Shown: one piece after another, positions 1-64,000 of the stretch
Numbering within the stretch: the stretch's first letter is position 1
Layout: every line of letters starts with the position of its first letter
IMG/VR virus record: IMGVR_UViG_3300023283_000076
Coordinates: 1 to 64,000 of that record
Source: a virus
Lineage: Duplodnaviria; Caudoviricetes
Reading direction: 5' to 3' (one strand)
Length of the DNA: 64,000 bases
Notes under the pieces: model-generated
What the model saw: the letters and a program-made list of their open reading frames with translations, nothing else
The model's database searches: none
Told to the model about the DNA's origin: nothing
Position numbers and translations under genes: made by a program

Positions 1-451
1 TAAGATATGTCCTTGTTAATCAAATTTTTCTTCCCTAGTTCCTTAAACTTGGAAAAATAATCCTTGATAGTATCAGTATTTGCTTCAGATGAAAACTTGT
101 CTAACGCAATCTTGTAATTCTCATTTAAAATATTAAATAGTTCATTATAAGTGAAACCATCAATCTCTTTTAATATCTTTAATATATTCATATATCTTAC
201 GGGAAAACTCTGTCAATATTATTTATCCCAATAACCATTCTGGTTTTACTACCTACTATGCTTTTCAATCAAGTTCTTTAATAACCATTTCAAATTCTTC
301 AATTAGTTCATGAATACTAACCATCTCCTCGTCTATCTCAACTTCACCAAGATTCCAATCACTAGCAATACGAGCTAATTGAATCGCCTTCTGAAGAGCG
401 CTTATAGTCTTCAAGTCTTTAGTTTCCATACATCCTCCAATGCTTATGAAA

Positions 452-652
452 TCACTTAACTAATGTATCAATTACCAAATCTCTGAATTTATGATCTTTA
501 TTAAATACTATCCCAGCAATAATACTGGAAATATCATCACCATGATCAATTCCGTATTTTTCCCTGCTCCACAATACAATCGGATTGTCCGAATTCCATA
601 AATGAAATTCATCCCTTAAAAAACGACCATAAGAATGATGAAGTTGTGACAA
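452..652 (-). CDS. hypothetical protein
   Basis: 66-aa ORF from the track; no recognised motif. Confidence 0.4.
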   Translation of the reverse strand: MSQLHHSYGRFLRDEFHLWNSDNPIVLWSREKYGIDHGDDISSIIAGIVFNKDHKFRDLVIDTLVK

Positions 653-853
653 AAATGCATTAAATTTTTCAATATCAGTTCCGATACCATCCGATATAGC
701 ACGACTTTCTTCATCTAAAAATAAATATAACTCTTTACATATTCTATCAAAATCATTATCCGAAAAACCATCTCCAATTATAGGTAACTATTGTCTATCT
801 TATCCATCAATTTCTTCCAGCAAATCTCAAATGAGTATATCACAATAAGTACC

Positions 854-874
854 AAATTACAATCATTATCATTT
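854..874. promoter_or_regulatory. Fur-box-like palindrome
   Basis: AAATTACAATCATTATCATTT, 19/21 match to AAATGATAATNATTATCATTT. Confidence 0.45.
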
Positions 875-2731
875 AAGAAGCTTGACAATCCCCTTCAACA
901 ATTGCTGTAATACTAATCGTAAATTATATAACTAATAATTTTTAAAATAAAGAAAAATATAATAAACACTACCTCTCTTAAAAACTGTGTGCTAAACGCT
1001 AAAATAAAAAATATTCGTGTTACACATCACGCATACAATAGATTCTTGGAACGCTTAGTAGTAAAGCATCTTCCAAATATATGTGGAATTCAATCATTTC
1101 AGAAAAGTTAAAGAAGGAAGAATTTGTGACAAATGGGAACAATCACCGTTCTGTGTGAATAGAAACTTTACACGTTACGGTAAATTCGTTGTAGCGAATA
1201 ATGGACCATGTTTCTTTATCTGTAAAGTAAAAAATAATTCAAAAATTATAGTAGCTACAGTAGTAGCAAAGTGGTATAACGAAAAATGTGTCTGGTGAAA
1301 CTTAATTCCACAGACTATTGAAATGCTCTTTTAAATATGTAGTTGCTGCAGATATGTGCTCAGATGTTATACCTTTTTTCGTAGGGCATTATTTAAACGC
1401 AATCCTTCTATATAAGCTTCAAGCATATTCGCTGTTCTCAGATTTTCCGACCCCTCTTGATGATAGTCCCTCTATTGCATCTCAGTTTCTTCCATCCTCT
1501 AGCTCAGACCAATCTACCATATCATATAAATTAACTGAAAACGTATTGTTTTTAAGTGTAGTACTAATACGATCTATCAAATTGGAAGACTCCTTCTTAG
1601 GATCATTATCAGAAGCTTTCTTAGAATCACTGTTAGAAGATTTAGCAGATAACTTATTATCTAAACCACTAATATCCTCGGCTGGTTTATCACATCAAAT
1701 AAAACTTTCATATAATAATTATACAAATTTATAGACTGATTTTTAACATCTTTCAATATTTTTATAGTATAAGTCATACCAGATAAAAACTCTGAGAAAA
1801 AAATTTCGATAATATGTAAACCCTTATATAAAAGACCCCCCCCCTTTCATATATACAAAACCGAAACTTGTATTCTGTGTAGCAGAATCAATGCCAAAAC
1901 ATTGTATTGTGTTTATACAATAAAATTGTGTCTATCAATATTCATGAAAAACAGCCACAACTTATGAAAAACGATCACAAATTATTATAAATCGTGAAAA
2001 ATCCTACCAAATGATAAAAAATAATAATAAAAAATAAAAAAGGGTCTAATATTCTCCTGTAGGACTAATCAAAATTTTCGAGACACTTTCTATATAAAAA
2101 AGTGGTCAATATTTGCTCAATTGCTTAGCACGGCCCGTACGCCCCTGTCAACTGTATGAATATACAGAAGAAAAAAAATCCCAAACTTGTTTTCAGTTTT
2201 TCTATATGGTGTTTATGGTACTGTATATATCTCCACTGTATAGTTATACATCACATCTTATTGAAGTGCATTCGATAATCTTTCAACCATTGATACTCTA
2301 ACGGTGAGAGTTCTTTCATGGTATCATGATGAGTAACTCTCTCTTCAAGATCATTCCATTCCATTTGTTGATGTTGCAATGAATCATTCATCTTCATACC
2401 TGTTTAGTTTGCTTAGGCTGTAGTCTATATTATACAGACACTTTTCGGATTGTCAATTACTTTCCAAGTGATCTATAGCGCCATAACATAGCAGATCGAA
2501 CCACTTTGTCGCATTGGTCATTGTAATGAATATGATATGCTAGTTTGGTTTGCGTTGCAGTTTTGAAGCGAACGTGGTATCGCTGATAAGAGAGTCTACC
2601 AAATCGGTTTCGCTCTGAATGATATCGGAATTGTATTTGATTTCTAATGTTTCAGTGAATGCGAGTATATAGTACCATGCACCATAGCGTTTAGTCAAGC
2701 GGATATAGAATAAAGTTGTAATTGAAAATTC

Positions 2732-2775
2732 TTGACAAATGGTTGATGATGAGTTAAAGGGTCTAAAGTAGGATA
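2732..2775 (+). promoter_or_regulatory. TTGACA-N17-TAAAGG-..CTA..TAGGA element (first of 13 copies)
   Basis: Exact 17-nt spacer; recurs across the window (see findings). Confidence 0.75.
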
Positions 2776-2806
2776 AAAAAAGAGGATGCGAATGATTCGC
2801 ATCCTC
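2775..2806 (-). terminator. intrinsic terminator of ardC
   Basis: GAGGATGCGAA-tga-TTCGCATCCTC 11-bp stem followed by a U-run on the minus strand; near-identical copy at about 3870-3899. Confidence 0.8.
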
Positions 2807-2825
2807 AATGGTACCTAATGATTAA

Positions 2826-3713
2826 TCAAGCGGCTTGCGCTTGATACTGTTCGGTTTCACCTGCTTCGCCTTCGATCAGGTAATCCGCTACCTTGCTTGC
2901 CTTGCTGGCGATATGCATCAGGCATTCAGGCTGTTCACGAAGCGCTGTGAGCCAGCTCTTCACATACTTTGCATGGTCCATGCGGGTAGTGACATCAATG
3001 CCCATACGAACGCCCACAATGGCTGCTGTAAGTTCTGCTAGCAGTTCTTCCAAAGCATATGCATTGCTTCCGAACCGGGTTGAAAGATTGCGGTCCAGTC
3101 GTGAAGCATGACCCGTCCAATGCGCCAGTTCATGGAATGCGGTCTGATAGTATGAATCCGCATCATGGAAGGCGTTGAATTCAGGAAGCAGGATGCGGTC
3201 ATGGCTTGGAATGTAACAGGCCATATTGCCGCCATGCTGGATTTCAGCGCCTGTTGCTGCGATCATTGCGTCGCATTCAGCGTGAATTTCATTTGTTGAA
3301 AGGGTAGGACGATCTTCCAGTGTCGGAGCGGTCCAGCCGTCAACTTGATCGGCATTGAATACGTTCGAGAATCGCAGGAAGGGAACCTTTTCAGGATTGC
3401 CGTTAGCGTCGAATCGAGTCTTGGAATCGATGATTTTCCAGAAAACAACCAATGAACCTTTTGATCCTTTCTTGACCGTGGCATCAATCGACTTCCATTG
3501 CTTAAAGGTAGCCCAATACGGAGATGAGAATCCAGCGCTCCACAATGAGAAGATATTGAAACCACGGTATGTCTTTTTTGTCACTGCATTGGTCGGAAAG
3601 TCTGTGGCAAACTTCGCCCATGGAGCAGTCCATTTACCATCCGCCATGCCTGCTTCGATTTGGTCTATAAAAGCTTGCGCTACAATCTTGTGAATCTTTT
3701 GATTTCCGTTCAT
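2826..3713 (-). CDS. ardC: ArdC-family antirestriction/ssDNA-binding protein (DUF1738 plus zincin-like domain)
   Basis: YRGFN, WATFKQW, VKKG.KG, FNADQ, HELAHWTGH..RLDR and YALEEL.AE motifs. Confidence 0.9.
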   Translation of the reverse strand: MNGNQKIHKIVAQAFIDQIEAGMADGKWTAPWAKFATDFPTNAVTKKTYRGFNIFSLWSAGFSSPYWATFKQWKSIDATVKKGSKGSLVVFWKIIDSKTRFDANGNPEKVPFLRFSNVFNADQVDGWTAPTLEDRPTLSTNEIHAECDAMIAATGAEIQHGGNMACYIPSHDRILLPEFNAFHDADSYYQTAFHELAHWTGHASRLDRNLSTRFGSNAYALEELLAELTAAIVGVRMGIDVTTRMDHAKYVKSWLTALREQPECLMHIASKASKVADYLIEGEAGETEQYQAQAA

Positions 3714-3724
3714 CGTGTTACCCT

Positions 3725-3798
3725 TATCAGTGAATGTAATTAAGGATTATACAGATATTTTCAGGATCGTCAACCGATTTCTGAAAATAATTGTAAAT
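3725..3798 (-). repeat. early promoter/leader cassette, copy 1
   Basis: 74 bp identical to parts of 4183-4308 and 4709-4834; TTGACG-N16-TATAAT then leader CATTCACTGATA and an RBS. Confidence 0.9.
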
Positions 3799-3920
3799 TT
3801 TTTTATGTAATGCAGTTCCGTCGAAAGTTCTTGACAAATGGTTGATGATGAGTTAAAGGCCCTAGGATAAAAAAGAGGATGCGAATGATTCGCATCCTCC
3901 TGATGATACGATTGAACCTA

Positions 3921-4175
3921 TCAGATAGGTTCACCGTTAAGTTCAAAGATGCTTTCCAATGGAATGCAGCGATACCCTTCGGCTTGAAGATCGTAAACGG
4001 TGACAAGATTGTGAGCCTTATCATCGTATGCCTTGTTACCGCCCTTGAGGTGTTTCGTGACTCCAAGACGGCAGTTCATGAAACGTTCCGCACCATTGGA
4101 CCGCTTGATGAAGCGAACAGAAAAAAACCGACCGTTGTTTCCGGCTTCCATGATCTTGTCGAATCGTTCCTGCAT
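3921..4175 (-). CDS. small phage SH3/Sm-like beta-barrel protein (WYL_2-like)
   Basis: FFSVRFIK..G.ER.MNCRLGV.KHLKGG...YD...GYR pattern common in phages. Confidence 0.6.
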   Translation of the reverse strand: MQERFDKIMEAGNNGRFFSVRFIKRSNGAERFMNCRLGVTKHLKGGNKAYDDKAHNLVTVYDLQAEGYRCIPLESIFELNGEPI

Positions 4176-4182
4176 CTTGTTT

Positions 4183-4308
4183 TCTCCTATCAGTGAATGT
4201 AATTAAGGATTATACAGATATTTTCAGGATCGTCAACCGATTTCTGAAAATAATTGTAAATCCGATTTGTGCATGAATTCTGATTGATTGATAGATGTTG
4301 ATTATATT
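4183..4308 (-). repeat. early promoter/leader cassette, copy 2
   Basis: 126 bp identical to 4709-4834. Confidence 0.9.
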
Positions 4309-4364
4309 TTTGCTTAGGGTATTGACAAATGGATGACGATGAGTTAAAGGCATTAGAATAGGAT

Positions 4365-4391
4365 AAAAAAAGCCCCGCTTGACAGCGGGGC
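4365..4391 (-). terminator. intrinsic terminator
   Basis: GCCCCGCT-tgac-AGCGGGGC stem plus U-run on minus. Confidence 0.8.
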
Positions 4392-4426
4392 AAAGTGAGC
4401 TAAGGGCCGGAACCCTATTCATTCAT

Positions 4427-4702
4427 TCACAATTTGCTTAATTTGAGCTTGAGTTTATGAATTTCGTGTTCAAGTTCCAGAACTCCGGGTCTTACGTTTT
4501 TAATAATAAGGCCGTCCAGTGCTGGTATAAGGCCGTCCAGTGCCTTCACGTTATGGTTGATGGTTGAATCAGGTAACGCATCATACATTCCGAGTAAATG
4601 CGTGTTAATGTCTTCCATGGCACGATACATATCTTCGATGCTCGCTTCGATTGCCTTGACGGCTTCGTTTCCAATCTCGATCAAGTTATCTTGGTCATAC
4701 AT
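4427..4702 (-). CDS. hypothetical helical protein
   Basis: ORF with RBS, own promoter cassette and terminator. Confidence 0.7.
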   Translation of the reverse strand: MYDQDNLIEIGNEAVKAIEASIEDMYRAMEDINTHLLGMYDALPDSTINHNVKALDGLIPALDGLIIKNVRPGVLELEHEIHKLKLKLSKL

Positions 4703-4708
4703 AAGTAA

Positions 4709-4834
4709 TCTCCTATCAGTGAATGTAATTAAGGATTATACAGATATTTTCAGGATCGTCAACCGATTTCTGAAAATAATTGTAAATCCGATTTGTGCAT
4801 GAATTCTGATTGATTGATAGATGTTGATTATATT
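4709..4834 (-). repeat. early promoter/leader cassette, copy 3
   Basis: Identical to 4183-4308. Confidence 0.9.
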
Positions 4835-4910
4835 GATGAGTTAAAGGCATTAGAATAGGATAAAATTCAGGGGGGCATAGGATGCCCCCTGAATAGTTTT
4901 TGATCTTAAG

Positions 4911-5645
4911 CTAGGTTAGGCTCAATTCTCTCATTGCCTTGCTGTAGTAGGCTTGAGCGGTGCCTGTCTTGGCTCCAAGTTCATTAACGATGCGTTCGAT
5001 CATTTCAGCACGATAAGCGGCCGGGTTAGTTTCAATCAATGCCTTGATCTTGTCATAGATACCTGAATTCTTACGGCCACGCCTACCGATCTTCGGGAGG
5101 TTGAGTTCATTGCGTGCCTTGCTGTAGTACACTTTAGCAGTGGACTCGTTAACGTCGGGCTTTGATTTTTTCACCATATCGAGAATTTCGTTAGGTGTTG
5201 CCTTCATGTTGCTTTCGACAAGTGAAAGAATCAATGGATACAAGCTAGCATCACGTTTTCGAGTTTTGGCGACCTTGGTGGTATTTTCTGTATCATCAAT
5301 ATCATCGTTTTCGACTACTGTATCAGCGCGAGTAGATGAACCTGTAGAAAGAGATTCAGCGAGTTTTGCAGCGTCTTGACGGGCAGCGTCAATATCTTCT
5401 TGAGTGATACTGGTACGGTCCTGCTCAAACGCCCTTACCAGTGCATATTGCAGCGTGTAATGATGCATCCTTTCATTGCAGCCATCAAGGCCGATTGGCT
5501 TGTTGTTAGTAAACTCTTCAAGTATGGGCCATAGTGATGCAGGGTTTTCTTCTTTGAGCACCCTGACCAGTTTCGTACTCTTGTCGTTGGCAGTGATGTT
5601 CACGCCATGATTCCGGAAAATTTCAACGATTTCTTGACTTGGCAT
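4911..5645 (-). CDS. putative DNA-binding protein with two tandem HTH-like units; paralogue of 12033..12746
   Basis: Repeated TAKVYYSKARNEL / TAQAYYSKAMREL units after an acidic linker. Confidence 0.65.
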   Translation of the reverse strand: MPSQEIVEIFRNHGVNITANDKSTKLVRVLKEENPASLWPILEEFTNNKPIGLDGCNERMHHYTLQYALVRAFEQDRTSITQEDIDAARQDAAKLAESLSTGSSTRADTVVENDDIDDTENTTKVAKTRKRDASLYPLILSLVESNMKATPNEILDMVKKSKPDVNESTAKVYYSKARNELNLPKIGRRGRKNSGIYDKIKALIETNPAAYRAEMIERIVNELGAKTGTAQAYYSKAMRELSLT

Positions 5646-5853
5646 AATATCTACTATCCTTTGTTTAGTGAATGTTAGAATCTATTATAATTATTTTTCG
5701 AGAGATTGCAAGGGGTTTAGTAATTATTGGTAAAATTTTTTGTGACATAGTTCCGTCGAACGTTGTTGCCCCATGGGATAGGATATGATAAAGGCTTTAG
5801 AGTAGGATTAAAAAAGGGCACGGAAAACCGTGCCCACCTAGACCATTCACTGA

Positions 5854-6157
5854 CTAGGATTGAGTTGGATTGACCAGAAGGGTGCAGACTGGTATGGTGA
5901 CGAAGCCCCTAGGGATTTCACGATGCGGGCGGGCAATCACCCCCAGCGTCTATTAAAGCATCTAATATGCCAGAGTTTTCGCTATAGTTCTTGATATCAG
6001 CCTCATCCTCAGCCATCGGTTCATCGGGAAGGTTGACTGTTGCCGTAGCAATTGGCTGGCCATCGTTTGCATCACAAAGCTGAATAGCGGTGCGCCCATT
6101 CGAATACGTGGCAAATTCAACGGTGGACTCAAAACCAGCAAAATTTACATTTTCCAT
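5854..6157 (-). CDS. conserved phage hypothetical protein, apparent frameshift at C5 run 5940-5944
   Basis: ATATVNL..IKNYSENSG motif; removing one base extends the frame to GFVTIPVCTLL and a stop at 5854. Confidence 0.6.
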
Positions 6158-6470
6158 AACTATTTCCCTTATTGAAATGATGTAAACAATTATACTGATA
6201 TTTTCAGAAGAGTCAATACTTATTTAAAATAAATTATTTCATTTATGGGTTGCAATTGTTTTGATTGTATGATAAAGGCTCTAGAGTAGGATAAAAGAAA
6301 AGGGGCCGAAGCCCCGATTCTTTATTCACTATAGTTATAATCACTAGCAGGGTGGTCTGTATCCTGATAGTATTCCCATCCCTTGCCACGGTCACGACGA
6401 AACAATGATGGAGTGGCAAAGCCGCCAAGGTCATACCATTGTTTCTTGGTTAGTTTGCGATAATTGTTTT

Positions 6471-6779
6471 TCATGCTGCATCCTGTATGTTATTTGCAAT
6501 TCTCTTGAGTTCCGATTTAGGATCAAACCCAAGAGCACGAAGGCGAGAAAAGGTTGTAACAGTAGGCCATTTTACAAGCGTACTGGCAACGATATAAGCC
6601 GTATTATTATAATAAGAATAGGTAGCAATACAGTTACCGAAAAGATAAACTTTTGCCATTTCAATACGTGCCCGCGTAACTGTTTCAATTTCTGGTAAGT
6701 ATTCGACCGAAGTATTGCCAGACTTCCAATTGCGCTTGTTTTGAATGGCTTCAATCATTTGTTGTTCAATCTTTCGCAT
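6471..6779 (-). CDS. conserved phage hypothetical protein
   Basis: ORF with own promoter and CATTCACTGATA leader. Confidence 0.7.
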   Translation of the reverse strand: MRKIEQQMIEAIQNKRNWKSGNTSVEYLPEIETVTRARIEMAKVYLFGNCIATYSYYNNTAYIVASTLVKWPTVTTFSRLRALGFDPKSELKRIANNIQDAA

Positions 6780-6980
6780 AACGAGTTACCTTTATCAGTG
6801 AATGTGCAAATATTATCGCTTAGATATAAAGCGTTGTCAATAGAAATTTAAAAATTAATTTTTTAAAAATTACTTGACAACGGTATCAGGATATGATAAA
6901 GGCCCTAGGATAGGATGAAAAAAGTCTTGCATTTACAGGATGTTACATGTTACTATCTAGGGTTGAATCGAGATAAGGTT

Positions 6981-7047
6981 AAATGAGAATGGTTCTTATT
7001 GTCAAATGAGAATGGTTCTTATTGTCAAATGAGAATGGTTCTCATTT
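6981..7047. repeat. tandem 23-bp repeat of a Fur-box-like palindrome (about 3 units)
   Basis: AAATGAGAATGGTTCTTATTGTC twice, then AAATGAGAATGGTTCTCATTT. Confidence 0.85.
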
Positions 7048-7320
7048 AAGTAAAACCGCATGGTGACGATATCCATGTAAATGATCGGCACAACAATCAC
7101 AAGGACTTTTGGAAAATTCAATATCATCATCAGAATTTCTCATAACAATATGATTTCCCTGATTGATTTGATGTTGAACACTATTACGGATAGCGATTTC
7201 ACGCTGTTCCGCTTCATCAGGAAGAAAATGGTAATCAAGTCTGCTAAGATCATCATTAGCGATGAACATAGCGCAATCAACACAAACCATGAAACGTCCG
7301 TTGACAACTTCGGCAGACAT
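7042..7320 (-). CDS. hypothetical protein with CxxC pairs
   Basis: CVDC...FSKSPCDCC; own promoter/leader. Confidence 0.65.
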   Translation of the reverse strand: MSAEVVNGRFMVCVDCAMFIANDDLSRLDYHFLPDEAEQREIAIRNSVQHQINQGNHIVMRNSDDDIEFSKSPCDCCADHLHGYRHHAVLLK

Positions 7321-7457
7321 TTAAGTTTCTCTGATTAGTGAATGTGAGTATATTGTATCATGGCTAGCCAAACAATGCAATAAAAATTTGAAAATATAAT
7401 AATATATCTCATTCTGTACATTAAACGGGATACTGTTAAGAATGAGATACATTAAAC

Positions 7458-7476
7458 CCCTAACGATACGTTAGGG
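7458..7476. repeat. CCCTAACG-N3/4-CGTTAGGG palindrome (1 of 4)
   Basis: Other copies at 21321, 46491 and 51823. Confidence 0.75.
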
Positions 7477-7595
7477 GGTTTGAGGGGGTATAAGGGCGCT
7501 TAACTAATAATATAATGCCAGTATCACACCAGTTTCCAGAAAGTCCTCATGTATGATGATATATTTATATCAGGTATCGAAAAGTTTGTTGACCG

Positions 7596-7790
7596 CTAAT
7601 GATATAAATTCAATTTCATACGCAATCGAATAATTTCAAGAGCTAATCTGTCTCTACCATAGAAACAATTGTCGCACGCACAATTGATTCTAGGGTCAGG
7701 CATGGTATCATATGGACCCTTCAATGCATCATACATCGGATTTCTGGAATCCCTAATGCACAAATTTTCGTAAACTTCATTAATGTTCAT
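7596..7790 (-). CDS. hypothetical protein (CxCxxC)
   Basis: ORF abutting 7793..8203. Confidence 0.55.
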   Translation of the reverse strand: MNINEVYENLCIRDSRNPMYDALKGPYDTMPDPRINCACDNCFYGRDRLALEIIRLRMKLNLYH

Positions 7791-7792
7791 GG

Positions 7793-8203
7793 TTAATGTT
7801 CATTCGGGATTTTCAAAGCAAATTCCTGCGCAAACTGAATATAGCTATCTTTACGCTCTTGAAATGAACAAGCCCATTCACCAGTTGTGTAGTTAATAAG
7901 ATCATCATGGAGCCTATTTTGCGCTTCCTGCCATGCTTCAATACCCTCTATGACTGAATTAACATTAAACTGTTGTATGAGATCCTTGAATTCCTTTTTC
8001 TGTTCCGTAAATAACTCTTGAATGCTACCATCCCAATATTTAAGATCATCAGTCAATAGACCGATTGCACATTTATTTGTGCCATTATTATACACTGGTT
8101 TGTATTTACCATCGCTCCATACCCCTAACGAGACCGATGGAGGATTTTGATTTTCGATAAAATGGTGCCATGCAGCATTGAAGCAATCTTGAAGTGTAAA
8201 CAT
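7793..8203 (-). CDS. hypothetical protein
   Basis: ORF with GGAG RBS; KCAIG motif. Confidence 0.65.
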   Translation of the reverse strand: MFTLQDCFNAAWHHFIENQNPPSVSLGVWSDGKYKPVYNNGTNKCAIGLLTDDLKYWDGSIQELFTEQKKEFKDLIQQFNVNSVIEGIEAWQEAQNRLHDDLINYTTGEWACSFQERKDSYIQFAQEFALKIPNEH

Positions 8204-8367
8204 TTAATATCTCCATTAGATAGATTTTTAATAGTATGCCACATACGATTGAATTAGTCAATATGATGAAAAACATATTCTGCATCAGGTGACATTATGG
8301 TTCCTTTATAAAAATGATGAAACAATTATACAATAGATTTCAGATTTGTCAAGGGGTATTTGTTAAA

Positions 8368-8679
8368 TTATTCTCTTACAAATACTCCCACACCATTCGA
8401 CATAAATCCATGTAAATTAAATGAAGTTCCATGTTGACCAATAATTTTTCTCCATGTATGTTCAATTTGACGCATCCAACCGAAGCACAAATTTTCTTGA
8501 CGAAGTGTTTCATACCGATATGGTGCAACGGTAGAATAATCAACAGGAACAAAACTAATAGCAGCCATGCCGCAATATTCATTAACCGTTACGGTTCCGA
8601 AATCGTTTTCAAGAATTGCATGTGATTCACGATCCAACCACTTATCAGTTACACGAAAAGAAGAGAATTTATCTATCAA
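8368..8679 (-). CDS. hypothetical protein (start uncertain)
   Basis: 103-aa ORF from the track. Confidence 0.5.
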   Translation of the reverse strand: MIDKFSSFRVTDKWLDRESHAILENDFGTVTVNEYCGMAAISFVPVDYSTVAPYRYETLRQENLCFGWMRQIEHTWRKIIGQHGTSFNLHGFMSNGVGVFVRE

Positions 8680-9216
8680 ACTAATACGAATACTTTCAAT
8701 AAAATCATCCCATTCAAATTCATCTTCAACCTCATTTTGTCAGATTTGTCAAACATTGTTCAAATACACTTCACCTGCTTCGGTGTGTAGTGCTCTGATT
8801 GCATCATTTAAATTACATGCCAACATGGTATGATCGATGTTGACACTAACAGTACCGGAACGATCCCGAGTAAGGCGACCTCGCACAAATCTGTTATTCA
8901 TACGACGTCTGGAAAGGGAAGTTCTAACAAACCTTCTTCCGTAACAGGTTCCCATGAAAGAATATCACTAACTCTCCGATATTCCTGTTCGATTTGTTCT
9001 AGAGTTCTCATTTTTATATCCCGTATCTATGTTGAATCCAGTTTATTAGTCTGCCTATTACAGTCTTGTTACGTTTTCGCTCTCGGTCTGCCTGCAACCG
9101 CTCCTGATATTCAATAACTTCGATGCCTTCTGCAAAGTTGATGGGAATACCTTTTCGAACCTTTTCGCTTAATGCTTCGAGTCGTTTAGACATTACATAG
9201 CTCCGATGTTTAAAAA

Positions 9217-9385
9217 TGTTTTAAGAGTGACTCTAACTTGATCTTCGTGATTTCAGGATTGGGTTATTGACCCGCACCATTCATCAATTCATCCAATATC
9301 CCCCGAGGAAAGTGTGACCGGCAACAATCTAAAATGTGAGCGAAAGCTAAAATGAAAGGCCAGTGTTAAAGTCACTCTTAAAACA
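9217..9385 (-). ncRNA. putative ~170-nt small RNA with a long closing stem
   Basis: Perfect 16-bp inverted repeat 9217-9232/9370-9385 directly downstream of a TTGACA-N17-TACTAT promoter. Confidence 0.5.
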
Positions 9386-9432
9386 CCCTCGATAGTTATA
9401 ATAGTATCAACTATCGAGGGTTTTGTCAAGTC

Positions 9433-9957
9433 TTATTTCATTTTTATAATCTGTCCAGTGAAGTCAGTAGGATGTATTCTGCCAGCACTACGCATATTGT
9501 AAGCCCTTCCCTGTTGGATTCTACGATGCACAGTAAGACCAACATGAACAGTCTTGCCATTGATCTCATAGAGTGCCTTACGAGTCACCCGAGCACGTTT
9601 GAGCGGCATATTATGAGTACGATCACCACGACCACCCAACATTCTGCATACTCTACGCCAGCCTTGGTCATGATTCTTACCAAGAGTAGGATTAAAGTAG
9701 CATACAATATGCGCTACCTCATGGGGAATCGTTTCATCAATCAATTCTCCCCAATGTTCGTTTTCGAGCAATTGATGATTGAATTTCAAAGCATATCCAT
9801 TAGGCGAGTTATGTGCCATTCCAGCAATACGACCACGTTTGTCAAAAGAAATGTCAACATCCGCGTTGAAACCAAAGAGTTCCTTTGCACGTTCAAGACA
9901 CTTTTCAACTTCTTGCCGTGCTTCATAAATGGTATGCATCAAATACTCTCCTATCAA
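9433..9957 (-). CDS. SprT-like zinc metalloprotease
   Basis: TIPHEVAH...HDQGWRRV; likely start at MHTIY. Confidence 0.85.
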   Translation of the reverse strand: MIGEYLMHTIYEARQEVEKCLERAKELFGFNADVDISFDKRGRIAGMAHNSPNGYALKFNHQLLENEHWGELIDETIPHEVAHIVCYFNPTLGKNHDQGWRRVCRMLGGRGDRTHNMPLKRARVTRKALYEINGKTVHVGLTVHRRIQQGRAYNMRSAGRIHPTDFTGQIIKMK

Positions 9958-10554
9958 TGAATGTGAAATCTATTATATAGAAAAATTCAAATAATGCAAC
10001 CACTATTTAAATTATTATTGATTGGATGCCATGTATATGACAACTGTAAACTCTATAATTACTATCATATAAAGAATTGCGAGAGTCCATTTTTCCTTTT
10101 TAGACAAGTAGTTACCTATCATTCTTGAGACAATTTCTCAATAATAATGTTACCTTCAACTATTAGCGCTTCTTCAATTAATTCAGGGTCAACACCCTTC
10201 AGGTCTTCTAGCGGAAAAATAATGACCGCGCATCCACTGTCACGTAACTCTCTAATCATTTCATTCTGTTGCTTAGTAATCATGCGGTATATTCCTATGT
10301 TTTGAAATTAAGAACATTCTCCATACTGAGAAGTTTCAAAGTAGCTTGACAAGTGTTATTTCACTTTAAGCATTGGCTTTTTTACGACTAACAATGGTCC
10401 TTGAAATCCATCGCGTTCTCCCATATCCTGTTTGATTTTTTGTGGACTCACATCGTAGTTAAATTGTAGAACGTGAATCAGTTTTCCGTTTTGGTAAACA
10501 TCAAAACTTGTCTGCATTGTGTTAGAACCTTTATGGAATGAAAACATTAGTATA

Positions 10555-10755
10555 TCATGCCTTGGATGATGATGCAACCCAAAAGAGAGATTCTTTAACA
10601 GATTCCAACGACAAATCTGTGATAGCCTTGATACGCTGGCGACCCGGAGTAGGATTATAGATGAACAGTTTCTTGAATTCCGAATCGAATTTGACTGTCA
10701 GCCCAAAATCTTCTGCCAATTTATTTATATGTGTGATTTTTTCGTGGAGATTCAT
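10555..10755 (-). CDS. hypothetical protein
   Basis: ORF downstream of a hairpin terminator at about 10782-10808. Confidence 0.5.
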   Translation of the reverse strand: MNLHEKITHINKLAEDFGLTVKFDSEFKKLFIYNPTPGRQRIKAITDLSLESVKESLFWVASSSKA

Positions 10756-11077
10756 ATACTTACAACCTTTAATTGATTAGTGTGGGGAAGGAAGTTCCTT
10801 CCCCACAATTTTGAGTTGATGTTTACTGACAGGCAGGAAACTGATGAACCACCTGTTCACCATTCAGGCGAATACGGCAACGGTCATACATGCTCCACAC
10901 TCGCTTGAGACATTGTGAAATCTTGCGAGAAGCATGAACGGTACGATAGCGCTTGTTGCGATAGACTTCCAGAGTGTATTCCCGAGTACGATTACTCACT
11001 TTATGTTCTCCTGATTGAAGGGTTAATGTCTGGTCCCGATGACCATGTGAACCATTATACAGAAAAATTCATGTCTG

Positions 11078-11308
11078 TCAAGTGCTATTACGAAGAAATT
11101 TGTTTATTTTTTCAAGGCAATCTTCTACTTGAATGTTTGAATCGAACATATATGCATTCTGTCTTGCAGAAGTCCATACAATATGTTTGCCGCATGATTT
11201 AACAAAAAAAGTATCATTGTAAAGAATGTATTTTCCCTTGGACACTTCAATCTTTCGCATTTCGTTCATGAGAGATTCCTTAAAAGAGTTCCAGCAGTTT
11301 AATGTCAT
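11078..11308 (-). CDS. hypothetical protein
   Basis: ORF in a minus-strand run. Confidence 0.45.
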   Translation of the reverse strand: MTLNCWNSFKESLMNEMRKIEVSKGKYILYNDTFFVKSCGKHIVWTSARQNAYMFDSNIQVEDCLEKINKFLRNST

Positions 11309-11819
11309 TAAGCTACGCTGTCAAGCCGTAAGTTCTTGGACACATCAAGATAATTAAAAGTGTGCCCGTTGAGTTTTTTAGTTCTTACCAAATCATCATC
11401 AATAAAACATTGCATCCATTTTGCAGCACGATAATGCAATTGTTCAGCAAGACCCGTACCACGATACTCATCAAAAACATGTATATAATCAGTTTTAGGC
11501 TTATCAACATGATAATCTATATCATGTTGTCATTATCTTTTCATTTTCTTTTCGATCATTGGAATGATATGTTGGAGGATATAATCCGCACCATCCTTGA
11601 TCGAAAACCCCTTAATTAATTTCAATGTGTTATTCTGTTCTTCATAAGACATATTCCCCGCAATACATATAATATTCCATGCACTACCTACAAGAACGCT
11701 ATCTTCAACGGTAGGCAGAAATTGCTCCCATTAGGATAATTATACCCAACCAGAGCTTGAAAGTCAAATATTGCGCAATGGGTCAAGTTCCTTCCATAAT
11801 GCTATTAAGTATGATTCCA

Positions 11820-12014
11820 TTAAACTCTTTTTTCTAGTAGAGCTTTTTCATACTTAGCCTGTTCAAGACGTTGCGCTTCCTTGTTCCCCGTGATGCCCTT
11901 ACTTTCACGTTCATCAGGGTTAGCAGCCTTTCCGCCACGCTTGATGCGTGCATTTACTTGTTCAAGAGCCTGACGGCGACGAGCTTTTTTACGTTCCGGA
12001 AAATTCTTTCTCAT
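11820..12014 (-). CDS. small basic hypothetical protein
   Basis: K/R-rich ORF with RBS. Confidence 0.6.
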   Translation of the reverse strand: MRKNFPERKKARRRQALEQVNARIKRGGKAANPDERESKGITGNKEAQRLEQAKYEKALLEKRV

Positions 12015-12032
12015 TTAATTATCCTTTTGGTT

Positions 12033-12746
12033 TTATGCGTTTTGTTTCAACTGCTTTTTAGCCTTGGAATAATACGTAGATGCTGTACCTTCCTTGACGC
12101 CAATTTCTGATACAATTTTTTCAACCATTTCAGATTTGGGAACATCAAGGTTGCCATCCAGTATGGCCTTAATGCGGTCCATAGTATCGGACGGCTTACG
12201 ACCACATTTTCCAACAGCTTTCAATCCTAGTTCCTTTCGGGCGTTATAGTAATACTGTTTGGCGGTTGTTGTATTCATATCAGGATCAGCTTCCGCTGCC
12301 ATGTCCACAATTTCATCCGCTAATGCATCAGGGTTTTCTTCTACCAAACTTTTGACAAGAGTCTTTCGATTAGTCTTGACCCCAACTTGGGTTTCGTTGG
12401 GTTCAGTTTCAGCTTCATCTTCTTTTTCGGGCATATTATCTGTTAGCTTATTAGTAGATTCTGTAGCCTTCTGTATCGCAGCATCAATTTCAGCCTGACT
12501 GATTTGATCAAGATCATTTTCAAAGGCATCAACTAGAGCATAACTTAGTGCCAAACTTTGCACTTGTTCATTATCATCAATTCTGATGGCTTCATCACCG
12601 CTAAGTTCTTCTACAATAGTCCACAGATCACCTACATCCATACTACCCAACTGAGAAACCAAATCCTCGGAATCCAGTTCATTTTCGTTGATAGTTAAAC
12701 CATGATTTTTTAGTGTTTCTAGTGTTTGTGTTTGCATTTTCATCAC
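12033..12746 (-). CDS. putative DNA-binding protein with two tandem HTH-like units; paralogue of 4911..5645
   Basis: TAKQYYYNARKEL and TASTYYSKAKKQL units; shared N-terminal domain. Confidence 0.65.
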   Translation of the reverse strand: MMKMQTQTLETLKNHGLTINENELDSEDLVSQLGSMDVGDLWTIVEELSGDEAIRIDDNEQVQSLALSYALVDAFENDLDQISQAEIDAAIQKATESTNKLTDNMPEKEDEAETEPNETQVGVKTNRKTLVKSLVEENPDALADEIVDMAAEADPDMNTTTAKQYYYNARKELGLKAVGKCGRKPSDTMDRIKAILDGNLDVPKSEMVEKIVSEIGVKEGTASTYYSKAKKQLKQNA

Positions 12747-12824
12747 TCCTATGTTGTATTATGTGATTTTTTAACTATACCTTTAAATTTGAGTTTTGTC
12801 AAGTAGTTATTAAAATATTCTTGA

Positions 12825-13022
12825 CTACCATGCCTTACAATCTTCATCCCAATCATAATCACAAGGTACATCAAGACTATCAATGGTAGCAAATTCAACA
12901 TCTTGGCGAGCATTCTTGATACTCTTTACAGTACCATTTGCAATTTGTTCGTTTTTGCATGACACTGTTCCTCTAATTTTTTCACCTGTATTTGTATACA
13001 GTGTATATCCATATTCTTTCAT
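12825..13022 (-). CDS. hypothetical protein
   Basis: ORF with RBS. Confidence 0.5.
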   Translation of the reverse strand: MKEYGYTLYTNTGEKIRGTVSCKNEQIANGTVKSIKNARQDVEFATIDSLDVPCDYDWDEDCKAW

Positions 13023-13033
13023 AAGCTTTTCCG

Positions 13034-13243
13034 TTATTTAAAAGTTTTCAGCCATTCTATTATAGGTGAGGAAAAATAATATTGTTTTGTATTATCCTCA
13101 CTGCAAATTTTACCCTCTTTGATAGCATCATTTAACGAGATTTCGTGCTCATAATCATATATGTTATGTTTAACATTCACGATATTGTTAATTCTAACAT
13201 GCACTGTAACAATATTACCATAAAAAGTTCTTTCGTCAAACAT
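13034..13243 (-). CDS. hypothetical protein
   Basis: ORF with GAGG RBS. Confidence 0.5.
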   Translation of the reverse strand: MFDERTFYGNIVTVHVRINNIVNVKHNIYDYEHEISLNDAIKEGKICSEDNTKQYYFSSPIIEWLKTFK

Positions 13244-13357
13244 CTATCTATCCTCGGTTATAATTATCAAGTATTACATGTTTTTGAGGAATTTTAAACA
13301 TTAAATCAAATTCAATAAGAATTGTTCCAATATGTTTATTAGTAAGTTTTTTCGCTT

Positions 13358-13729
13358 TTATAAATTGTGCCCTGCTTGCATAATTTCGTGTACGATTAAA
13401 TGTATTTCCACTTTCAATAAGGTCATCAATAAAAAAATAGCAGCTTTATTATATCTTTGGCTATTCTCGCTCCATTCAACTATTGAGTCGTTATGATTGT
13501 TATCATTTTCTTTACGTACATAGATCATATGCGCAACAATATCATAATCGCAATATAAATAATGAGCTAATGCTGTTGCTGTAGCTATCCCGGACATTCC
13601 AGAATAAATGAAAACAATATCACACTTATTTTCTTTTTGATATGTATTTAATTTATACGCTGCTTCTTTACATAGCGCTTGCATTTTATTTAAATCAAAT
13701 GCTAGTGAATAGTGTGTTCCAGCACTCAT
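13358..13729 (-). CDS. type I phosphoribosyltransferase-like protein, frameshifted at A7 run 13431-13437
   Basis: SGMSGIA and YVRKE motifs; one added base gives IFFIDDLIESGNT, the PRPP-binding loop. Confidence 0.65.
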   Translation of the reverse strand: MSAGTHYSLAFDLNKMQALCKEAAYKLNTYQKENKCDIVFIYSGMSGIATATALAHYLYCDYDIVAHMIYVRKENDNNHNDSIVEWSENSQRYNKAAIFLLMTLLKVEIHLIVHEIMQAGHNL

Positions 13730-13766
13730 TTACTTTCCTGTTTGTATATTGTAAAACCAAATCATA

Positions 13767-14570
13767 TCAAATTAAAACTAAATTGTCAAGAGTTGTATCA
13801 TGAATAACTACCAATTTACCAGCTTGATTAGTTCCCGGTAATGGTACCATGGCGTTGTTGTTAAATTTACATTCCCCGCCAAGCCCTTTGAGTTCTTTAT
13901 GAATGTTTCCTATCAGTTTATGCAATGGAATATTCATCGGTTTCGTGTTAAGATCGCTCCGTTTCACTAAAAGATGAACACCACCCTGAGTCTTGATTCT
14001 TACATTATTGATAGAATGCATGAATAAAGGATTAGCTATCGATGCAGAATATCGCAATGCGGTTTCTTCATCAAGTGCATCAATATCAATATCTATATCC
14101 ACCCATTCCTTTCTTGAAGAGGATTTTTGTATATGATTCATCAACTTAGTACGCATTCCTAAGAATGGATGGTAATGTGGATTCGAGCCCTTCATCAATG
14201 ATTTAACGATTTCATCGTAATGTGCGTTCATTTGATCTTTGAATGAAGTATACGCTCTGGTCATTGAAGAAGGATGAATATTAAAGTATACTACCAATGC
14301 TTTCTCTGGAATACGATGACCACTACGAGTAGTCTTTACTTCTAGTTCGGCTTCCATCTTCTTGATAGCGTATTCGATGCCTTCCTTATCATGTGCAATA
14401 TGGCGGGAAAACATTTCAGTTCTGCTGAGAGAATAGGCTTCACGTTCATCTTCGGTCAGATACTTATTACGTGCTGACAATGAAAGAAAATATACTTCGT
14501 CACGCTCCAACTCTGGAAGGAATTTAACGAAAGTATCGTACATTTCTCGGTTTTTGATTAGTGTCATCAT
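13767..14570 (-). CDS. conserved phage protein, possibly AEP-like fold
   Basis: WVDIDID and KTQGGVH resemble DxD and GxH motifs; fold is inference. Confidence 0.5.
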   Translation of the reverse strand: MMTLIKNREMYDTFVKFLPELERDEVYFLSLSARNKYLTEDEREAYSLSRTEMFSRHIAHDKEGIEYAIKKMEAELEVKTTRSGHRIPEKALVVYFNIHPSSMTRAYTSFKDQMNAHYDEIVKSLMKGSNPHYHPFLGMRTKLMNHIQKSSSRKEWVDIDIDIDALDEETALRYSASIANPLFMHSINNVRIKTQGGVHLLVKRSDLNTKPMNIPLHKLIGNIHKELKGLGGECKFNNNAMVPLPGTNQAGKLVVIHDTTLDNLVLI

Positions 14571-14689
14571 GGTTTCAATATACCATCATTTTCGTAAATG
14601 TCAAGAAAAACTTACATTATGTCGAAAAAGAAACAGGGGGCTAGCCCCCTGTTTCATTATTATATTGACTACCGTTCAATTGATCTAGC

Positions 14690-15279
14690 GGTTAACCGTC
14701 ACATTAACATTCGATTCACCAGCTTGAGTAACCCTGTTGGTCTCATAATCAACATTAACTGGATAATACGGATATGCAGTAACCTTGGTTTCAACGTATA
14801 CTGGATTTAACGATCCCGCGCTACCCACACAGAATACCCACGTAGCTGCCGTATTCTTACTGGCGAAGATACCATTAGGTTCAGCTTGTTCAATTGTGGC
14901 TAGAGATTCAGAAGGTATCGTTTGTCAGCCGCTTGAGCCGTAGCTCGCTGTGGATTGGTCAAAGAAGTATCATACAGAATGCCATATCCAATAGACGGAC
15001 AATCACCTTCAACCATTCCATGATTACTGCGCCATACACTATGAGTAGCGTAGATTGCTTCTTTCACGTTCTGAAAGATTGTTGTTTCGAAGTTGGGAAT
15101 TAATTTCAGTCAACTGTGCTTCATATGTAGCGATGGCGGTCTTTCGTGCTTCATTATATTGAAAACTATTTTCAAATACTTCTCTCTCCACCACCTTTTC
15201 ACCGATCAATCCGGCAGATGATAGATGCCATTGCGGTAAAAATCCAACGTGTTGCGCTCCATTCTTCAATTGATTTCAT
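14690..15279 (-). pseudogene. disrupted pair of phage envelope/lipoprotein-like genes
   Basis: Coding-like blocks (VEREVFENSFQY; EPNGIF..TAATW..PVYVETKV) lie in shifting frames. Confidence 0.45.
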
Positions 15280-15309
15280 ATTCCACCACCCTCTTAAAAT
15301 ACAGTATCA

Positions 15310-15985
15310 TTGAAATTGAAATAGCAGTCTCCACGCGGGCCGCGCTTCACAGACTGCTACAAGCGCCCTTGCTATGTGCCCTGAATTTGATTTTTCGGAG
15401 TTTCTCGTCTCCTAGCCTAACTCGTCTAGAACAAGGTTTGCACGTTATCTACAAAAACCGGTCACACTACGCTGCCTTGTCGCCAAGGGCATTGGGTCGC
15501 TCTCCCAACCTGCCAGTTATCGTTTTCCAGTTAATCTCGCGCTCACTGTGTTTTATAAAGTCTCTGCGAGACTGAGACTATATGTTGACTGCTAAGACGG
15601 CAGCCTCGCCCTGTAGATACGTGATGATATTACCCTACAGCCAGCAATATCTCGTTCAATCTCAAGTACAAAGCCCGATTGAATTACGGCTTGTTGAAGA
15701 TAAGACTATAAGATTTCATCACTACTTACAGTCAAAAACTTTGGTCGGTGTAACGAATTATAAGGTGTTCTTGATGAACCAACCAAATATTAAAAAATTC
15801 CCGCCTCGGAGGTAGCTTAGGCTCTACCGCACACTCTAGGTGTGTTGCCTTTTCAGCTTTGGGCCTCTTTATGTTTCATATCCGATATTTAGATCGGGCT
15901 GGAAACATGAAGTAATCGTTAAACAGGTGCCGATTAACTATTCGGTTAGGGTGTCGAACCTTCACTCTGAAACGACCACTTGCAA
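15310..15985 (-). ncRNA. candidate large structured RNA (ROOL/GOLLD class)
   Basis: No credible ORF, GC-richer, many hairpins, promoter at 15989-16016, terminal 9-bp stem 15322-15359. Confidence 0.45.
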
Positions 15986-16128
15986 CCTATTATACATATC
16001 TCATTCCATTTGTCAAGCGTTAATTCGGTTTAATTGCATCCACCGCTTTTACATTATATACATGAAGTTCATCACCCCCTTCTCGGTTGTCCATTTTTTC
16101 CTCCAATGAACTTTCTATGTATTAAAAT

Positions 16129-16205
16129 TGGTGGGTCTGGTGAGACTCGAACTCACAACCAATGGATTAAAAGTCCACTGCGCTAACCAATTGCGCCACA
16201 GACCC
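16129..16205 (-). tRNA. tRNA-Lys(UUU)
   Basis: Full cloverleaf, CT-TTT-AA loop, encoded CCA. Confidence 0.95.
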
Positions 16206-16218
16206 AGAGATTAAAATT

Positions 16219-16349
16219 GAACAAACTAGGCTAGGGATTGACAATTACCTAGCGGGGCAACGTGATAGGCGCTATCCTATCATTCTAACCGGCATTACCT
16301 CCGGACCCTGTATCGTTGCAGAGTTTCTAATTCTGCGTCTAATTTGTTC
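16219..16349 (-). ncRNA. putative multi-branch small RNA
   Basis: 11-bp closing stem enclosing four hairpins. Confidence 0.45.
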
Positions 16350-16496
16350 TTCATGAGTTTTATTTTAAGTCTTCCAAATTTGGCCTATAGGGTTTTCCCC
16401 ACGATGATCTCATACACCGTTTTCCCTCTGACGCTCAGGAACTACTTTATTTATACTTAGTATTATATCTGAAAAAACATATATGTCAAGCGGTTT

Positions 16497-16664
16497 TTAG
16501 AGATTTACATCCATCACTTCTCGTTCAATCTTCTTCTTAGCGTTCTGCTGCTCACGACGCTTAATCATACGATCATGCTTCTTCCGATGCTTAGGGGCAG
16601 GACCACAGCAAGTACAGTTACGACCACCCGGACCATAAAGAGAAATCTTCTTGTACGTGTTCAT
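16497..16664 (-). CDS. small basic Cys-containing protein (55 aa, not in the ORF track)
   Basis: MNTYKKISLYGPGGRNCTCCGPAPKHRKK..., read by hand. Confidence 0.65.
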   Translation of the reverse strand: MNTYKKISLYGPGGRNCTCCGPAPKHRKKHDRMIKRREQQNAKKKIEREVMDVNL

Positions 16665-17549
16665 TTGATTTCCATTCTTATTCGATTTAGTGCATTCTAC
16701 CGAACTTCTATTTAGAAATCAAGAAAAATTTTATAATTAATTTTCTTGACAATAGGTTCAATCTATGGTAAAGGCTCTAGAGTAGGAAAAATAAAAGTCC
16801 CGAATAACCGGACCTTTTCTCCTATAGGTGAAAAGAAAAAAGGGTTAATATATCATTTAAGGGGCTGTCCATCCCCAGCTTTTTATAGGTGCTGATATAC
16901 CGCCCATTTTTTCTTCTTTATATGTTTAAAAAACAAGACTGGTGGCAAATCAATTAACGACCTTTGCTCTTACTCATCGGGACGGTCATGCGAGGACCAG
17001 TCTTGTAGTCTATTAACGAGAATTTTTTTGGGCCGGTCGCTTGGCGTCCGACTCACAATATCTTTGTCACCATCACCGGATCAGCATGGCCGATACTGTA
17101 GGGTTGCCCCACGATGTACTCTTGTCCACCGTTTTTGTCATCGGTATTTGCAAACGTGATTTATCATCACAACTACAGTCTAAACTATTTATCAAGGATT
17201 GTCAAGACTTTTTTAGACAATATTTCTAATCATTTGTTCCTTACGTCTTTCTATTCTCTCAATACGAGAATCATAATCTTCATTAGCGATAGACGGTGTT
17301 GCATTAATTGCTTCCTGTTCAATTGTCAGTGCCAAGAATTCAAGTGTATCTATCATTGTGTTATTCCTCCTCATCCCATTGTTCTAAGAAAGTTTGAATG
17401 TTTTGACTTTCCCGCTGCCAGCGATTTACATAATACTGCAACCTTTCTAATGATTCCTTATCAAGGAACGTATCACTAGAAAATACAGCAGAATCGAGTT
17501 CATCCAATAATTGTTCTGTATGTTTGTCCATAAATGATATTGTGCGCTA

Positions 17550-18932
17550 TTATGTTCTGCGAAACAAGAGTATATTCAAAAATTCTCTCTTGAACCTTGT
17601 ACCGAAACTTTCAGGTTCAGGTTCGGGTTCGGGGTCGGGTTCGGGTTCGGGTTCCACATAATCATTTGTATCACGTTCAATTATTGGCTCCGGTTCAGGT
17701 TCAGACTTTGCATATTTTTCCTGTAATGAATCATTATTAACGATAGTCATCCTTTCGTCATCAGTGATAGAACCGATACGGCATTGTGGCGGTGAAATAA
17801 TTGTACGCTGGACTGGTTGCGGAATACCCTTGTCATCCAACATCGATGTTAATGCTTCACCTACACCCAAACGAGTAATAATATCACTAACATTGATATT
17901 AGGATTATCCACAAACGTCTCAGCAGCCGCTCTAACGGCTTTTTGATCTCTTGGAGTGAATGCCCTTAGTGCATGTTGAACACGGTTGCCAAGCTGTCCT
18001 AAGACAGTCTCAGGTATATCGTCAGGGTTCTGCGAACAAAAGTATACGCCTACACCCTTGGAACGGATCAATCTTACTACCTGTTCAACTCTGCGAAGCA
18101 ATGCACCCGAGCAATCATCGAACAACAAGTGAGCTTCATCAAAAAAGAATACCAACCTAGGCTTGTCAACATCACCAATTTCTGGCATCTTATCGAATAA
18201 CTCTGACAATAACCAAAGCAAAAAGGTGGAATACATTCTAGGCCGAAGTATAAGACTTTCAGCAGAAAGAATATTGATAACACCCTTGCCATTTTGTTCA
18301 CGCATGAAATCAGACAACTCTAATGCAGGAGTACCAAAGAAATTATCAATGCCATCATTTTCCAGTGTGAGTAATCGACGCTGGATGACTCCGATACTAT
18401 TGGCGCTTATTAGTCCATATTCGGTACTGATAGACTCACGATTCTGCGCCATATGACTCAACAGTTTACGAAAATCTGTGAGAGTCTCAAAGGGCATACC
18501 ACGTTCTCTTGCATAATGATATACAACATCAAGTACACCCTCTTGAGCATCACTAACATCAAGCATTCTTGCCATCAATGTCGCACCGATGCTTTCTACG
18601 CTTGTTCGGATAGGATTACCAATCTTATCCCATAAATCCCAAAAGGATACCGGATTACTTGAAAAGTCAAAAGCATCAAGACCAATTTTTTCAGCACGGC
18701 CACGAATCTTTTGATTATCCTCACCTTGCATTGCCAAACCTGCCATATCACCCTTAACGTCAGCCATGAATACCGGTACTCCCATACGGGAAAAACCTTC
18801 GGCCAACATCATCAGGGTTACCGTCTTGCCAGTACCTGTAGCGCCAGCAACTAGACCATGACGATTAGCATACTTGCCAAGCAAATGTACTTGGGATTCG
18901 TCGCCTTTTCCTATTAGGATAGTATCATTCAT
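17550..18932 (-). CDS. HerA-like/DUF853 (YjgR-family) P-loop ATPase
   Basis: RHGLVAGATGTGKT, FFFDEAH, LIRSKGVGV and QLGNRVQHALRAFTP; PE-rich tail. Confidence 0.9.
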   Translation of the reverse strand: MNDTILIGKGDESQVHLLGKYANRHGLVAGATGTGKTVTLMMLAEGFSRMGVPVFMADVKGDMAGLAMQGEDNQKIRGRAEKIGLDAFDFSSNPVSFWDLWDKIGNPIRTSVESIGATLMARMLDVSDAQEGVLDVVYHYARERGMPFETLTDFRKLLSHMAQNRESISTEYGLISANSIGVIQRRLLTLENDGIDNFFGTPALELSDFMREQNGKGVINILSAESLILRPRMYSTFLLWLLSELFDKMPEIGDVDKPRLVFFFDEAHLLFDDCSGALLRRVEQVVRLIRSKGVGVYFCSQNPDDIPETVLGQLGNRVQHALRAFTPRDQKAVRAAAETFVDNPNINVSDIITRLGVGEALTSMLDDKGIPQPVQRTIISPPQCRIGSITDDERMTIVNNDSLQEKYAKSEPEPEPIIERDTNDYVEPEPEPDPEPEPEPESFGTRFKREFLNILLFRRT

Positions 18933-18974
18933 AGTGGTAGTATCGCATATGAGAAAACAATTGTCAACTGTTTT

Positions 18975-19172
18975 TTATGGGTCCACACATTCAACGGTAA
19001 CAAAACTAAACGTTTTATGTACGTACATGACTTTGCCTTGTTTTATACAGCTACACACAACGGCATCGTATGCTTCTGGACCGGAATCTTCAACGCATCC
19101 GGCAATAAGTAGAACACACACTAGTACAAAAATCTTTTTCATCATTGATTTCTTTATTAAAACTCTTGACAT
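18975..19172 (-). CDS. putative lipoprotein
   Basis: MKK-hydrophobic-LIAGC lipobox. Confidence 0.6.
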   Translation of the reverse strand: MSRVLIKKSMMKKIFVLVCVLLIAGCVEDSGPEAYDAVVCSCIKQGKVMYVHKTFSFVTVECVDP

Positions 19173-19793
19173 ATTACCATAGGATACTCAACAAACCAAT
19201 TAAAAAAACTCTTGACATTATTTAAAATACATGATAAAGGCTCTACGGTAGGGATAAGAATTATCTTATCCCTTTTTTCGAGAGAATATTAGAGTTTCTT
19301 TATTTTTTCGCGATGAATACTGGAAGTTTCTCCACAAGACCATTGAACTATTGGAATTGTATGAATTTTTTCTTGCATACAGAAAGCTCTACGCCTCTTG
19401 CATTATTCGTGATTCCAACAACCATACCTACTCCACCATAATCACTTTCAACCAAAATACCGTATTGACATTGATTCAATTTTATTTATTTCTCCCTTAC
19501 TTTGAGTATGAGTTTAGCACCTGCAATCATCCCTGTAACAAAGATTACTGCAATTGCCGAGAGTACGTTTAAGAGTTCTAGTATCATAGTTTTTCCAGCC
19601 CATGCATCAAAGAGTATGTATTTCGCTCATTCATTTGTTAATCCTCATGTTCTATAATTAAAGAAAGCTATTTACCAATGCATTGATAAGATTTACAACG
19701 TCCTATACAAAGTTTTTGGAGTGCCGTCAGTCTAAGTGTTCAGAAATGAGTCAGCCGATTAACGACTGACTCTTAGAGTATCCCGGCAGACTT

Positions 19794-20540
19794 TTACCGA
19801 ATGAACAAGTCTGCCGGGATACTTTCAACCTGTTCAGGCAGGAACTCCGTCTTGTCCAGTACAAGCCTGTCGAAGTTATCTTCTTTCAGTGAAAGGGTTT
19901 TGAGACCAACTGACCGAAGATTCATAGTAGACTTGATCGCATTAGAAATAAGCACTGGAGCGCCAGAATTGACCGTCTTGTACTCGCCCGGTTCGATTAC
20001 CTTACGCCTGATTTCGAGAATCGTCAGCATGATAGATTCTACAACAGGCAAACCGTTAATCATAATCGGCTGGCGAATGCCATCATCATCCTTTTCGGTG
20101 CGATAATGAACCTTCACACCTTGACCGATGTTGCAGTAGCAACGATCATGTGCTTGTCGATGTGCGTCACTACGGTCACCATCAAGAGACTTCTGATAAC
20201 TGGCAATTTCCTTTTGACGGCGAGTGTTGAACAATTCCCTGCGCTCATCTTCTGTCAGTTTCGTCAGCTTCGGATTGTCTGGAAGATTATCAGCAATATC
20301 GTCATAGCTGATAGATTCCAATGCCGCAATCCGACGCCTATAAAGACGTTCAGTAGAGAATGCAGTAAGAAACTGAATATCAGCCGTTTCAGGCTTTACA
20401 CGGCCCGATTTCATTGTGTAACCATGAACGGTGCCAATACCACCTTTAACAATGGTTTCCAGCTTTCTCAATGTCTCCTGTTGTGCTTCAGTGCAACGAA
20501 ACTTACAACCAGACTCAGATTCATATACGACAAATTTCAT
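19794..20540 (-). CDS. conserved hypothetical protein
   Basis: 248-aa ORF with GGAG RBS and TTGACA-N17-TATACT promoter. Confidence 0.8.
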   Translation of the reverse strand: MKFVVYESESGCKFRCTEAQQETLRKLETIVKGGIGTVHGYTMKSGRVKPETADIQFLTAFSTERLYRRRIAALESISYDDIADNLPDNPKLTKLTEDERRELFNTRRQKEIASYQKSLDGDRSDAHRQAHDRCYCNIGQGVKVHYRTEKDDDGIRQPIMINGLPVVESIMLTILEIRRKVIEPGEYKTVNSGAPVLISNAIKSTMNLRSVGLKTLSLKEDNFDRLVLDKTEFLPEQVESIPADLFIR

Positions 20541-20924
20541 GCTTAGCTCCTATTTTACGGTTTATGATAAATAGTATAATCTACGAAATTCGTTATGTCA
20601 ATGAATTATTAAAAATATGCTTCCGAATTTTTTTGAAACAACTCTATGCCCTACGGGATTTCATACCACTTAGGGTATGTTTCCTTGGTTAGCCGGGACA
20701 CATAGTGTAGCATAAAGGTTAATGAAATGTAAAAGTTTTTAATCCCTATCCTAGGACCTTTATCATATATTCAAATCAATGTCAACCCCCTTGCATAAAT
20801 TTTTTTTCCTGTTACACTATAGGGTGAAATGTACGATTGAGTTAATGCGAATTAGTCGTATTCGTAAATTAAATTTTAGTTTTTAACAAATGCGAGTGAT
20901 TATCATTTTAGAAACGGAAAATAC

Positions 20925-21326
20925 ATGGTTAGCAGAGAACAATGCCAGTACAGTAAAGCGCTGGATAAATTAAAAACAAAAGAATGCGCCAAATGTAATG
21001 GTGCAGGCTACATTGATGACATAGACCCCAAAGATATGTTTTACAATGTGTGGGAATGCTCCGAATGTATCGGAACAGGATATGGCATAATTCTCCCAAG
21101 ACCCGATGCAGATAAAGCATTGAAGGAAATGATCAAAACTCTTACACCAGCGTTTATGAAAGATAAAGCATTAAACGAGGTTGAAAAATTTTTTCTTGTA
21201 ATACCAGCTAGTGAAGTTATTTTTAGAGATTATGAAAAAGGAATCCTAATTTTAAATTTGTTTAATGATATCGTAATATGTATCAAGCAAGATGGGTTTG
21301 CATGGATAGAATATGAAAACCCCTAA
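20925..21326 (+). CDS. protein with DnaJ-type zinc-finger repeats
   Basis: CAKCNGAG and CSECIGTG. Confidence 0.65.
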   Translation: MVSREQCQYSKALDKLKTKECAKCNGAGYIDDIDPKDMFYNVWECSECIGTGYGIILPRPDADKALKEMIKTLTPAFMKDKALNEVEKFFLVIPASEVIFRDYEKGILILNLFNDIVICIKQDGFAWIEYENP

Positions 21327-21436
21327 CGCATACGTTAGGGAATTGACAGCCTCACCCCATGCTTGTACACTTAATCAATATTTAAGAGTAATATAAACCC
21401 TAAATATATAAATCGTAAAATAAAAGGATTTTAAAT

Positions 21437-21670
21437 ATGAAAAGAATTGTACGCAAGAGACAAAACACTACTAAAAAGTACACGTTTCATTCATATGGAA
21501 CGCATTTTTCTTTTGATCCATGTAGAATTATTTCGGATGATCGAATTATTAATGAAGCCAAGATGTTTGAATCTGTTCAAATGTTAGATTTTTACAAACA
21601 AGAAGTAAAAATGGCGAATTCTCCTCATGTATACATTCTGGATTATATGGGAAATGAAATCTCGCCGTAG
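21437..21670 (+). CDS. hypothetical protein
   Basis: ORF with AAGGA RBS. Confidence 0.55.
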   Translation: MKRIVRKRQNTTKKYTFHSYGTHFSFDPCRIISDDRIINEAKMFESVQMLDFYKQEVKMANSPHVYILDYMGNEISP

Positions 21671-21848
21671 TATCTTTAATTAGGTTGTAGGCTCTAACTG
21701 TAGATGATAAATTATAATTAGAGCCTACAGCCAAAGGATACCCTAATGAAAAAATACATACCCGAATTTTGTTTAATTTTGACTACAGTTGCAATTTTTG
21801 GCGTATTATGGTATAGTTTATATAATATATTTTAATAAAAGGTGATAT

Positions 21849-22421
21849 ATGGACAATAAGGTTCAGAATCTAATAGAAATAATTAGAAAAAATCTTGACA
21901 ATAATGAGAAAAGAGAAGCCGTTGCTAATGTTAAGACGCTGACCGAAGTTAAAACAAGTTTATGGTCACAGGTTACTGCTCAAACTGTTTTACATAAGAA
22001 TCAATTTGATTTTATTTTCAAACATAAGATTATCTATAGAATGAAAGAAATATTTTATCTCGCAGGTGGTGGATATCTTATGTTTCTTGCAATTAATTCT
22101 ACCAGTGATCTTATGCAAATTTTTCTTGTGGGGCTATCTGGTTTCTTATTTTTTCAACTCATTTCACTATTCAGAAAATATGAATACTCTAGTACAATAA
22201 TGGATAAATTATATGATAGAATCATATTTGAGAAATCACTTCATGTAAATGCTTTAAACACTATTGATGAAATTATCTTGTTTCAAGAAGAAACTAATGA
22301 TAGAATGAGAGAATTATATAAAGAAGAACAAGATCACTTTATCAATGATCTTGGTGTAAGAATGCGAAATGAACTTGAAGAAAAATATCCAGACCTCAAA
22401 AATATGGATAAAGATCAATAA
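21849..22421 (+). CDS. two-TM membrane protein
   Basis: Two hydrophobic stretches; RBS and promoter upstream. Confidence 0.7.
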   Translation: MDNKVQNLIEIIRKNLDNNEKREAVANVKTLTEVKTSLWSQVTAQTVLHKNQFDFIFKHKIIYRMKEIFYLAGGGYLMFLAINSTSDLMQIFLVGLSGFLFFQLISLFRKYEYSSTIMDKLYDRIIFEKSLHVNALNTIDEIILFQEETNDRMRELYKEEQDHFINDLGVRMRNELEEKYPDLKNMDKDQ

Positions 22422-22426
22422 CTTTT

Positions 22427-22503
22427 GCGGGAGTACCCCAATAGGCAGAGGGAACGGACTTAAAATCCGTAAAGTGTGGGTTCGAATCCCACCTCCCGTA
22501 CCA
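22427..22503 (+). tRNA. tRNA-Leu(UAA), short variable loop
   Basis: Cloverleaf, CT-TAA-AA loop, CCA. Confidence 0.9.
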
Positions 22504-22563
22504 CTTGTAATTTATTTTAAAATATGATATTATACCCATACTCAACATAGAGAAGATTCAAAA

Positions 22564-22749
22564 ATGTCTGATAATTTCAAAAATATCAAAGAGATTGGTA
22601 GTTTTTTTGATGGGATTGTTGGAAGTGCAATGAGCGGATTAGGATGCCTTACAGCGATTTTCTTTCTATTACTTCCTATTGCAATCACGGTGGTGTTTGT
22701 GACCTTCCTTGTTTGTGAAGGTGGGTCTACGCATCATGTATGCCATTAA
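22564..22749 (+). CDS. small membrane protein
   Basis: Hydrophobic C-terminal half. Confidence 0.5.
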   Translation: MSDNFKNIKEIGSFFDGIVGSAMSGLGCLTAIFFLLLPIAITVVFVTFLVCEGGSTHHVCH

Positions 22750-23082
22750 GAGGTAAATATGATTAATAAAAATAGAAAATATACAGAAGACGAGGTGCCT
22801 ATAATCGAATCAAGATATCCTGAGCATCCTAAGAAAGCGCCAGATGAAGCGGTAGCTGTTTATGGGCAGTGTGACTAAGAATATATAAAATAATACACTA
22901 TTCTTGTCCCCAACCTAAATGTCCTGTATTCCTACAGGCGAGTTGCATAAAAAAGAGAAAACCTAAAAATAAAAAACCTACCCTAGATATAATTGAATGG
23001 TATGAGAGTAATGTATATGGGCATATTGATTATGGTAGGAAATGGATTGTAGGTATCGTAAAATGGATGAGAGGATACACTA

Positions 23083-23337
23083 ATGAAAATTGAAGATCAA
23101 AAGAAAATGCATGAACTCTATGCACATTACTGGATGGCTATGGCCACTACTGTTCGTGAAAGTACTTCTAATGATGAACCTTTGACAGAAGATATGCTAA
23201 ACGCTGCATTAGAGTATATTCATATGTTTAAAGAATGTGCAGAAAATCAACAAATAGAAGAAGAACCAGATTTCAGTGTAAAAGCGCCGCCAATAGAGTA
23301 CTATAAAGGAGAGGACCAGTCTTGTTTTATGGGGTGA
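23083..23337 (+). CDS. hypothetical protein
   Basis: GAGG RBS. Confidence 0.6.
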   Translation: MKIEDQKKMHELYAHYWMAMATTVRESTSNDEPLTEDMLNAALEYIHMFKECAENQQIEEEPDFSVKAPPIEYYKGEDQSCFMG

Positions 23338-23409
23338 ATGATGGGACTCGAACCCATAATACGTGTCTGTTTTGGAGTCACGCGCGTCTACCAGTTCCGC
23401 CACACCCAC
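23330..23409 (-). tRNA. pseudo-tRNA (Leu-like body, CCA/CAA anticodon)
   Basis: Acceptor, D and T arms intact; anticodon stem broken by a ~4-nt insertion. Confidence 0.6.
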
Positions 23410-24106
23410 CCTTGAAACTTTGGAGAGAAGAAGTAAAAAGTCCGTTTCTTAATGTATCACAGTATTCTATGGATGACCCCCCTTCTATGGAGACAGTTAT
23501 TGACACACTTAATACCCCATTTTATTCTTTAAATAATAGATTGAATTCTCCAGAATATATTAATATTATTAAACCGTATATTAATAACTATAAAATAAAT
23601 TCATTATTTGAGTCTCCTGATAAAACTCATTTTTTATGTGATACAAATGTTAAAAATAAATTAATTTTGCCATTACTACAATTTTTTAAAAACATAGATC
23701 GATATACACACGAAAAAGAGTTTGCATCAAATAAGAATATTATACAGTTACAGCACACTATAATAAATTCTTTAGAAAATAAAATAGGGTTATTACAATC
23801 TGAGAGAGATAAAAAGATCAGGGCACTGAAATGTATTAAACGAGAGGTATCAAAATGACAGAGGTGTATTATGATTCAAAAGAAGAGACGATTAAAGAAT
23901 ACCCCCACAGGAGCATGAATGATGAAAATGATGAAAATGAAAGTAATGATCGAGAGAGAAAAAATAAATTACTAAAAGATGCCCTAATAGCAATTAAAGA
24001 ACAACTATATTAAAAAATAAAAAAATCATTTACTTTGGAGAGATGACATAGATGACCCGACCATACGAAAAAAACTATCATCAATGACTACGATTATTAT
24101 TCTATT

Positions 24107-24304
24107 ATGAATAAGTATGAAAGCTGTATAGATGAAAAGTTATCACGAATTTTAGGGAAATCAACAGGCAGCATCAATAACTTCACCTCTAGTACTGCTA
24201 GTACTGATAGAATATTGAATTTGGAAAATGAAAATAAAACATTAAAAGAACAAAATAAAATATTAAAACGACGTATGCTTGAGATTAGAGCTAAGCTAAG
24301 CTAG
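24107..24304 (+). CDS. coiled-coil hypothetical protein
   Basis: ORF from the track. Confidence 0.45.
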   Translation: MNKYESCIDEKLSRILGKSTGSINNFTSSTASTDRILNLENENKTLKEQNKILKRRMLEIRAKLS

Positions 24305-24335
24305 ACTATAATTACCACAATATCGGAGACCTATT

Positions 24336-24548
24336 ATGGATTACAACGAACTTGAGCAAAAATATAATGATCTAAAAAATGATTATGAATGCCTAGAACA
24401 AGAAAACGAAGCATTAAAAAATGAAATAAAGGAACAAAAAAGAATATTATTTTATATCGGAAGTATCATCGAAGAACTTGAAGAGTTAGAAGGTATTCGA
24501 CTGGATGATGAGAGTGAAGATCTAGATGAAGCTCAAAGTAATCAATAA
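24336..24548 (+). CDS. acidic coiled-coil protein
   Basis: GGAG RBS. Confidence 0.6.
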   Translation: MDYNELEQKYNDLKNDYECLEQENEALKNEIKEQKRILFYIGSIIEELEELEGIRLDDESEDLDEAQSNQ

Positions 24549-24768
24549 AAACCCTATATGGGTTCTAGGTGGAGACGACAATTTTGTAAGAGTTAACCCT
24601 TCAGGAGGCTATTCTTCTGGTAAGGATTTTTTTGACTGTAGTAAATGGCATGAGAAAGAACATGCACTAGAGTTCGCAAGAAAGTTTCCCGAATTGACTT
24701 TATATAAAATTCTAGAAACTGAAAACGGGTCGAACAGGTCAATAATTCAATTTGTACGAGAATCATAA
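24526..24768 (+). CDS. hypothetical protein
   Basis: Overlaps the upstream stop codon. Confidence 0.55.
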   Translation: MKLKVINKNPIWVLGGDDNFVRVNPSGGYSSGKDFFDCSKWHEKEHALEFARKFPELTLYKILETENGSNRSIIQFVRES

Positions 24769-24821
24769 AATATAAAAAAATGCTTGATTATCTTCTAAAA
24801 TCATGATATAGTTTACATTCT

Positions 24822-25994
24822 ATGAATAATATCACACAAAACTTATATAACAACTTGATGGAATTGTCTTCTGACGAGGAATCTCCGTTCTACCACGTTG
24901 ATCAATTATGCCCACATGACGGGAAAACCTATCGTGTGTTCTCTTATCGTTTGGGTTCATATACCGATTTTTTACGAGAAAATGCGTTAGAATGTCGAGG
25001 GCATATGTTCCTTTTGGGTAAGGAACCCGAATTGGTTTCACTTCCTTTTCCCAAATTTTTCAATCTTGGCGAAAACCCATTTACCATGGATCTAGATTTT
25101 TCAAATGATAACGTTGATTACATTGCTACTAAGGAAGATGGTTCTTTGATATCTTCTTATCTAGATTATGGAATGAATGTTAGATATAAATCTAAAACCT
25201 CATTGACTTCAATGATGGCCGAAGAAGCATATCGTTTGGCCAGTGAAATGAAAAATCCCGATACTGGAAAAACTTTACATGAACATATTAATATCCTGGA
25301 AAACAAAAATTATACTGTGAACATGGAATATTGTTCTGCAAAAAATCGTATAGTTTTACCATATACAAATTGTTCTTTAGTTGTTCTAGGTGTTAGATCC
25401 AGAGAAGATTTTTCTTTTATGACTTTTGATGAGATGAAAGAATATGGGTTGAGCCCCTTTTTAGTAAAAAATCATTTAGATGAAGTGTTAAATTTTTCTA
25501 CCGTAGAAAATTTTGTAAATTCAATTCCCGATATGAAAGGTATTGAAGGATATGTCATTCGTTTAAAAGATGGAACCATGGTTAAGATAAAAACTAATGA
25601 ATATGTTTCGTTGCATCATGCCAAAGATTCTGTAACCAGTCCTAAGAGATTGATGGCAGTTGTATTAGAAGAAGCGTCTGATGATTTACGTCAAATGTTC
25701 GAAGATGACGAACAAGCTCTCCGTGAGATTGAAAACATGGAGATTTTTGTATCCCATATGATGAATCGGCTCTTGAAAGCATCTAATAGCTTTTACGAAG
25801 CTCACAAGAGCTTAGCGCGTAAAGATTATGCTATAAAAGGACAACAAAAACTGGAGCGGGATCAATTCAATATTGCTATGGGATTATATTCTGGTAAGGA
25901 AATAGATTACAAGAATTTTATCATGAAAAATGCTAAAAAGTATTTGGAAGAATATGAAACAACTTTAGATGTAGTTGAGGACATAGAGGTGTAG
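24822..25994 (+). CDS. rnlA: T4 Rnl1-type RNA ligase
   Basis: ECRG, PFPKFFNLGEN, KEDGSLI (motif I), NMEY, EGYVI and KIKT. Confidence 0.9.
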   Translation: MNNITQNLYNNLMELSSDEESPFYHVDQLCPHDGKTYRVFSYRLGSYTDFLRENALECRGHMFLLGKEPELVSLPFPKFFNLGENPFTMDLDFSNDNVDYIATKEDGSLISSYLDYGMNVRYKSKTSLTSMMAEEAYRLASEMKNPDTGKTLHEHINILENKNYTVNMEYCSAKNRIVLPYTNCSLVVLGVRSREDFSFMTFDEMKEYGLSPFLVKNHLDEVLNFSTVENFVNSIPDMKGIEGYVIRLKDGTMVKIKTNEYVSLHHAKDSVTSPKRLMAVVLEEASDDLRQMFEDDEQALREIENMEIFVSHMMNRLLKASNSFYEAHKSLARKDYAIKGQQKLERDQFNIAMGLYSGKEIDYKNFIMKNAKKYLEEYETTLDVVEDIEV

Positions 25995-26031
25995 TACATC
26001 TGCGCCCTTAAAAATAAAGGATTAACATATT

Positions 26032-26436
26032 ATGTACGCAAATGGAAAGCTAACAATAGATACAAATCAGTATAAAGATATACTTTCGTATCTTTTGGAT
26101 CTCAATAGGAGTCCAGAGTTTTACGGTAGTGCATCAGTAACCGAAGAATCCGTAGAGTCCCTCGCGGAATTTCTAAGTTCTATGTCAGTGGTGCCCACTG
26201 TAGATGGCGGAGTACAACTAGAATTTCACTCTAACAATTTTGACATAGAAATAGAGTTTACTCCCAGCGGTGATATATGTGATATATCAATTACAAAATA
26301 CAATTTTGTTGTTTCCGATGATGATGCTTTTAAAACTATGGTTAGTCATCGTAACAAGGGAGAAGAAATAAAAATTCTTTCTGATTCTGATGGAAATTTT
26401 GGAAGTTTTGATTTATGGATTAATAACCAAAAATGA
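26032..26436 (+). CDS. hypothetical protein
   Basis: VPTVDGGVQLEF motif; RBS. Confidence 0.65.
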   Translation: MYANGKLTIDTNQYKDILSYLLDLNRSPEFYGSASVTEESVESLAEFLSSMSVVPTVDGGVQLEFHSNNFDIEIEFTPSGDICDISITKYNFVVSDDDAFKTMVSHRNKGEEIKILSDSDGNFGSFDLWINNQK

Positions 26437-26779
26437 AACAAATAGTTAAAGGTTTTACTTAGATATCCTAGGCGTTGGAGGGAGTAAGGTTGGCATATTC
26501 ATTGGGATGGGTATGGTACGCCGTCCCGGATCAAGTTTAAATGATCCGAAGAAATGAATGTTAAACCACAACCAAATAAAGCATTCAACAATTGATAATC
26601 ACAAGGAGAAATAAAAATGTCATATGTAAGTGTATGTAAAAAATCAAATAGCAACAGCACAAGGAGAACATTTTAATATAAGATGTTCTCCTATGACCAT
26701 CGATAAGGTTTCGAGTGCAATAGATAATATTTTGACTACTGGAAAATTTAATCCCCATGATTACGTAGAAGACTGACTT

Positions 26780-28075
26780 TTATTCGAATTTGACTAGATC
26801 AAAGCTATGAGACTTCTCGTGTACGTATGAGGTACTTCCACCCGGAGTTATAAACCAGTACCAATTTTGAGGTACTTTGGGTAGCACAGTATTACCATAT
26901 CCATCTGTAATCACAAATACTGCCTTCGGATATTCACCATCTTTCGTATGTTTCGATATATACTTTTCTATACAATCAAAGGTGGTGCCACCAAACCCAT
27001 ATAATTTACCTGATTCTGTAGTAGTCTCATATACCCTAGTATCAAAACAATGCATCTTAACGTCAAACTTATCTTCTGGCAAAGATTTGGCCGCATCAAA
27101 AAATCTTTGACGATAACCCGAACAAGACCGAGATGTATCCTGAAAAAACCACACCTCTATTCTCTTTTTTTCGGTTTCTATTTCTTCTACTTCCATTTCA
27201 CTTGGAAGGAATAAGTCAGGGGATATCAATTGCATTCTACGGCTGGTTCTAGCCCACTGTAGATCATCCTTGTCCTTTTCAACTAGAAACTGGTTAGCCC
27301 ATTTTTTTATAACACTTTCCCATTTTCTTTTCTTTTTTACTTTTCTAGTATCTACTTGATGGAAAATATTACCGGGAGAACTTCCAGCTTCTTTAGATCT
27401 CCCTTCTCCTTTCTTACTATCCAAAGCTTCATTCTCTTTAATAGCGTCTTTCAAAAATTCTTTTTCTTCATCGCCTAAACGTTCATTTAACTCTTTAAGT
27501 ATATCTTCCATATTAGAAAAATGATTTTCCCCGTCTTCTGAGTCAGAGTCGCTATTTCCCATACAACTATGATCATCTACAGTTGAAGCAGAAGCCTCAT
27601 CCGCTTTTTTATTTGTCATTCTATTGTAATAGTAGTCAGAACTCTTGTCCGGTTCGATATTATCTTCTTCCAAAAATACAGTATCCAACCAACAATATTT
27701 GTTTTCAGGGTCAATAATACTTCTATCCATGTTAAATTTGTTTACTAATGTATGATTGATAACCACATCAGTAGCCAGATTCATTTTGATAAAGTCTCTT
27801 TGGTTTTTCGCATTTTTAAATAGTCTATAGCCATGGTTAAGTGCAACGTGCATGCATTCATGGCATAGTATGAAAATCTTTTGTTCAAAATTTTGGCTAT
27901 CCCAAAATTCTTTGTTAAGAAGAAACTCTAGGCATTCACCATCGCCATTTAATCCAACACCTGCGCTAGGAATTGAATCTGTAAATACAGGATTTCCCAT
28001 ATCCCACAAATGATAAAAAACACCATGCCGAGTATCTAGTTCACGAAGTATTTCGAAATATTCTGTAGAATTCAT
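26780..28075 (-). CDS. putative metallopeptidase plus vWA domain protein (DUF2201-like)
   Basis: HECMH zinc motif; DTSRS MIDAS-like motif, GGGT-like GGT and VFVITDG. Confidence 0.8.
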   Translation of the reverse strand: MNSTEYFEILRELDTRHGVFYHLWDMGNPVFTDSIPSAGVGLNGDGECLEFLLNKEFWDSQNFEQKIFILCHECMHVALNHGYRLFKNAKNQRDFIKMNLATDVVINHTLVNKFNMDRSIIDPENKYCWLDTVFLEEDNIEPDKSSDYYYNRMTNKKADEASASTVDDHSCMGNSDSDSEDGENHFSNMEDILKELNERLGDEEKEFLKDAIKENEALDSKKGEGRSKEAGSSPGNIFHQVDTRKVKKKRKWESVIKKWANQFLVEKDKDDLQWARTSRRMQLISPDLFLPSEMEVEEIETEKKRIEVWFFQDTSRSCSGYRQRFFDAAKSLPEDKFDVKMHCFDTRVYETTTESGKLYGFGGTTFDCIEKYISKHTKDGEYPKAVFVITDGYGNTVLPKVPQNWYWFITPGGSTSYVHEKSHSFDLVKFE

Positions 28076-28084
28076 TTTTAACCC

Positions 28085-28320
28085 ACCCTTTTCAAACCAT
28101 GGAATTTCTAATTCGTTAAATCTCTTAAGCTGTCCATCACTATAATATTCGAGTCCATTAAAATCAATTACATTATTATTGGAATCAAATTCTTGTAAAA
28201 AATAAATAATTTTCTCTCAAAGCATCTGTAATAGCAATCACTATATATCCATCCTCAATTTTAAACATCTCGGGAGACGTAATAAGTAAATTACTTATAC
28301 CATAATCATCTTTTAATTCC
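28085..28320 (-). pseudogene. remnants of the repeat protein (49528..50655) and of the 68-aa gene (51424..51630)
   Basis: Direct nucleotide similarity to 49540-49600 and 51460-51560. Confidence 0.7.
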
Positions 28321-28451
28321 TTTTATTCCTGATTTCTACCCGTCAATATACTACAGAATGAGAATCGATGTCAAGTCAATTCCTAAATTATCTAATTTTA
28401 AAAAATGTGACAGTATATAACAAATAATTCGTTAAACAATATAAACTATAG

Positions 28452-28480
28452 CAAAAAACCGCCCATGAAAGGCGGTTTTT
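28452..28480. terminator. bidirectional intrinsic terminator
   Basis: AAAAAACCGCC-catgaaa-GGCGGTTTTT. Confidence 0.75.
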
Positions 28481-28509
28481 AAATATAATAAGTACCACTC
28501 TTAAAATAA

Positions 28510-28932
28510 TTATTCAATTGATAATAATTGAACTTGTTCGGATGGATTTTCAATCCATTTAATAGCACGTCCATTAGTTTTAACTGCTGCCAATTGAACT
28601 TGTTCTGATGGTTCAATACCTTTATCAATAATATCCTTTAACGAAATTATATCCTGTTCAAGATTTTTAATTAAAATTCTATCTGGTGTGTTCTTATTAA
28701 TAAGGAGTATTTTACGCTTGCCCTCTCCATACACCGCACCATGCCTATAATATAAACCCCCACCTTCACCCTTATTTAAATATTCAACAAATAATTGCTC
28801 AACAACACTTTTAAATTTTTTACTAACAGATCCGTATTCTTTGTCAACCATACCATGTGCTATTTGTTCTTCATCATTAATATAAGGTTTAATCAGAATC
28901 CTTCCCATGGGACGTTCCAAGTTTTTATCGTT
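28510..28932 (-). pseudogene. C-terminal half of a split phage gene (N-terminal half at 46603-47115)
   Basis: NDKNLERPMGRILIKPYIN...PSEQVQL repeats; no true start, abuts tRNA-Cys. Confidence 0.7.
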
Positions 28933-28933
28933 A

Positions 28934-29004
28934 AGCCAAGAGAGGGAATCGAACCCCCGACTCGTGGGTTGCAACCACGCCCATTACCACTCTGGCATCC
29001 TGTC
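28934..29004 (-). tRNA. tRNA-Cys(GCA), no encoded CCA
   Basis: Cloverleaf, TT-GCA-AC loop; one acceptor mismatch. Confidence 0.85.
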
Positions 29005-29006
29005 TT

Positions 29007-29081
29007 TGGCGGGCGGTGTTGGTAACGATCCAACCTATCGGAGTTAACAGCCCCGCGCTAATCCATCTCAGCTAACCACCC
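29007..29081 (-). tRNA. tRNA-Asn(GUU), atypical T-loop ATCGTTA
   Basis: Cloverleaf, CCA. Confidence 0.85.
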
Positions 29082-29238
29082 TTATACTTCTTACTCTTCT
29101 GCTTTTCAATCCATTTATAGATTTCTTTACGTGGAGTATTTCTTAACCATCGTAAAACTCTATTAGAATAGTTCGCTTTATATTGATACCTATTATCCAT
29201 TATTATAGTAACATATATTCATTATTTATAAAATAATT

Positions 29239-29308
29239 GCGAATCGAACGCCCAAGTCCAAAGGACACTGATTTACAGTCAGCTTGGTTCACCCATACCA
29301 GCCTACCC
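29239..29308 (-). tRNA. truncated tRNA-Tyr(GUA) pseudogene
   Basis: Anticodon and variable arms intact; 3' T-stem and acceptor strand missing. Confidence 0.7.
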
Positions 29309-29320
29309 ATTTTAAAATTC

Positions 29321-29396
29321 TGGCACCCTTGGCAGGACTCGAACCCACAACCTAGAGAGTAGAAATCTCTTGCTCTTCCAGTTGAGCTACAAGGGT
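29321..29396 (-). tRNA. tRNA-Arg(UCU)
   Basis: Cloverleaf, CCA. Confidence 0.95.
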
Positions 29397-29402
29397 GTAA
29401 AT

Positions 29403-29479
29403 TGGTCGGAATAGTAGGATTTGAACCTACGACCCCCTGCTCCCAAAGCAGATGCGCTACCAGACTGCGCCATATTCCG
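29403..29479 (-). tRNA. tRNA-Pro(UGG)
   Basis: Cloverleaf, CCA. Confidence 0.95.
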
Positions 29480-29538
29480 ATGATTCTATTTATCTAATAT
29501 TACATCTTTTGAAAACTTTTGTCAAGTATTTCTTCATT

Positions 29539-29624
29539 TGGTGGGTGAGGCTGGATTCGAACCAACATACACTAAGGCACCGGGGTTACAGCCCGGCAGG
29601 AGTACCAATTCTCCTATCTCACCC
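29539..29624 (-). tRNA. tRNA-Tyr(GUA)
   Basis: Cloverleaf with long variable arm, CCA. Confidence 0.9.
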
Positions 29625-29674
29625 ATATTCAATTACTAGTATACACTATTTAGCAGTTTTGTCAAGATTTAATA

Positions 29675-30352
29675 TCAACCCTTTTCTAAGAGTTTTCCAA
29701 TGAACCCTTTTGAATCACGGACGCCTTCAAAGAAAAATGCTCGGCCTTTATGCGAACCATGTCGAAGTTTTGTATAAATGTCAGAAAGTTTGTCCATGTT
29801 AATGTAATTAAAATAAATATCTTCCTTTCCTTGTGCATTATACACTCCGACTTTACCATCTACACCCTTGAATACAAAACCTTCTTGTTCATATTTTCTA
29901 GCACCGTCTTTTAAGGCATCAAATAATTTTTGATCTTCGCCTTTATCAGCAATTACCAGCATCGAAATTTCTTTCTCATGTGTTTCTTCGGGAGTATTTG
30001 TATTTTCTACCCAAGCACCATCAACCCATACGAACCCAAATCCAGCATTCTTTAACTCTGATGCTAATGCTCTATTGGCTCTAAGATTTTCTTCCGCAGT
30101 ACGCTCACCCCGGAATGCAGTGATGATACCCACTGGTCGTTTACCAGTAAAATGATTGTATACTCGGGATAGTTTTACTTCATTCAACAATTCCAAGTCC
30201 GGTTCATCCGAGAACTTACCTTCATTTAATTTTCTCATATCAATATTCACACCTTCTTCTAAGACGCCCTTGAGTATACCATTAGCTTCAACTGCTTTCA
30301 AACGATCTGACTTAATTTCTAGGATTTTTATGTCAGCAAATTTTCCCATCAT
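29675..30352 (-). CDS. late, probably head-packaged protein (DUF3293-like domain)
   Basis: LNE motifs, GIITAFR...N..L..EL...GFGF..V.GAW.E; downstream of the late promoter. Confidence 0.6.
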   Translation of the reverse strand: MMGKFADIKILEIKSDRLKAVEANGILKGVLEEGVNIDMRKLNEGKFSDEPDLELLNEVKLSRVYNHFTGKRPVGIITAFRGERTAEENLRANRALASELKNAGFGFVWVDGAWVENTNTPEETHEKEISMLVIADKGEDQKLFDALKDGARKYEQEGFVFKGVDGKVGVYNAQGKEDIYFNYINMDKLSDIYTKLRHGSHKGRAFFFEGVRDSKGFIGKLLEKG

Positions 30353-30693
30353 CTCACTCTCAACAAAAGTATTAACCCAACTCTCGATAATTTCACGAGT
30401 TTGGGGGGTCAGAGAGTATACCGTGACAGACCAATAATTACGATAATTACGAACTCTAATCCAACCACGTTGAAGGACCAGTTTAATTAATTCTTCACGA
30501 GCGTTACCTTCTTGTTGGAAATTCTCACCATGTTTATCATACAGGGTTTTAATAAATCGAATGTTACTCCAAACTTTTCAGGATTCTCGATGATATCGGC
30601 GGCATGGTGCGTTGTTGTCTTGATTATATTACCTTGCGGACTGATCCACAAACCTAAATTAATTGGATTCATTTTCAATTCAAATAATTTCAT
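30350..30693 (-). CDS. late hypothetical protein, frameshifted near 30555
   Basis: One added base continues into EGNAREELIKLVLQRGWIRVR. Confidence 0.55.
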
Positions 30694-30715
30694 AAGAGCG
30701 CCTTTATTTAAATGA

Positions 30716-30723
30716 TATTTATA
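30716..30723 (-). promoter_or_regulatory. T4-type late promoter TATAAATA
   Basis: Exact consensus about 20 nt upstream of the 30693 start. Confidence 0.65.
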
Positions 30724-31022
30724 GCAAAAGTCCCATATTAATTATGGTCCATCTACTAGGTCAAATTCATTGAAAAATTCCAGGTAAATATCAGAACAGA
30801 CACCCACATAAACAGAGTTATCACTTGGAATATAATCTACAATAGAATCTATGTAATACTCACCTCTCTCGCCCAGTATTACTGATATACCATTTAAGAG
30901 TCTTACGCTTCTTCTGCAAGAAGCTCAATAACCTTGGTATAAGCTTCGTCCATGCACGTTTCAATTTTTCTATGAGTATTTTGAGTTAAAGTTAACATAT
31001 TTAAATTCCATATATTAAGAAA

Positions 31023-31100
31023 TGGTGGGCAGGGTGGGACTCGAACCCACAATGACACCGGATTTTAAGTCCAGCCGATATGCCAATTCTCTACCTGTCC
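31023..31100 (-). tRNA. tRNA-Leu(UAA), short variable region
   Basis: Cloverleaf, CCA. Confidence 0.9.
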
Positions 31101-31108
31101 GTTGATGT

Positions 31109-31185
31109 TGGTGCGGAGGGTGGGACTCGAACCCACAAAATTCAGATTTTGAATCTGACACGTATGCCAATTCCGTCACATCCGC
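31109..31185 (-). tRNA. tRNA-Leu(CAA), short variable loop
   Basis: Cloverleaf, CCA. Confidence 0.93.
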
Positions 31186-31192
31186 AAAAATC

Positions 31193-31269
31193 TGGTACCC
31201 GGAGAGGGAGTCGAACCCCCAACATTTTGATTCTAAGTCAAACGCCTCTGCCAATTGGGCTATCCGGGT
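31193..31269 (-). tRNA. tRNA-Leu(UAG), short variable loop
   Basis: Cloverleaf, CCA. Confidence 0.93.
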
Positions 31270-31713
31270 AATTAATAAAATAATGATACCACTATTTAGT
31301 AAAAGTGTCAATACTCTAACGTACAATTCACCAATGAAGCTCTTCCAGAATGCGATCTGGTGTATGATTAGTTAGTAACTTAATATATTTTTCTGGATCA
31401 ATTTCAACCGTTTCACATGCTCTGCGCACGAATATTTGTTTACTTGAATTTCCTAAATCTTTCCAACTCTGACCTGCTGGTCATTCATTTTCAATACGGT
31501 TTTTATTAGCTAGTTCAAGTTCACATTTTGCCAACTTTATCACTAACTTTGGAATAGACTCGCTAGCCCATAAAAGTATTTAATAATATTCTGTGGCAAT
31601 ATTAACCATAAGAGGCTCTACCTCACGATCAGTTATTTCTAATTCCGTTGGTATGGTTCCAACTATTTTCATTGTGCTTTCTCCTGTATATTAATCTTTA
31701 AGAAAGTATCCTG

Positions 31714-31953
31714 TCAATTGTCAAGAAACTTTTCCACAATAGAAAGAGGTATACTGCATGTTACGTGAGGATTATCCTTGTCTCCGATTGTCATCCCCGG
31801 ATCGAAACTAATTACATTAAATCCTTTATTCTCTACAGCAGAGCAAAGCTCTTGCCAACTATCTAGATATTCATATATATCATCAGTTAACTTACCATTA
31901 GGTAACATACGCATTTTTTTCTTTTCAGATTTCATTTCTGTACTCCAATTCAT
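31714..31953 (-). CDS. hypothetical protein
   Basis: ORF overlapping the upstream gene. Confidence 0.55.
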   Translation of the reverse strand: MNWSTEMKSEKKKMRMLPNGKLTDDIYEYLDSWQELCSAVENKGFNVISFDPGMTIGDKDNPHVTCSIPLSIVEKFLDN

Positions 31954-32323
31954 TTTCCATCACAGTACGAATTTTATCAGACATACTAGGAACATTCTCC
32001 AAACATGCGTTGATATGATCCGTTGACATGTCTTTAATCGTCACAAATTTTAATGGTTGATCTCCATTAGGACCATATGTTCCCCATTTAACATGTTCAC
32101 GAACTTTCCCATGAGGATCATCAATGGTTAACGACAATTCGTTATAATCAGGAGCATCAGGTGTCCATCCTCTACGAAGATAAGCTGTTCCACCATCCAC
32201 CATATATTCATAACCATTTTGGTCAGTATATGCTACATAATCATGGCGATGACGAGACTCAAGAATGGTCCCATCAGGTGTTTGAATTGCATTGTATACA
32301 ATATTTTTCAATATTCTCACCAT
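31925..32323 (-). CDS. conserved phage hypothetical protein
   Basis: NAIQTPDGTILES.HRHDY...VDGG..YLRR. Confidence 0.75.
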   Translation of the reverse strand: MVRILKNIVYNAIQTPDGTILESRHRHDYVAYTDQNGYEYMVDGGTAYLRRGWTPDAPDYNELSLTIDDPHGKVREHVKWGTYGPNGDQPLKFVTIKDMSTDHINACLENVPSMSDKIRTVMENELEYRNEI

Positions 32324-32334
32324 TTATCTAAAAT

Positions 32335-32625
32335 AAATATTTGAGTGTGCTATCACGCCAAAGGGATGGTAATGGTAGGGTATGACTTTTACCAATCCTA
32401 CTCATGACATGCCTCGGTCAATTCCAAGGTTCTTACTGTCCCAACTCGGTACCTCCCCCACCCAACTCCCTACACAACATGAAGATGATCGGTCTTCAGA
32501 AGTTGTTTCGGTTTCAATGCGCTATTGATGGTACCGTTTACGCATTTACATTACGTCAGCAAGGGGCATCGGTCCCACTCTTTAAAGGATGGCTGCTTCT
32601 AAGCCCACCTTCTCAAAATATTCTC
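32335..32625 (-). ncRNA. 23S rRNA domain II-like small RNA containing the uL11-binding/GTPase-associated centre
   Basis: GGCTTAGAAGCAGCCATCCTTTAAAGAGTG core plus six further collinear 23S-like blocks; own promoter at 32632-32659; 5' and 3' ends can pair. Confidence 0.8.
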
Positions 32626-32685
32626 AATTACATTATACAATGTTTCTCTGACTTGTCAAGACAATTTCCAGATTAAAATAATATA

Positions 32686-33108
32686 TCAAAAATTTATGAG
32701 ATTGTCAACGAATTTCATACGAATTCCATAATAAATTAAAGCATTACGCCATTGTTGATTGATGAATTCTCTTCCATGCAACCACTCTGATACTGCCACA
32801 AGAACATCCATCAAAGAATATAATTCAAAAACTTTATTATATCTTCCAAGCCCTTCCCAATGATTAGATGAAAAGTAATATTTGATATGCAGGTATGATT
32901 TTGCTTCGGTATTCAAATCATATAGAATTGCATTATCCTCGTGATCCCATTGACATGTCACTGGTATACCGAAAGCATACATAATTTCATTAATAAAGGC
33001 AGTTATGTCATTTTCCATAGATTCAAGGGTTATTTGATGTAACTCTTTTTCGTTATATGGAAATTTGAAAATACGACTTACCATTTTTTTACTCATTTTT
33101 TTACTCAT
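32686..33108 (-). CDS. hypothetical protein
   Basis: 140-aa ORF. Confidence 0.6.
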   Translation of the reverse strand: MSKKMSKKMVSRIFKFPYNEKELHQITLESMENDITAFINEIMYAFGIPVTCQWDHEDNAILYDLNTEAKSYLHIKYYFSSNHWEGLGRYNKVFELYSLMDVLVAVSEWLHGREFINQQWRNALIYYGIRMKFVDNLINF

Positions 33109-33487
33109 TTTTAATAAGTGTTAAATATAGTTTATTCTTCTATGAAAACTTTGTACCCAAGAACAGGCCATCCGTAACACATATCTACCATGTGAAAGAG
33201 TATATCCTATATCGGAAAAAGTGTCAAGCCCTTTCTTTATTAATATTTTCTAAAAATATTTTTATACTATCATTGTGTTTCTGTACGGCAGCAACACCAA
33301 TTCCAATAGAAATTATCCACCCCCAAGATCATCGGGGTTTTCCAAAATTGTAAAACATTCATGCTCCATTAAAAAAAGTTTAAGGTAAAGTAAGCGGAAT
33401 TGCCTACATGTTTATATTAACAAATACTTCAAGGTCTGTCACCTTAATATACATTGAGTATTATCAAATTGAACAAGTGTCTTTAAT

Positions 33488-33566
33488 TGGTGGGTCCGGT
33501 TGGATTTGAACCAACAGTCTCGATCCTTATGAGGGATGTGTTTTGACCTGATTAAACTACGGACCC
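33488..33566 (-). tRNA. tRNA with CAU anticodon (Met or lysidine-modified Ile2)
   Basis: Cloverleaf, CT-CAT-AA loop, CCA; not initiator-like. Confidence 0.88.
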
Positions 33567-33941
33567 CAAATTGGTGACCTAGTGTTTATAAGATTTCGTT
33601 TAATACTCAGACAACCAAATCCTTTCTTGTAAACTAGTACCGTGGTCCTAGACCGCTATCCATTTTCACGTATTTTTACGCTAGGTACATTTTTCGTTTA
33701 ATTTCAGTTTGTAGCAGACATTGGCGTTCCTTCTTTACAAACCTCTATTGAACTTATAATCATTCTACACCATTTAGAAACTTTGTCAAGATATTATTCT
33801 CGATTTTCATAATTACATTTTCTTAACATATATTAATTACTATCATACCAATACTTTTCTACTTTTCCCGAATTTTATTGAAGCATTTTTCTAATGGTTC
33901 TCGATTCATTACAGGAGAACCTTTGTTTCTGATAAAACCAT

Positions 33942-34367
33942 CTATGCTACTTCATTCTCTTCGTTTGAAAAAGAATCAATAAAATTCTTGAACTCTTCTA
34001 TTGAACCAGAGAAAAACAAATCTTCATATTCCCCATCAACTGTAATGATAGGATCACCATACCCCATACCTTTAATAGGATAATTAATGGTATAATTAAA
34101 TTCCTGACTATCCTCTGGGCCAGTTATATACAATCCACCAGCACCATACTTATTATCTGCAATGAACTGTGCAGCTAGACATCCAACACCATTAGCATAT
34201 CGTACTCCATCATTACCATTACAGGGAATACCATTTACCATAGTAATGCTATTCAAAAAATTAAAAATTTCTTTACCAACAACTTCCGGGTATCCATCAT
34301 ACTGCCTGTATATTGCTACTAGGGTTTCACCATCTTTTTGAAATTTTGTCAAGCTTCGTGTGCCCAT
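33942..34367 (-). CDS. conserved phage hypothetical protein
   Basis: MGTRSLT...YRQYDGYP motif. Confidence 0.75.
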   Translation of the reverse strand: MGTRSLTKFQKDGETLVAIYRQYDGYPEVVGKEIFNFLNSITMVNGIPCNGNDGVRYANGVGCLAAQFIADNKYGAGGLYITGPEDSQEFNYTINYPIKGMGYGDPIITVDGEYEDLFFSGSIEEFKNFIDSFSNEENEVA

Positions 34368-34750
34368 CTAATCTCATCAGGCGCAGTAAGCCTGAGATCA
34401 GCAAGATTTACAACCGTCTGATCCAATTCTCTCCATTCTCTAGAATCGGACGGCTGAGGCATGGCAATCGTAGCCTCAAACATACGATGCTCGTTAGAGC
34501 CTTTAATGCCAGTATTGAGACGAGTTCTGAGAATACTATTGGCGACTTTCTTGTTAAAATTATCTTGATTCGAACAGATTGCGCGGGCCACACGAACATG
34601 GAGATTGCGGCCGGTTTCGTCAGGGTCTACTACATATCCATAACTGACACAATCACTACGATCATGAATAATATGAATTCGCTTTCCGTCGCGAGTTAGA
34701 CGTCTAGGATTTTCAATCTTGTTCATTTGTTCACTCCTTTGTATGTTCAA
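34349..34750 (-). CDS. hypothetical protein
   Basis: VARAICS..DNFNKK motif; likely start at MNKIE. Confidence 0.65.
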   Translation of the reverse strand: MNIQRSEQMNKIENPRRLTRDGKRIHIIHDRSDCVSYGYVVDPDETGRNLHVRVARAICSNQDNFNKKVANSILRTRLNTGIKGSNEHRMFEATIAMPQPSDSREWRELDQTVVNLADLRLTAPDEIRWAHEA

Positions 34751-34785
34751 TAGATATTATCAAAATTAGTTACTGATGTCAAACT

Positions 34786-34858
34786 TTTTCAAACCATTGC
34801 AGTTCTAACCCATCCAATTTCTTAAGCTGGCCATCATTATAATATTCAATTTCATTAT
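34786..34858 (-). pseudogene. remnant of the repeat-protein C-terminus
   Basis: Similar to 49540-49610 (IEYYNDGQLKK...WFEK). Confidence 0.55.
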
Positions 34859-34944
34859 TGTCAATTAAGAATTTTCAGGTAATTCGGTCATTTGATCGTT
34901 CCTTTTGTGTGTTCAGCAGATATTATCAAAATTAGTTACTGATG

Positions 34945-35220
34945 TCAATTACTATCCACCACTTCTCTTATGTTAAATAACATACGGTAAAACATGATAG
35001 CTGTAATAAATCCGGTTGCAGTTAGTTTTACATATTCTTCTCCTAGATAAAAATTAACACCCAAACCGATGCCTATCAGAAACAATACATAGAAATATAT
35101 TACTAAAGCCCCGCTGGATGCGGTTTTTTCAAATGCCGCCGATACAACATACAACAAGAACCCTAGCACCGACATTCCTATTATTGCTATAATGCTATGC
35201 TGTCCGATGAATTCTATCAT
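34945..35220 (-). CDS. three-TM membrane protein
   Basis: Hydrophobic stretches. Confidence 0.6.
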   Translation of the reverse strand: MIEFIGQHSIIAIIGMSVLGFLLYVVSAAFEKTASSGALVIYFYVLFLIGIGLGVNFYLGEEYVKLTATGFITAIMFYRMLFNIREVVDSN

Positions 35221-35815
35221 AACGATCCTTTACCATTCTGTATATCATTTTATGAATACCCGGATTCACTTTCAATACCTCCGGGACGATGCTGTGTCGT
35301 ATTTGATTACGCATATAATTACAATCATTATTCGATGGATCATTAATATATTCTACCTCATGTGTATTAGCATAGTCAACGATTGCTTGCTTTTTAGTTA
35401 ACAAAAATGGCCGAATCACATTTGCTCGGTTATATTGAATTGTTTTAGGCTTTCCGTTAAATGTAGAAAATAACCATGTTTCCAAACAATCATCTAAATG
35501 ATGAGCAGTAACAATCGGAATATTGAAGCTTTCCAAAAATGTATAACGTAAATTTCTCCATGTCTCTTCTTTATTATTCGATACATGAAAATCATATTTA
35601 CCATCTACATTTGTACAAAACTCTAATCCTCTATACATAGATTGTTCTTTTACGAATTCTAATGCATAGGGAGAATGTTCAGTACCATGATTCACATGCA
35701 CCACAATAATATCTCTTTTTCCCTTGAGCAAGAAATCTAGAGCAACCATAGAATCGATTCCACCTGATACAGCCACTCCAATTTTCTGAGGAACTTTCCC
35801 AAGTAAGTTAATCAT
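35195..35815 (-). CDS. tilS: tRNA(Ile)-lysidine synthetase, N-terminal catalytic domain only
   Basis: AVSGGIDS PP-loop, HVNHG, TAHHLDD.LET, IRPFL and DPSN...RNQIRH. Confidence 0.9.
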   Translation of the reverse strand: MINLLGKVPQKIGVAVSGGIDSMVALDFLLKGKRDIIVVHVNHGTEHSPYALEFVKEQSMYRGLEFCTNVDGKYDFHVSNNKEETWRNLRYTFLESFNIPIVTAHHLDDCLETWLFSTFNGKPKTIQYNRANVIRPFLLTKKQAIVDYANTHEVEYINDPSNNDCNYMRNQIRHSIVPEVLKVNPGIHKMIYRMVKDRYDRIHRTA

Positions 35816-36087
35816 CCGAAAATTTTAAACATAATTTCCATAAACGAAAACATAATAATGATTGCATTCATGAGCCCTACGATAATTGCAAGGGAAATAA
35901 ATATAAATGATACTATCATATATGATGGCAATAATATTAATGTAAATATACCAGTATAATCCATAATCAACTCTGGTATCGTACTAATCGCTATTTTCAA
36001 TATCGAAGGTATTACAAAAATTAACCCAAATACCAATACGAAGGGTGAATACGGATTATTTGCTATATCGTATATTAGTTGTACCAT
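35812..36087 (-). CDS. membrane protein
   Basis: Hydrophobic ORF. Confidence 0.55.
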   Translation of the reverse strand: MVQLIYDIANNPYSPFVLVFGLIFVIPSILKIAISTIPELIMDYTGIFTLILLPSYMIVSFIFISLAIIVGLMNAIIIMFSFMEIMFKIFG

Positions 36088-36105
36088 AATCGTATAATAT
36101 CATTG

Positions 36106-36366
36106 TCAATTATTTCTAATAGAATGTTCGGCGATCCACTCTACAAGAGTTTCAAGTTCCACCAAATCATTGGATGTACCAAACAACATGTTACCGGATG
36201 CAGACGTAATTTCATGAATATTACCGTTCTGGCCAATAAAAGTCAACGCCTGAGATAATTCAGAAACACCATCGTTATATTTGATAATGCTAGTAGTTAG
36301 CATACCCAGTTTACCTATCTGAGTTGTCTTCTTCTCAATGCTATAATCCATTTTTTTTGCTTTCAT
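36106..36366 (-). CDS. hypothetical protein
   Basis: GGAG RBS and own promoter. Confidence 0.6.
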   Translation of the reverse strand: MKAKKMDYSIEKKTTQIGKLGMLTTSIIKYNDGVSELSQALTFIGQNGNIHEITSASGNMLFGTSNDLVELETLVEWIAEHSIRNN

Positions 36367-36404
36367 AGTGTGAACTCCTTTGTGGTGATGTATTATATCA
36401 GAGA

Positions 36405-36923
36405 TTATGCTTTTTTAAAATATTCTCTGAATTCAATAATATGATCTTGAGGCACTTGTTTAATTTTATACAGTCCCATGGGACCAGTGATATCTTTTTT
36501 TAAAATCTTCATAATATTATATGCGTATACCCCGGTCCACAATGGCCCATGTCCGGGATCCTTTATTTTATTTCCATTATAATGGAACTGCTTAGCACAT
36601 TCTACTATACCATGTGAAATCTCATGAATGATAGTCGAAGGGTAAATATGCTTGGCCGAAACATTTATTGCAGCACATTTATGGCTTATTGACCAAGCTT
36701 CACCTAGATTATCCCATTCATATTCTGGAAATATAGGTGTAATATATATACCCCAATGTTGTTCGAGACATCTTATTATACATAACGCCTCAGAAACATT
36801 GATGGTTTTCTCTTTATTAAACCAGCCTCCTTCGAAATTATTGACTTTAGCTACTTGCCAATCTTTGTTTGCTTTCAAATGTTTTAATGGAGCATTAAAT
36901 GCTGCAACCAAATTTTTATGCAT
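36405..36923 (-). CDS. putative zinc metalloprotease (SprT-like)
   Basis: TIIHEISH...PGHGPLW. Confidence 0.65.
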   Translation of the reverse strand: MHKNLVAAFNAPLKHLKANKDWQVAKVNNFEGGWFNKEKTINVSEALCIIRCLEQHWGIYITPIFPEYEWDNLGEAWSISHKCAAINVSAKHIYPSTIIHEISHGIVECAKQFHYNGNKIKDPGHGPLWTGVYAYNIMKILKKDITGPMGLYKIKQVPQDHIIEFREYFKKA

Positions 36924-37103
36924 ATTCTATCATATGTATTCTAACTTGTACAATACTATGATAATACCAATTTGTCAAGTTTTTACATTTGCACTTCTTC
37001 TTCAAAAAGAATCTGGTTGCATCTCTGGCAAGACACCCTGCAAATATCTCCATCATACGTTGCAATTAATTGACTATAAACATTGTTGCTATGGCCAAAC
37101 AAT

Positions 37104-37289
37104 TTACAAATTATCTTGGAAAACATTCAAAATATCCTCATTAGGCTCCTCTGCTTTGGTACTATTAATTTTTTGTTTAATTTCTTTATCAGTCAAATTA
37201 AATATATGTCTAATCAATTGGTTCCGAACATCGCCGGGTGTAATATTTTCATTTGTGTCTATATTAAACATGAAATCCACGTTAGACAT
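37104..37289 (-). CDS. hypothetical protein
   Basis: ORF with RBS. Confidence 0.45.
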   Translation of the reverse strand: MSNVDFMFNIDTNENITPGDVRNQLIRHIFNLTDKEIKQKINSTKAEEPNEDILNVFQDNL

Positions 37290-37313
37290 ATTAATTCCTT
37301 TAGGATTTTTTTT

Positions 37314-37568
37314 TCAATTGGACTTCTGAGATCTGAGATCTGAGATTCTGTTATTACGCTGAATAAACATTTCCTCAAAAGTTCTCGTGTCAGAAAAAAT
37401 AGTTCTCCAGAGTGCATTATATTCAGGACCTAGGCGTTTAACCATTCTTTGGAGAATGTCCATGTAATTGTATATATTATAATTCAATTCAGCATCTGTG
37501 AAAGATACTTGTTTAAGATATTTCATTTTAAAATCTCGTCTATTCATTATGGGGTAATCATACCACAA
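37314..37568 (-). CDS. hypothetical protein
   Basis: ORF from the track. Confidence 0.45.
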   Translation of the reverse strand: MWYDYPIMNRRDFKMKYLKQVSFTDAELNYNIYNYMDILQRMVKRLGPEYNALWRTIFSDTRTFEEMFIQRNNRISDLRSQKSN

Positions 37569-37594
37569 CTCTTTAATGATGTCAAATGATGAAA

Positions 37595-37668
37595 TGGTGT
37601 CTCCTGACGGTTACGATCCGCCTACTACAACTTGTAAGGATGCCATGATTCCATTTCACCAAGGAGAC
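37595..37668 (-). tRNA. tRNA-Val(UAC), atypical T-loop ATCGTAA
   Basis: Cloverleaf, CCA. Confidence 0.8.
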
Positions 37669-37690
37669 CGTTACAAGCGAATTTCTAATC

Positions 37691-37768
37691 TGGTGCCGAT
37701 GGAGAGATTCGAACTCCCGCGCTTTCGCTTACAAGGCGACTGCTCTGGCCAAACTGAGCTACATCGGC
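37691..37768 (-). tRNA. tRNA-Thr(UGU)
   Basis: Cloverleaf, CCA. Confidence 0.93.
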
Positions 37769-37940
37769 ATATCCCTTATTTATTAACTCTGTATATCTTT
37801 GTCTTCTAGACGGTTTATGACCATAGCACGAGTATGTTCGCATATACCGTGTTTGATACTCGACCAACTAACAACATTAACCACTCTAGGTAGCATATTT
37901 GTTAAGTGTGTATAAAGAATACTACAGTTTTACCGATTTG

Positions 37941-38186
37941 TCAATCATCCCAATCTGTTTCATAACGTCGATTATACTCTTCTTCAATTTCATATTCTAA
38001 CTCTTCAATCTTATCTTCTAATTCTTCAATAGATTCTTCGTCGTTATCTCTACGTGCATTAGCTAACTGCTTAGTTAATTCGACAAGACGTTGTTCAAGT
38101 TTGTTCATAATGCTATTTAATAATTCCTTATTGTTAAATATGTCAAAAAATGGACAGTATGGTATAAGCCAAAAGAAGGCATACAC
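37941..38186 (-). CDS. acidic coiled-coil protein (start uncertain)
   Basis: ORF from the track. Confidence 0.5.
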   Translation of the reverse strand: MYAFFWLIPYCPFFDIFNNKELLNSIMNKLEQRLVELTKQLANARRDNDEESIEELEDKIEELEYEIEEEYNRRYETDWDD

Positions 38187-38213
38187 TACATACTGTCCAC
38201 TGTTTTGGTTACC

Positions 38214-39218
38214 TTACTTAACCCAAGCCCATGTATCACCGTTGCGAATCTTACGAATTGTAGCTTCATCTACATTATACACATCTGCAATTCGTACAAT
38301 CGGCCATATACCCTCTGCCAGCAACTGTCTAATCCCCCTAACCTTATGTTCGTTCAGTTTACTTCGAGTTACACGAGAGTTTGGGGTTTCAACGTTGGGC
38401 TTTGGTTCACCCTCTGCGCCCTCCAAGTCTGTAAATTGATCGTCATCATCCAAATCACCATCAACATCACCATATTCGTCAGTATAAAACGAAGGTGTCA
38501 GCGTTTCATCGTTATAGAACTGATCTGAAATATCATCTACAACTTCATAAGCGCAAACACGCATCTTGGCATTATTATAATCTTTGGGAACCGCTACTAC
38601 ATCCTTTGGATGAACCTTGACAAGGAGAACTTTGTTCCCCGGTCCACTACCGAAACAAGGAAGATAACTACGGGAACATACATGCAATCCATAGGAACAG
38701 GTACGTTCAGAATCTTCGTCTACCTTGTTACGTGGAATTTCAACCTTAGTTCCTACTACATTACTAATAGTACCGCTATGAATATCGGTAAAGTCATTAC
38801 GAACTTTCTTGTATGCAAGGAAATGTCCATCGTTAGTAAAAGGCAAATCACATGCTTCCAAAAATTGCCTATACAATTCATTAACAACACGATAACTGTT
38901 GTCCATTAGATTATCCATGACCCGAAGCAACGGCTTGTAGGGATACCCATTAGCCCACAGAAAATGCAATCTATTAACAATTACATTATAGATTTCATCA
39001 CCATTGAAATACAGATTGTAACCATCAAAAGTAATACGTCCAGCGGATTCACTTTCAATGTTTGCCTTTGCATTCAGCAAACGGTCAAGACTATATTCAT
39101 CACCATTAGTGATCGCATCCATCACTGCATCAAACTGATCGGTTGAACGCGGAATTGTGTGAGCCTTACCATTCAAAACTACACACAAATTTTGTTCCGT
39201 CAAATTCCAAGCTAACAT
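38214..39218 (-). CDS. rIIB: rIIB-like protein with C-terminal HTH (copy A)
   Basis: FLAYKKVR..F.D.HSG, RNKVDED..RTCSYGLHV and KVHP.DVV.VP.DY...KMRVC.Y. Confidence 0.88.
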   Translation of the reverse strand: MLAWNLTEQNLCVVLNGKAHTIPRSTDQFDAVMDAITNGDEYSLDRLLNAKANIESESAGRITFDGYNLYFNGDEIYNVIVNRLHFLWANGYPYKPLLRVMDNLMDNSYRVVNELYRQFLEACDLPFTNDGHFLAYKKVRNDFTDIHSGTISNVVGTKVEIPRNKVDEDSERTCSYGLHVCSRSYLPCFGSGPGNKVLLVKVHPKDVVAVPKDYNNAKMRVCAYEVVDDISDQFYNDETLTPSFYTDEYGDVDGDLDDDDQFTDLEGAEGEPKPNVETPNSRVTRSKLNEHKVRGIRQLLAEGIWPIVRIADVYNVDEATIRKIRNGDTWAWVK

Positions 39219-39277
39219 TTTATAAATCTCCTATTTATTTAACGAGTATATAGTATAACCTATAATTTAAGGAATTG

Positions 39278-41731
39278 TCAAGCAATTTCATCAATAATTT
39301 CCTTTGCAATCCTGACCGGATCAATCAGAATAGTATCAGAATTGAAACAATCAATAATTTTGCAATGATTCCCAATTCTACCTTCAACAAACAGATTTAG
39401 AAAAGTCTTTCTATTAGCTGGATTCTTGAGCATTTTTACAATTATCTTATGATTCTCCACCATAGAAAGAATAGGGATATTCAAACCCTTTAATTCCTTT
39501 TCAAGCTGTTCCATTGAAGTGGCAGAATTTAGGATGTTTTGAACATTCTGTTGAAGATTCAAAACATCATGCGTACCCAAATATGCCATTACATTCTTAA
39601 ACCTTTCCGGGTGCATCGAGCCTAGAAAATTTGACTTTTCTTTACCTGAATTATTTTTTTCATATTCAGCTTTCGATACAAAAACATCATCCAACCCAAC
39701 CAGTGTAATGTCCCGTTCAATCTTGATACTTTCAAGAATGTTAAACATCATTCTGTTCATGTTGAAGTGCATATGTATTCTATTTTCATACGCTTCAACA
39801 ATAGCATCATTAATACTGCTTCGGGCGGTCTTAATGATTTCATCCTTGTGAGTTTCAAAGTAATCCTTAACAGATACAAAATTGTTTGGATTCTTTTTCA
39901 ATGCACGTTTCATATCTTTTTCTGAAATACCGATACATGCATAATCATCAGACTTTTTAATTGCAACATAATTAAATATCAAATGTAGAATTTCAAATGG
40001 CAATCCAGTATCACCAATCTTATTGTTGTACGTATTGAAACATACAAGAGTCTTACCATTATAATCTTCGACGGTTTCTTCAAATTCTTGATCGCAACCG
40101 TAACTATACAATGTATTACTACTATTATTAAAAATTTGACTGTTCAGCCAGAACCAAGAACGCCTCTTACCACCAGTAATACTATGACCAGTAGACTTGG
40201 TATTACGTGACGGCATAGGAAGGCTAGATATTTTTGTAATATCTCCCGCAGCACCATCTAGAAACTTAATGAAGCTATTATACTTATCCTTCGGCAAATC
40301 AATAATTACAAATTTTCTACCAGACTCGACATCATTGAACGTTCTTGTAACATACGCATAATTTTCATCCTTGTAATAAACAGGATTATTCCCGAGAATG
40401 CGATTCAACACATTAAACGCAAATGGGGAATTTTCATAGTCAGGAGTGCCATTGGCCCTATTTGAATTAGACCATGAATAGTGTGATTCTTTCTTAGGCT
40501 TACCATTGATACAAGAATAATCAGATACTTCCAATTCCTTAAATTTTCTAGGAAGTTTCAAATTTAACAAATTGTTCCTATTAATATAAAACGGATTGTA
40601 CTTTTGATTGAATCGTTCCCTCGGCAGAAGCGATACCATGAACTCCGGCAAATCATTATACAAATTGTAAAACTCACCTTTTGAAGTAGCAAAAGCATCA
40701 TCGAGTTTATGCTTGATAGAACCAAACATTTTATTCCTAACATTATCTAGTGCAACGCAAATATTATGCATCGTTTCTTGAGTGTACGAGATACCTTCAC
40801 GACTGGCCGTAACTTCTACGGTACCAATAGGCATATCCATATATGCACCATAAATATTAAACCTACCGCATGTTCTACGGTTGAACGATTCAAGAAACTG
40901 AATGAAACGCTCGCCCTCATGTTGTGGGTTTCGAGCATAATATGGCAGATTCTTAGAACTTCCGGTTTTACTAATATGAGTAGTGTAATAGTCACGTATT
41001 AAATCAAAGTCTACTGGATATGCTACCGGACCCTGCTTGATAAAGAATCCATGCATAACATCATCATTTGATTGAAAGTACACGAACTCATCAATCTTAG
41101 CAATTTCCTTTTCAATCGTCGGCCATTCTACGTTAGCTTCCGGCTTTACCGGAAAGAAACGAAGCTGCTTTACCAAAGAATTTTTAAATTCATGGAAATC
41201 CTTTGGATCAATAGTTACTGTTACTTCAAGACCGTTAGGTTCATCAGTTTCTTCACCTTCATTGAACATGCTAATCTGTGGTAATCCCTCTTCAAGATAA
41301 GCATTATATACACGCTTCACACCCTTATGAATAGAAGTCACCATGAATGAATCAGTGTATGAAAACGGAGTCTTAGAACCGAGACCGAATGCGCCTACAG
41401 CATCATTGGCCTGATCCTTAGTAGAACCAAAGTACGTGGTATAGATACCTTCAACATCCTCATGGCTTAACCCCGGACCAAAATCACGAACCGAAAAGGT
41501 AGGATCAAAAGCATCCGGAAGCTTAACCTTAAAAGGCTTTTCAGGACACCCGGCTTCAACGTGAGCATCAAAAGCATTGCAGCTAATCTCACGAATGATA
41601 GAACCAATCTTATCCTTATAAAGAGTATCAGACAAGACACGAGCCACCTTAGCGTTCATATCCATCTTGAATTTTGCAACTTCTTTAAATCCTACGCCTG
41701 TAGCCTTATGGGTACTGATATTGAGCTTCAC
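39278..41731 (-). CDS. rIIA: rIIA-like protein (GHKL ATPase N-terminus, copy A)
   Basis: IIREISCNAFDAH, VRDFGPGL, FGSTK, FGLGSK.PFSY and VTASREGIS; adjacent to rIIB. Confidence 0.88.
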   Translation of the reverse strand: MKLNISTHKATGVGFKEVAKFKMDMNAKVARVLSDTLYKDKIGSIIREISCNAFDAHVEAGCPEKPFKVKLPDAFDPTFSVRDFGPGLSHEDVEGIYTTYFGSTKDQANDAVGAFGLGSKTPFSYTDSFMVTSIHKGVKRVYNAYLEEGLPQISMFNEGEETDEPNGLEVTVTIDPKDFHEFKNSLVKQLRFFPVKPEANVEWPTIEKEIAKIDEFVYFQSNDDVMHGFFIKQGPVAYPVDFDLIRDYYTTHISKTGSSKNLPYYARNPQHEGERFIQFLESFNRRTCGRFNIYGAYMDMPIGTVEVTASREGISYTQETMHNICVALDNVRNKMFGSIKHKLDDAFATSKGEFYNLYNDLPEFMVSLLPRERFNQKYNPFYINRNNLLNLKLPRKFKELEVSDYSCINGKPKKESHYSWSNSNRANGTPDYENSPFAFNVLNRILGNNPVYYKDENYAYVTRTFNDVESGRKFVIIDLPKDKYNSFIKFLDGAAGDITKISSLPMPSRNTKSTGHSITGGKRRSWFWLNSQIFNNSSNTLYSYGCDQEFEETVEDYNGKTLVCFNTYNNKIGDTGLPFEILHLIFNYVAIKKSDDYACIGISEKDMKRALKKNPNNFVSVKDYFETHKDEIIKTARSSINDAIVEAYENRIHMHFNMNRMMFNILESIKIERDITLVGLDDVFVSKAEYEKNNSGKEKSNFLGSMHPERFKNVMAYLGTHDVLNLQQNVQNILNSATSMEQLEKELKGLNIPILSMVENHKIIVKMLKNPANRKTFLNLFVEGRIGNHCKIIDCFNSDTILIDPVRIAKEIIDEIA

Positions 41732-41850
41732 TTGTTAAATCTCCTATGTTTGTTAAGTGAACAGTCTACCAAAAAATTTAGTGATTTGCAATAGAAATTT
41801 TTAATTCATTTCCTTATTCACGAACCGCCATCGTACCATGGAACCCCATT

Positions 41851-42213
41851 CTAGTCAAGAGTCAACCCATGCCAATACTTAACACTAAGATTACGGGTAC
41901 TTTTTATTTTGTTATTCTTATCTACATACACATTTTTATAGTTTATTTCATCTAATTGTGCCTTTAATTTATTCAATGATTTTCCTGAAACAATATTGAT
42001 ATATGGATTAACGATATCGACAGACACATAAAAATTTTCTTTTGTGTCATAGCGTGCATATTCCAAACTCGCACAATCTCCATTTGATGACCGTGGATGG
42101 TATAACAAAACCATTCCGCTATCCTCATCTTCAATAAGCATAATGGCCTCTATTATTTCACCGATGTCACGTACTCCGAATTCACTAGTGACCTTATATT
42201 TAACAATATTCAT
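41851..42213 (-). CDS. hypothetical protein; paralogue of 59415..59759
   Basis: Near-identical protein. Confidence 0.75.
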   Translation of the reverse strand: MNIVKYKVTSEFGVRDIGEIIEAIMLIEDEDSGMVLLYHPRSSNGDCASLEYARYDTKENFYVSVDIVNPYINIVSGKSLNKLKAQLDEINYKNVYVDKNNKIKSTRNLSVKYWHGLTLD

Positions 42214-42376
42214 TGTTCAACACCTACTTCCATTGTTTCCAAAATGACATCCCCGAAACTTGGAGACACTGTTATTTCTTCATAGTAGCTATCAAAACGA
42301 TTCAATGTGTAACCACCAGTAGAAAACATATCGAGATCCTCTTTAACCATATATTTGATATTACTCAAAATATCAT
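42210..42376 (-). pseudogene. internally deleted copy of 59113..59415
   Basis: Collinear similarity with deletions. Confidence 0.55.
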
Positions 42377-42378
42377 GT

Positions 42379-43154
42379 TTAAGCTACCTTTACATTCATA
42401 GAAATATTAAACCCTGTATTAGGGTCACGAACAAATCCTGACGTATCTTGTATAGCGTCAGCCTTTGCGGACAACGCTACAATGTGCCCACCATCAGGAT
42501 CAAGAAACCGTGCGTCAAATTCATCACCGTCAATGACAGGATACCCACCCCATGTTTTAGGCTTCGGATCATTACGCTTTAGTCGCATGACTACAGCAAG
42601 ATTGTAACCTTGCTTCAAGGCTTCGATAGCTTGAGCATCATTATCTTCGGCCAAGCTATACGTTAAATGATAATTAGGCATAGCCAATGCCATCTTTCTA
42701 TTCAGAATTTTTGTATAATCATAAAACTGGATTCCCGGAAATGCCCGCATGATATTACGATAATTAACACCCTGACGAACAACACGGATTTTTTCAAACG
42801 GAATATCACTGGTGCCGTTGAGACGAATTGCCGGTATCATTTTTCACGGTGGGCTTTACGCTCCAATGATTCAGCGTTCTGTACCAATTGTACCATGAAG
42901 CTGTCACGCTCTTCAAAAAACCACTTGGTCTTACGAATACGTGCCTTTTGTACATCATTAAAGCGACCATGCCCGGAAGTATACAAACATGCTTTCTTAC
43001 AACCTTCCGTAGCATTTGCGCATGTATTATAACCACTAATGTCATTCGGGGCGAGATACAAGATACCAGTCAATATACCCTTTTTAAGACTTTTGATCGT
43101 TTTGGCATCTGCACCTACGCTCAACAGGTTTTTCGACTTGTAACCAGTATGCAA
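42379..43154 (-). CDS. GP88-family protein split by a 1-nt frameshift at 42840-42844
   Basis: The two ORFs together equal intact paralogue 58336..59112. Confidence 0.8.
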
Positions 43155-43225
43155 TTAAATTCTCCTAATTTGTTGGAAATAAAGTATATCTGATGTTTGC
43201 TTAACTGTCAATAGATTCTTTAATT

Positions 43226-43440
43226 TTACTTTAGACGCGGCAAAATTCTTTTTTCGATATGATCTGCGATTTCTGAAAATGACATTCCACCGTCATTCAT
43301 CTTTATCAGCGTAATTTTTGTATTTTCGGATAGTACATCATAACTAAGAATCTCTTGTTGTTCACCCCACTCAGGTTTATATTGAGGCTTATCCTGTGTA
43401 TCTTTCAAAACACCCAAACAACAAAAATATGCACAAGGAT
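43226..43440 (-). pseudogene. 5'-truncated copy of 57940..58263
   Basis: Matches the C-terminal half only. Confidence 0.6.
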
Positions 43441-43477
43441 CTGTTCATAAACATCATTATTATACACAAAAACTCTA

Positions 43478-43882
43478 TCAAATCTCCTCAAAATAAACAT
43501 ACAATCCATTTCGGTTAATAGATAATACAATAAAACAATGCTCTTTTGTCAAATGAATAGAAAGATCATAGATTTCTACTTCGGTATCTACTTCCCATCC
43601 ATTTTCACATAATACATTGAATAAGATATCCAATCTTTTAATTAAATTCTTAATGGTTCGATTGTTGGAAAGATAAGTGTCTGACTCTATAAATGAAAAT
43701 CCATCACCGGGATAGGATTTTTCATTATTGCTTGTATAATTTGAAACAAATCTTTCATCCATACCTGTGATATTTGTAATGAATGTTTTAACTTCGTTTG
43801 CAAGTTCGGTTTTTCGTTTACTGTGTGTATTATTCATGATAGTAAGAATACCATAGATTGAGGTTAAAGTAAATAACAGCAT
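43478..43882 (-). CDS. hypothetical protein; paralogue of 57261..57602
   Basis: Shared LFNVLCENGWEVDTE. Confidence 0.7.
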   Translation of the reverse strand: MLLFTLTSIYGILTIMNNTHSKRKTELANEVKTFITNITGMDERFVSNYTSNNEKSYPGDGFSFIESDTYLSNNRTIKNLIKRLDILFNVLCENGWEVDTEVEIYDLSIHLTKEHCFIVLSINRNGLYVYFEEI

Positions 43883-43899
43883 GAGATTATTGCTACAAA

Positions 43900-44075
43900 T
43901 TGATCGCCTTTCGTCGCCGTACCCATAATTTTCCTATTATGGTTAACTCCTTATCCAGATAAACCAAGTGCAAAACACTTGCGAATACCTATCGATCAAG
44001 CAGTGCCATCTTGTAAAGTTGGAAGCTTTCACCTTCTGGAGCAAATGACTGATTCGATTACTCACTATCCAACTT
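43900..44075 (-). ncRNA. short version of the structured RNA locus at 56282-57215
   Basis: Promoter plus two conserved stem-closed domains; lacks the 737-nt central block. Confidence 0.55.
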
Positions 44076-44142
44076 GGAAACCATCCTAACGCTTTATTTA
44101 TTCTTTGTCAACACTCTTTTCAATTTTTTCTCTCAATACATA

Positions 44143-44415
44143 CTATTCTTGTATTTCATCATCTAAATGTAAAGCCCATACAATATCAACAAATTGTTCT
44201 TCTGTCAAATCAGTCGGATCACCATAATATTCTTCTAACTTTACATGCATCAAATTACCCTGACCAACACGCCCTGTAAAAATACGACCAATGTCGACAA
44301 TTCGGTAAACCGTATTAGTCAAGCTATCATAGGCATAATCATCAACACTAGGCAAGCCATTACCACGTTCTTCAATTACGCCACTTATAATATCAGTCAT
44401 GTTTAATTTCTCCAT
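44143..44415 (-). CDS. hypothetical protein; paralogue of 55956..56213
   Basis: Near-identical protein. Confidence 0.75.
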   Translation of the reverse strand: MEKLNMTDIISGVIEERGNGLPSVDDYAYDSLTNTVYRIVDIGRIFTGRVGQGNLMHVKLEEYYGDPTDLTEEQFVDIVWALHLDDEIQE

Positions 44416-44671
44416 TAAATACAGCTACAGCACAGTGAAAACCATCAGGGCCAAACCATTCTGTTGGCTCATTTTCTTCATGTTGTTTCTCTGGAGCATA
44501 CAAACCACCACAATGTCCAGCAGTCCTAGCAGTCTCATATAAACTTTCTTCAAGACCGACCTTACCGCTGTTAACTAAATCATACGCTTCACTCAAATTA
44601 GACACGACACCAAGAAATGATTCGCAGCATCCATCTGGCGCTTCATATACATTATATCCTACAATATCCAT
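44393..44671 (-). CDS. hypothetical protein
   Basis: ORF with RBS; only its 3' tail survives in the right arm. Confidence 0.65.
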   Translation of the reverse strand: MDIVGYNVYEAPDGCCESFLGVVSNLSEAYDLVNSGKVGLEESLYETARTAGHCGGLYAPEKQHEENEPTEWFGPDGFHCAVAVFNGEIKHD

Positions 44672-44864
44672 GTCATAAAATCCTTAGTTATAAGTGTTGA
44701 TAATTCCCTATGGGAAACGTCTATTATATATAATTAAAAAAAATATGTTAAACACTAAGTATCATCAACTTCACGATAAGAATAACGATCATCCTTGCTT
44801 ATTTTAACATAACTCCATACAGTAACTGCAATCAATAACAACGCAATAAATCCAAATATGTAAA

Positions 44865-45644
44865 TCATTTCTTCTTCCTCTTTGTCGGATATTTTCTGAA
44901 AGACCAATCATCAAATCCCTTGGCCTTAGACATGTCTTTATCAGATATATCTACCATATCAGGCTCAGACGGCGCAAACACCGATCCCATGTACATAGAC
45001 AATTCCTGATAAGCAGTATATGGATCAAATATAGCAGCAAATCCAAAATCTTGCAAGACCGGATTCCTCGTGATTCTTACCCGATTACTATACCTGATTG
45101 GCCTCAAATGAAAAATAGGACAATTAAGATGCAAAAAAATATCATTGGCATTTCCCCTTATTAAATCCTTTACCTCACCTACCACAATACGATCCTGCTC
45201 TTTCTTATCCATTTTTTTAAACAAACTATTTTTCTTATCAATTACCCGAAATACTTCACTTCTATAATCCATAAAATAACTAATCGAATACATTACAAAA
45301 AATCTACCACAAAATCCGATTACATCAACTTCACTAGAAATGACATTAACGTTCCTCTTGGAATATTGTTCAAAAATATTTTTTAAAATACGTCCGTTAT
45401 TATGTAAATTTCTGGCATTTTTATTACGAGGCCTATAACCATATCCGAAATATTCAGGATTCAATTTTTTTTCAAAAAATAAAGACTCTCCATCCCGTTC
45501 TACTGTAATATACGAATTACCAAAATCTACAGTAGATACAATAGATTTATCAAAAGCACCTTCACGTTTGAAAATCAACGTGGGATCATAACCTGACCCC
45601 ATCGCCGAATCATAATAATCTGAATATTTTGAAATTATTTTCAT
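44865..45644 (-). CDS. conserved phage hypothetical protein; paralogue of 55015..55797
   Basis: MKIISKYSDYYD...DPYTAYQELSMY...KGFDDWSF. Confidence 0.8.
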   Translation of the reverse strand: MKIISKYSDYYDSAMGSGYDPTLIFKREGAFDKSIVSTVDFGNSYITVERDGESLFFEKKLNPEYFGYGYRPRNKNARNLHNNGRILKNIFEQYSKRNVNVISSEVDVIGFCGRFFVMYSISYFMDYRSEVFRVIDKKNSLFKKMDKKEQDRIVVGEVKDLIRGNANDIFLHLNCPIFHLRPIRYSNRVRITRNPVLQDFGFAAIFDPYTAYQELSMYMGSVFAPSEPDMVDISDKDMSKAKGFDDWSFRKYPTKRKKK

Positions 45645-45893
45645 CTCTATTCCCTATTTTGAACGCGCTCGCGAATCATCAATATGCTTCTTGAGCTTAC
45701 CCTTGATTCCTAATGCGAACCGGGACAATTTAGTCAATCCGATGACTACCAATATTCCAATTGTAGCATACAACGGCACAAAATACAAAACCATATCTTA
45801 AGACCTTTATCATATTTTTATGATGTTGTCAACCCTTGATCTAACACTTTTTGTATGCTATGCTATGGTAGCAAATACCATATCCCATACGCT

Positions 45894-46076
45894 AAATGAG
45901 AATCATTATCATTTGCAATAGCGTTCGTATATGATAAAAATGTTTGACAATTTTTTGAAACTATGATACGATGAAAGTAATATGCAAAAAATCTGAATGC
46001 GAACGATTATCATTTCCAACCCTACTTGAGAATGGTTCGTATTCTCACAAGCGTGATGAGAATGATTCTCGTTTGT
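45894..46076. promoter_or_regulatory. cluster of Fur-box-like sites
   Basis: AAATGAGAATCATTATCATTT at 45894-45914 (20/21) plus weaker sites. Confidence 0.6.
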
Positions 46077-46602
46077 ACCCTCATTACCATCCTCAATACC
46101 CTTTCCTACACTTGAAAAATATAAAATACTCTATCCATCATCCAAAAACATAGGGGGCCAAGCTATAAAATTGATTAGTCCCCTAGGGCAAAATCAATAC
46201 CCTTCAAAAAAAGTGTAATAAAAACAATTAGTTATGGTAACAAGGGTCTCAGTGAATTTTTTTAAATTTTTTGACGATAGGGGCCATGCCAAAAAGAGTT
46301 TTACAAGGATCTCCTAATATAGATAAAAAATAGAGTAAAAACAACACTTTAATGCAGGGTTTTTAAAAATTAATAATATAGTGTTTATAGGTTTTTCAGA
46401 ATGATATTATAATGATATCACGATAATATTTATATAATATGATTTTTACAGTTCACATAATAGTATATGTTATTGAAATATATTGAAAACCCCTAACGCA
46501 CGCGTTAGGGGTTATGATATATATGCTGATAGTGTTACGCTTAACGAAATATTTAATGGTTTGAAGGTATCTAATAAATATAAAATACTGTATACATAAT
46601 TA

Positions 46603-47115
46603 ATGAGAATTCAAACCATTCTTTCATTATATGAAGCCCTCAAACCTTCTCAATACAGAGATATTGTAAAAAATTGGGATAAGACATATTTGGAAAAGGT
46701 ATTTAAAAATTCTCCGCATAAGAAGGATAGGAATGCTTATAGGTTATACATTCCTATTTCGGCTACTGATAATATTGTTATAGAGCCCAATCCTAGGATT
46801 AAAGATTATTTGGATAGTAATGATTTTGAAATAGGAGATTATGTTAAGGGTTATGTTAAAAAGAAATCAGATGGTAGAACCATGAAAATCGGAAAAGTGT
46901 TGCCTGATGAACTAAAACAAGTATTTGTTAATGATCCTAAAAGGCGAGCATCCAAACATGAAACTATGGTGGTAATATCCCGGCATCCGTATGATATAGC
47001 TGGAATGAGTACTGACCGGGGGGTGGACTAGTTCCCAAAATTTAGTTAATGGATCGTACTGTAGATTTGTTCCTAACGATATTAAAGCGGGGACTATTAT
47101 TACATATGAGACAAA
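46603..47115 (+). pseudogene. N-terminal half of a split phage gene, frameshift at G6 run 47018-47023
   Basis: VISRHPYDIAGMSTDRG(WTS...IKAGTIITYET); continues in frame into 28932-28510. Confidence 0.7.
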
Positions 47116-47570
47116 TAATTTTAAAATATACATTTTTATTTTACCTATATATTAAAAATAAAAGTATACTAAGAATTAAAAAATATGATAGCAAAAACAC
47201 ATAAATTAAAATGATGAATAAAAGAATACCAGTCCTAACGCCAGATATTTCTGAGTTATCTAGATCTACGGAGAATTTTATAATATTTTTAATCATTTAT
47301 ATACACTTCAATTTATTTTGACTATTATAACACAAGTCTAATGAAGTTTCTACGTTTATTCATTTCTCGAATGATACGATTCAAATAGGTATTCGATTTT
47401 TTTTCAAGGATTCTTACTTTTCGTGAATCGTCTTTATACATTATTTGATATACGGTTAGAAATATTTGGATCTTTTAAATCATACGAAATGTTTAGCGTA
47501 TAGTTTTTTGGCATTTACGGGAACAATATGTCCATCATCGTCATAAACAATAAAACTTTCATTGTTAAAA

Positions 47571-48213
47571 TTAATCGTTTTCATAAATTAAACCTCCAAC
47601 AACCCTAGAAATGTTTTCATAGGTAGGTTTAATATCATGATAAACATCATTTCTGATGATAAAACATCCATTCTTTATACGATTAGATAGATTCATCCAA
47701 TTTTCACCGATTGAATGTAACATTTCGTGAATATCATCAGTATTTTTATTATGTAATTCTTTGTGTAAAAAGAACTTCCTAGCAAACATTTGTAGACTGT
47801 TTCTTTTCCAATCCCTAGCTCTCCATAGAAAAGCATTACAAACGTCTTCACGAGGAACTGAGAAAGCCCTAGAGTCAAATACAGCCATCTATATCTCTTT
47901 CTTTAAGAATTTGATTGAAATATGCTGTCATGTATGCTGCACTTAGTGAAACCTGTTTTGAATGATTGTAATTAAACCACCCCTGTGTTTCATGCGTTTC
48001 ATAATCAGTAAGTAAAAATGTGACTTCATCCGACTGAATAAATGCGGCCTTGAAACCTTGCATTTGTTTTGAAACCATAAGAGCACTCGTGTCCATTGCA
48101 TCCATGAGTCTTCGCAAATGGATATTTACCCGAATAAACGTCTCCCGTAAGTGTAGTATCAACCATCTGTAATAATTCTCCGTTAAATAATAATAACATA
48201 AATCATTAAACAA
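47571..48213 (-). pseudogene. Thg1-like tRNA-His guanylyltransferase, split and lacking a recognisable N-terminal DG motif
   Basis: FIQSDEVTFLL, QGWF...K..S.SA..MTAYFN, AVFDSRAF and WRARDWKRNS. Confidence 0.8.
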
Positions 48214-48323
48214 TTCAAGCCATTAACAGTTAAATAATTCGTTAAAATAATAAATCAATAGAAATCCGACTTTTGCATTCTTAGAATCAAAGATTAATAT
48301 AGTTTCCTTGAATATGAATTATT

Positions 48324-49544
48324 TTAATTATATTCCGTTGCATTTTTTCTGTTCAAATAATCATCAGAAATAGATTTTAAAATCAATCGACCAATAGTAG
48401 TATCAGGAATTTCATATTCAAGAGGTTTAATTACAGCACCTTCCCGAATGTGAGTTCCTGTGATCGAATCCTTTCCATCAGTATATTGCCCTATTGTGCC
48501 ATAAAAAATTGGCCCACGATAAAGCTCTGGAACAGTTTCAATTCCAAATCCTTCCATAACTTTAAGCATGTTTTTGTATGGAAGATATTTACCCTTTCCG
48601 GGTTCGCCTATATAAACATCAAATACTCTGAAATTGGTTTCATTCAACCCATAATCTAAATCTTGAACAGCTTTTCCATATATTTCGCCAATGATATATA
48701 TCGGCTTATTTACTGACGCATCTTCTTTGAGACTTTCCGCTACTTCATAAATATCAAACCGCTCATGAAATTTCTTGAAGGCTTTCATATACAAATTGTT
48801 TGTATTAGCTTCATTATCCTTGAAAGCTAACCCCTTTGAAGAAAGTCCCTTTGAAGTTACAATACAATTAGTATACGGAATTTCTTCGTGAACAGGGTGC
48901 TCTTGCACTCGCTCTCCATTAACATAATAATAATTAGGCCATACACCAAAACAACACCATGTGCCATGAAGCTTTTCTGTAATAACACATTGAATACCTA
49001 AAACCTCTAATGCTTGCTCATATTGAGGATGATTCTTGATATTTTCAATATCATACTTCAAAGTCTTACCAGAAAGATTACAAACCTCACCACTCATCTG
49101 TGTAGGAATTTCAGGTTCCCATTTTACAATATATAAAAATTGAGAAACATCTGTCCCAATATCTTCTTCACCTACAGACATGGCTTCTTCCATACCATAT
49201 TCATTACACAAAATACCATCAACAATAGGATATAATAACCCTAAACTCGTCTCTCCACGAAGCTTAACAGCCTTTACACGATTACCTCTAGAACCAGCTA
49301 GTTTACCAATGCCCTTCTCTACATCCCATAAGTTCATGTCTTCTAAAATGTATCGAGGAACAAGAGTTTGCTCAGGAATGTATACAACAAGATCACCTTC
49401 ATTAAATTGACCCTTTTTAACAATACATTGATATCCCAATACATCAGCAAACTCTAATGCATCTGCATTAGGATGTGGACGAATCCTTTCGATTTTTTCA
49501 ATTGTCGCTTTTCTATCTGCCATATAGTTAACTCGCTTTTTCAA
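48324..49544 (-). CDS. RNA ligase, DRB0094 (Rnl2-like) family
   Basis: HPNADALE..V.GYQ.IV.KG OB domain, ITEKLHGT, GEIYG, FRVFD, REG.VIK and LKSIS..YL. Confidence 0.88.
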   Translation of the reverse strand: MKKRVNYMADRKATIEKIERIRPHPNADALEFADVLGYQCIVKKGQFNEGDLVVYIPEQTLVPRYILEDMNLWDVEKGIGKLAGSRGNRVKAVKLRGETSLGLLYPIVDGILCNEYGMEEAMSVGEEDIGTDVSQFLYIVKWEPEIPTQMSGEVCNLSGKTLKYDIENIKNHPQYEQALEVLGIQCVITEKLHGTWCCFGVWPNYYYVNGERVQEHPVHEEIPYTNCIVTSKGLSSKGLAFKDNEANTNNLYMKAFKKFHERFDIYEVAESLKEDASVNKPIYIIGEIYGKAVQDLDYGLNETNFRVFDVYIGEPGKGKYLPYKNMLKVMEGFGIETVPELYRGPIFYGTIGQYTDGKDSITGTHIREGAVIKPLEYEIPDTTIGRLILKSISDDYLNRKNATEYN

Positions 49545-50655
49545 ACCATGGTATTTCTAATTCGTTAAATCTCTTAAGCTGTCCGTCATCATAATATTCA
49601 ATTTTATTTTTATATTCATATCCATCAGAATCTTTACGATGAATCAAATTATTATTCGAATCAAATTCTTTCCAATATTCATATCCATCAGAACTTTTAC
49701 AATGAATCAAATTATTATTCGAATCATATTCTTTCCAATATTCAACTTCATCGGAACTTTTATAATGAATCAAATTATTATTCGAATCATATTCTTGCCA
49801 ATATTGAAATCCATTAGAATTCTTATAATGAATTACATTATTATTGGAATCAAATTCTTGCCAATATTCATATCCATCAGAATTCTTATAATGAATCAAA
49901 CTATTATTGGAATCATATTTTTTCCAATATTCAACTTCACCAGAATTCTTATAATGAATCAAATTATTATTCGAATCAAATTCTTGCCAATATTCATGCC
50001 CATCAGAGTGGTTATAATGAATTAAATTATTATTGGAATCATATTTTCTCCAAGATTCTATACCATCAGAATTCTTAAAATGAATTAAATTATTATTGGA
50101 ATCATATTTTCTCCAAGATTCTATACCATCAGAATTCTTAAAATGAATTACATTATTATTCGAATCAAATTCTTGCCAATATTGAAATCCATCAGAATCT
50201 TTATGATGAGTCAAATTATTATTCGAATCAAATTCTTGCCAATATTCATGCCCATCAGAATCTTTACGATGAATCAAATTATTATTCGAATCAAATTCTT
50301 TCCAATATTCATATCCATCAGAACTTTTACAATGAATCAAATTATTATTCGAATCATATTCTTTCCAATATTGAAATCCATTAGAATTCTTATAATGAAT
50401 CAAATTATTATTGGAATCATATTTTTTCCAAGATTCTATACCATCAGAATTCTGATAATAAATCAAATTATTATTCGAATCAAATTCAATGCTATCTTTA
50501 TTATTCTTTAACCACCTGACATAATCTTTATGATCACCGTTAACTTGATCTAATAACTCAAGCGGAAATCCAATAAGATTATTATTTTTTACAAATTCAA
50601 CAGCACTAGTACATGCATCGCGTTCATTTAAAAATTTTTCAGTTAATGTATTCAT
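49528..50655 (-). CDS. protein with 14 tandem 21-aa repeats (YD-like)
   Basis: [YF]DSNNNLIH.K.SDG.EYW.E unit (63 bp). Confidence 0.85.
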   Translation of the reverse strand: MNTLTEKFLNERDACTSAVEFVKNNNLIGFPLELLDQVNGDHKDYVRWLKNNKDSIEFDSNNNLIYYQNSDGIESWKKYDSNNNLIHYKNSNGFQYWKEYDSNNNLIHCKSSDGYEYWKEFDSNNNLIHRKDSDGHEYWQEFDSNNNLTHHKDSDGFQYWQEFDSNNNVIHFKNSDGIESWRKYDSNNNLIHFKNSDGIESWRKYDSNNNLIHYNHSDGHEYWQEFDSNNNLIHYKNSGEVEYWKKYDSNNSLIHYKNSDGYEYWQEFDSNNNVIHYKNSNGFQYWQEYDSNNNLIHYKSSDEVEYWKEYDSNNNLIHCKSSDGYEYWKEFDSNNNLIHRKDSDGYEYKNKIEYYDDGQLKRFNELEIPWFEKAS

Positions 50656-50771
50656 TTGTTTACTCCATGGGGTTTCAATCAGTGAATTTTAAAGTAGGGC
50701 AAATACCACTCTTAACAGCTTTCATCTTTTCAATAATTATGTTATCAGAATCACTAATAATACCAGAAAGT

Positions 50772-50972
50772 CTATATTTTCTGAACAAAAATATACCATA
50801 TCCAGTCGCTATGGCTATCCATAACAAATATCCGATGACTAAAGATGTCAAAATACCTCCAGACCAAGAAAAGTGTTCCCATGTAATAATATAGAAATGG
50901 TGACATCAACGAAAATATACCCAGTCCTATCATGGATATTATCCATGATACGAAAAAAATTATGAATACCAC
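50772..50972 (-). CDS. small membrane protein
   Basis: Hydrophobic ORF. Confidence 0.45.
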   Translation of the reverse strand: MVFIIFFVSWIISMIGLGIFSLMSPFLYYYMGTLFLVWRYFDIFSHRIFVMDSHSDWIWYIFVQKI

Positions 50973-51175
50973 CGACCATATAAATTACCAGAAAAATGTA
51001 CATACATTTTTAGCAGGATTTTTAAAAATAAGATTAGTTATTCTATATGTCTTGCTCTTTTTACTTATACTTAATTCTTTCACCAGTTTTTCTCCTAAGT
51101 TTTAACCAGTATTACATATATCATACATTAAGTCAAGAAGCTTCTAAACTTCTTCTATAAAATTAATATAAAAAC

Positions 51176-51427
51176 CTAACATAATCCTTCTTCTTCCTTT
51201 CCTTCTTCTTCTTTGATAATATTAGATATAAATATCTGTACTAAATAATTACCCGCATCAATATGAGTCTTGAATCCCTTTACACGACCATAACCCCCAT
51301 AAATCGATAACGCATCCCATCCACTATCATATTCAAAAATAGACCCCAAAAGTATATCTCCATAATAAAACATATATCCATCATCTGAATAATATACGAA
51401 ATTATAGTCCGATTCCTCAGTTTTCAT
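51176..51427 (-). CDS. hypothetical protein
   Basis: GAGG RBS; overlaps the upstream stop. Confidence 0.6.
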   Translation of the reverse strand: MKTEESDYNFVYYSDDGYMFYYGDILLGSIFEYDSGWDALSIYGGYGRVKGFKTHIDAGNYLVQIFISNIIKEEEGKEEEGLC

Positions 51428-51630
51428 AATAAATCCTCTTTATATGAATAATCTTCTCTTAAAGCATCTGTAATAGAAATCACTATACATCCGTGTTCAA
51501 TTTTAAACATCATGGAAGACGTAATAAGTAATCTACTTATACCATAATCATCATCATGAAGCAAAACCTCTACATCGCCGTGTTCGGCTTTTAGCCTTTC
51601 TAAATTTTTAATTAATTCACTTATAATCAT
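51424..51630 (-). CDS. hypothetical protein
   Basis: M..SELI..L..L...HGD.EV pattern. Confidence 0.65.
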   Translation of the reverse strand: MIISELIKNLERLKAEHGDVEVLLHDDDYGISRLLITSSMMFKIEHGCIVISITDALREDYSYKEDLL

Positions 51631-52273
51631 ATTTTAATTTCCTTTCAATTTTTGCCATTCTTTTATTCCTGATTTCTATTCGTCAATATACTACAGAATG
51701 GAATCAATGTCAATTCAATCCTTAAAAACATAAATGATCCTAAATTATATAATAAAAAATGTACCAGAATATAACATTAAATAATTCGTTAAGCTCATCA
51801 TAACCTACATATATACCAAAACCCCTAACGCACGCGTTAGAGGTTTTTAATATATTTCAATAACATACATTATTATGTGAACTGTAAAAATTATATTATA
51901 TAAATATTATCGCAATATCATATTGATAACATTCCGAAAACCCTATAAACACTATATTTTCAATTTTAAAAAAATACTACATAAAGTATTGTTTTTAAAC
52001 ACTTTTTTATGATGATTGGGTGGAAAATGTAAAAATATATTTGGCATGGCCCGCAAAATATAAAAATATCAAAAAAATTCTCTCAGACCCTCTTTACCAT
52101 AAGTAACTGTTTTTATTACATTTTTTTATAATGTTATTAAGTTTTTCCCTAGGGGACTAATCAATTTTTACCTTGGCCCCCTATGTAATATAGATGATTT
52201 TTATAAAACAGTTTAAAATAGTAAAAACAATTGTAAGTATTGTTGATACAGTTTGGGATGGTAATGAGGGTAA

Positions 52274-52485
52274 AAATGAGAATCATCCTCATCGGCGTAT
52301 TGCAAATGATTATCATTCTCATCACGCTCATGAGAATAAGAATCATTCTCAAATAGCGTCATAAATGATAATCATTCTCATTTAAGATTTTAGATATATT
52401 ACTTCCATCGTATCACATTTTTAAAAAGTTGTCAAGCATTTTCATCATATGCGAACGCTATTACAAATGATAACAATTCTCATTT
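52274..52485. promoter_or_regulatory. array of at least five Fur-box-like sites
   Basis: AAATGATAATCATTCTCATTT at 52363-52383 (20/21), 52465-52485 (19/21), 52304-52324 (17/21) and others. Confidence 0.65.
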
Positions 52486-52590
52486 AGCGTAGGACATAAT
52501 GATATTCTCTACCATATTATATCACAAAAAAAGTTTAAATCAAGGGTTGACATTGTATATATTATATGGTAAAGGTACTAAAGTAGGAAT

Positions 52591-53250
52591 TTGTATTTTT
52601 CCATGTTGATATTGTGTACAAGTATTTTTTATGTTATACTGAGGGTTCAAATTATATTGGAGAATATAAAAATGATTAACAAGATATATAATATTGTTAG
52701 TATGGAAATGGATAACTCTAGGGTACGTTTTAACTACACTTCTAAGGTTACTATTGCGATATGGTTGACTCTAACTGTAGAGGTGTTTATTCATGTTGCA
52801 AGTGCGTTTCTATTTTTAGAAGTAAATAATGATGGCCACATTTATAGTGATGTTACTTTTAATCAATTTGCATTTTTATTAAATATTTTCCCATACCTGT
52901 TACTTTGTTTATGCAGTTTGATTGTTTTAATTGATAAGATTATTGGCGTATTAACTTCATTTATTACTGAGGATGATTATGTAGAAGAGCATTTCCTTTC
53001 TAGCCGGATTATTGGTGTTCCTTCTTATGAAATTGAAAATATTTTATTTTTACAAACGATATATATGGTATTATATATTACCGTGATGCCAATATTGTTT
53101 TTAGTTGTATTTCCGTCATGGATTCCACTTGTTGTAATAGTAGGCGTTATTGTTGGTGTAATGTATCTGGCGAGATTTTCATATCGTTTGAGTAAGCGAT
53201 TAAGGACACATATTAATGATCCTAATGCACATACAAAGGAGAATGCATAA
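52591..53250 (+). CDS. multi-TM membrane protein (probable start near 52672)
   Basis: Hydrophobic; C-terminus THINDPNAH shared with the next gene. Confidence 0.7.
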   Translation: MYFSMLILCTSIFYVILRVQIILENIKMINKIYNIVSMEMDNSRVRFNYTSKVTIAIWLTLTVEVFIHVASAFLFLEVNNDGHIYSDVTFNQFAFLLNIFPYLLLCLCSLIVLIDKIIGVLTSFITEDDYVEEHFLSSRIIGVPSYEIENILFLQTIYMVLYITVMPILFLVVFPSWIPLVVIVGVIVGVMYLARFSYRLSKRLRTHINDPNAHTKENA

Positions 53251-53729
53251 TGTTTAATAAGATACTTAAAATATTTAACGATGATATTTCGTTTTTACAA
53301 TTTATAGCAGCAGTGACTGGTCCGGCTTCAGGTATAGCCATGGCCATGTTAATAGATCTTGATAAAAGTTCCAGTTCTGTAATTGTTACATCTGTTCCAA
53401 TGTTTTGGTTTATGCTGCTAGCTCTAATTACAGCTATTGTTAAGATTGGAGCTATGTATGTAGAATATGCTACCAGAGGTGAGTATACTATTCCTTCTGA
53501 CTGGATGTTATTTGATGATAAAGGTTTGTTGCATAGTTTGACTCTTTATTGGTATATACTCGTATTGACCACATATACTCTTATAGTCTTGTATTATACA
53601 CCATTATCTATTACAATTGGAATATTGTTAATTATAGGATTGACTGCGTTATCGAGATTCGTGTTTGGAATCATGGGTAAACTCGATACTCATGTTAATG
53701 ATGCTGATGCACATTTGAAGAAAAAATAA
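53250..53729 (+). CDS. multi-TM membrane protein; paralogue of the upstream gene
   Basis: THVNDADAH C-terminus; remnant at about 45655-45795. Confidence 0.7.
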   Translation: MFNKILKIFNDDISFLQFIAAVTGPASGIAMAMLIDLDKSSSSVIVTSVPMFWFMLLALITAIVKIGAMYVEYATRGEYTIPSDWMLFDDKGLLHSLTLYWYILVLTTYTLIVLYYTPLSITIGILLIIGLTALSRFVFGIMGKLDTHVNDADAHLKKK

Positions 53730-53833
53730 ACAAGGATATTTAAGAATGTTTTATATAATTGAATATTTCTATTGTTGTATGGATGTTGCAATAAAGTCTT
53801 GTATTTTTAGTCATGTATTCAAAGGAATAAAGA

Positions 53834-54979
53834 ATGAAATATTTTAGATTATCATATATAGTATTATTGTCATGTTTATTATTGTATAGTGAGGATGTTA
53901 TTGTTAAAGAATTATCTGTTAATGACGTTAGCATCATTGAACTATCGAATATATCTGAAGATAATTTAAAAGATATTGAGATAACTGTTTTTGGTCGATC
54001 ATTTACATTAGAACTCTCTAAAAACGTTGAATTGTTTTCCACATTGGTTTCTAATAATGGTGATGATTTATTTTTACGTGGAACGGTATCAGGTATTTCT
54101 AATTCTTGGGTTCGGTTGAATAGAATTGATGGAGATTTCAGTGGTGGATTCTTTGATGGTCAAGAACTCTATTTAATTGATCACAGTATGGGACTGACTA
54201 ATAATTCACTTAATGATAATACTATTGTATACAGATTATCTGATTTAAATATTCCATTTCATATTGATGATGGTGGTATTGAAAATATTTCTGTTAATGA
54301 TACAGAAAAAGATTATAAAACATTTATTGGACATTTACGTGAATTTGTTAAAATTCAAGAAACTGCTGTATTAGCATTACCTTTAACGATTGTCAGTGAT
54401 GTTGAATTTAATGATATTCATGGTGATAATGCTACATCTATAATAGCAGGTAGAATTAATTTAATTGATGGTATTTACACTAATCAATTAGGAGTTGGGC
54501 TTATATTTTATCATCATGAAATATTATCAGATAATGGTCCATTGATATCGAATGATGCATTACAATTATTAAGAACGTTTAGGACTTTTATGGATACTGG
54601 TATTGGGCAAGATATCCCCTTTGAAGGTATAGCTCATTTAGTTACTGGTAAGAATTTTGATGGTAGCACTATTGGTACTGCATTCATGGATGTTCTTTGT
54701 AGCAGTTTTGCTGGATACGGTGTTAATCAAGATTTTTCTAATGATACTACCAGTGCATTGATATTGGCACATGAGATCGGTCATAATTTTAGTGCTCCAC
54801 ATGATGGACAACCGAATTCTGCATGTGAAGATGAAACATTTAGGGGAATCATGAGTGCTAGTATTAATGGATCGCAACAGTTTAGTGATTGTAGTCTTGA
54901 TCGAATGGCGCAAGCAGTTTCTTCTGCAAATTGTTTAGTAGAACGTGGAGAAGTTATTTTTTCTGATGGTTTTGAATAA
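53834..54979 (+). CDS. secreted M12B/reprolysin-like zinc metalloprotease
   Basis: Signal-like N-terminus, AHEIGHNFSAPHD, IM Met-turn, FS.CS and C-terminal IFSDGFE. Confidence 0.85.
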   Translation: MKYFRLSYIVLLSCLLLYSEDVIVKELSVNDVSIIELSNISEDNLKDIEITVFGRSFTLELSKNVELFSTLVSNNGDDLFLRGTVSGISNSWVRLNRIDGDFSGGFFDGQELYLIDHSMGLTNNSLNDNTIVYRLSDLNIPFHIDDGGIENISVNDTEKDYKTFIGHLREFVKIQETAVLALPLTIVSDVEFNDIHGDNATSIIAGRINLIDGIYTNQLGVGLIFYHHEILSDNGPLISNDALQLLRTFRTFMDTGIGQDIPFEGIAHLVTGKNFDGSTIGTAFMDVLCSSFAGYGVNQDFSNDTTSALILAHEIGHNFSAPHDGQPNSACEDETFRGIMSASINGSQQFSDCSLDRMAQAVSSANCLVERGEVIFSDGFE

Positions 54980-55014
54980 TTGACATTTATAAAAAGCTAT
55001 GATAGAGTAAATGA

Positions 55015-55797
55015 ATGAGAATAATTTCAAAATATTCAGATTATTATGATTCGGTGATGGGATCAGGTTATGACCCTTCATTGATTTTCAAACGTAAAGG
55101 CGCTTTTGATGATCCTATTGATTCATATGTGAATTTTGATGATTCATTTGGATATAGAGCCACGGTAGATCATACTGATCAGGCTCGCTATCTTGGAACA
55201 AAGTTGAATCCTGAATATTTTGGATATGTTTATCTAGGTAATCGAAGTAAAAAACTTCATAATAATAGAATCATTTTAGAGAAGGCTTTCAGAGCACATT
55301 CCAAGAGAAATGTTACTATTATTGATAGTGTTTTTTACGTAATAGGTTTCTGTGGTAAGACATATGTGATTTATGAAATTGATTATAGCATAGACAATAA
55401 TCGATCATGTTTTCGAATAGTGAATAAAAAGAATAAATTATTTCAAAAAGTGGATAAGAAAAAACGGGACATGATTGTAGTAGGTGAAATTCCTGATTTG
55501 ATACGGGGAAATGTTCATGACATTTTTCTTTATCTTAATTGCCCTATTTTTCTTTTAGAGATGGTTAAATATAATAACAGAGTTAAAATAATTCGTAACC
55601 CGATCTTGAAAGATTTAGGATTTGCTGCTATACTTGATCCATATACTGCTTATCAGGAATTGTCTATGTACATGGGATCGGTGTTTGCACCATCTGAGCC
55701 TGATATGGTAGATATATCTGATAAAGACTTATCTGAGTCCAAGGGATTCAATGATTGGTCTTTTAAAAAGTATCCAACAAAAAGGAAGAGTAAATGA
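55015..55797 (+). CDS. conserved phage hypothetical protein; paralogue of 44865..45644
   Basis: Protein similarity. Confidence 0.8.
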   Translation: MRIISKYSDYYDSVMGSGYDPSLIFKRKGAFDDPIDSYVNFDDSFGYRATVDHTDQARYLGTKLNPEYFGYVYLGNRSKKLHNNRIILEKAFRAHSKRNVTIIDSVFYVIGFCGKTYVIYEIDYSIDNNRSCFRIVNKKNKLFQKVDKKKRDMIVVGEIPDLIRGNVHDIFLYLNCPIFLLEMVKYNNRVKIIRNPILKDLGFAAILDPYTAYQELSMYMGSVFAPSEPDMVDISDKDLSESKGFNDWSFKKYPTKRKSK

Positions 55798-55955
55798 TTT
55801 ATATATTTGGATTTGTTTCATTGTTATTGGTTGCAGTCACCGTATGGTGTTTTGCCAAAGTATGCAAAACTGATCGATATTCATATCGTGAAGTTGATGA
55901 CAATTAGCGCTTAACATTGGTTCTAATGGTTTTCACTGTGCTGTAGCTGTATTTA

Positions 55956-56213
55956 ATGGAAGAATGGAACATGACTGATATTATAAGTGGCGTAATCGAA
56001 GAACGTGGTAATGGTTTGCCTAGTGTTGATGATTATGCCTATCACAGCTTGACTAACACGGTCTACCGAATTGTTAACACTGGTTGTATTGTTACAGGAC
56101 GTGTTGGGCAGGGTAATTTAATGCATGTAAAACTAGAAGAATATGGTGATCCGTTTGATTTGACAGATGAACAATTTGATGATATTGTATGGGCTTTACA
56201 TTTAGAAGAATAG
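55956..56213 (+). CDS. hypothetical protein; paralogue of 44143..44415
   Basis: Protein similarity. Confidence 0.75.
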   Translation: MEEWNMTDIISGVIEERGNGLPSVDDYAYHSLTNTVYRIVNTGCIVTGRVGQGNLMHVKLEEYGDPFDLTDEQFDDIVWALHLEE

Positions 56214-56281
56214 TAAGTATTGACAGAAAAAAGTTGAAAAAAGTGTTGACAAAGAATAAATAAAGCGTTAGAATGGTTTCC

Positions 56282-57215
56282 AAGTTGGAGACAGAGAGTA
56301 ACTGAACCATATGATCCATAGTCATTTTCTCCGGTTGCTCTAGCGTAAATGTCTCCAACTTTTAATTAAGAAAAAAGAAGTACAGTTTTGGGCATGACCG
56401 TGATAGCTCATTGAAAGATGGGTAACGGGAAAGGTGCTACCCACCTTCCCGCCTAGAGAAATTTAGGTTGAGTCATGCAAGCCGAGACTCTGGAAAATTC
56501 GTCCATAATAATTCAGGCGGATTTCAGACGAAACGGGATGGTAGGTTAGACCGAGGCCAACTGGTAAGGTCGTTCTAAGGTGACGCTTAGTACCTACATG
56601 TCAACATCTTGAGCGTTGGAGAGTCAAAGGGTAGTTATTTGGTGTGAGTCTTAGCGGATAAATGCTGAATAGCAATGTTAACGGTGAGCTAAACCTTATC
56701 GTGAAACATGGTCGAAAGTAATCTTAGCGGATGAAACGGCAAACGGTGTTGTCATATTTCGTACCTCAAAAGGGTATGAAGTGATGGAGACGGCACATCG
56801 TTAGGTAGTTTGCAGTCTTTGTAGCTCAATAGGTAGAGCTACCGCCTTATAAGCGGTTTGTTGTAGGTTCAAGTCCTACCAAAGACCCATAATAGATAAC
56901 TGGGTTTAAAATGCAAAAGTCCGTCTCGGTAAAAGGTGAGCAAGGTAGTTAAGTCTACACTGCGAAAGCAGAATGTAGAATCTTTGAGGGCCGCAAGCTT
57001 GATAAGATTTGGTTAGAAGCGCACGTCGAGGGCCGTACAACCTTCGGGGGAAGCTGAAAGCCGAGTAGCCTTTTATGACAGCGCAAACGCTAGCGCTTTA
57101 CAAGACAGCACTACTTGATCGATAGATATTCGCAAGTGTTTTGCGCTTGGTTTATCTGGATAAGAAGTTAACTTTAGGTTTGCAGCCTGAAGGTACGGCG
57201 ACGAAAGGCGATCAA
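56282..57215 (+). ncRNA. large structured RNA locus, GOLLD-like candidate, with embedded tRNA
   Basis: About 930 nt without a credible ORF, dense hairpins, TTGACA-N17-TAGAAT promoter at about 56246-56274. Confidence 0.6.
56815..56889 (+). tRNA. tRNA-Ile(UAU)
   Basis: Cloverleaf, CT-TAT-AA loop; 3' end reads GAC-CCA, so the discriminator base appears missing. Confidence 0.85.
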
Positions 57216-57260
57216 TTTGTAGCAATAATCTCATGCTGCTATTTACTTTAACCTCAACAT

Positions 57261-57602
57261 ATGGTACTCTTAGTCATGGATAATTTACTCGATAGACAAA
57301 AGAATGATCTTGCAAACGAAATTACAACATTCATTACAAATATTACAGGAGTAGCTGTAGAACCTAATCCGAATGAAGGATTTGAATTTGTAGAGTACAG
57401 GAATTTTATTCCTAACAAACGATCAATTAATAATTCAATTAAAGAATTCAATATTCTATTTAATGTGCTATGTGAAAACGGATGGGAAGTAGATACTGAA
57501 ATAGAAGATTTTGATCTCGCTATCCATTTAACTAAAGCTCATTGTTTTGTTACTTTATCTATTTGTCGAAATGGATTACATGTTTTTTTTGAAGAGATTT
57601 GA
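57261..57602 (+). CDS. hypothetical protein; paralogue of 43478..43882
   Basis: Protein similarity. Confidence 0.7.
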   Translation: MVLLVMDNLLDRQKNDLANEITTFITNITGVAVEPNPNEGFEFVEYRNFIPNKRSINNSIKEFNILFNVLCENGWEVDTEIEDFDLAIHLTKAHCFVTLSICRNGLHVFFEEI

Positions 57603-57907
57603 TCATGAGTAATCAGGTAATTATTGATATTCGTCATTTCAGTGATGATATTATTATCTTGGCTGAAGATAATTATGGTAAAACGTTTCTTTCATTTACA
57701 CCAGACACCTACAAAAAATTTTCTAATGTAGAAGAACTTTTGTATGAAGTTGCGACCACACCCGAAATGGATGGATCGTTTTATATAGACCTTGAGGATT
57801 TTTCGGTCGTATGTGAATTATGTAACAGTGTAGAAGTGCATGGGTTTTATCCGCCGTCAGATGAACGTCACGATGAAGTTTTCGTGTATAATAATGACGA
57901 TGACTAA
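57599..57907 (+). CDS. hypothetical protein, right arm only
   Basis: ORF overlapping the upstream stop. Confidence 0.65.
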   Translation: MIMSNQVIIDIRHFSDDIIILAEDNYGKTFLSFTPDTYKKFSNVEELLYEVATTPEMDGSFYIDLEDFSVVCELCNSVEVHGFYPPSDERHDEVFVYNNDDD

Positions 57908-57939
57908 TAGGTCTATTTAGAAGAAATCTAAAGGATAGT

Positions 57940-58263
57940 ATGATGAACAACTTAAAACTTACTAAAGATGAATGTAAGCAATGGATTGAGGATTTGCGCT
58001 CTGGTGAATATAAACAGTGCAAGGGCAAATTGAAAACTGCAAATCAACATGGTGTATATTTTTGTTGTTTGGGTGTTTTGAAAGAGACACAGGATAAGCC
58101 TCGACATAAAGCTGTGGGGGGGGGTGAACAACAAGAGATTCTTAGTTATGATGTATTATCCAAAAACACACAACATACTCTGATAAAGATGAATGACGGT
58201 GGAATATCATTTTCAGAAATCTCAGATCATATCGAAAAAAGAATTTTGCCGCGTCGAAAATAA
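57940..58263 (+). CDS. conserved phage hypothetical protein
   Basis: WIEDLRSGEYKQ.KG.L....FCCLGVL. Confidence 0.75.
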   Translation: MMNNLKLTKDECKQWIEDLRSGEYKQCKGKLKTANQHGVYFCCLGVLKETQDKPRHKAVGGGEQQEILSYDVLSKNTQHTLIKMNDGGISFSEISDHIEKRILPRRK

Positions 58264-58335
58264 AATTAAAGAACCTATTGACAGTTAAGCAAACTTCGGA
58301 TATACTTTATTTCCAACAAAATTAGGAGAATTTAA

Positions 58336-59112
58336 TTGTATACTGGTTACAAGTCGAAAAATCTGTTGAGCGTAGGTGCAGATTCCAAAACGATCAAGAG
58401 TCTTAAGAAGGGTATCTTGACTGGTATTTTGTATCTCGCCCCGAATGACATTAGTGGTCATAATACATGTTCTAACGCCACAACGGGATGTAAGAAAGCA
58501 TGTTTGTATACTTCCGGGCATGGTCGCTTTAATAATGTACAAAAGGCACGTATTCGTAAGACTAAATGGTTTTTTGAAGAACGTGAAACCTTCATGGCAC
58601 AATTAGTAAAGAATGCTGAATCATTGGAGCGCAAGGCTTACCGTGAAAAGATGATACCGGCTATTCGTCTTAATGGTACAAGTGATATTCCGTTTGAAAA
58701 AATCCGTGTTGTTCGTCAGGGTGTTAATTATCGTAATATCATGCGAGCGTTTCCGGGTATTAGGTTTTACGACTATAGTAAAATCCTAGGACGTAAGATG
58801 GCTTTGGCAATGCCTAATTATCATTTAACGTTCAGTCTAGCTGAGGATAATGATACTCAAGCTGTTAAAGCATTGGGACAGGGTTATAATGTTGCTACTG
58901 TCATGCGTTTAAAGCGTAATGATCCAAAGCCTAAAACATGGGGTGGTTATCCTGTTATTGACGGTGATGAATTTGATGCACGTTTTCTTGATCCTGATGG
59001 TGGTCATATTGTAGCCCTATTTGCAAAGGCTGATGCTATACATGATACGTCAGGATTTGTTCGTGATCCTAATACAGGGTTTAATATTCCTATGAATGTA
59101 AAGGTGGCTTAA
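58336..59112 (+). CDS. GP88-family phage protein (intact copy)
   Basis: C..A..GC..ACL..SG.GRF, IRLNGTSD, FYDY.K and DGDE.D.RF.D. Confidence 0.75.
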   Translation: MYTGYKSKNLLSVGADSKTIKSLKKGILTGILYLAPNDISGHNTCSNATTGCKKACLYTSGHGRFNNVQKARIRKTKWFFEERETFMAQLVKNAESLERKAYREKMIPAIRLNGTSDIPFEKIRVVRQGVNYRNIMRAFPGIRFYDYSKILGRKMALAMPNYHLTFSLAEDNDTQAVKALGQGYNVATVMRLKRNDPKPKTWGGYPVIDGDEFDARFLDPDGGHIVALFAKADAIHDTSGFVRDPNTGFNIPMNVKVA

Positions 59113-59415
59113 ATGCAAACATCTAAAAGAGTACAAGTGCAGTATGACCAACTTAAATTGATTAATGCTGCAAAATATCTGGCCAAGTACAATAATATTG
59201 GCACTAAGAATCAAAACCGATCAGTAGATGATTGGTATCAAGATATTTTGAATAATATCAAACGTGCTGCTAAAGAAAAATTTGATATATTTTCTACAGG
59301 TGGTTACACATTGAATCTTGAAATTGATTCTTTTGATAGCTACCATGTAGATATAACAGTTTCTCCAAGTTTCGGAGATATTATTTTGAAAAGTACTGAG
59401 GTGTATATTCAATAA
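59113..59415 (+). CDS. hypothetical protein
   Basis: ORF in operon; remnant in left arm. Confidence 0.7.
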   Translation: MQTSKRVQVQYDQLKLINAAKYLAKYNNIGTKNQNRSVDDWYQDILNNIKRAAKEKFDIFSTGGYTLNLEIDSFDSYHVDITVSPSFGDIILKSTEVYIQ

Positions 59416-59759
59416 TGAATATTGTTAAATATAAGGTTACTGGTGAATTCGGGACATATAACATTGGTGAAGTTGTAGAATCAATTAAACTTATAGAAAC
59501 AGATAGTGGATTGGCTTTGTTATATCATCCAAGGGGTTCAAATGGAGATTGTGCAAGTTTGGAATATGCACAATATGATACCAAAGAAAATCTTTATGTA
59601 TCTGTTGATATCGTTGCTCAATACATCAATATTAATTCAGGAAAATTTTTGAATGAATTAAAAGCAAAATTAGATGAAATAAATTATCGGGACGTGTATT
59701 TAGATAAGAATAATAAAATACAAAAAGCAAATCAAAGTAAAGACAGCCTAAATGAATAA
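59415..59759 (+). CDS. hypothetical protein; paralogue of 41851..42213
   Basis: Protein similarity. Confidence 0.75.
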   Translation: MNIVKYKVTGEFGTYNIGEVVESIKLIETDSGLALLYHPRGSNGDCASLEYAQYDTKENLYVSVDIVAQYININSGKFLNELKAKLDEINYRDVYLDKNNKIQKANQSKDSLNE

Positions 59760-60006
59760 TGTAAACATGCATTATGTGAATATTATCATGCAGTATCTAT
59801 ATGATCGTGCTGCCACAGAAATGAAGTCGGTAACTCCCCGAGTAGTTTGGGGAGTGAATACTTTAGAAGAAAATGTAGATATCATTATAAAAGAATATGG
59901 ATTAGACTATCGTGAGGCATTTGACTTTGACGAATTTATGGACTCTGCTAGTTTTGTTGATCATAGCTTCGAAGATTTATTTGATTTAAAATATATTGAA
60001 AATTAG
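59752..60006 (+). CDS. hypothetical protein, right arm only
   Basis: ORF overlapping the upstream stop. Confidence 0.6.
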   Translation: MNNVNMHYVNIIMQYLYDRAATEMKSVTPRVVWGVNTLEENVDIIIKEYGLDYREAFDFDEFMDSASFVDHSFEDLFDLKYIEN

Positions 60007-60228
60007 GTTAATTTAATTTTTCCTATTTTAGAGCCTTTATCATAGATCCTACTCTCGTGTCAACCCATTTTTGTAAATAATAAATTAATTGCAAAAATGG
60101 GTTGACTATAACGGGATGCCATGGTATGATAGCGGCTCGTGAATAGGGAAATGAATTAGAAATTTCTCTTGTAAATCGCTAAAAATTTTGGTAGACTATT
60201 CACTCAACAAATATAGGAGATTTAACCA

Positions 60229-62697
60229 GTGAAGCTCAATACCAGTAACTATAAGGCTACAGGCGCAGGATTTAAAGAAGTCGCAAAATTCAAGATGGAC
60301 ATGAACGCTAAGGCGGCTCGTGTTTTGTCTGATACTCTTTACAAGGATAAAATTGGTTCTATCATCCGTGAGATTAGCTGCAATGCTTTTGATGCTCACA
60401 TTGAAGCTGGGTGCCCTGAAAAGCCTTTTAAGGTTAAGCTGCCGGATGCTTTTGATCCTACCTTTTCGGTTCGTGATTTTGGACCGGGTTTGAGCCATGA
60501 GGACGTTGAAGGTATCTATACCACGTACTTTGGTTCTACTAAGGATCAGGCTAATGATGCTGTAGGCGCATTCGGGCTTGGTTCTAAGACTCCGTTTTCA
60601 TACACTGATTCATTCATGGTAACTTCCATTCATAAGGGTGTGAAGCGTGTATATAATGCTTATCTTGAAGAAGGGTTGCCACAGATTAGTATGTTCGGCG
60701 AAGGTGTAGAAACTGATGAGCCTAATGGTCTTGAAGTAACAGTAACTATTGATCCAAAGGATTTTCATGAATTTAAAAATTCATTGGTAAAGCAGCTTCG
60801 TTTCTTTCCAGTAAAGCCGGAAGCTAGTGTAGAATGGCCGACGATTGAAAAGGTAATTGCTAAGATTGATGGATTCATGTACTTTCAGTCAAGTAATGAT
60901 ATTATGCGTGGGTTCTTTATCAAGCAGGGTCCGGTAGCATATCCAGTAGATTTTGATTTGATTCGTGATTATTACACTACCCATATTAGTAAAACCGGAA
61001 GTTCTAAGAATCTGCCATATTATACTCGAAACCCGAAAAATGAAGGTGAACGTTTTATTCAGTTTCTTGAATCGTTCAATCGTCATTCATACGGTAGGTC
61101 TAATAATCATGGTGCATATATGGATATGCCCATTGGTACAGTAGAAGTTACTGCCAGCCGTGAAGGTATCTCTTACACTCAAGAAACGATGCATAACATT
61201 TGTGTTGCATTAGATAACGTTCGGAATAAAATGTTTGATTCTATCAAGCATGAGCTTGATGATGCTTTTGCTACTTCAAAAGGTGAGTTTTATAATTTGT
61301 ATAAGGATTTGCCGGAGTTCATGGTATCGTTTCTGCCGAAGGAACGGTTCAATCAAAAGTATAGCCCGTTTTATATTGATAAGAATAATACTTTTACTTT
61401 GAAACTTCCTAGAAAGTTTAAGGAGTTGGAAGTATCTACTTACAATACCATTAATAGTACGCCTAAGAAAGAAGCGCATTATTCATGGTCTAATTCAAAC
61501 AATCCTAATGGCAATGCTGACTATGAAAACTCTCCATTTGCGCTTAATGTATTGACGCACGTTCTTGGCGGTACTTCGGTTGGAGGTACTTCGGTTTACT
61601 ACAAGGATGAAAGTTATGCATTTGCTACAAGAGCGTATAATGATGCCGATACTAGAAAAATTGTAATCATTGAATTGCCAGAGGATAAGTACGATAGCTT
61701 TATTAAGTTTTTAGATGGTGCTGTGAAAAATATTACAAAGATATCTAGCCTTCCTATGCCGTCACGTAATACTAACTCTAGTAGTCATAGTATTACTGGT
61801 GGTCAGAAACGTTCTTGGTTCTGGTTGAACAGCCAAATTTTTAATAGTAGCAGTTTAACTAACACTTTGTATAGTTATGGTTGCGATCAAGAATTTGAAG
61901 AAACCATCGAAGATTATAATGGTAAGACTCTTGTATGTTTCAATACATTCAATAATAAGATTAGAGACACTGAGTTGCCATTTGAGATTCTACATTTGAT
62001 ATTTAATTATGTTACACTTAAAAAGTCTGATGATTATGCATGTATCGGCATTGCAGAAAAAGATATGAAACGTGCATTGAAAAATAATCCAAACAATTTT
62101 GTATCTGTCAAGGATTACTTTGAAACTCATAAGAGTGAAATCATTAAGGCAGTCCGAGACGGTATTAATGAAACTATTGTTGAAGAGTATGAAAACAGAA
62201 TGCGTAGGCATTTCGACGTAAACAGAATATTTAATACTCTTATGAATATCAAGATTGATCGAAGTATTACATTGGTTGGTCTGGATGATATTTTCTTATC
62301 GAAAGATGAGTATGAAGATAAGTCAGGTAGAGCGAAGCCAAGTCTCTTAGGTTCGATGCGCCCGAATAGTTTTAGGGACGCAATGACATATTTGGGTACG
62401 CATGATGTTTTAGACCGTCAACGGGATGCGCAAAAAATCCTAAATACTCTTGCCTCAATGGAACAAGTTGAAAAGGAATTAAAGGGTTTGAATGTTCCTA
62501 TTGTTTCTATGGTCGATAACCATAAGAAAATCGTAAAAATGTTTAAGAATCCAGTTAATAGAAAGAATTTTCTAAATCTGGTTATTGAAGGTAATATTGG
62601 AAATAGTTGCAGAATCTCTGACTATTGTTTTGATCCGAATACTATTCTGGTTGATCCGGTCAAGATTGCAAAAGAAATTATTGACGAAATTGCTTGA
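60229..62697 (+). CDS. rIIA: rIIA-like protein (copy B)
   Basis: Same motifs as copy A; N-terminal third nearly identical. Confidence 0.88.
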   Translation: MKLNTSNYKATGAGFKEVAKFKMDMNAKAARVLSDTLYKDKIGSIIREISCNAFDAHIEAGCPEKPFKVKLPDAFDPTFSVRDFGPGLSHEDVEGIYTTYFGSTKDQANDAVGAFGLGSKTPFSYTDSFMVTSIHKGVKRVYNAYLEEGLPQISMFGEGVETDEPNGLEVTVTIDPKDFHEFKNSLVKQLRFFPVKPEASVEWPTIEKVIAKIDGFMYFQSSNDIMRGFFIKQGPVAYPVDFDLIRDYYTTHISKTGSSKNLPYYTRNPKNEGERFIQFLESFNRHSYGRSNNHGAYMDMPIGTVEVTASREGISYTQETMHNICVALDNVRNKMFDSIKHELDDAFATSKGEFYNLYKDLPEFMVSFLPKERFNQKYSPFYIDKNNTFTLKLPRKFKELEVSTYNTINSTPKKEAHYSWSNSNNPNGNADYENSPFALNVLTHVLGGTSVGGTSVYYKDESYAFATRAYNDADTRKIVIIELPEDKYDSFIKFLDGAVKNITKISSLPMPSRNTNSSSHSITGGQKRSWFWLNSQIFNSSSLTNTLYSYGCDQEFEETIEDYNGKTLVCFNTFNNKIRDTELPFEILHLIFNYVTLKKSDDYACIGIAEKDMKRALKNNPNNFVSVKDYFETHKSEIIKAVRDGINETIVEEYENRMRRHFDVNRIFNTLMNIKIDRSITLVGLDDIFLSKDEYEDKSGRAKPSLLGSMRPNSFRDAMTYLGTHDVLDRQRDAQKILNTLASMEQVEKELKGLNVPIVSMVDNHKKIVKMFKNPVNRKNFLNLVIEGNIGNSCRISDYCFDPNTILVDPVKIAKEIIDEIA

Positions 62698-62756
62698 CAA
62701 TTGATTAAACGATAGGTTATACTATATACTCGTTAAACAAATAGGAGATTTATAAA

Positions 62757-63881
<1,125 letters not shown>

Positions 63882-64000
63882 CCAAGTCTAGCAAAAAATG
63901 GTGGTCAGTATGTAGTGTATGCTTTTTCTATTCCTTCTGGCGTATACCATACTGACCGCTTTTAAATTGACATATTTAACAATAGGAATTATTAGATACC

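Follow-up and report, generated by a model that had tools for sequence, protein, structure and literature searches.

In this uncultured giant phage, known from a 270,653-bp record that is only ~79% complete, most terminators of early genes are accompanied by a repeated element that resembles a strong sigma70 promoter, carries the unusual -10 hexamer TAAAGG and mostly points backwards, at the terminator of the preceding gene. What, then, could be the role of such an element? Its architecture, orientation, position and conservation were observed directly, and we propose, with a probability of roughly 0.45, that it may be a tight-binding, slow-opening, backward-facing docking site or promoter for the host sigma70 polymerase at the borders of early cassettes.

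Copies of the element in the window

All 13 copies that a preliminary description had reported in the window, that is the whole 64,000-nucleotide stretch analysed, were recovered at the same coordinates. The exact form TTGACA-N16-18-TAAAGG occurs there 10 times, against 0.07 expected (100 dinucleotide shuffles, largest count 1), and coexists in the genome with more than 100 canonical early promoters of the type TTGACA-N17-(TG)nTATAAT, which bears out the view that it forms a distinct promoter-like class, different from the ordinary early promoter of the phage. TTGACA is perfect in 10 of the 13 copies and weaker in two (TTGCCC at 5766, TTGCAA at 6250); comparison with the 4322 copy confirmed that the one at 4842 lost its -35 box through a deletion. 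The spacer measures 17 bp in 11 copies, as had been claimed, and 18 bp in the copy at 60021-60063. Downstream of the hexamer lies a box with the consensus yyCTAGrrTAGGA, whose variants are a 5-nt collapse in the 3831 copy (CCCTAGGATAAAA), TAGGG at 19212 and 20744, and TATGG at 45791.

Using gene calls from a codon-usage gene model of our own, we found that 10 copies are directed at the 3' ends of convergent genes, while three lie in the "sense" direction at strand switches, in agreement with the earlier statement that most face antisense into terminators and three are found at divergence points. On the plus strand, the copy at 2732..2773 (TTGACA, N17, TAAAGG and the box GTCTAAAGTAGGA) faces the terminator hairpin of gene 2826-3713(-) and stands back-to-back with a typical canonical early promoter at 2671..2698(-) (TTGACT...TACTAT), with 33 bp between the -35 boxes. 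The collapsed-box copy at 3831..3872 faces a hairpin of the same family, and that at 4322..4363 the terminator of gene 4427-4702(-). The deletion derivative at 4842..4860(+) keeps TAAAGG and the box and is probably dead. The copies with a weak -35 box are found at 5766..5807, facing the terminator of gene 5918-6157(-), and at 6250..6291, back-to-back at 34 bp with a canonical promoter at 6216(-). An example of the early-gene terminator hairpins, at 5810..5829(-) (GGGCACGG/CCGTGCCC, with its T-run on the minus strand), starts ~21 nt from the TAAAGG hexamer. Further along the plus strand, the copy at 6874..6915 faces gene 7042-7320(-). Downstream of the one at 16746..16787 the hairpin is followed by TTTT and may therefore be a two-way terminator, while the one at 19212..19253 is directly followed by its own hairpin and T6, would give an RNA of ~40 nt and converges on the genes at 19348-20540(-). 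On the minus strand, the copy at 60021..60063 is back-to-back at 38 bp with the rIIA promoter (60102+).

The three "sense" copies do not serve as the nearest promoter of a gene either, a T-ending promoter lying closer to the gene in each case. The copy at 20744..20785(-), back-to-back with the promoter of gene 20925-21326(+) and kept in position in the relatives L119, L122, L132 and L251, is separated from gene 19794-20540(-) by a canonical promoter at 20601(-). The other two mark the edges of a unique central spacer. At the left edge, 16 nt past the hexamer of the copy at 45791..45832(-), begins the promoter TTGTAT-N17-TACAAT (45788); at the right edge, TTGTGT-N17-TATACT (52612) lies between the copy at 52547..52588(+) and gene 52657-53250(+).

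Distribution and orientation in the whole genome

When the complete 270,653-bp sequence was scanned with a position-weight matrix, 26 good copies came up, every one of them within 2.7-100.7 kb; the remaining 170 kb contained none, so that the elements are limited to the early region. This genome carries a gp55-like late sigma, rIIA/rIIB, RNA ligases and HNH endonucleases, and its early-region cassettes combine a canonical promoter, a hairpin and repeated intergenic modules. Twenty-two of the 26 copies aim backwards at the terminator or 3' end of the previous co-directional early gene, 25 have an oppositely transcribed, divergent gene behind them, four sit at strand-switch points, and none is the gene-proximal promoter. 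A recognisable canonical promoter lies 12-111 bp from 15 of them; measured from one -35 box to the other, the separation varies from 5 to 111 bp and shows no clear helical phasing. When the -35 box alone is followed, 17 bp downstream of the 245 genomic TTGACA sites, TAAAGG is the commonest hexamer (20 cases), ahead of TATACT (8). Among intergenic TTGACA-N17-TAnnnn sites, the forward ones end in T in 37 of 42 cases, whereas 16 of 18 backward ones carry TAAAGG (Fisher p = 3e-9).

This distribution bears on the idea of a global decoy, in which non-productive high-affinity sites on replicating phage DNA would absorb sigma70 holoenzyme and aid host shut-off. Strong binding determinants with a crippled -7 position would suit such a sink, as would 26 sites per genome multiplied by the genome copy number. 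Yet a sink needs no fixed orientation or position such as those just described, and the phage's own early promoters need that very holoenzyme. The backward orientation and the location at cassette borders thus favour a local role, and we consider a global decoy very improbable.

Similarity to sigma70 promoters

The information profile of the element consists of a -35 hexamer (1.2-2.4 bits per column), an uninformative spacer of fixed length, TRTGn and then the -10 hexamer, with a purine at the predicted +1; it fits the sigma70 contact points and nothing else. TTGACA, the spacer of 17 +/- 1 bp, the TGn extension (G at -14 in 94% of weighted copies), T-12 and A-11 are all as in extended -10 sigma70 promoters, from which the element differs in one respect: T-7 is replaced by G in every copy of this genome. 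When sigma70 opens DNA it flips out two bases, of which the T at -7 is one. This T is nearly invariant in known sigma70 promoters, for which Feklistov and Darst 2011 may be named. The downstream box has a palindromic look that is only weakly above chance (p = 0.03 and 0.22).

Such a profile is difficult to reconcile with a function outside transcription, be it as a site for a phage DNA-binding protein, a nuclease or a recombinase in cassette shuffling, or as a neutral inverted-promoter relic homogenised by recombination. The HNH endonucleases would be in keeping with this proposal, as would the intergenic modules, which are repeated and clearly exchanged like PeSL cassettes (PMC2839356). On the other hand, a relic would drift, including back to T-7, whereas hexamer, TG and 17-bp spacing have been retained in lineages with diverged spacers and flanks, and the conserved positions are exactly those contacted by sigma70. 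We find this proposal hardly probable at all.

The cassettes can also be compared directly with PeSL cassettes of the T4-type phages RB49 and phi1, which have one forward consensus promoter upstream of an ORF (Arbiol et al. 2010, PMC2839356). Both contain small early or ORFan genes, every one of which is served by a strong sigma70-type promoter and a stem-loop terminator, and both have repeated, recombination-prone intergenic modules in a plastic part of a T4-related genome. Taken as a whole, the cassette thus shows the strong consensus promoter and stem-loop of a PeSL, but 22 of the 26 TAAAGG copies are turned backwards rather than forward to a downstream ORF. No backward promoter or non-canonical -10 is reported for PeSL (PMC2839356), whereas the module described here adds a backward second element whose hexamer never ends in T.

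Conservation in related phages

The preliminary description had named lack of conservation in relatives as a ground for rejecting the element; we ran this comparison, ranking relatives by identity in one marker protein, and the element proved to be conserved, so that this objection fails. Relatives at 57-76% marker identity share the form TTGACA-N17-TAAAnG. The hexamer is TAAAGG in L119 and L251 (76%), in L132 (69%) and in L134 (62%), the last with 13 copies in 13 kb, N17 in 13/13 and a 23-24 bp gap to the canonical promoter in 10/13. L254 (57%) has TAAATG, TAAAGG, TAAACG and TAAAAG, each followed by G, and L125 (56%) has TAAATG. Position -7 is G throughout the copies of L119, L132, L134, L251 and L254; in all, it is invariant in more than 50 copies from at least five lineages, with -8 variable as in L254. 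At 46% identity, L148 shows TTGAC(A/T)-N10-TCATGA-TAnnnn, with four variable bases after TA and a final T in 0/14 copies. With the -35 box and the other binding determinants kept, this points to an independent version in which T-7 would be avoided.

The downstream box did not fare as well as the rest of the earlier motif: its consensus holds within this genome, but relatives have GCTGAA, GATGAwA or GATAAGT and Xanthomonas phages GGATGGCAGG. Being lineage-specific, it cannot count as a general component of the element, which is kept across lineages with differing spacers and downstream boxes.

The cultured Xanthomonas jumbo phages XacN1 and Xoo-sp13 are tied to this clade by 51% marker identity for Xoo-sp13 and, for XacN1, by rIIA similarity and shared module DNA. 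They carry an equivalent module, with TAAAAT-GGATGG elements that bear no annotation in their records. As here, these point backwards, toward the complement of a terminator, with a canonical promoter back-to-back behind them, and XacN1 has one upstream of rIIA, in a position equivalent to the 60021..60063 copy. They differ by their normal, T-ending hexamer, by a hairpin lying 45-50 nt away and by another, longer transcribed box, a conserved initial sequence of ~16 nt (GGATGGyAGGmCGGG). This TAAAAT element probably fires normally.

Terminator geometry and possible transcripts

In all TAAAnG lineages the GC core of the hairpin begins ~20-23 nt past the hexamer, and this is so for the 18 antisense copies of this genome (20-23 nt). 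The polymerase footprint reaches about +20, so the T-tract of the terminator would be covered by a bound enzyme. The distance of 45-50 nt in XacN1 and Xoo-sp13 indicates that this tight geometry is not universal. In L134, an A-run and a T-run flank most hairpins and any transcript would therefore stop after ~45 nt, which argues that an RNA product is not the main point. In this genome a backward-direction T-run follows only ~3 of the 18 hairpins, and transcripts, if fired, would therefore enter the upstream gene.

These features are relevant to a reading in which the element would be a constitutive weak antisense sigma70 promoter, the hexamer only tuning its strength and the effect coming from a short antisense RNA that targets the previous early mRNA at its terminator or 3' end. 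The Xanthomonas phages have the normal TAAAAT hexamer and a conserved transcribed start that resembles the 5' end of a functional RNA, and the copies of the present genome, despite their differing spacers, share the bases transcribed first (rrTAGGA and an A-run). However, the transcribed box changes from one lineage to another, and no Rfam family matched the region. Moreover, strength could be tuned in many ways, and yet the -35 box, spacer and TG are optimal and only -7 is altered, a pattern that arose again in L148. An antisense RNA as the main product is thus clearly unlikely in our opinion.

Another hypothesis is that a phage protein, or a modification of sigma70 or of the core enzyme, opens TAAAnG, so that timed antisense transcription, polymerase collision and double-stranded RNA would shut off the early genes. 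The re-programming of sigma70 by T4-type phages through AsiA and MotA is well known. The confinement of the elements to the early region, the possible entry of transcripts into the upstream gene past hairpins devoid of a T-run, and an invariant G-7 beside a variable -8, which resembles specific recognition, would all agree with such a factor. Nevertheless, a six-frame Pfam search of the ~79%-complete record yielded neither a sigma carrying both region 2 and region 4 nor AsiA, MotA or a phage RNA polymerase of the single- or multi-subunit kind; the gp55-like late sigma was the only one found. In addition, most L134 transcripts would end early, L148 avoids T-7 without fixing one base, and no copy drives a gene. 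A factor-dependent temporal class is in our view possible but not likely, and it is distinctly unlikely that the clade, by means of some protein or modification that escaped recognition, re-programmes sigma70 polymerase to open G-7 promoters as a private temporal class, serving solely to fire backwards and switch off early cassettes.

Two known T4 promoter types were considered and rejected. In T4 middle promoters, which depend on the motA and asiA genes, a MotA box at -30 replaces the -35 box; here TTGACA occupies -35 and the Pfam search of the incomplete record gave no AsiA or MotA match. T4 late (gp55) promoters have TATAAATA at -10 and no -35, whereas here the hexamer differs and a conserved -35 is present. 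The genome has 57 occurrences of TATAAATA, scattered over its whole length.

A proposed polymerase docking site at cassette borders

We come back to a docking site for host polymerase, for which polymerase binding, slow opening and a border function are what we infer from the sequence. The element is part of the intergenic module of single-gene early cassettes. All initial polymerase-binding determinants (TTGACA, the 17-bp spacer, TRTG/TGn, T-12 and A-11) are kept, and the T at -7, the base that normally locks the open complex, is systematically missing; the predicted outcome is high occupancy with slow or conditional opening. The element is placed 20-23 nt beyond the hairpin of the previous gene, and the canonical early promoter that comes next starts 12-111 bp from its back. 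A polymerase held there, at the cassette border, would most likely block or catch read-through and post-termination polymerase, and the neighbouring promoter would be shielded by the element or coupled with it. Occasional firing would give at most a short antisense RNA running across the preceding gene's terminator and 3' end.

Several points speak against this docking model. The invariance of G-7, and usually G-6, in the TAAAnG clade exceeds mere avoidance of T, which may hint at specific recognition by something. The homologous element of XacN1 and Xoo-sp13 ends in T and lies 45-50 nt from the hairpin. Elongating polymerases dislodge promoter-bound "sitting ducks", and the strength of the roadblock is therefore uncertain. 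Finally, no read-through reaches the four copies at strand switches, and transcripts fired in this genome would enter the upstream gene, given the ~3/18 hairpins with a backward T-run.

A parallel can be drawn with bacterial terminators. In E. coli, antisense initiation takes place near about 20% of the intrinsic terminators, and selection of such terminator-proximal sites has been suggested (Harden et al. 2020, PMC6978322); polymerase remains on DNA past intrinsic termination (Harden et al. 2020, PMC6978322; Kang et al. 2020, PMC6978380). Like these sites, the TAAAGG elements are promoter-like and antisense, and an intrinsic terminator separating co-directional genes lies within ~200 nt of them. 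In the secondary-initiation sites of E. coli and B. subtilis it is the -35 that is atypical and the -10 that is normal (PMC6978322), whereas the TAAAGG element is the reverse, with a consensus -35 and a deviant -10, and in addition keeps a near-fixed distance to the hairpin across a phage clade. In the leu-500 paradigm of supercoiling-activated promoters that are coupled to divergent transcription (PMC6170449, PMC5175336), a promoter whose -10 is defective and hard to open likewise stands back-to-back with a strong one. The resemblance does not go beyond an analogy, and the gaps between TAAAGG and canonical -35 boxes are without clear helical phasing.

Dozens of otherwise perfect promoters lacking T-7, at cassette borders, amount to a natural experiment that separates polymerase binding from opening. 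To our knowledge, no such promoter class has been described before. Bench work is feasible with XacN1 and Xoo-sp13, two cultured phages in which the T-ending version of the module is present. If a phage factor were needed, the element would reveal a new route of sigma70 re-programming. Should the sites turn out to hold or catch polymerase, they would represent the first dedicated insulators evolved for "polymerase parking", and would assign a function to terminator-proximal antisense initiation in bacteria.

Genomic setting of the element

The record is linear, 270,653 bp long and 34.5% G+C, the window being its first 64 kb, and CheckV estimates that it holds 79% of the genome. It encodes two rIIA/rIIB pairs, T4-type RNA ligases 1 and 2, HNH endonucleases, 16 tRNAs and a gp55-like late sigma factor; its closest named relatives, though distant, are the Xanthomonas jumbo phages Xoo-sp13 and XacN1. 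Small genes, most of them with their own terminator, fill the first ~101 kb, together with more than 100 canonical promoters of near-consensus sequence, TTGACA-N16/17-(TG)nTATAAT. This early region consists of two large, diverged copies in inverted orientation (window 1-45800 and genome 52500-101000, of which 52500-64000 lies in the window), separated by a unique spacer of ~6.5 kb. The right arm, with genes on the plus strand, mirrors the left arm, with genes on the minus strand, and the promoters and TAAAGG elements form mirror-image pairs. Each arm carries a rIIA/rIIB pair, at 39278-41731 and 38214-39218 (-) on the left and at 60229-62697 and 62757-63881 (+) on the right; the left-arm rIIA has no backward element upstream (41850-42000). 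One insert of the early region, absent from the left arm, contains the gene of a 381-aa protein (53834-54979, +) in which Pfam recognises a zinc-metalloprotease domain of the reprolysin type (M12B; E = 8e-20). Rfam matched only tRNAs in the window; two with unusual anticodons, also found by ARAGORN, are an 80-nt tRNA-Phe (AAA) at 23330-23409 (-) (41.8 bits) and a tRNA-Ile (TAT) at 56815-56888 (+) (71.6 bits).

A sigma70-like element pointing backward

All 13 copies of the promoter-like element (TTGACA, N17, TAAAGG, then a downstream box yyCTAGrrTAGGA) listed for the window in the preliminary description were found at their positions. The string TTGACA-N16-18-TAAAGG occurs 10 times versus 0.07 expected, and a weight-matrix scan gave 26 good copies genome-wide, every one within 2.7-100.7 kb. 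TAAAGG is the most frequent hexamer 17 bp after TTGACA (20 of the 245 TTGACA sites in the genome). In a sequence-weighted profile, information peaks at four places, namely the -35 hexamer, the TRTGn directly before the second hexamer, this second hexamer and the box, with almost none in the spacer. Such a profile looks like the footprint of sigma70 contacts and not like that of a generic repeat, and we consider it most improbable that the element is a non-transcriptional site or a relic.

A codon-usage gene model shows 22 of the 26 copies aiming at the preceding co-directional gene, at its 3' end, which bears out the antisense, terminator-facing placement first described; for 25 copies the gene behind is transcribed divergently. 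A recognisable canonical promoter lies near 15 copies, with 12-111 bp from -35 to -35. Most antisense copies share one layout downstream of the hexamer: first the box, then an A-run, then the terminator hairpin of the preceding gene in reverse complement, its GC core beginning ~20-23 nt past the hexamer. When intergenic TTGACA-N17-TAnnnn sites of the early region are sorted by direction, forward sites have the final T in 37 cases out of 42, whereas 16 of the 18 backward sites read TAAAGG (Fisher p = 3e-9). Three copies of the window, at 20744-20785 (-), 45791-45832 (-) and 52547-52588 (+), lie at strand-switch points in the sense direction. They are not gene promoters; a T-ending promoter is closer to the gene each time (20601 (-), 45788 (-) and 52612 (+)). 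That no copy is gene-proximal is a new finding of this analysis. A hidden ORF driven by the element was discarded, since no ORF of at least 60 aa starts behind the antisense copies except one spurious antisense ORF (3879-4196).

Three other identities were rejected. When TAAAG is read as a sigma28-type -35, no GCCGATAA-like -10 is seen, by eye, at the right distance. TAAAGGG is similar to the start of T3 promoters; a phage polymerase promoter would leave TTGACA at exactly N17 unexplained, and a six-frame Pfam search of the 79%-complete record found neither a single-subunit (T7-type) nor a multi-subunit polymerase. A lambda-Q-style reading would combine a sigma-dependent pause at TAGGAT with the nearby terminator and a Q-like protein, and TAGGAT is not conserved, many copies having TAGGAA or TAGGG. 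The candidate Q-like protein (133 aa, 20925-21326, +) matches the PHROG family 'anti-termination protein Q-like' (E = 3e-12) just through a DnaJ-type CXXCXGXG zinc finger, the only feature seen by Pfam. Its gene is divergent from a 'sense' copy, and the gene order is the same in the metagenome locus L122.

The downstream box

A conserved downstream box had also been proposed. Within this genome it is indeed shared by copies with unrelated spacers, but it differs in every other lineage. We accordingly regard it as particular to each lineage, an initial transcribed or operator-like region that would lie outside the universal element; this lineage-specificity is likewise new. For yyCTAGrr, palindromy rises only weakly above that of shuffled sequences (p = 0.22 overall and 0.03 when perfect palindromes alone are counted); the box may act as a dimer operator, but on so marginal a signal we make no such claim. 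A leader-like CATTCACTGA was rejected as a general feature, being downstream of just 5-6 of the 26 copies (~2 expected by chance).

Conservation in related phages

Related metagenome loci were fetched with a marker protein of 248 aa, whose gene (19794-20540, -) lies between two copies. A 460-aa protein (17550-18932, -) has weak terminase-like PHROG matches; its gene is conserved beside the marker gene in L119, L122, L251 and Xoo-sp13, and its L119 and L122 counterparts have HerA_C/DUF87 ATPase domains.

The motif is kept in the relatives. In L119 and L251 (76% marker identity) and L132 (69%), the marker gene is flanked at the same two positions by TTGACA-N17-(TATGG)TAAAGG, with a different box, GCTGAA... 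L134 (62%) has 13 copies in 13 kb, all backward, with a GATGAwA box; each is placed after an A-run/hairpin/T-run terminator, and in 10 copies a gap of 23-24 bp separates it from a canonical TGTATAAT promoter. The ten copies of L254 (57%) read TAAATG, TAAAGG, TAAACG or TAAAAG, always with G next; -8 is free and -7 is fixed as G. The hexamer is TAAAGC in L135 (59%) and TAAATG-G in L125 (56%). In L148 (46%), 14 backward elements have the form TTGAC(A/T)-N10-TCATGA-TAnnnn, the final base being A, G or C and never T. This locus (Ga0163150_10001276) also contains the heptamer GACATTA 263 times across its whole 20.6 kb, on both strands; the listed TTGACA sites suggest a dense GACATTAnnCCn-like array of 12-nt period at ~13.5-19.6 kb, apparently inside repeated small genes with a common ...CTAGTTCAAGTTG... 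end.

The backward module is also present in the cultured phages Xoo-sp13 and XacN1, where it stands back-to-back with canonical promoters and points at the terminator complement. Its hexamer is a normal TAAAAT, followed by a conserved transcribed box of their own (GGATGGyAGG...), and the hairpin is 45-50 nt off. One XacN1 copy lies directly upstream of the rIIA promoter, like the window copy at 60021-60063. From the modules of the relatives and of these cultured phages we infer that the backward promoter is an old component of the early-cassette module in the clade, and the loss of the final T (T-7) a derived feature strictly kept in low-GC lineages, which appears to have two origins, in different sequence forms. 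The TAAAnG rule, the L148 parallel and the cultured-phage homologues are new from this analysis. Full-motif pattern scans of IMG/VR, a collection without near relatives, gave single chance matches only, apart from two short contigs with no protein link to the window (3300030101_002257 and 3300030406_001839). Each has a tandem pair of TTGACA-N12-GTATGCTAAAGG, 136 bp apart, which may be an independent occurrence of the TGnTAAAGG hexamer.

The whole cassette matches PeSL, the promoter-early stem-loop cassette of the T4-type phages RB49 and phi1, but the backward element does not share its orientation, the promoters in that report being forward and consensus only (PMC2839356). Among described phenomena, the nearest is the antisense initiation close to terminators in bacteria (PMC6978322); there the -10 is normal and the -35 is the odd box, opposite to the arrangement seen here. 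Our literature search found no report linking TAAAGG to a phage promoter, and the XacN1 paper makes no mention of promoters.

A possible border between early cassettes

The conserved positions are those read by sigma70 regions 4, 3.0 and 2.4 on duplex DNA, plus A-11; T-7 is missing, and in this the element departs from sigma70 promoters. As Feklistov and Darst are said to have described in 2011, T-7 is captured in a sigma pocket, stabilising the open complex. With optimal binding kept and T-7 removed, the element would combine high occupancy with slow or conditional opening. L148 has the same T-7 loss, with binding positions kept, in a different sequence.

In the main rival explanation, which we judge unlikely, a phage factor renders TAAAnG openable and so brings about a timed antisense shut-off. 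Its best argument is that G at -7 is invariant, a stricter rule than would follow from avoiding T. The six-frame Pfam search of the 79%-complete record found no AsiA, no MotA and no sigma factor that has both region 2 and region 4; all that came up was the late sigma resembling gp55, plus two weak helix-turn-helix matches. As negative evidence this is weak, since part of the genome is absent from the record and the profiles would miss divergent factors. A second alternative, distinctly doubtful in our view, is a plain weak antisense promoter that serves to make its RNA.

A local border function is supported by the site of the element, just past the terminator T-tract and behind the next early promoter; that the copies serve instead as a global polymerase sink seems to us very improbable. 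A bound polymerase would cover the T-tract, and it could block or capture another polymerase that has read through the terminator or has remained on the DNA after terminating (PMC6978322, PMC6978380). The element and the neighbouring promoter would also have their A/T-rich upstream region in common. On firing, the element would give an RNA that in this genome is antisense to the preceding gene's 3' end and in L134 is short, running ~45 nt to a two-way terminator. We therefore propose, with a probability of roughly 45%, that the element as a whole may be a docking site of high occupancy and slow opening that marks the border between early cassettes.

Follow-up and report, generated by a model that had tools for sequence, protein, structure and literature searches.

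A 676-nt minus-strand stretch (positions 15985-15310) in the genome of an uncultured T4-type jumbo phage is best explained as a non-coding RNA gene that is restricted to one lineage and carried as optional cargo beside a tRNA-Lys gene: a better copy of the gene ends in a tRNA-like structure, and the copy described here is truncated at its 3' end and probably impaired. We put the probability of this reading at roughly one half. The DNA that we analysed, hereafter the window, is the first 64 kb (64,000 nt) of a 270,653-bp virus record, which encodes a T4-type gp23 capsid protein. The segment from 1 to 46.5 kb is an inverted copy of 51.7-102.7 kb (mean identity 84%), and this twin arm carries the second copy of the RNA gene (copy 2), located at genome positions 82715-83109, or up to 83191 when its tail is included. 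As for the window copy, we think it most likely that this long variant is damaged or neutral and does not represent the working form of the gene.

A perfect promoter precedes a stretch without coding capacity

A promoter had been claimed at 15989-16016, and it is indeed a perfect one of the sigma-70 type: on the minus strand, TTGACA and TATAAT are separated by a 16-nt spacer, a 12/12 match. Copy 2 has identical hexamers and two substitutions in the spacer. The predicted transcription start is near 15985-15980 (minus strand). Coding capacity is absent from both strands of the stretch that follows. The claim that some 670 nt lack a credible ORF was borne out on the minus strand, where there are no ORFs of at least 30 aa between 15269 and 16497; the longest sense stretch free of stops amounts to 47 aa and has no start codon. 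A 10-codon ORF within the hairpin at 15908-15871 was considered as a tmRNA-like tag and rejected, as it has no ribosome-binding site.

The antisense strand contains three ORFs (108, 77 and 89 aa), all in one frame, and a 12-nt indel between the two copies is a multiple of three. While both observations would fit a decayed protein-coding gene on one strand or the other, we consider such a gene very improbable. The antisense translation is of low complexity and we found no PHROG match for it; the second indel, of ~270 nt, is not a multiple of three; and substitutions between the copies are distributed over the three phases as 8, 4 and 3 (15 sites), with no clear codon periodicity. Furthermore, compensatory changes (see below) fit an RNA. 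Protein-coding conservation, named in the preliminary description as a result that would count against an RNA, was not seen: tblastn with the ORFs of eight related loci gave zero matches in the stretch.

The two copies share a core and differ in their 5' and 3' modules

Copy 2 consists of RNA nt 1-22, two other letters and then nt 294-676 at 93% identity, without nt 23-293. The first shared part, as judged by alignment, is a conserved 5' leader (nt 1-22; 15964-15985, minus strand). In the window copy, leader nt 5-15 are predicted to pair with nt 66-76, forming the 11-bp helix P1 (15981-15971 with 15920-15910, minus strand); since it includes two G-U pairs, the predicted P1 is specific to the sense-strand RNA. 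The 3' strand of P1 lies in a 5' domain of ~270 nt (nt 23-293; 15693-15963, minus strand) that the window copy alone contains; neither the rest of the genome nor the viral contigs yielded a further match to it. The same domain holds a T-loop-like 11-mer (15960-15950), a nested hairpin (15908-15871) and further hairpins at 15945-15930, 15844-15811, 15786-15741 and 15733-15704. The T-loop-like element fits a 9-nt consensus on a stem of 2-3 bp, for which ~0.08 chance matches are expected per 676 nt by hand arithmetic.

The core (nt 294-604; 15382-15692, minus strand) is common to both copies, again at 93% identity. Its features are a predicted long-range helix (15604-15599/15476-15471), a TTGGG/CCCAA hairpin with a 7-nt loop (15508-15492), a GNRA hairpin (15487-15476) and two candidate H-type pseudoknots (15651-15611 and 15579-15534). 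Downstream of the core, the window copy has a small extra hairpin at 15359-15372 (minus strand), 12 nt of which are absent from copy 2, where they are left out at 15362; this 12-nt indel thus corresponds to one entire hairpin gained or lost between the copies.

The copies also diverge in their tails. The last 142 nt of copy 2 (83050-83191) are predicted to fold into a four-arm junction that is closed by GGGCAC/GUGCCC and ends in ACCA; the fold has a z-score of -3.80, and none of 200 shuffled sequences folds as well. ARAGORN and Rfam call this tail neither a tRNA nor a tmRNA. Of the tRNA-like domain, the window copy retains a remnant at 15322-15381 (minus strand): GGGCAC at 15381-15376, which is the acceptor-like strand on the 5' side, and the first of the arms, a compound hairpin at 15359-15322. 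As delineated by copy alignment and folding, a weak U-rich tail (15321-15310) and a deletion scar follow (together 15282-15321, minus strand), and arm 3 survives in the scar only as its 3' strand (15293-15283). Through two deletions, the window copy has lost the T-like arm together with the 3' strand of the acceptor and the terminal CCA, as well as the equivalent of the second promoter that copy 2 possesses.

This comparison changes how the 3' end of the window copy is to be read. All four elements that had been named from the sequence are present: the nested hairpin, the TTGGG/CCCAA hairpin, the T-loop-like 11-mer and a terminal stem at 15359-15322. The terminal stem had been taken for the 3' end or terminator of the RNA; it is not called as such by a promoter/terminator scan, and it is one arm of the tRNA-like junction in copy 2. 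Being the remnant of an arm and not a terminator, it shows that the 3' boundary had been misread; the first canonical minus-strand terminator downstream of the RNA is at 14655-14630. In summary, the two copies have in common the promoter, the 22-nt leader, the core and the place after tRNA-Lys and before a membrane-protein/lipoprotein cassette. The window copy, in contrast, has the ~270-nt 5' domain and the 12-nt hairpin in addition, and has lost three of the four tRNA-like arms, the CCA and the downstream promoter.

Comparison with known RNA families and search for homologues

Phages and prophages encode the GOLLD and ROOL RNAs, in many cases close to tRNA genes (PMC12286853), and the typical setting of both families resembles that of the present stretch, which is non-coding, ~0.7 kb long and phage-borne, with a tRNA gene as its neighbour (PMC12286853). 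The tRNA-Lys that had been noted beside the stretch is present at 16129-16205 (minus strand). Membership in the ROOL/GOLLD class, which had been proposed as an alternative to a new large RNA, with short motifs behind the similarity to ROOL, did not hold up when checked with Infernal against Rfam 15 (4227 families). A gathering-threshold scan of the window returned tRNAs only, and a permissive cmscan of 14800-16500 gave nothing at E <= 10 apart from tRNA and noise. Neither the GOLLD model (RF02032), which describes the universally conserved 3' region, nor the ROOL covariance model, which captures a conserved architecture of several pseudoknots, matched at this threshold.

The phage does carry a GOLLD of its own, at 56744-57237, which a permissive cmscan of 55900-57600 detects with 114.6 bits and E = 5.4e-31. 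This score is below the Rfam gathering score of 150, and the default Rfam scan therefore misses the phage's GOLLD. Since the same permissive scan picks up this divergent GOLLD, the negative Rfam result for the stretch is meaningful, the positive control applying to GOLLD and not to ROOL. Moreover, the stretch has no sequence match to the phage's GOLLD, nor anywhere else in the genome apart from copy 2. A divergent RNA of the ROOL or GOLLD class, whose members assemble unaided into homo-oligomeric cages, is therefore largely refuted, and we regard it as hardly credible. The likeness is one of setting and size: the stretch is, like these RNAs, phage-encoded, non-coding, several hundred nucleotides long, located beside a tRNA gene and predicted to contain pseudoknots (PMC12286853). 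It differs from them in that it matches neither model, that no members besides the two copies were found and that its core lacks a fold-stability signal.

ARAGORN and the Rfam tRNA and tmRNA models call nothing within 15282-15985. We rejected as noise a match to Cyano-2 (E = 1.8), which is confined to a hairpin, as well as a match to Magnesium-II on the antisense strand of the copy 2 tail (E = 0.049). Separately, the hairpin at 15492-15513 resembles a Cyano-2 consensus hairpin. It is also the only part, 20-26 nt in extent, that the RNA shares with a high-GC provirus (L004, 864-883) and a Proteobacteria MAG (L033, 3135-3153); as the similarity ends at this hairpin with its 7-nt loop AGAGCGA, we read both cases as chance and rejected them.

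Five exact patterns from the core and the insert retrieved nothing related among the viral and metagenome contigs searched, and neither pattern searches nor blastn turned up a homologue of either segment in collections of viral, metagenome, genome or GenBank phage sequences. Similarly, blastn with the whole RNA against 50,697 GenBank phage records produced no match. For 12 related viral contigs recruited by their capsid protein, the region of the locus is outside their span.

Fold stability and constraint at the RNA level

The preliminary description spoke of many stems. While the named stems do exist, they are not clearly beyond what chance would produce. The whole stretch (676 nt, sense) has z = -2.47, calculated from only 20 shuffles. 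The 5' half (nt 1-293) is no better in the sense (z = -2.44) than in the antisense (z = -2.82) orientation. For the core segment nt 294-586 z is -0.29 (76 of 200 shuffled sequences fold equally well), and -0.21 for its antisense. The ornate fold of the conserved part thus gets no thermodynamic support.

Since the 5' half gives a similar fold signal on either strand, which fits perfect DNA palindromes, and the site is a shuffling hotspot (see below), we considered that the stretch may act as DNA, for instance as a hotspot of recombination, an array of protein-binding sites or an origin of replication primed by transcription. This is, in our judgement, a very unlikely explanation. P1 and other predicted helices need G-U pairs, which form on one strand only; no A+T-rich unwinding element was found downstream of the promoter, and no repeated binding-site motif was found either.

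We then compared the two copies for traces of selection on RNA pairing. The shared core contains 16 substitutions, seven of which are at predicted paired positions belonging to five base pairs, and all of these pairs are kept. The lack of broken pairs is in itself uninformative, as RNAalifold always avoids breaks. Two of the base pairs are changed on both sides, i.e. in a compensatory manner. One of them, G385A/C512U, connects positions 127 nt apart: the double change keeps the long-range helix 15604-15599/15476-15471 and would break a rival local hairpin at 15605-15587. In 300 random placements of the same substitutions, at least two compensated pairs appeared in 3.3% of the trials (P = 0.033). 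As the collection of homologues available for covariation analysis comprises the two copies only, this signal rests on the 16 substitutions. The evidence for a conserved ornate fold is at most suggestive.

The composition of the core is unusual as well. Its G+C content is 48%, as compared to 34.5% for the genome, which places it at the 97.8th percentile, level with the GOLLD-like RNA and a tRNA cluster. The whole cargo block and the putatively host-derived HerA gene upstream are likewise G+C-rich, with the core above the rest of the block; given this richness of block and HerA gene, recent recombination and foreign origin remain live alternatives. Between the copies, identity reaches 97.5% over 15491-15690, which ranks in the top 1% among windows of 200 nt, but the remnants of the neighbouring broken genes (14851-15270) are 96.5-97% identical as well. 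Since this patch of identity extends over broken genes, and since the haplotypes recombine (see below), conservation between the copies may reflect recombination and not selection.

These observations bear directly on the possibility that the stretch is a functionless transcribed spacer, i.e. the remains of a decaying cassette, driven by the promoter of a shuffling cassette and free of constraint at the RNA level, in which the copies resemble each other solely through recent recombination. The core z-score of -0.29, the identity patch that also spans pseudogenes in recombining haplotypes and the lack of homologues in the collections searched are all in line with this explanation. The same is true of the surroundings: the block is dispensable in close relatives and all of its neighbouring genes are broken, so that the RNA gene may be decaying too. 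A mere spacer is, however, difficult to reconcile with two compensatory changes, including one that can tell competing helices apart, with a G+C content above that of the rest of the block and with the perfect promoter kept in both copies; furthermore, the highly stable tRNA-like domain of copy 2 is hard to explain as junk. We regard the spacer as the main rival explanation, possible yet doubtful. The proposal of a new large RNA remains plausible: it gains from the retained promoter, the absence of ORFs, the compensatory changes, the G+C content and the tail of the sister copy, but is weakened by there being two copies only and by the core lacking a thermodynamic signal.

The RNA is part of an optional cargo block downstream of tRNA-Lys

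The stretch lies in a 1.48-kb (1,483-nt) block at 14640-16122 (minus strand), within a hyperplastic region of the phage genome, and comparison with relatives identifies this block as optional cargo. In order, it consists of a small-ORF remnant, the promoter, the RNA and a broken cassette encoding a membrane protein and a lipoprotein (~15279-14690). The left edge of the slot is the tRNA-Lys(UUU) gene, called by both Rfam and ARAGORN scans, 144 nt upstream of the RNA stretch; it is syntenic in L022, L023, L028 and L029 and is one of the 16 tRNA genes in the window. The right edge is a module resembling promoter-early stem-loop (PeSL) cassettes at 14577-14655 (minus strand), made up of the terminator hairpin at 14655-14630 and a promoter (14604-14577, 11/12 match) for a gene encoding a 267-aa protein.

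Close relatives were recruited via this downstream 267-aa gene, and distant ones via a HerA-like ATPase gene located 1.6 kb upstream, which has phage-borne relatives; two contigs found via the latter gene, L020 and L021, end before the locus, L020 (from Logan run SRR24908268) only ~30 nt away from the block. In L028 the stem-loop/promoter module directly follows tRNA-Lys. In both L028 and L029, the segment with tRNA-Lys (16352-16123, 93.9% identity) is joined within ~20 nt to sequence corresponding to window position 14639 onward (87.8% identity), and the whole block 16122-14640 is therefore missing there. In L030-L032 the slot is filled by a TonB_C gene. It encodes a 207-aa TonB_C-domain protein (L030:470-1093, also in L031 and L032) and has the small ORF that follows tRNA-Lys on one side and the 267-aa gene on the other. 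The distant relatives L022 and L023 also have tRNA-Lys in this place, with neither room nor a match for the RNA. Altogether, three close relatives lack the whole 1.5-kb block and two distant ones lack the RNA, and the stem-loop and promoter module before the 267-aa gene is common to all three kinds of relative.

This organisation matches that of the PeSL cassettes that shuffle cargo in the hyperplastic regions of T4-type genomes (Arbiol et al. 2010, PMC2839356). Near-identical PeSL repeats are the substrate on which recombination acts in such regions. In both cases, units of a strong sigma-70-like promoter and a stem-loop bound optional cargo, which some close relatives have and others lack or have exchanged (PMC2839356); the described cargo, however, consists of small ORFs, whereas here it includes ~0.4-0.7 kb of non-coding sequence (PMC2839356).

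All three protein genes of the block are broken in the window, and the cassette genes are intact in copy 2. The cassette encodes a 105-aa single-pass membrane/coiled-coil protein and a lipoprotein of ~190-204 aa, and an intact version is found at L002:2027-3103; in the window version (14690-15279) a deletion of 29 nt affects the first gene, whereas the second has suffered both truncation and a frameshift. The cassette proteins have weak matches to Rz-like spanins and to superinfection-exclusion proteins. The cassette is mobile, being present in four unrelated phage contigs (L024-L027) that have neither the RNA nor a gene-free space upstream.

As the RNA is directly upstream of the cassette on the same strand in both copies, with no canonical terminator in between in the window, it could in principle be a cis-acting leader: a long 5' untranslated regulator of the membrane-protein/lipoprotein pair that gene breakage has orphaned here. 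The evidence from copy 2 and from other phages makes this quite unlikely. Copy 2 has a separate promoter for the cassette, placed between the RNA and the gene; in the four unrelated contigs the cassette does without upstream gene-free space; and a tRNA-like CCA end is not a feature of leaders.

Two further features are found upstream of the slot. A second perfect minus-strand promoter (12/12) is at 16489-16462, ~257 nt upstream of tRNA-Lys, and the leader together with tRNA-Lys (16352-16123) is 93.9% identical to L028, the flanks being only 76-88% identical. A conserved leader of the precursor, or else a further small RNA, may lie at 16206-16489. The HerA-like (DUF853) ATPase gene (17550-18932, minus strand) encodes a protein with 63-68% identity to Wenzhouxiangella and Arenimonas proteins; this suggests that the phage acquired the gene from its host, which may belong to the Xanthomonadales or to a related group of Gammaproteobacteria.

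Long and short forms coexist in metagenomes

The runs listed as containing the stretch are three DNA metagenomes of one study, with no RNA run among them. In two further samples, 371-nt unitigs bridge both junctions of the 5' domain with zero differences, and the joint characteristic of the short form is seen as well; an independent JGI assembly contains the long-form locus at 99.97% identity over 7.8 kb. The unitig bridges and the independent assembly together establish that the long form truly exists. Long and short forms occur at 15.8 to 6.8 in one sample and at 27.9 to 37.2 in the other, and within each sample the core variant seems to be common to both forms. The form ratios and the shared core variant point to recombining haplotypes. 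Across 14900-16400, the unitig depth of arm-1-type relative to arm-2-type sequence is ~3:1 in one run and ~0.75:1 in another. The 50-kb inverted duplication of the record may represent two co-occurring, recombining strains joined in assembly, or else variants with a single arm may exist.

A possible course from transcription to 3'-end formation

The RNA gene would be transcribed by the host RNA polymerase early in infection, from its host-type promoter. The core of the transcript would fold around the long-range helix 15604-15599/15476-15471, and two pseudoknots would probably form as well. Where the gene is intact, its tRNA-like module would probably set and protect the 3' end by way of tRNA-processing enzymes, by analogy with a eukaryotic system: in MALAT1/mascRNA, RNase P acts at the junction with a tRNA-like element. 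The parallel is that copy 2 also has a long non-coding RNA followed by a tRNA-like structure, possibly one cleavable by RNase P; the window copy differs in that its tRNA-like element has been destroyed. The window transcript would no longer be processable by the tRNA-type route and probably continues through the broken genes to the terminator at 14655-14630. It is this predicted loss of tRNA-like processing, together with the probable read-through, that makes a damaged or neutral variant the most likely status of the window copy.

Our best guess for the role of the family is one in trans: a stable RNA would act on a factor of tRNA handling or translation, either as its decoy or as its scaffold. 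A fuller and more speculative scheme, which we think unlikely to be correct as a whole, regards the two copies as the remnants of a new family of large modular phage RNAs, ancestrally ~0.8 kb long, with a 5' domain, a pseudoknotted core and a CCA-ending tRNA-like 3' domain; the tRNA machinery would form its 3' end, as a counterpart of MALAT1/mascRNA in a bacterial virus, and the RNA would hijack or decoy a tRNA-handling factor.

Phage T4 offers a further point of comparison. The stable RNAs C and D of phage T4, ~120-140 nt long and of unknown function, are located in the tRNA gene cluster. Like them, the RNA described here is a phage non-coding RNA beside tRNA genes, and in copy 2 it is linked to a tRNA-shaped module; in contrast to them, it is longer and has its own promoter, independent of that of the tRNA operon.

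Implications for phage RNA biology

The finding is a modest one: the features in the stretch are real, the assignment to a known family failed and the 3' boundary had been misread. What we describe is a plausible, lineage-restricted RNA gene, represented here by a damaged long variant, and the main use of the window copy is as part of a natural deletion and insertion series from which the importance of the modules can be judged. If the family is real, the phage would possess a further large non-coding RNA besides its GOLLD RNA, which would lend weight to the idea of a heavy investment of some jumbo phages in structured RNAs placed around their tRNA genes. Furthermore, a long RNA with a tRNA-like 3' module would then constitute a testable route of 3'-end formation. 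Finally, the locus indicates that the promoter/stem-loop slots of T4-type genomes shuffle non-coding cargo too, and not only small ORFs.

Follow-up and report, generated by a model that had tools for sequence, protein, structure and literature searches.

A phage RNA family mimicking the uL11-binding GTPase-associated centre of 23S rRNA

The locus described here is located on an IMG/VR virus record of 270,653 nt (IMGVR_UViG_3300023283_000076), of which positions 1-64,000, referred to here as the window, represent the whole stretch of DNA under consideration. A non-coding RNA of ~281 nt, identified by its match to covariance model R1 (described below) as a member of a family that mimics the GTPase-associated centre (GAC) of 23S rRNA, occupies positions 32338-32618 of the minus strand. 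The sigma-70-type promoter that had been reported for this RNA by an initial annotation, TTGACA-N16-TATAAT at 32659-32632 (minus), was reproduced with 12 of 12 consensus matches, the TTGACA hexamer being located at 32659-32654 and TATAAT at 32637-32632, separated by a spacer of 16 nt. Transcription is predicted to start near 32625, i.e. ~7 nt ahead of the closing helix of the RNA, and this promoter appears, from its consensus elements, to be a strong, early-type promoter belonging to the RNA itself. A second promoter-like site, TTGACA-N17-TATATT with a TG extension, was observed at 32708-32680 (minus) on the basis of a consensus match only (11/12).

No terminator was found between the 3' end of the RNA and the downstream ORF (32323-31925, minus). 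This ORF, which encodes 132 aa and begins 15 nt downstream of the RNA, exhibited a borderline match to DUF7695 (24.6 bits versus a cut-off of 25), and may be co-transcribed with the RNA. ORFs on the plus strand that overlap the RNA did not match any Pfam or PHROG entry. The RNA is present as a single copy, as no second copy was found in the same genome, and homologues of uL11, bL12 or RelA/SpoT above threshold were not found in the phage's own genome, so that any such partner would have to be provided by the host. In total, 16 tRNA genes were identified in the window, including two tRNA-Tyr, four tRNA-Leu and, with unusual anticodons, tRNA-Phe(AAA) (23330-23409, minus) and tRNA-Ile(UAU) (56815-56888, plus). 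Those nearest to the RNA on the same strand are located 871 nt upstream and 1069 nt downstream, a distance greater than that observed in most members of the family. No RNA sequencing runs containing the window stretch were found; the intact stretch is present in three metagenome runs, all of which belong to one study.

The anatomy of the RNA (all positions on the minus strand; rRNA numbering as in E. coli 23S) was resolved by comparison with the E. coli 23S gene (L170/L171) and with other members of the family. A 39-mer quoted in the initial annotation was recovered at its exact position (32614-32576), and its core, GGCUUAGAAGCAGCCAUC(C)UUUAAAGA, was shown to be identical to H43/H44 of the fetched 23S gene at 26 of 27 nt, as had been noted, with position 1080 as the sole difference. 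As had also been proposed, the two ends of the RNA can pair: U1050-G1055, which corresponds to distal H42 and represents the 5' strand of the closing helix (32617-32612), is complementary to C1104-A1109 (32345-32340) in the exact 23S register, position 1109 through to 1104 pairing with 1050 through to 1055 and U1105-A1109 (32344-32340) constituting the 3' strand. The closing helix is followed by the H43 hairpin (A1057-U1081; 32610-32586), which is supported by sequence and by family covariation and carries the 9-nt loop UUAGAAGCA, and by the junction U1082-A1086 (UUAAA, with the tertiary pair 1082-1086), which together with the 5' strand of H44, G1087-U1090 (GAGU), spans 32585-32577. Between 1090 and 1091, H44 is split by an insert domain of 214 nt (32576-32363), closed by the helix GGGA/UCCC (32576-32573 with 32366-32363). 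A UUUG linker (32362-32359), which is a nearly invariant signature of the family and is absent from real 23S, connects the insert to G1091, and the upper H44 hairpin and 3' strand, G1091-C1104 (GCGUGAUAGCACAC), complete the domain at 32358-32345.

All elements of the GAC fold, i.e. the closing helix 1051-1055/1104-1108, the H43 loop and the H44 loop, are in register, the H44 loop reading GUGAUA in the window copy and GUAAUA in 23S. The nucleotides that, judging by the rRNA counterpart, would form the tertiary contacts are all present, including U1060-A1088, U1082-A1086 and the G1071/C1072 triples with 1091-1100 and 1092-1099. In accordance with the initial annotation, position 1058 (G) pairs with position 1080 (C). 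Regarding the A1067/A1095 site to which that annotation had pointed, A1067 is kept (32600), whereas position 1095 is represented by G (32354); position 1101 is A (32348). The minimum free energy fold of the whole RNA was not unusually stable (z = -1.49), and the tertiary architecture was missed by this prediction.

The extent of the insert required revision, as it had been described as a stem-closed segment of 49 nt (32527-32575) after which H44 resumes as AATAGCGCATTGAAA (32513-27), whereas the true insert encompasses 214 nt and the 3' half of H44 is located at 32358-32345. The internal AAUAGCGCAUUG at 32513-27 was rejected as the 3' half of H44, which it resembles by chance: L061, L032 and L044, the nearest homologues, do not conserve it, it would disrupt the pairs 1091-1100 and 1092-1099, and when the true 3' end was removed, the family model reported a 3'-truncated match and did not accept this segment. 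Similarly, the further blocks in 23S order (H45 to H47) that had been read into the insert did not withstand comparison, as the alignment between the insert and 23S was no better than chance. Gapped local alignment of the insert with 23S positions 1086-1310 scored 30.3, compared with 26.8 +/- 3.2 for shuffled inserts and up to 37.4 for other 23S windows, and the best ungapped match (14 nt) was no better than that of shuffles. The subfamily-conserved insert motifs GUAAGAACC, GGAAUUGACC, GGUAAAAGUC and GGGUGGGGGAGGUA were sought in E. coli 23S and not found, even when one mismatch was tolerated. The description of the RNA as a miniaturised 23S domain II is not supported: the copied part comprises only H42(end)-H43-H44, and the 214-nt middle is devoid of detectable 23S similarity.

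The family was delineated by two pattern scans of IMG/VR, based on a 5' block and a 3' block, which returned 75 and 102 stretches, respectively, only one being genuine 23S. Pairing of the 5' and 3' blocks by nhmmer yielded 139 loci and 101 distinct sequences, with lengths from 86 to ~430 nt. Model R1, built from 33 diverse short phage members and without the window or its close relatives, matched the window RNA over its full length (32338-32618, minus; model positions 1-163 of 163) with a score of 87.7 bits (E about 1e-24 to 4e-27). The features by which the family is defined, namely a helix that interrupts H44 between 1090 and 1091, a UUUG after this helix and then the pattern GCGURRNAGCACAC, are all found in the window RNA. 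The search for homologues in other phages that had initially been suggested, together with a check for covariation, was fruitful, as R1 matched ~150 fetched viral loci, most of these with >70 bits, and the helices covary. The minimal members L085, L092, L118 and L175 are likewise conserved and score 80-88 bits.

Three unrelated cultured phages, i.e. Aeromonas phage 4_4572 and Pseudomonas phages UNO-G1W1 and pf16, were shown to carry the same 41-nt 5' block, as well as a second shared block, CCCUUUGGCGURRUAGCRCAC, downstream of which lies a strand that can pair with the 5' end; this second block also occurs at the 3' end of the window RNA. In addition, R1 matches Cronobacter phage GAP32 and Xanthomonas phage XacN1, and BLAST added Pseudomonas phages Milchi and Astolliot, Xanthomonas phage XaC1, Pectobacterium phage CBB and Paenibacillus phage Pd_22F. 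The hosts of these carrier phages, Pseudomonas, Aeromonas, Xanthomonas, Cronobacter, Pectobacterium and Paenibacillus, represent several phyla, and such diversity is indicative of a target that is universal in bacteria. A search of 185,579 cellular species genomes for the 3' block gave 22 occurrences, of which just 12 represent true members, the majority on MAG contigs dense in tRNA genes; the family is, in effect, phage-specific. One viral contig (L135) harbours two paralogous GAC-mimic RNAs, at 1121-1232 and 2176-2361, which are ~1 kb apart and score 90 and 79 bits, respectively. Nearly all contigs mapped to the pf16 copy represent bacterial 23S proper; the exception, and the sole hint of expression, is a weakly matching 531-nt contig from a wastewater metatranscriptome, which covers only the family-specific 3' module of a pf16-like RNA (L006:1434-1487), and the very deep coverage at 1570-1614 of the pf16 stretch corresponds to genuine bacterial 23S. 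A search of Rfam 15, both at gathering thresholds and at E<=10, revealed no matching family in the region of the window RNA (tRNAs were matched elsewhere, along with two chance snoRNA matches), and no description of a phage GAC, L11 or rRNA-domain mimic was found in the openly searchable full-text literature. These searches agree with the initial statement that no phage RNA of such a type has been described, and this large phage RNA family is apparently undescribed.

Comparison with large-subunit rRNA models, also suggested at the outset, produced a divided outcome: the LSU rRNA model RF02541 did not match anywhere in the whole 270-kb record, while R1 matched authentic GAC sequences of E. coli (56.4 bits) and of the true 23S on L064 (56.9 bits). 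In both cases the match covered exactly positions 1049-1111, with the insert deleted, and this restriction argues for homology to the GAC domain and to nothing else in 23S. Relative to the 23S GAC (E. coli 1051-1108), the phage RNA has the same helices in the same register and the same 9-nt and 6-nt loops, and the nucleotides involved in tertiary contacts are invariant or covarying within the family. Unlike the 23S GAC, it is free-standing and phage-encoded, its H44 is broken at 1090/1091 by a helix or domain plus UUUG, its position 1101 is A instead of U, positions 1096 and 1097 drift, and position 1095 is G in the window copy; furthermore, no H42/uL10 site is conserved in the family. The family signature, comprising G1089, U1090, the inserted helix, the UUUG linker and A1101 (98/101), is absent from real 23S, and was shown to be kept in phages of enterobacteria and Xanthomonas, which do not carry the host-type AAAGAAAGCG...GCUCAC. 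Such retention is indicative of a single evolving RNA family and not of repeated rRNA capture or chimeras.

Base pair counts across the 101 distinct family sequences revealed extensive compensatory variation. Position pair 1058-1080 was represented by GC in 35 sequences, UA in 32, AU in 24 and CG in five, and 1053-1106 by UA (47), CG (22), AU (13) and GC (7), while all four Watson-Crick types were observed at 1052-1107. Pairs 1054-1105 (GC 69, AU 30) and 1064-1074 (CG 94, AU 7) alternated between two types, and the tertiary pair 1082-1086 was found as UA (73), CG (17) or AU (5). Invariant positions in all 101 sequences were G1059, U1060, G1063, G1071, C1072, A1077, A1088, G1091, G1093, U1094, A1098 and C1100. 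In a MAFFT alignment of 33 sequences (A2), 96.7% of cells paired, compared with 78.1% in shuffles, and none of 500 shuffles reached the observed value; two-sided changes were present in 14 of 22 pairs, and sliding the 3' partner columns by one to three positions reduced pairing to 37-56%. This covariation is a mark of selection acting on the entire tertiary fold of the GAC and, together with family conservation, bears out the initial proposal of a selected, free-standing phage mimic of the uL11-binding GAC (23S 1051-1108). Moreover, A1067 is kept in 90 and A1095 in 95 of the 101 sequences, whereas the neighbouring loop positions 1096 and 1097 drift, indicating that something beyond the uL11 C-terminal domain probably reads this cleft; the pattern of conserved positions suggests a ligand at the 1067/1095 cleft.

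The insert domain is variable, ranging across the family from a 15-nt hairpin to ~330 nt, with subfamilies exhibiting their own conserved, covarying helices; plain hairpins are found in the minimal members L085, L092, L118 and L175. The pairs that close the insert covary across the family, and pair i1-j5 is formed in 95%. For the subfamily of the window (the window RNA, L061, L032 and L044), a consensus fold of the four sequences placed two long-range helices in the insert, 32572-32569 with 32444-32441 and 32566-32563 with 32459-32456 (minus). The best-conserved hairpin of this insert, GACA-GUAAGAA-CCUUGG-AAUUGA-CCGAGG-CA-UGUC (32440-32406, minus), is common to L061, L032 and L044, with compensatory changes at six of ten pairs among the four sequences and a conserved GUAAGAA internal loop. 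In another subfamily, the insert ends with the conserved module CACCCCG-GNRA-CGGUAAGG. In L025, L096 and L150, whose RNAs are ~380 nt long, the insert contains a sarcin-ricin loop (SRL)-like hairpin (AGUACGAGAGGA or AGUACGGGAGGAA) at a corresponding position in each case (~nt 265). The stems of this hairpin covary, and these RNAs would, by virtue of this hairpin, unite both halves of the ribosomal factor-binding site; no sarcin-ricin-like motif was found in the window insert. An extra hairpin of ~20-30 nt was observed in the 3' strand of H43 (1077/1078) in L084, L109, L117, L126, L133 and L136, and this second insertion, inside H43, indicates that the mimic tolerates expansion at two defined sites.

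The genomic context of the family is dominated by tRNA genes, with a tRNA gene within 500 nt of the RNA at 84 of 139 loci and on the same strand as the RNA in all 84. In most relatives the RNA sits inside a tRNA gene array, whereas the window RNA is provided with a promoter of its own. In UNO-G1W1 and pf16, the RNA occupies the gap between two tRNA genes to within ~10-50 nt, and this tight spacing suggests that the RNA is released by tRNA-processing enzymes. No conserved protein gene recurred within 4 kb of the RNA (maximum shared, 6/107 loci), and the window and its nearest RNA homologues have no flanking proteins in common. The gene immediately upstream of the XacN1 copy (L200:693-925) is annotated as 2'-5' RNA ligase, and this arrangement may represent an RNA-repair context. 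Short CDSs annotated as 'hypothetical protein' over the RNA in UNO-G1W1 (CDS0126, L002:1571-1678, on the strand opposite to the RNA) and in Milchi (PQ464597.1, 79148-79184) are probably spurious calls on a non-coding RNA.

Several known RNAs share individual properties with this family. The leaders of the L1, L10(L12)4, S8, S15 and L20 operons are likewise extraribosomal RNAs that copy an rRNA protein-binding site, but these act in cis, as parts of mRNAs that precede ribosomal-protein genes, and mimic rRNA loosely, whereas the phage RNA reproduces an entire tertiary domain almost exactly, has no link to a ribosomal-protein gene and is usually located among tRNA genes; no ribosomal-protein gene was found near the window RNA, the downstream ORF being DUF7695. 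6S RNA is also a small RNA that imitates the nucleic-acid ligand of a central machine, yet it is cell-encoded, mimics an open promoter and sequesters RNA polymerase, and thus differs in target and fold. ROOL and GOLLD, whose function is unknown or structural, are likewise found in phages and prophages beside tRNA genes; they are not copies of rRNA, and the window region had no Rfam match to either. The stable RNAs C and D of phage T4 sit in a tRNA cluster. Phage tRNA arrays (PMC10264068, PMC11555353) occupy the same niche and strand as the GAC-mimic RNA, which is likely to be co-transcribed with them and processed by tRNA enzymes, and a common theme may be the shielding of translation from RNA-directed host effectors. 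However, the GAC-mimic RNA is not a tRNA, and copies part of the ribosome itself.

The 58-nt GAC fragment (1051-1108) is capable of autonomous folding and of tight uL11 binding, and its nucleotides A1067 and A1095 line a cleft that is touched by EF-G, the tRNA elbow and thiopeptides; according to published mutagenesis, G at 1095, as found in the window copy, should weaken thiopeptide binding. The interpretation that we favour, though tentatively and with slightly less than even confidence, is that the phage produces a stand-alone, stable RNA that serves a GAC-directed ligand as decoy or pseudo-substrate. Upon transcription, the ends of the RNA would assemble a faithful copy of the GAC, comprising the closing helix, H43 and H44 with their tertiary contacts, in which H44 is opened into a three-way junction bearing the lineage-variable domain. 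The RNA would fold autonomously, like the 58-nt fragment, and would be bound by host uL11, since every nucleotide that makes up the fold or the helix contacted by uL11 is kept. The resulting free uL11-RNA particle would display the 1067/1095 cleft off the ribosome, and could then act as a decoy or pseudo-substrate for whatever normally docks on or attacks the GAC, candidate ligands being a translation-directed toxin or immune effector of the host, or a GAC-recognising factor. As an outcome, phage translation would be kept running. Somewhat less assured still, but of nearly the same standing, is the fuller formulation in which a uL11-loaded RNA replica of the factor docking site, represented by the GAC in every member and additionally by an SRL-like loop in some, lures or inhibits host effectors, or a stress factor, that recognise the GAC.

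Precedents for the individual parts of this decoy reading are available. The ADP-ribosyltransferase toxin Tre23 modifies H44 nt 1095-1098 of the GAC (PMC8661411), and tRNAs encoded by phages are known to counteract defences directed at tRNAs (PMC10264068, PMC11555353). Nucleases of defence systems are known to attack rRNA and tRNA, those that cut rRNA being an emerging group, although an anti-phage effector aimed at the GAC is not known in the searchable literature. The presence in some long members of an SRL-like hairpin, representing the other half of the factor-binding site, was also counted in favour of a decoy. Conversely, a decoy with fewer copies than there are ribosomes would offer little protection from a multi-turnover enzyme, except if it were bound much more tightly or were not turned over, and the G1095 of the window copy falls within the stretch targeted by Tre23. 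Furthermore, the H44 insertion found in every member makes the RNA an imperfect copy, the decoy reading does not account for the variable insert, and the window RNA has no terminator and is followed by an ORF after 15 nt.

Among the alternatives, the one that fares best, although unlikely, is that the RNA titrates uL11 off ribosomes, by which RelA would not be activated and the stringent response would be blunted. The uL11-binding fold appears intact, uL11 is required for RelA activation and the phage does not encode its own RelA/SpoT or uL11, all of which would be compatible with this possibility. RelA, however, is sub-stoichiometric and samples many ribosomes, so that nearly all of the tens of thousands of ribosomes would have to lose their uL11, and the RNA copies needed would be at the level of ribosomes, which makes titration look quantitatively weak. 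In addition, according to published mutagenesis the C-terminal domain of uL11 can bind without A1067 or A1095, and these nucleotides are nonetheless kept much better than 1096 and 1097; the SRL-like hairpins of some members would be useless for uL11 capture, and an extraribosomal role of uL11 is not listed in a recent review.

Less probable again is a scenario in which the RNA, together with uL11, binds a translational GTPase or another GAC-docking factor (such as EF-G, RF3, BipA, HflX or RelA-tRNA) as a 'ribosome in pieces', and thereby reprogrammes host translation instead of absorbing an attack. The combination of a GAC copy and an SRL-like hairpin in one RNA (L025, L096 and L150) and the conservation of the exposed A1067 and A1095 are consistent with such trapping, and isolated GAC and SRL oligonucleotides reportedly bind EF-G in vitro (Munishkin and Wool, 1997). 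Phage translation, however, depends on the same factors, most members, including that of the window, do not contain the SRL-like element, and the closing helix does not have the conserved uL10-binding sequence of H42. At a marginally lower level of plausibility, the GAC module may be only a stable, protein-protected scaffold, with the real activity residing in the lineage-specific insert, as could be envisaged from inserts of 15 nt to ~330 nt whose subfamilies have their own conserved, covarying helices; yet the plain-hairpin members L085, L092, L118 and L175 are conserved (80-88 bits), indicating that the GAC core is sufficient for selection.

It is very improbable that the RNA functions as a cis-acting leader, i.e. 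an rRNA-mimicking 5' UTR through which a ribosomal protein regulates the downstream DUF7695 ORF (32323-31925): the missing terminator, the spacing of 15 nt and the well-known rRNA-mimicking leaders of ribosomal-protein operons are outweighed by the finding that the downstream gene is mostly a tRNA, with no recurrent protein family adjacent and no ribosomal-protein gene nearby. An artefact, in the form of a chance-captured host 23S fragment or an assembly chimera to which the 27 near-identical nt might point, is refuted by the family evidence, as just 58 nt of 23S are present and are split by the insert, RF02541 finds nothing else in the 270-kb record, G1089, U1090, UUUG and A1101 set even the copies in phages of enterobacteria and Xanthomonas apart from host-type rRNA, the RNA recurs, with compensatory changes, on ~150 independent viral contigs and in several cultured phages, and three metagenome runs (one study) contain the stretch intact.

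If the decoy interpretation is correct, the RNA would represent the first viral decoy of an rRNA domain to be known, would point to the existence of GAC-targeting immune systems, and would imply that phages copy a whole functional domain of the ribosome and not tRNAs alone. The family would constitute a new class of structured viral RNA, made testable by its several cultured phage carriers, and would provide a natural 'ribosome in pieces' reagent for studies of uL11, thiopeptide and factor binding. It would also be a strong hint that bacteria attack, or phages have to manipulate, the GAC during infection, a lead that would direct efforts to discover new translation-directed defence systems and to explain what the accessory RNAs in phage tRNA arrays are for.

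Follow-up and report, generated by a model that had tools for sequence, protein, structure and literature searches.

What is the ~930-nt stretch that surrounds a tRNA-Ile(UAU) gene in a tRNA-rich phage genome, and why is it intact in only one arm of a large inverted duplication? The DNA analysed here (the window) comprises the first 64 kb (64,000 nt) of a 270,653-bp IMG/VR virus record with an estimated completeness of 79% (CheckV), 34.5% G+C and 48 tRNA genes. The tRNA-Ile locus belongs to the right arm of the duplication. By DNA identity, the duplication pairs 38.2–46.6 kb with 51.8–63.9 kb in matching pieces that are 73–95% identical; by tRNA content, it pairs ~16–46.5 kb of the window with ~51.8–82.4 kb of the genome, both arms carrying sets for Lys(UUU), Tyr-Pro-Arg, Leu (three genes), Met(CAU) and Val-Thr in mirror order. 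Since the tRNA sets are duplicated as well, the duplication is far larger than the 8–12 kb visible by DNA identity. Two other features of the window stood out. Between the arms, positions 49496–50614 hold 14 tandem copies of a 63-nt unit (64–100% identity), which, given that a unit of this length would preserve the reading frame, may encode a repeat protein. At 23330–23409 on the minus strand, an 80-nt gene is called as tRNA-Phe with its anticodon, AAA, at position 37; this is unusual, and the gene may contain an insert or be a miscall.

The locus was also found in public sequencing data: a 1,291-nt contig covering 55931–57221 with zero differences was present in each of two public DNA runs, which may come from the source sample itself. 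As paralogous contigs map to both arms, differences in contig depth between the arms are uninterpretable. None of the RNA runs searched for the locus contains its sequence; one of them (X8) shares 7% of sampled words and matches the window only at 49033–49614, outside the locus.

Sequence analysis points to a single non-coding transcription unit of ~960 nt, related to the GOLLD family of large phage RNAs, in which a promoter is followed by an 80-nt leader hairpin, a GOLLD 5′ domain, the P14 hairpin, a linker harbouring the tRNA, and a GOLLD 3′ domain:

56246..56274, plus strand: sigma-70-like promoter (TTGACA-17-TAGAAT, 11/12 matches)
56282..56362, plus strand: leader hairpin (12-bp closing stem, 10-bp inner stem and 5-bp tip, then UUUUAAUU)
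56385..56743, plus strand: GOLLD 5′ domain, subtype of tRNA-bearing GOLLDs (nhmmer homology to L123, L026, L092, L124 and others; alignment; covariation)
56744..56805, plus strand: P14 hairpin with UCAAAAG loop (the Rfam GOLLD model starts here; alignment)
56806..56912, plus strand: variable linker joining P14 to the GCAAAAGUC/P15 motif (insertion relative to the Rfam model)
56815..56888, plus strand: tRNA-Ile, anticodon UAU (ARAGORN; Rfam 56815–56887, 71.6 bits)
56913..57240, plus strand: GOLLD 3′ domain, P15 pseudoknot through P27 hairpin (UAAUCUCA loop) (Rfam RF02032; 32/37 subgroup consensus pairs)

A search of 56282–57250 returned no ORF longer than 53 aa, and the next gene begins with an ATG at 57261. 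Together with the 11/12 promoter match, this bears out a preliminary description of the locus, made from the letters alone, which had proposed a consensus promoter followed by ~930 nt free of credible ORFs. The two hairpins named in that description (one with a UCAAAA loop, the other CTGC-gaaa-GCAG) are both found in the sequence, and the tRNA-Ile(UAU) that it had placed at 56815–56889 is indeed embedded in the unit, with its end at 56888 according to ARAGORN. In the left arm, the counterpart of the promoter reads TTGACA-17-TAGGAT.

The leader hairpin of the right arm is predicted to be stable (−31.4 kcal/mol, z −6.8). It matched no Rfam family, its sequence is present only in the two arms, and it lies outside the conserved GOLLD core, at approximately the site occupied in several relatives by an upstream tRNA that ends 329–485 nt before P14. 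Its near-continuous helix of ~22 bp would suit RNase III, and the leader might conceivably play a role in setting the 5′ end of the GOLLD RNA.

Rfam family RF02032, which models the conserved 3′ domain of GOLLD, matched 56744–57237 over its full length (model positions 1–416 of 416; 114.6 bits, E 4.1e-31), the only such match in the 270-kb record. The score falls below the family's gathering threshold of 150 bits, which is a curation convention, and below those of all eight relatives tested (159–190 bits); at Rfam gathering thresholds the tRNAs alone are reported, and GOLLD appears with E-value reporting. The shortfall arises because helices have diverged and not because domains are missing: the conserved motifs UCAAAAG, GCAAAAGUC, GAGUAG, UGGAUAAG and UAAUCUCA are all present, the P15 pseudoknot retains 9 of 10 pairs in the Rfam alignment, and the P24–P27 junction is in place. 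Two departures concern the 3′ domain itself. A hairpin with a conserved UUAGCG loop, kept in the other aligned members, is without its 5′ strand of ~18 nt in the window copy (at ~57018–57030), and mismatches affect the outer P26 stem in both arms. Given these two features, cage assembly may be altered or lost; should the UUAGCG loop mediate contacts between subunits, cages of a different copy number could result.

The window copy thus resembles GOLLD (RF02032) in its full-length 3′-domain match, P14 loop, P15 pseudoknot and P24–P27 junction, as well as in having a separate, less conserved 5′ domain, a variable inter-domain linker and a location in a phage genome rich in tRNA genes. It differs in its sub-threshold score, in the hairpin strand missing midway along the 3′ domain, and in the promoter-proximal leader hairpin. 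With ROOL, the other phage RNA that forms cages and occurs near tRNA islands, it has in common a large size, an ornate fold, a phage genome, the vicinity of tRNAs and, in ROOL, a disordered internal linker, but the two are unrelated in sequence and fold, and the Rfam ROOL model gave no match in 56100–57400 at E-values up to 10.

The 5′ domain lies upstream of the Rfam model and was examined through its relatives. A pattern scan of IMG/VR returned 119 loci, ~20 of which were chance matches; a profile filter and removal of near-duplicates left 55 distinct GOLLD loci, and L123, the closest relative, and L124 were added with a second pattern, derived from the 5′ domain. Iterated nhmmer searches linked the window 5′ domain (~56385–56743) by homology to its counterpart in 12 IMG/VR GOLLDs, in one of them (L086) over part of its length, while the remaining loci resemble this domain only over the last ~50 nt before P14. 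Eight of the 12 relatives were scanned with Rfam; all of them pass the cut-off, and each has a tRNA or tRNA remnant in its linker. A blastn search of the GOLLD unit against 50,697 GenBank phages yielded matches of tRNA length only.

Covariation among these sequences was strong. For the 5′ domain and P14, RNAalifold (12 sequences) predicted 44 pairs, 35 of which show compensatory changes; 93.4% of alignment cells can pair, compared with 37–46% when partners are slid by 1–3 columns, and none of 500 shuffles reached the observed values. Helices 5 and 6 of the alignment, which belong to P14, are 93–95% paired and likewise contain compensatory changes. Downstream of the tRNA, covariation is seen at 34 of the 37 predicted pairs. 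The window copy itself forms 40/44 and 32/37 of the consensus pairs (72/81 overall), within the ranges of its relatives (28–44 and 27–36), which argues that it is divergent and not obviously broken. Taken with the Rfam match and the homology of the 5′ domain, this settles the earlier wording of "GOLLD-class RNA or new relative" in favour of its first half: as judged by these comparisons, the stretch is a divergent copy of the known GOLLD family and not a new class.

Alternatively, the right-arm GOLLD could be a decaying relic in which selection acts on the tRNA only, the RNA around it having lost the ability to fold or assemble. The sub-threshold score, the lost hairpin strand and the mismatched P26 would fit such decay, as would the deletion of the other copy without apparent harm and the possibility, discussed below, that a TilS route makes the unit dispensable. 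Yet the 72/81 pairs are kept at a level seen in relatives that pass the Rfam cut-off, every conserved loop motif is intact, and the P15 pseudoknot is nearly complete, so that we regard a relic as very unlikely.

Turning to the tRNA within this divergent GOLLD, the module has a perfect 7-bp acceptor stem with G at position 1, does not encode CCA, and obtains the second-best tRNA score within the window (71.6 bits). Its assignment to Ile is read from the anticodon alone, the discriminator base being C. It occupies +72 to +145 nt from the start of P14, that is, the linker inserted between P14 and P15. An ARAGORN tRNA starting 60–72 nt after the P14 start occurs at 9 of 56 distinct loci (window included), in a common slot that spans +60 to +145 nt. 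No two of these loci share an anticodon: they have Ile UAU, Pro UGG, Gln UUG, Arg UCU, Asn GUU, Leu CAA and CUA, the other two having 8-nt anticodon loops. Two further linkers contain tRNA remnants, one without an acceptor stem (L086) and one reduced to the T arm and CCA end (L085), and another two are AT-rich and tRNA-sized. All 13 loci fall into the subgroup defined by the 5′ domain of the window. The tRNA modules of several relatives score lower in Rfam (43–63 bits), and their acceptor stems are imperfect.

Some of these linker tRNAs are unusual in their own right. The module with a CUA anticodon (L046:6492–6564, plus strand; GOLLD score 184.7 bits), labelled "Pyl" by ARAGORN, would be an amber suppressor. 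The two with 8-nt anticodon loops (L124:6719–6794, and L076 at ~5296–5366; UUGA and UUUG, respectively) may be quadruplet decoders or non-decoding mimics. The L124 contig additionally encodes a permuted two-piece tmRNA at 2657–3016 on the plus strand (RF04321, 108.9 bits; beta_tmRNA, 92.5 bits).

A tRNA in the GOLLD linker has been reported before (PMC12286853, PMC12990946, PMC6582537), so that the embedded tRNA as such adds little novelty. The variable linker between the two GOLLD domains is disordered and faces the interior of the cage, and phage tRNAs are sometimes located there (PMC12286853). A tRNA-Phe in a Mycolicibacterium GOLLD gave rise to the idea of "inhibited storage" (Morgado 2020, as cited in PMC12990946), and the linker of the M. 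aubagnense GOLLD contains a pseudo-tRNA whose expression was not detectable (PMC6582537). The window copy has in common with both a tRNA-shaped module in a single-stranded P14–P15 linker. Unlike the M. aubagnense pseudo-tRNA, its module is a canonical, high-scoring tRNA whose acceptor stem is perfect and whose anticodon is UAU; a limited literature search found no earlier report of Ile(UAU) as GOLLD cargo.

In ORFs of at least 200 aa, AUA accounts for 49% of Ile codons, more than any other, and for 36 per 1,000 codons overall; the embedded tRNA is the only one with a UAU anticodon among the 48 tRNAs of the record. We considered the embedded tRNA as the sole AUA decoder of the phage and dropped this idea in view of TilS-like genes that lie near CAU tRNAs in both arms:

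window 35195–35815, minus strand: TilS N-domain gene, left arm (TIGR02432)
genome 66241–66732, plus strand: TilS N-domain gene, other arm (TIGR02432)

Each arm encodes a protein of ~206 aa that matches TilS in its N-terminal catalytic domain only (TIGR02432, 118 bits against a cut-off of 93.6), and the CAU tRNAs at 33488–33566 and 70109–70185 are ~1.6–3.4 kb from these genes. Judging from these matches, the phage possibly has a lysidine pathway of its own to decode AUA, present in duplicate.

What, then, became of the left-arm copy? Alignment of the arms and a dedicated covariance model delimit both the missing block and what is retained:

56363..57099, plus strand: 737-nt block missing from the left-arm copy (arm alignment; 4-nt CTTT microhomology at its bounds)
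43877..44017, minus strand: left-arm remnant of the GOLLD 3′-terminal domain, comprising part of P23 followed by P24–P27 (model R1, 36.2 bits, E 3.5e-5, full model length)
44019..44111, minus strand: left-arm promoter (44111–44083) and shortened leader hairpin (~44075–44019; −14.4 kcal/mol, z −1.6)

Read as the reverse complement of ~44127–43843, the left arm retains the promoter, the leader and the sequence from 57100 on, running from CCAACTTT into ACAAG and so directly into the right-arm sequence after 57099. Its junction, CCAACTTTACAAG, is reproduced by removing 56363–57099 or the same frame shifted left by up to 4 nt. The preliminary description had the left arm lacking exactly 56364–57100: the length of 737 nt stands, whereas the junction fits 56363–57099. 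It had also described a flanking 5-bp repeat, CTTTA; positions 56359–56363 read CTTTT, and the shared repeat is therefore 4 nt, CTTT (56359–62 and 57096–99). Finally, it had placed the element in one arm only, which holds for the intact unit, present in the right arm alone, but not for the promoter, leader and GOLLD 3′ end that the left arm retains.

That the retained sequence is GOLLD emerged from model R1, a covariance model of the terminal domain (P25–P27 with flanks) built from 54 other GOLLDs, with the window left out. Across the 64-kb window it gave two full-length matches, at 57097–57238 on the plus strand (34.5 bits) and at 43877–44017 on the minus strand (36.2 bits); the next match reached 16 bits (E 0.33). 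An Rfam scan of the left arm showed no GOLLD match, and nhmmer with a 3′-domain profile also missed the remnant, which was thus detected only by the dedicated model. As R1 matches only the right 3′ end and the left remnant, we conclude that the left copy lost these 737 nt through deletion. A 4-nt microhomology fits slippage or illegitimate recombination; it would be expected by chance at roughly 2–3% of random junctions (an estimate, not a computed value) and is for this reason only mild evidence on the mechanism.

The same data bear on an opposite reading, in which the 737-nt block is a mobile module that was inserted into the right arm with a short target duplication, the left arm representing the empty site. 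In line with such an event, the block has a short direct repeat at its two ends, of which one copy is found in the left arm; moreover, a related 350-kb phage (L121/G001, complete by CheckV) is without GOLLD, implying that the RNA has been gained or lost within the lineage. However, the repeat is a mere 4 nt, the block contains no ORF longer than 53 aa, and no terminal inverted repeats were noted on reading its two ends, all of which sets it apart from a transposable module with target-site duplication. Furthermore, the 3′ edge of the block (57096–57099) cuts into the GOLLD 3′ domain, within a hairpin at Rfam model positions ~308–330, so that the block is not the self-contained gain/loss module that had been proposed earlier. 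Above all, a complete GOLLD terminal domain is present at the site taken to be empty, scoring as well as that of the intact copy (36.2 versus 34.5 bits), which an insertion could not create. For practical purposes this excludes insertion with target duplication, to which we assign next to no probability, and leaves the other mechanism envisaged earlier, a microhomology deletion, as the one that fits, at CTTT. The 350-kb phage has one neighbouring gene in common with the locus and, being without GOLLD, provides no outgroup for deciding which arm state is older.

The promoter, leader and P24–P27 left behind might be more than debris, namely a small RNA or 5′ UTR element maintained for its function, and some features would suit this: the remnant is 92–95% identical to 57096–57272, two stem substitutions preserve pairing (A-U to G-U and G-U to A-U), and the inner P26 hairpin is wholly replaced and nonetheless forms a perfect 7-bp stem. 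On the other hand, the arms, compared in 80-nt windows, reach 85% identity at the median and 94% at the 90th percentile, so that the identity of the remnant is high but not exceptional; just two stem changes are informative; P14 and P23, the partners of L26 and L27, are absent from the left arm; and it may be for the downstream genes that the promoter and 3′ flank have been conserved. On balance, we consider retention of function unlikely. The GGAAA loop of the remnant was also considered as a more canonical L26 and rejected, the inner hairpin being variable in the subgroup alignment.

Collectively, we consider it highly probable that the locus is one non-coding unit consisting of a divergent GOLLD of ~855 nt (~56385–57240) with a tRNA-Ile(UAU) in its P14–P15 linker, and that its left-arm copy is core-deleted. 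On this reading, both arms descend from an intact unit of promoter, leader and GOLLD. The left copy then lost, in one deletion at the CTTT microhomology, the 5′ domain, P14 and the tRNA together with most of the post-leader spacer and most of the 3′ domain, leaving the promoter, leader and P24–P27 ahead of the downstream genes.

GOLLD structures have been solved as cages, namely a 14-mer for env-38 (PDB 9MEE, PMC12286853) and a 12-mer for the Streptococcus agalactiae RNA (9L0R, as reviewed in PMC12990946). By homology with these structures, the window copy should form a homo-oligomeric cage of 10–14 copies that would be capped by the 5′ domains, with the linker and hence the tRNA pointing inward. 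The tRNA could be freed by RNase P together with 3′ processing enzymes, which would split the GOLLD into two halves. Given that AUA makes up nearly half of the Ile codons of the phage, the most likely role of the RNA, by inference, would be that of a scaffold storing, protecting or timing the supply of an AUA-reading tRNA.

Among the sampled loci, the window-type 5′ domain is always paired with a tRNA-sized linker, whose cargo differs from member to member and in some consists of tRNA remnants only. We suggest, tentatively and as a possibility that we ourselves rate as rather doubtful, that in this GOLLD subgroup the linker serves as an exchangeable slot for a limiting tRNA and the cage as a regulated depot that times its release. 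If so, the tRNA released here would read AUA, the commonest Ile codon of the phage. As a discovery, the locus adds one member and comparative detail to a described family. It also offers a natural test case, combining a canonical cargo tRNA, a core-deleted paralogue in the same genome as a built-in control, and relatives with other tRNAs, and this combination makes the idea of a tRNA depot directly testable.
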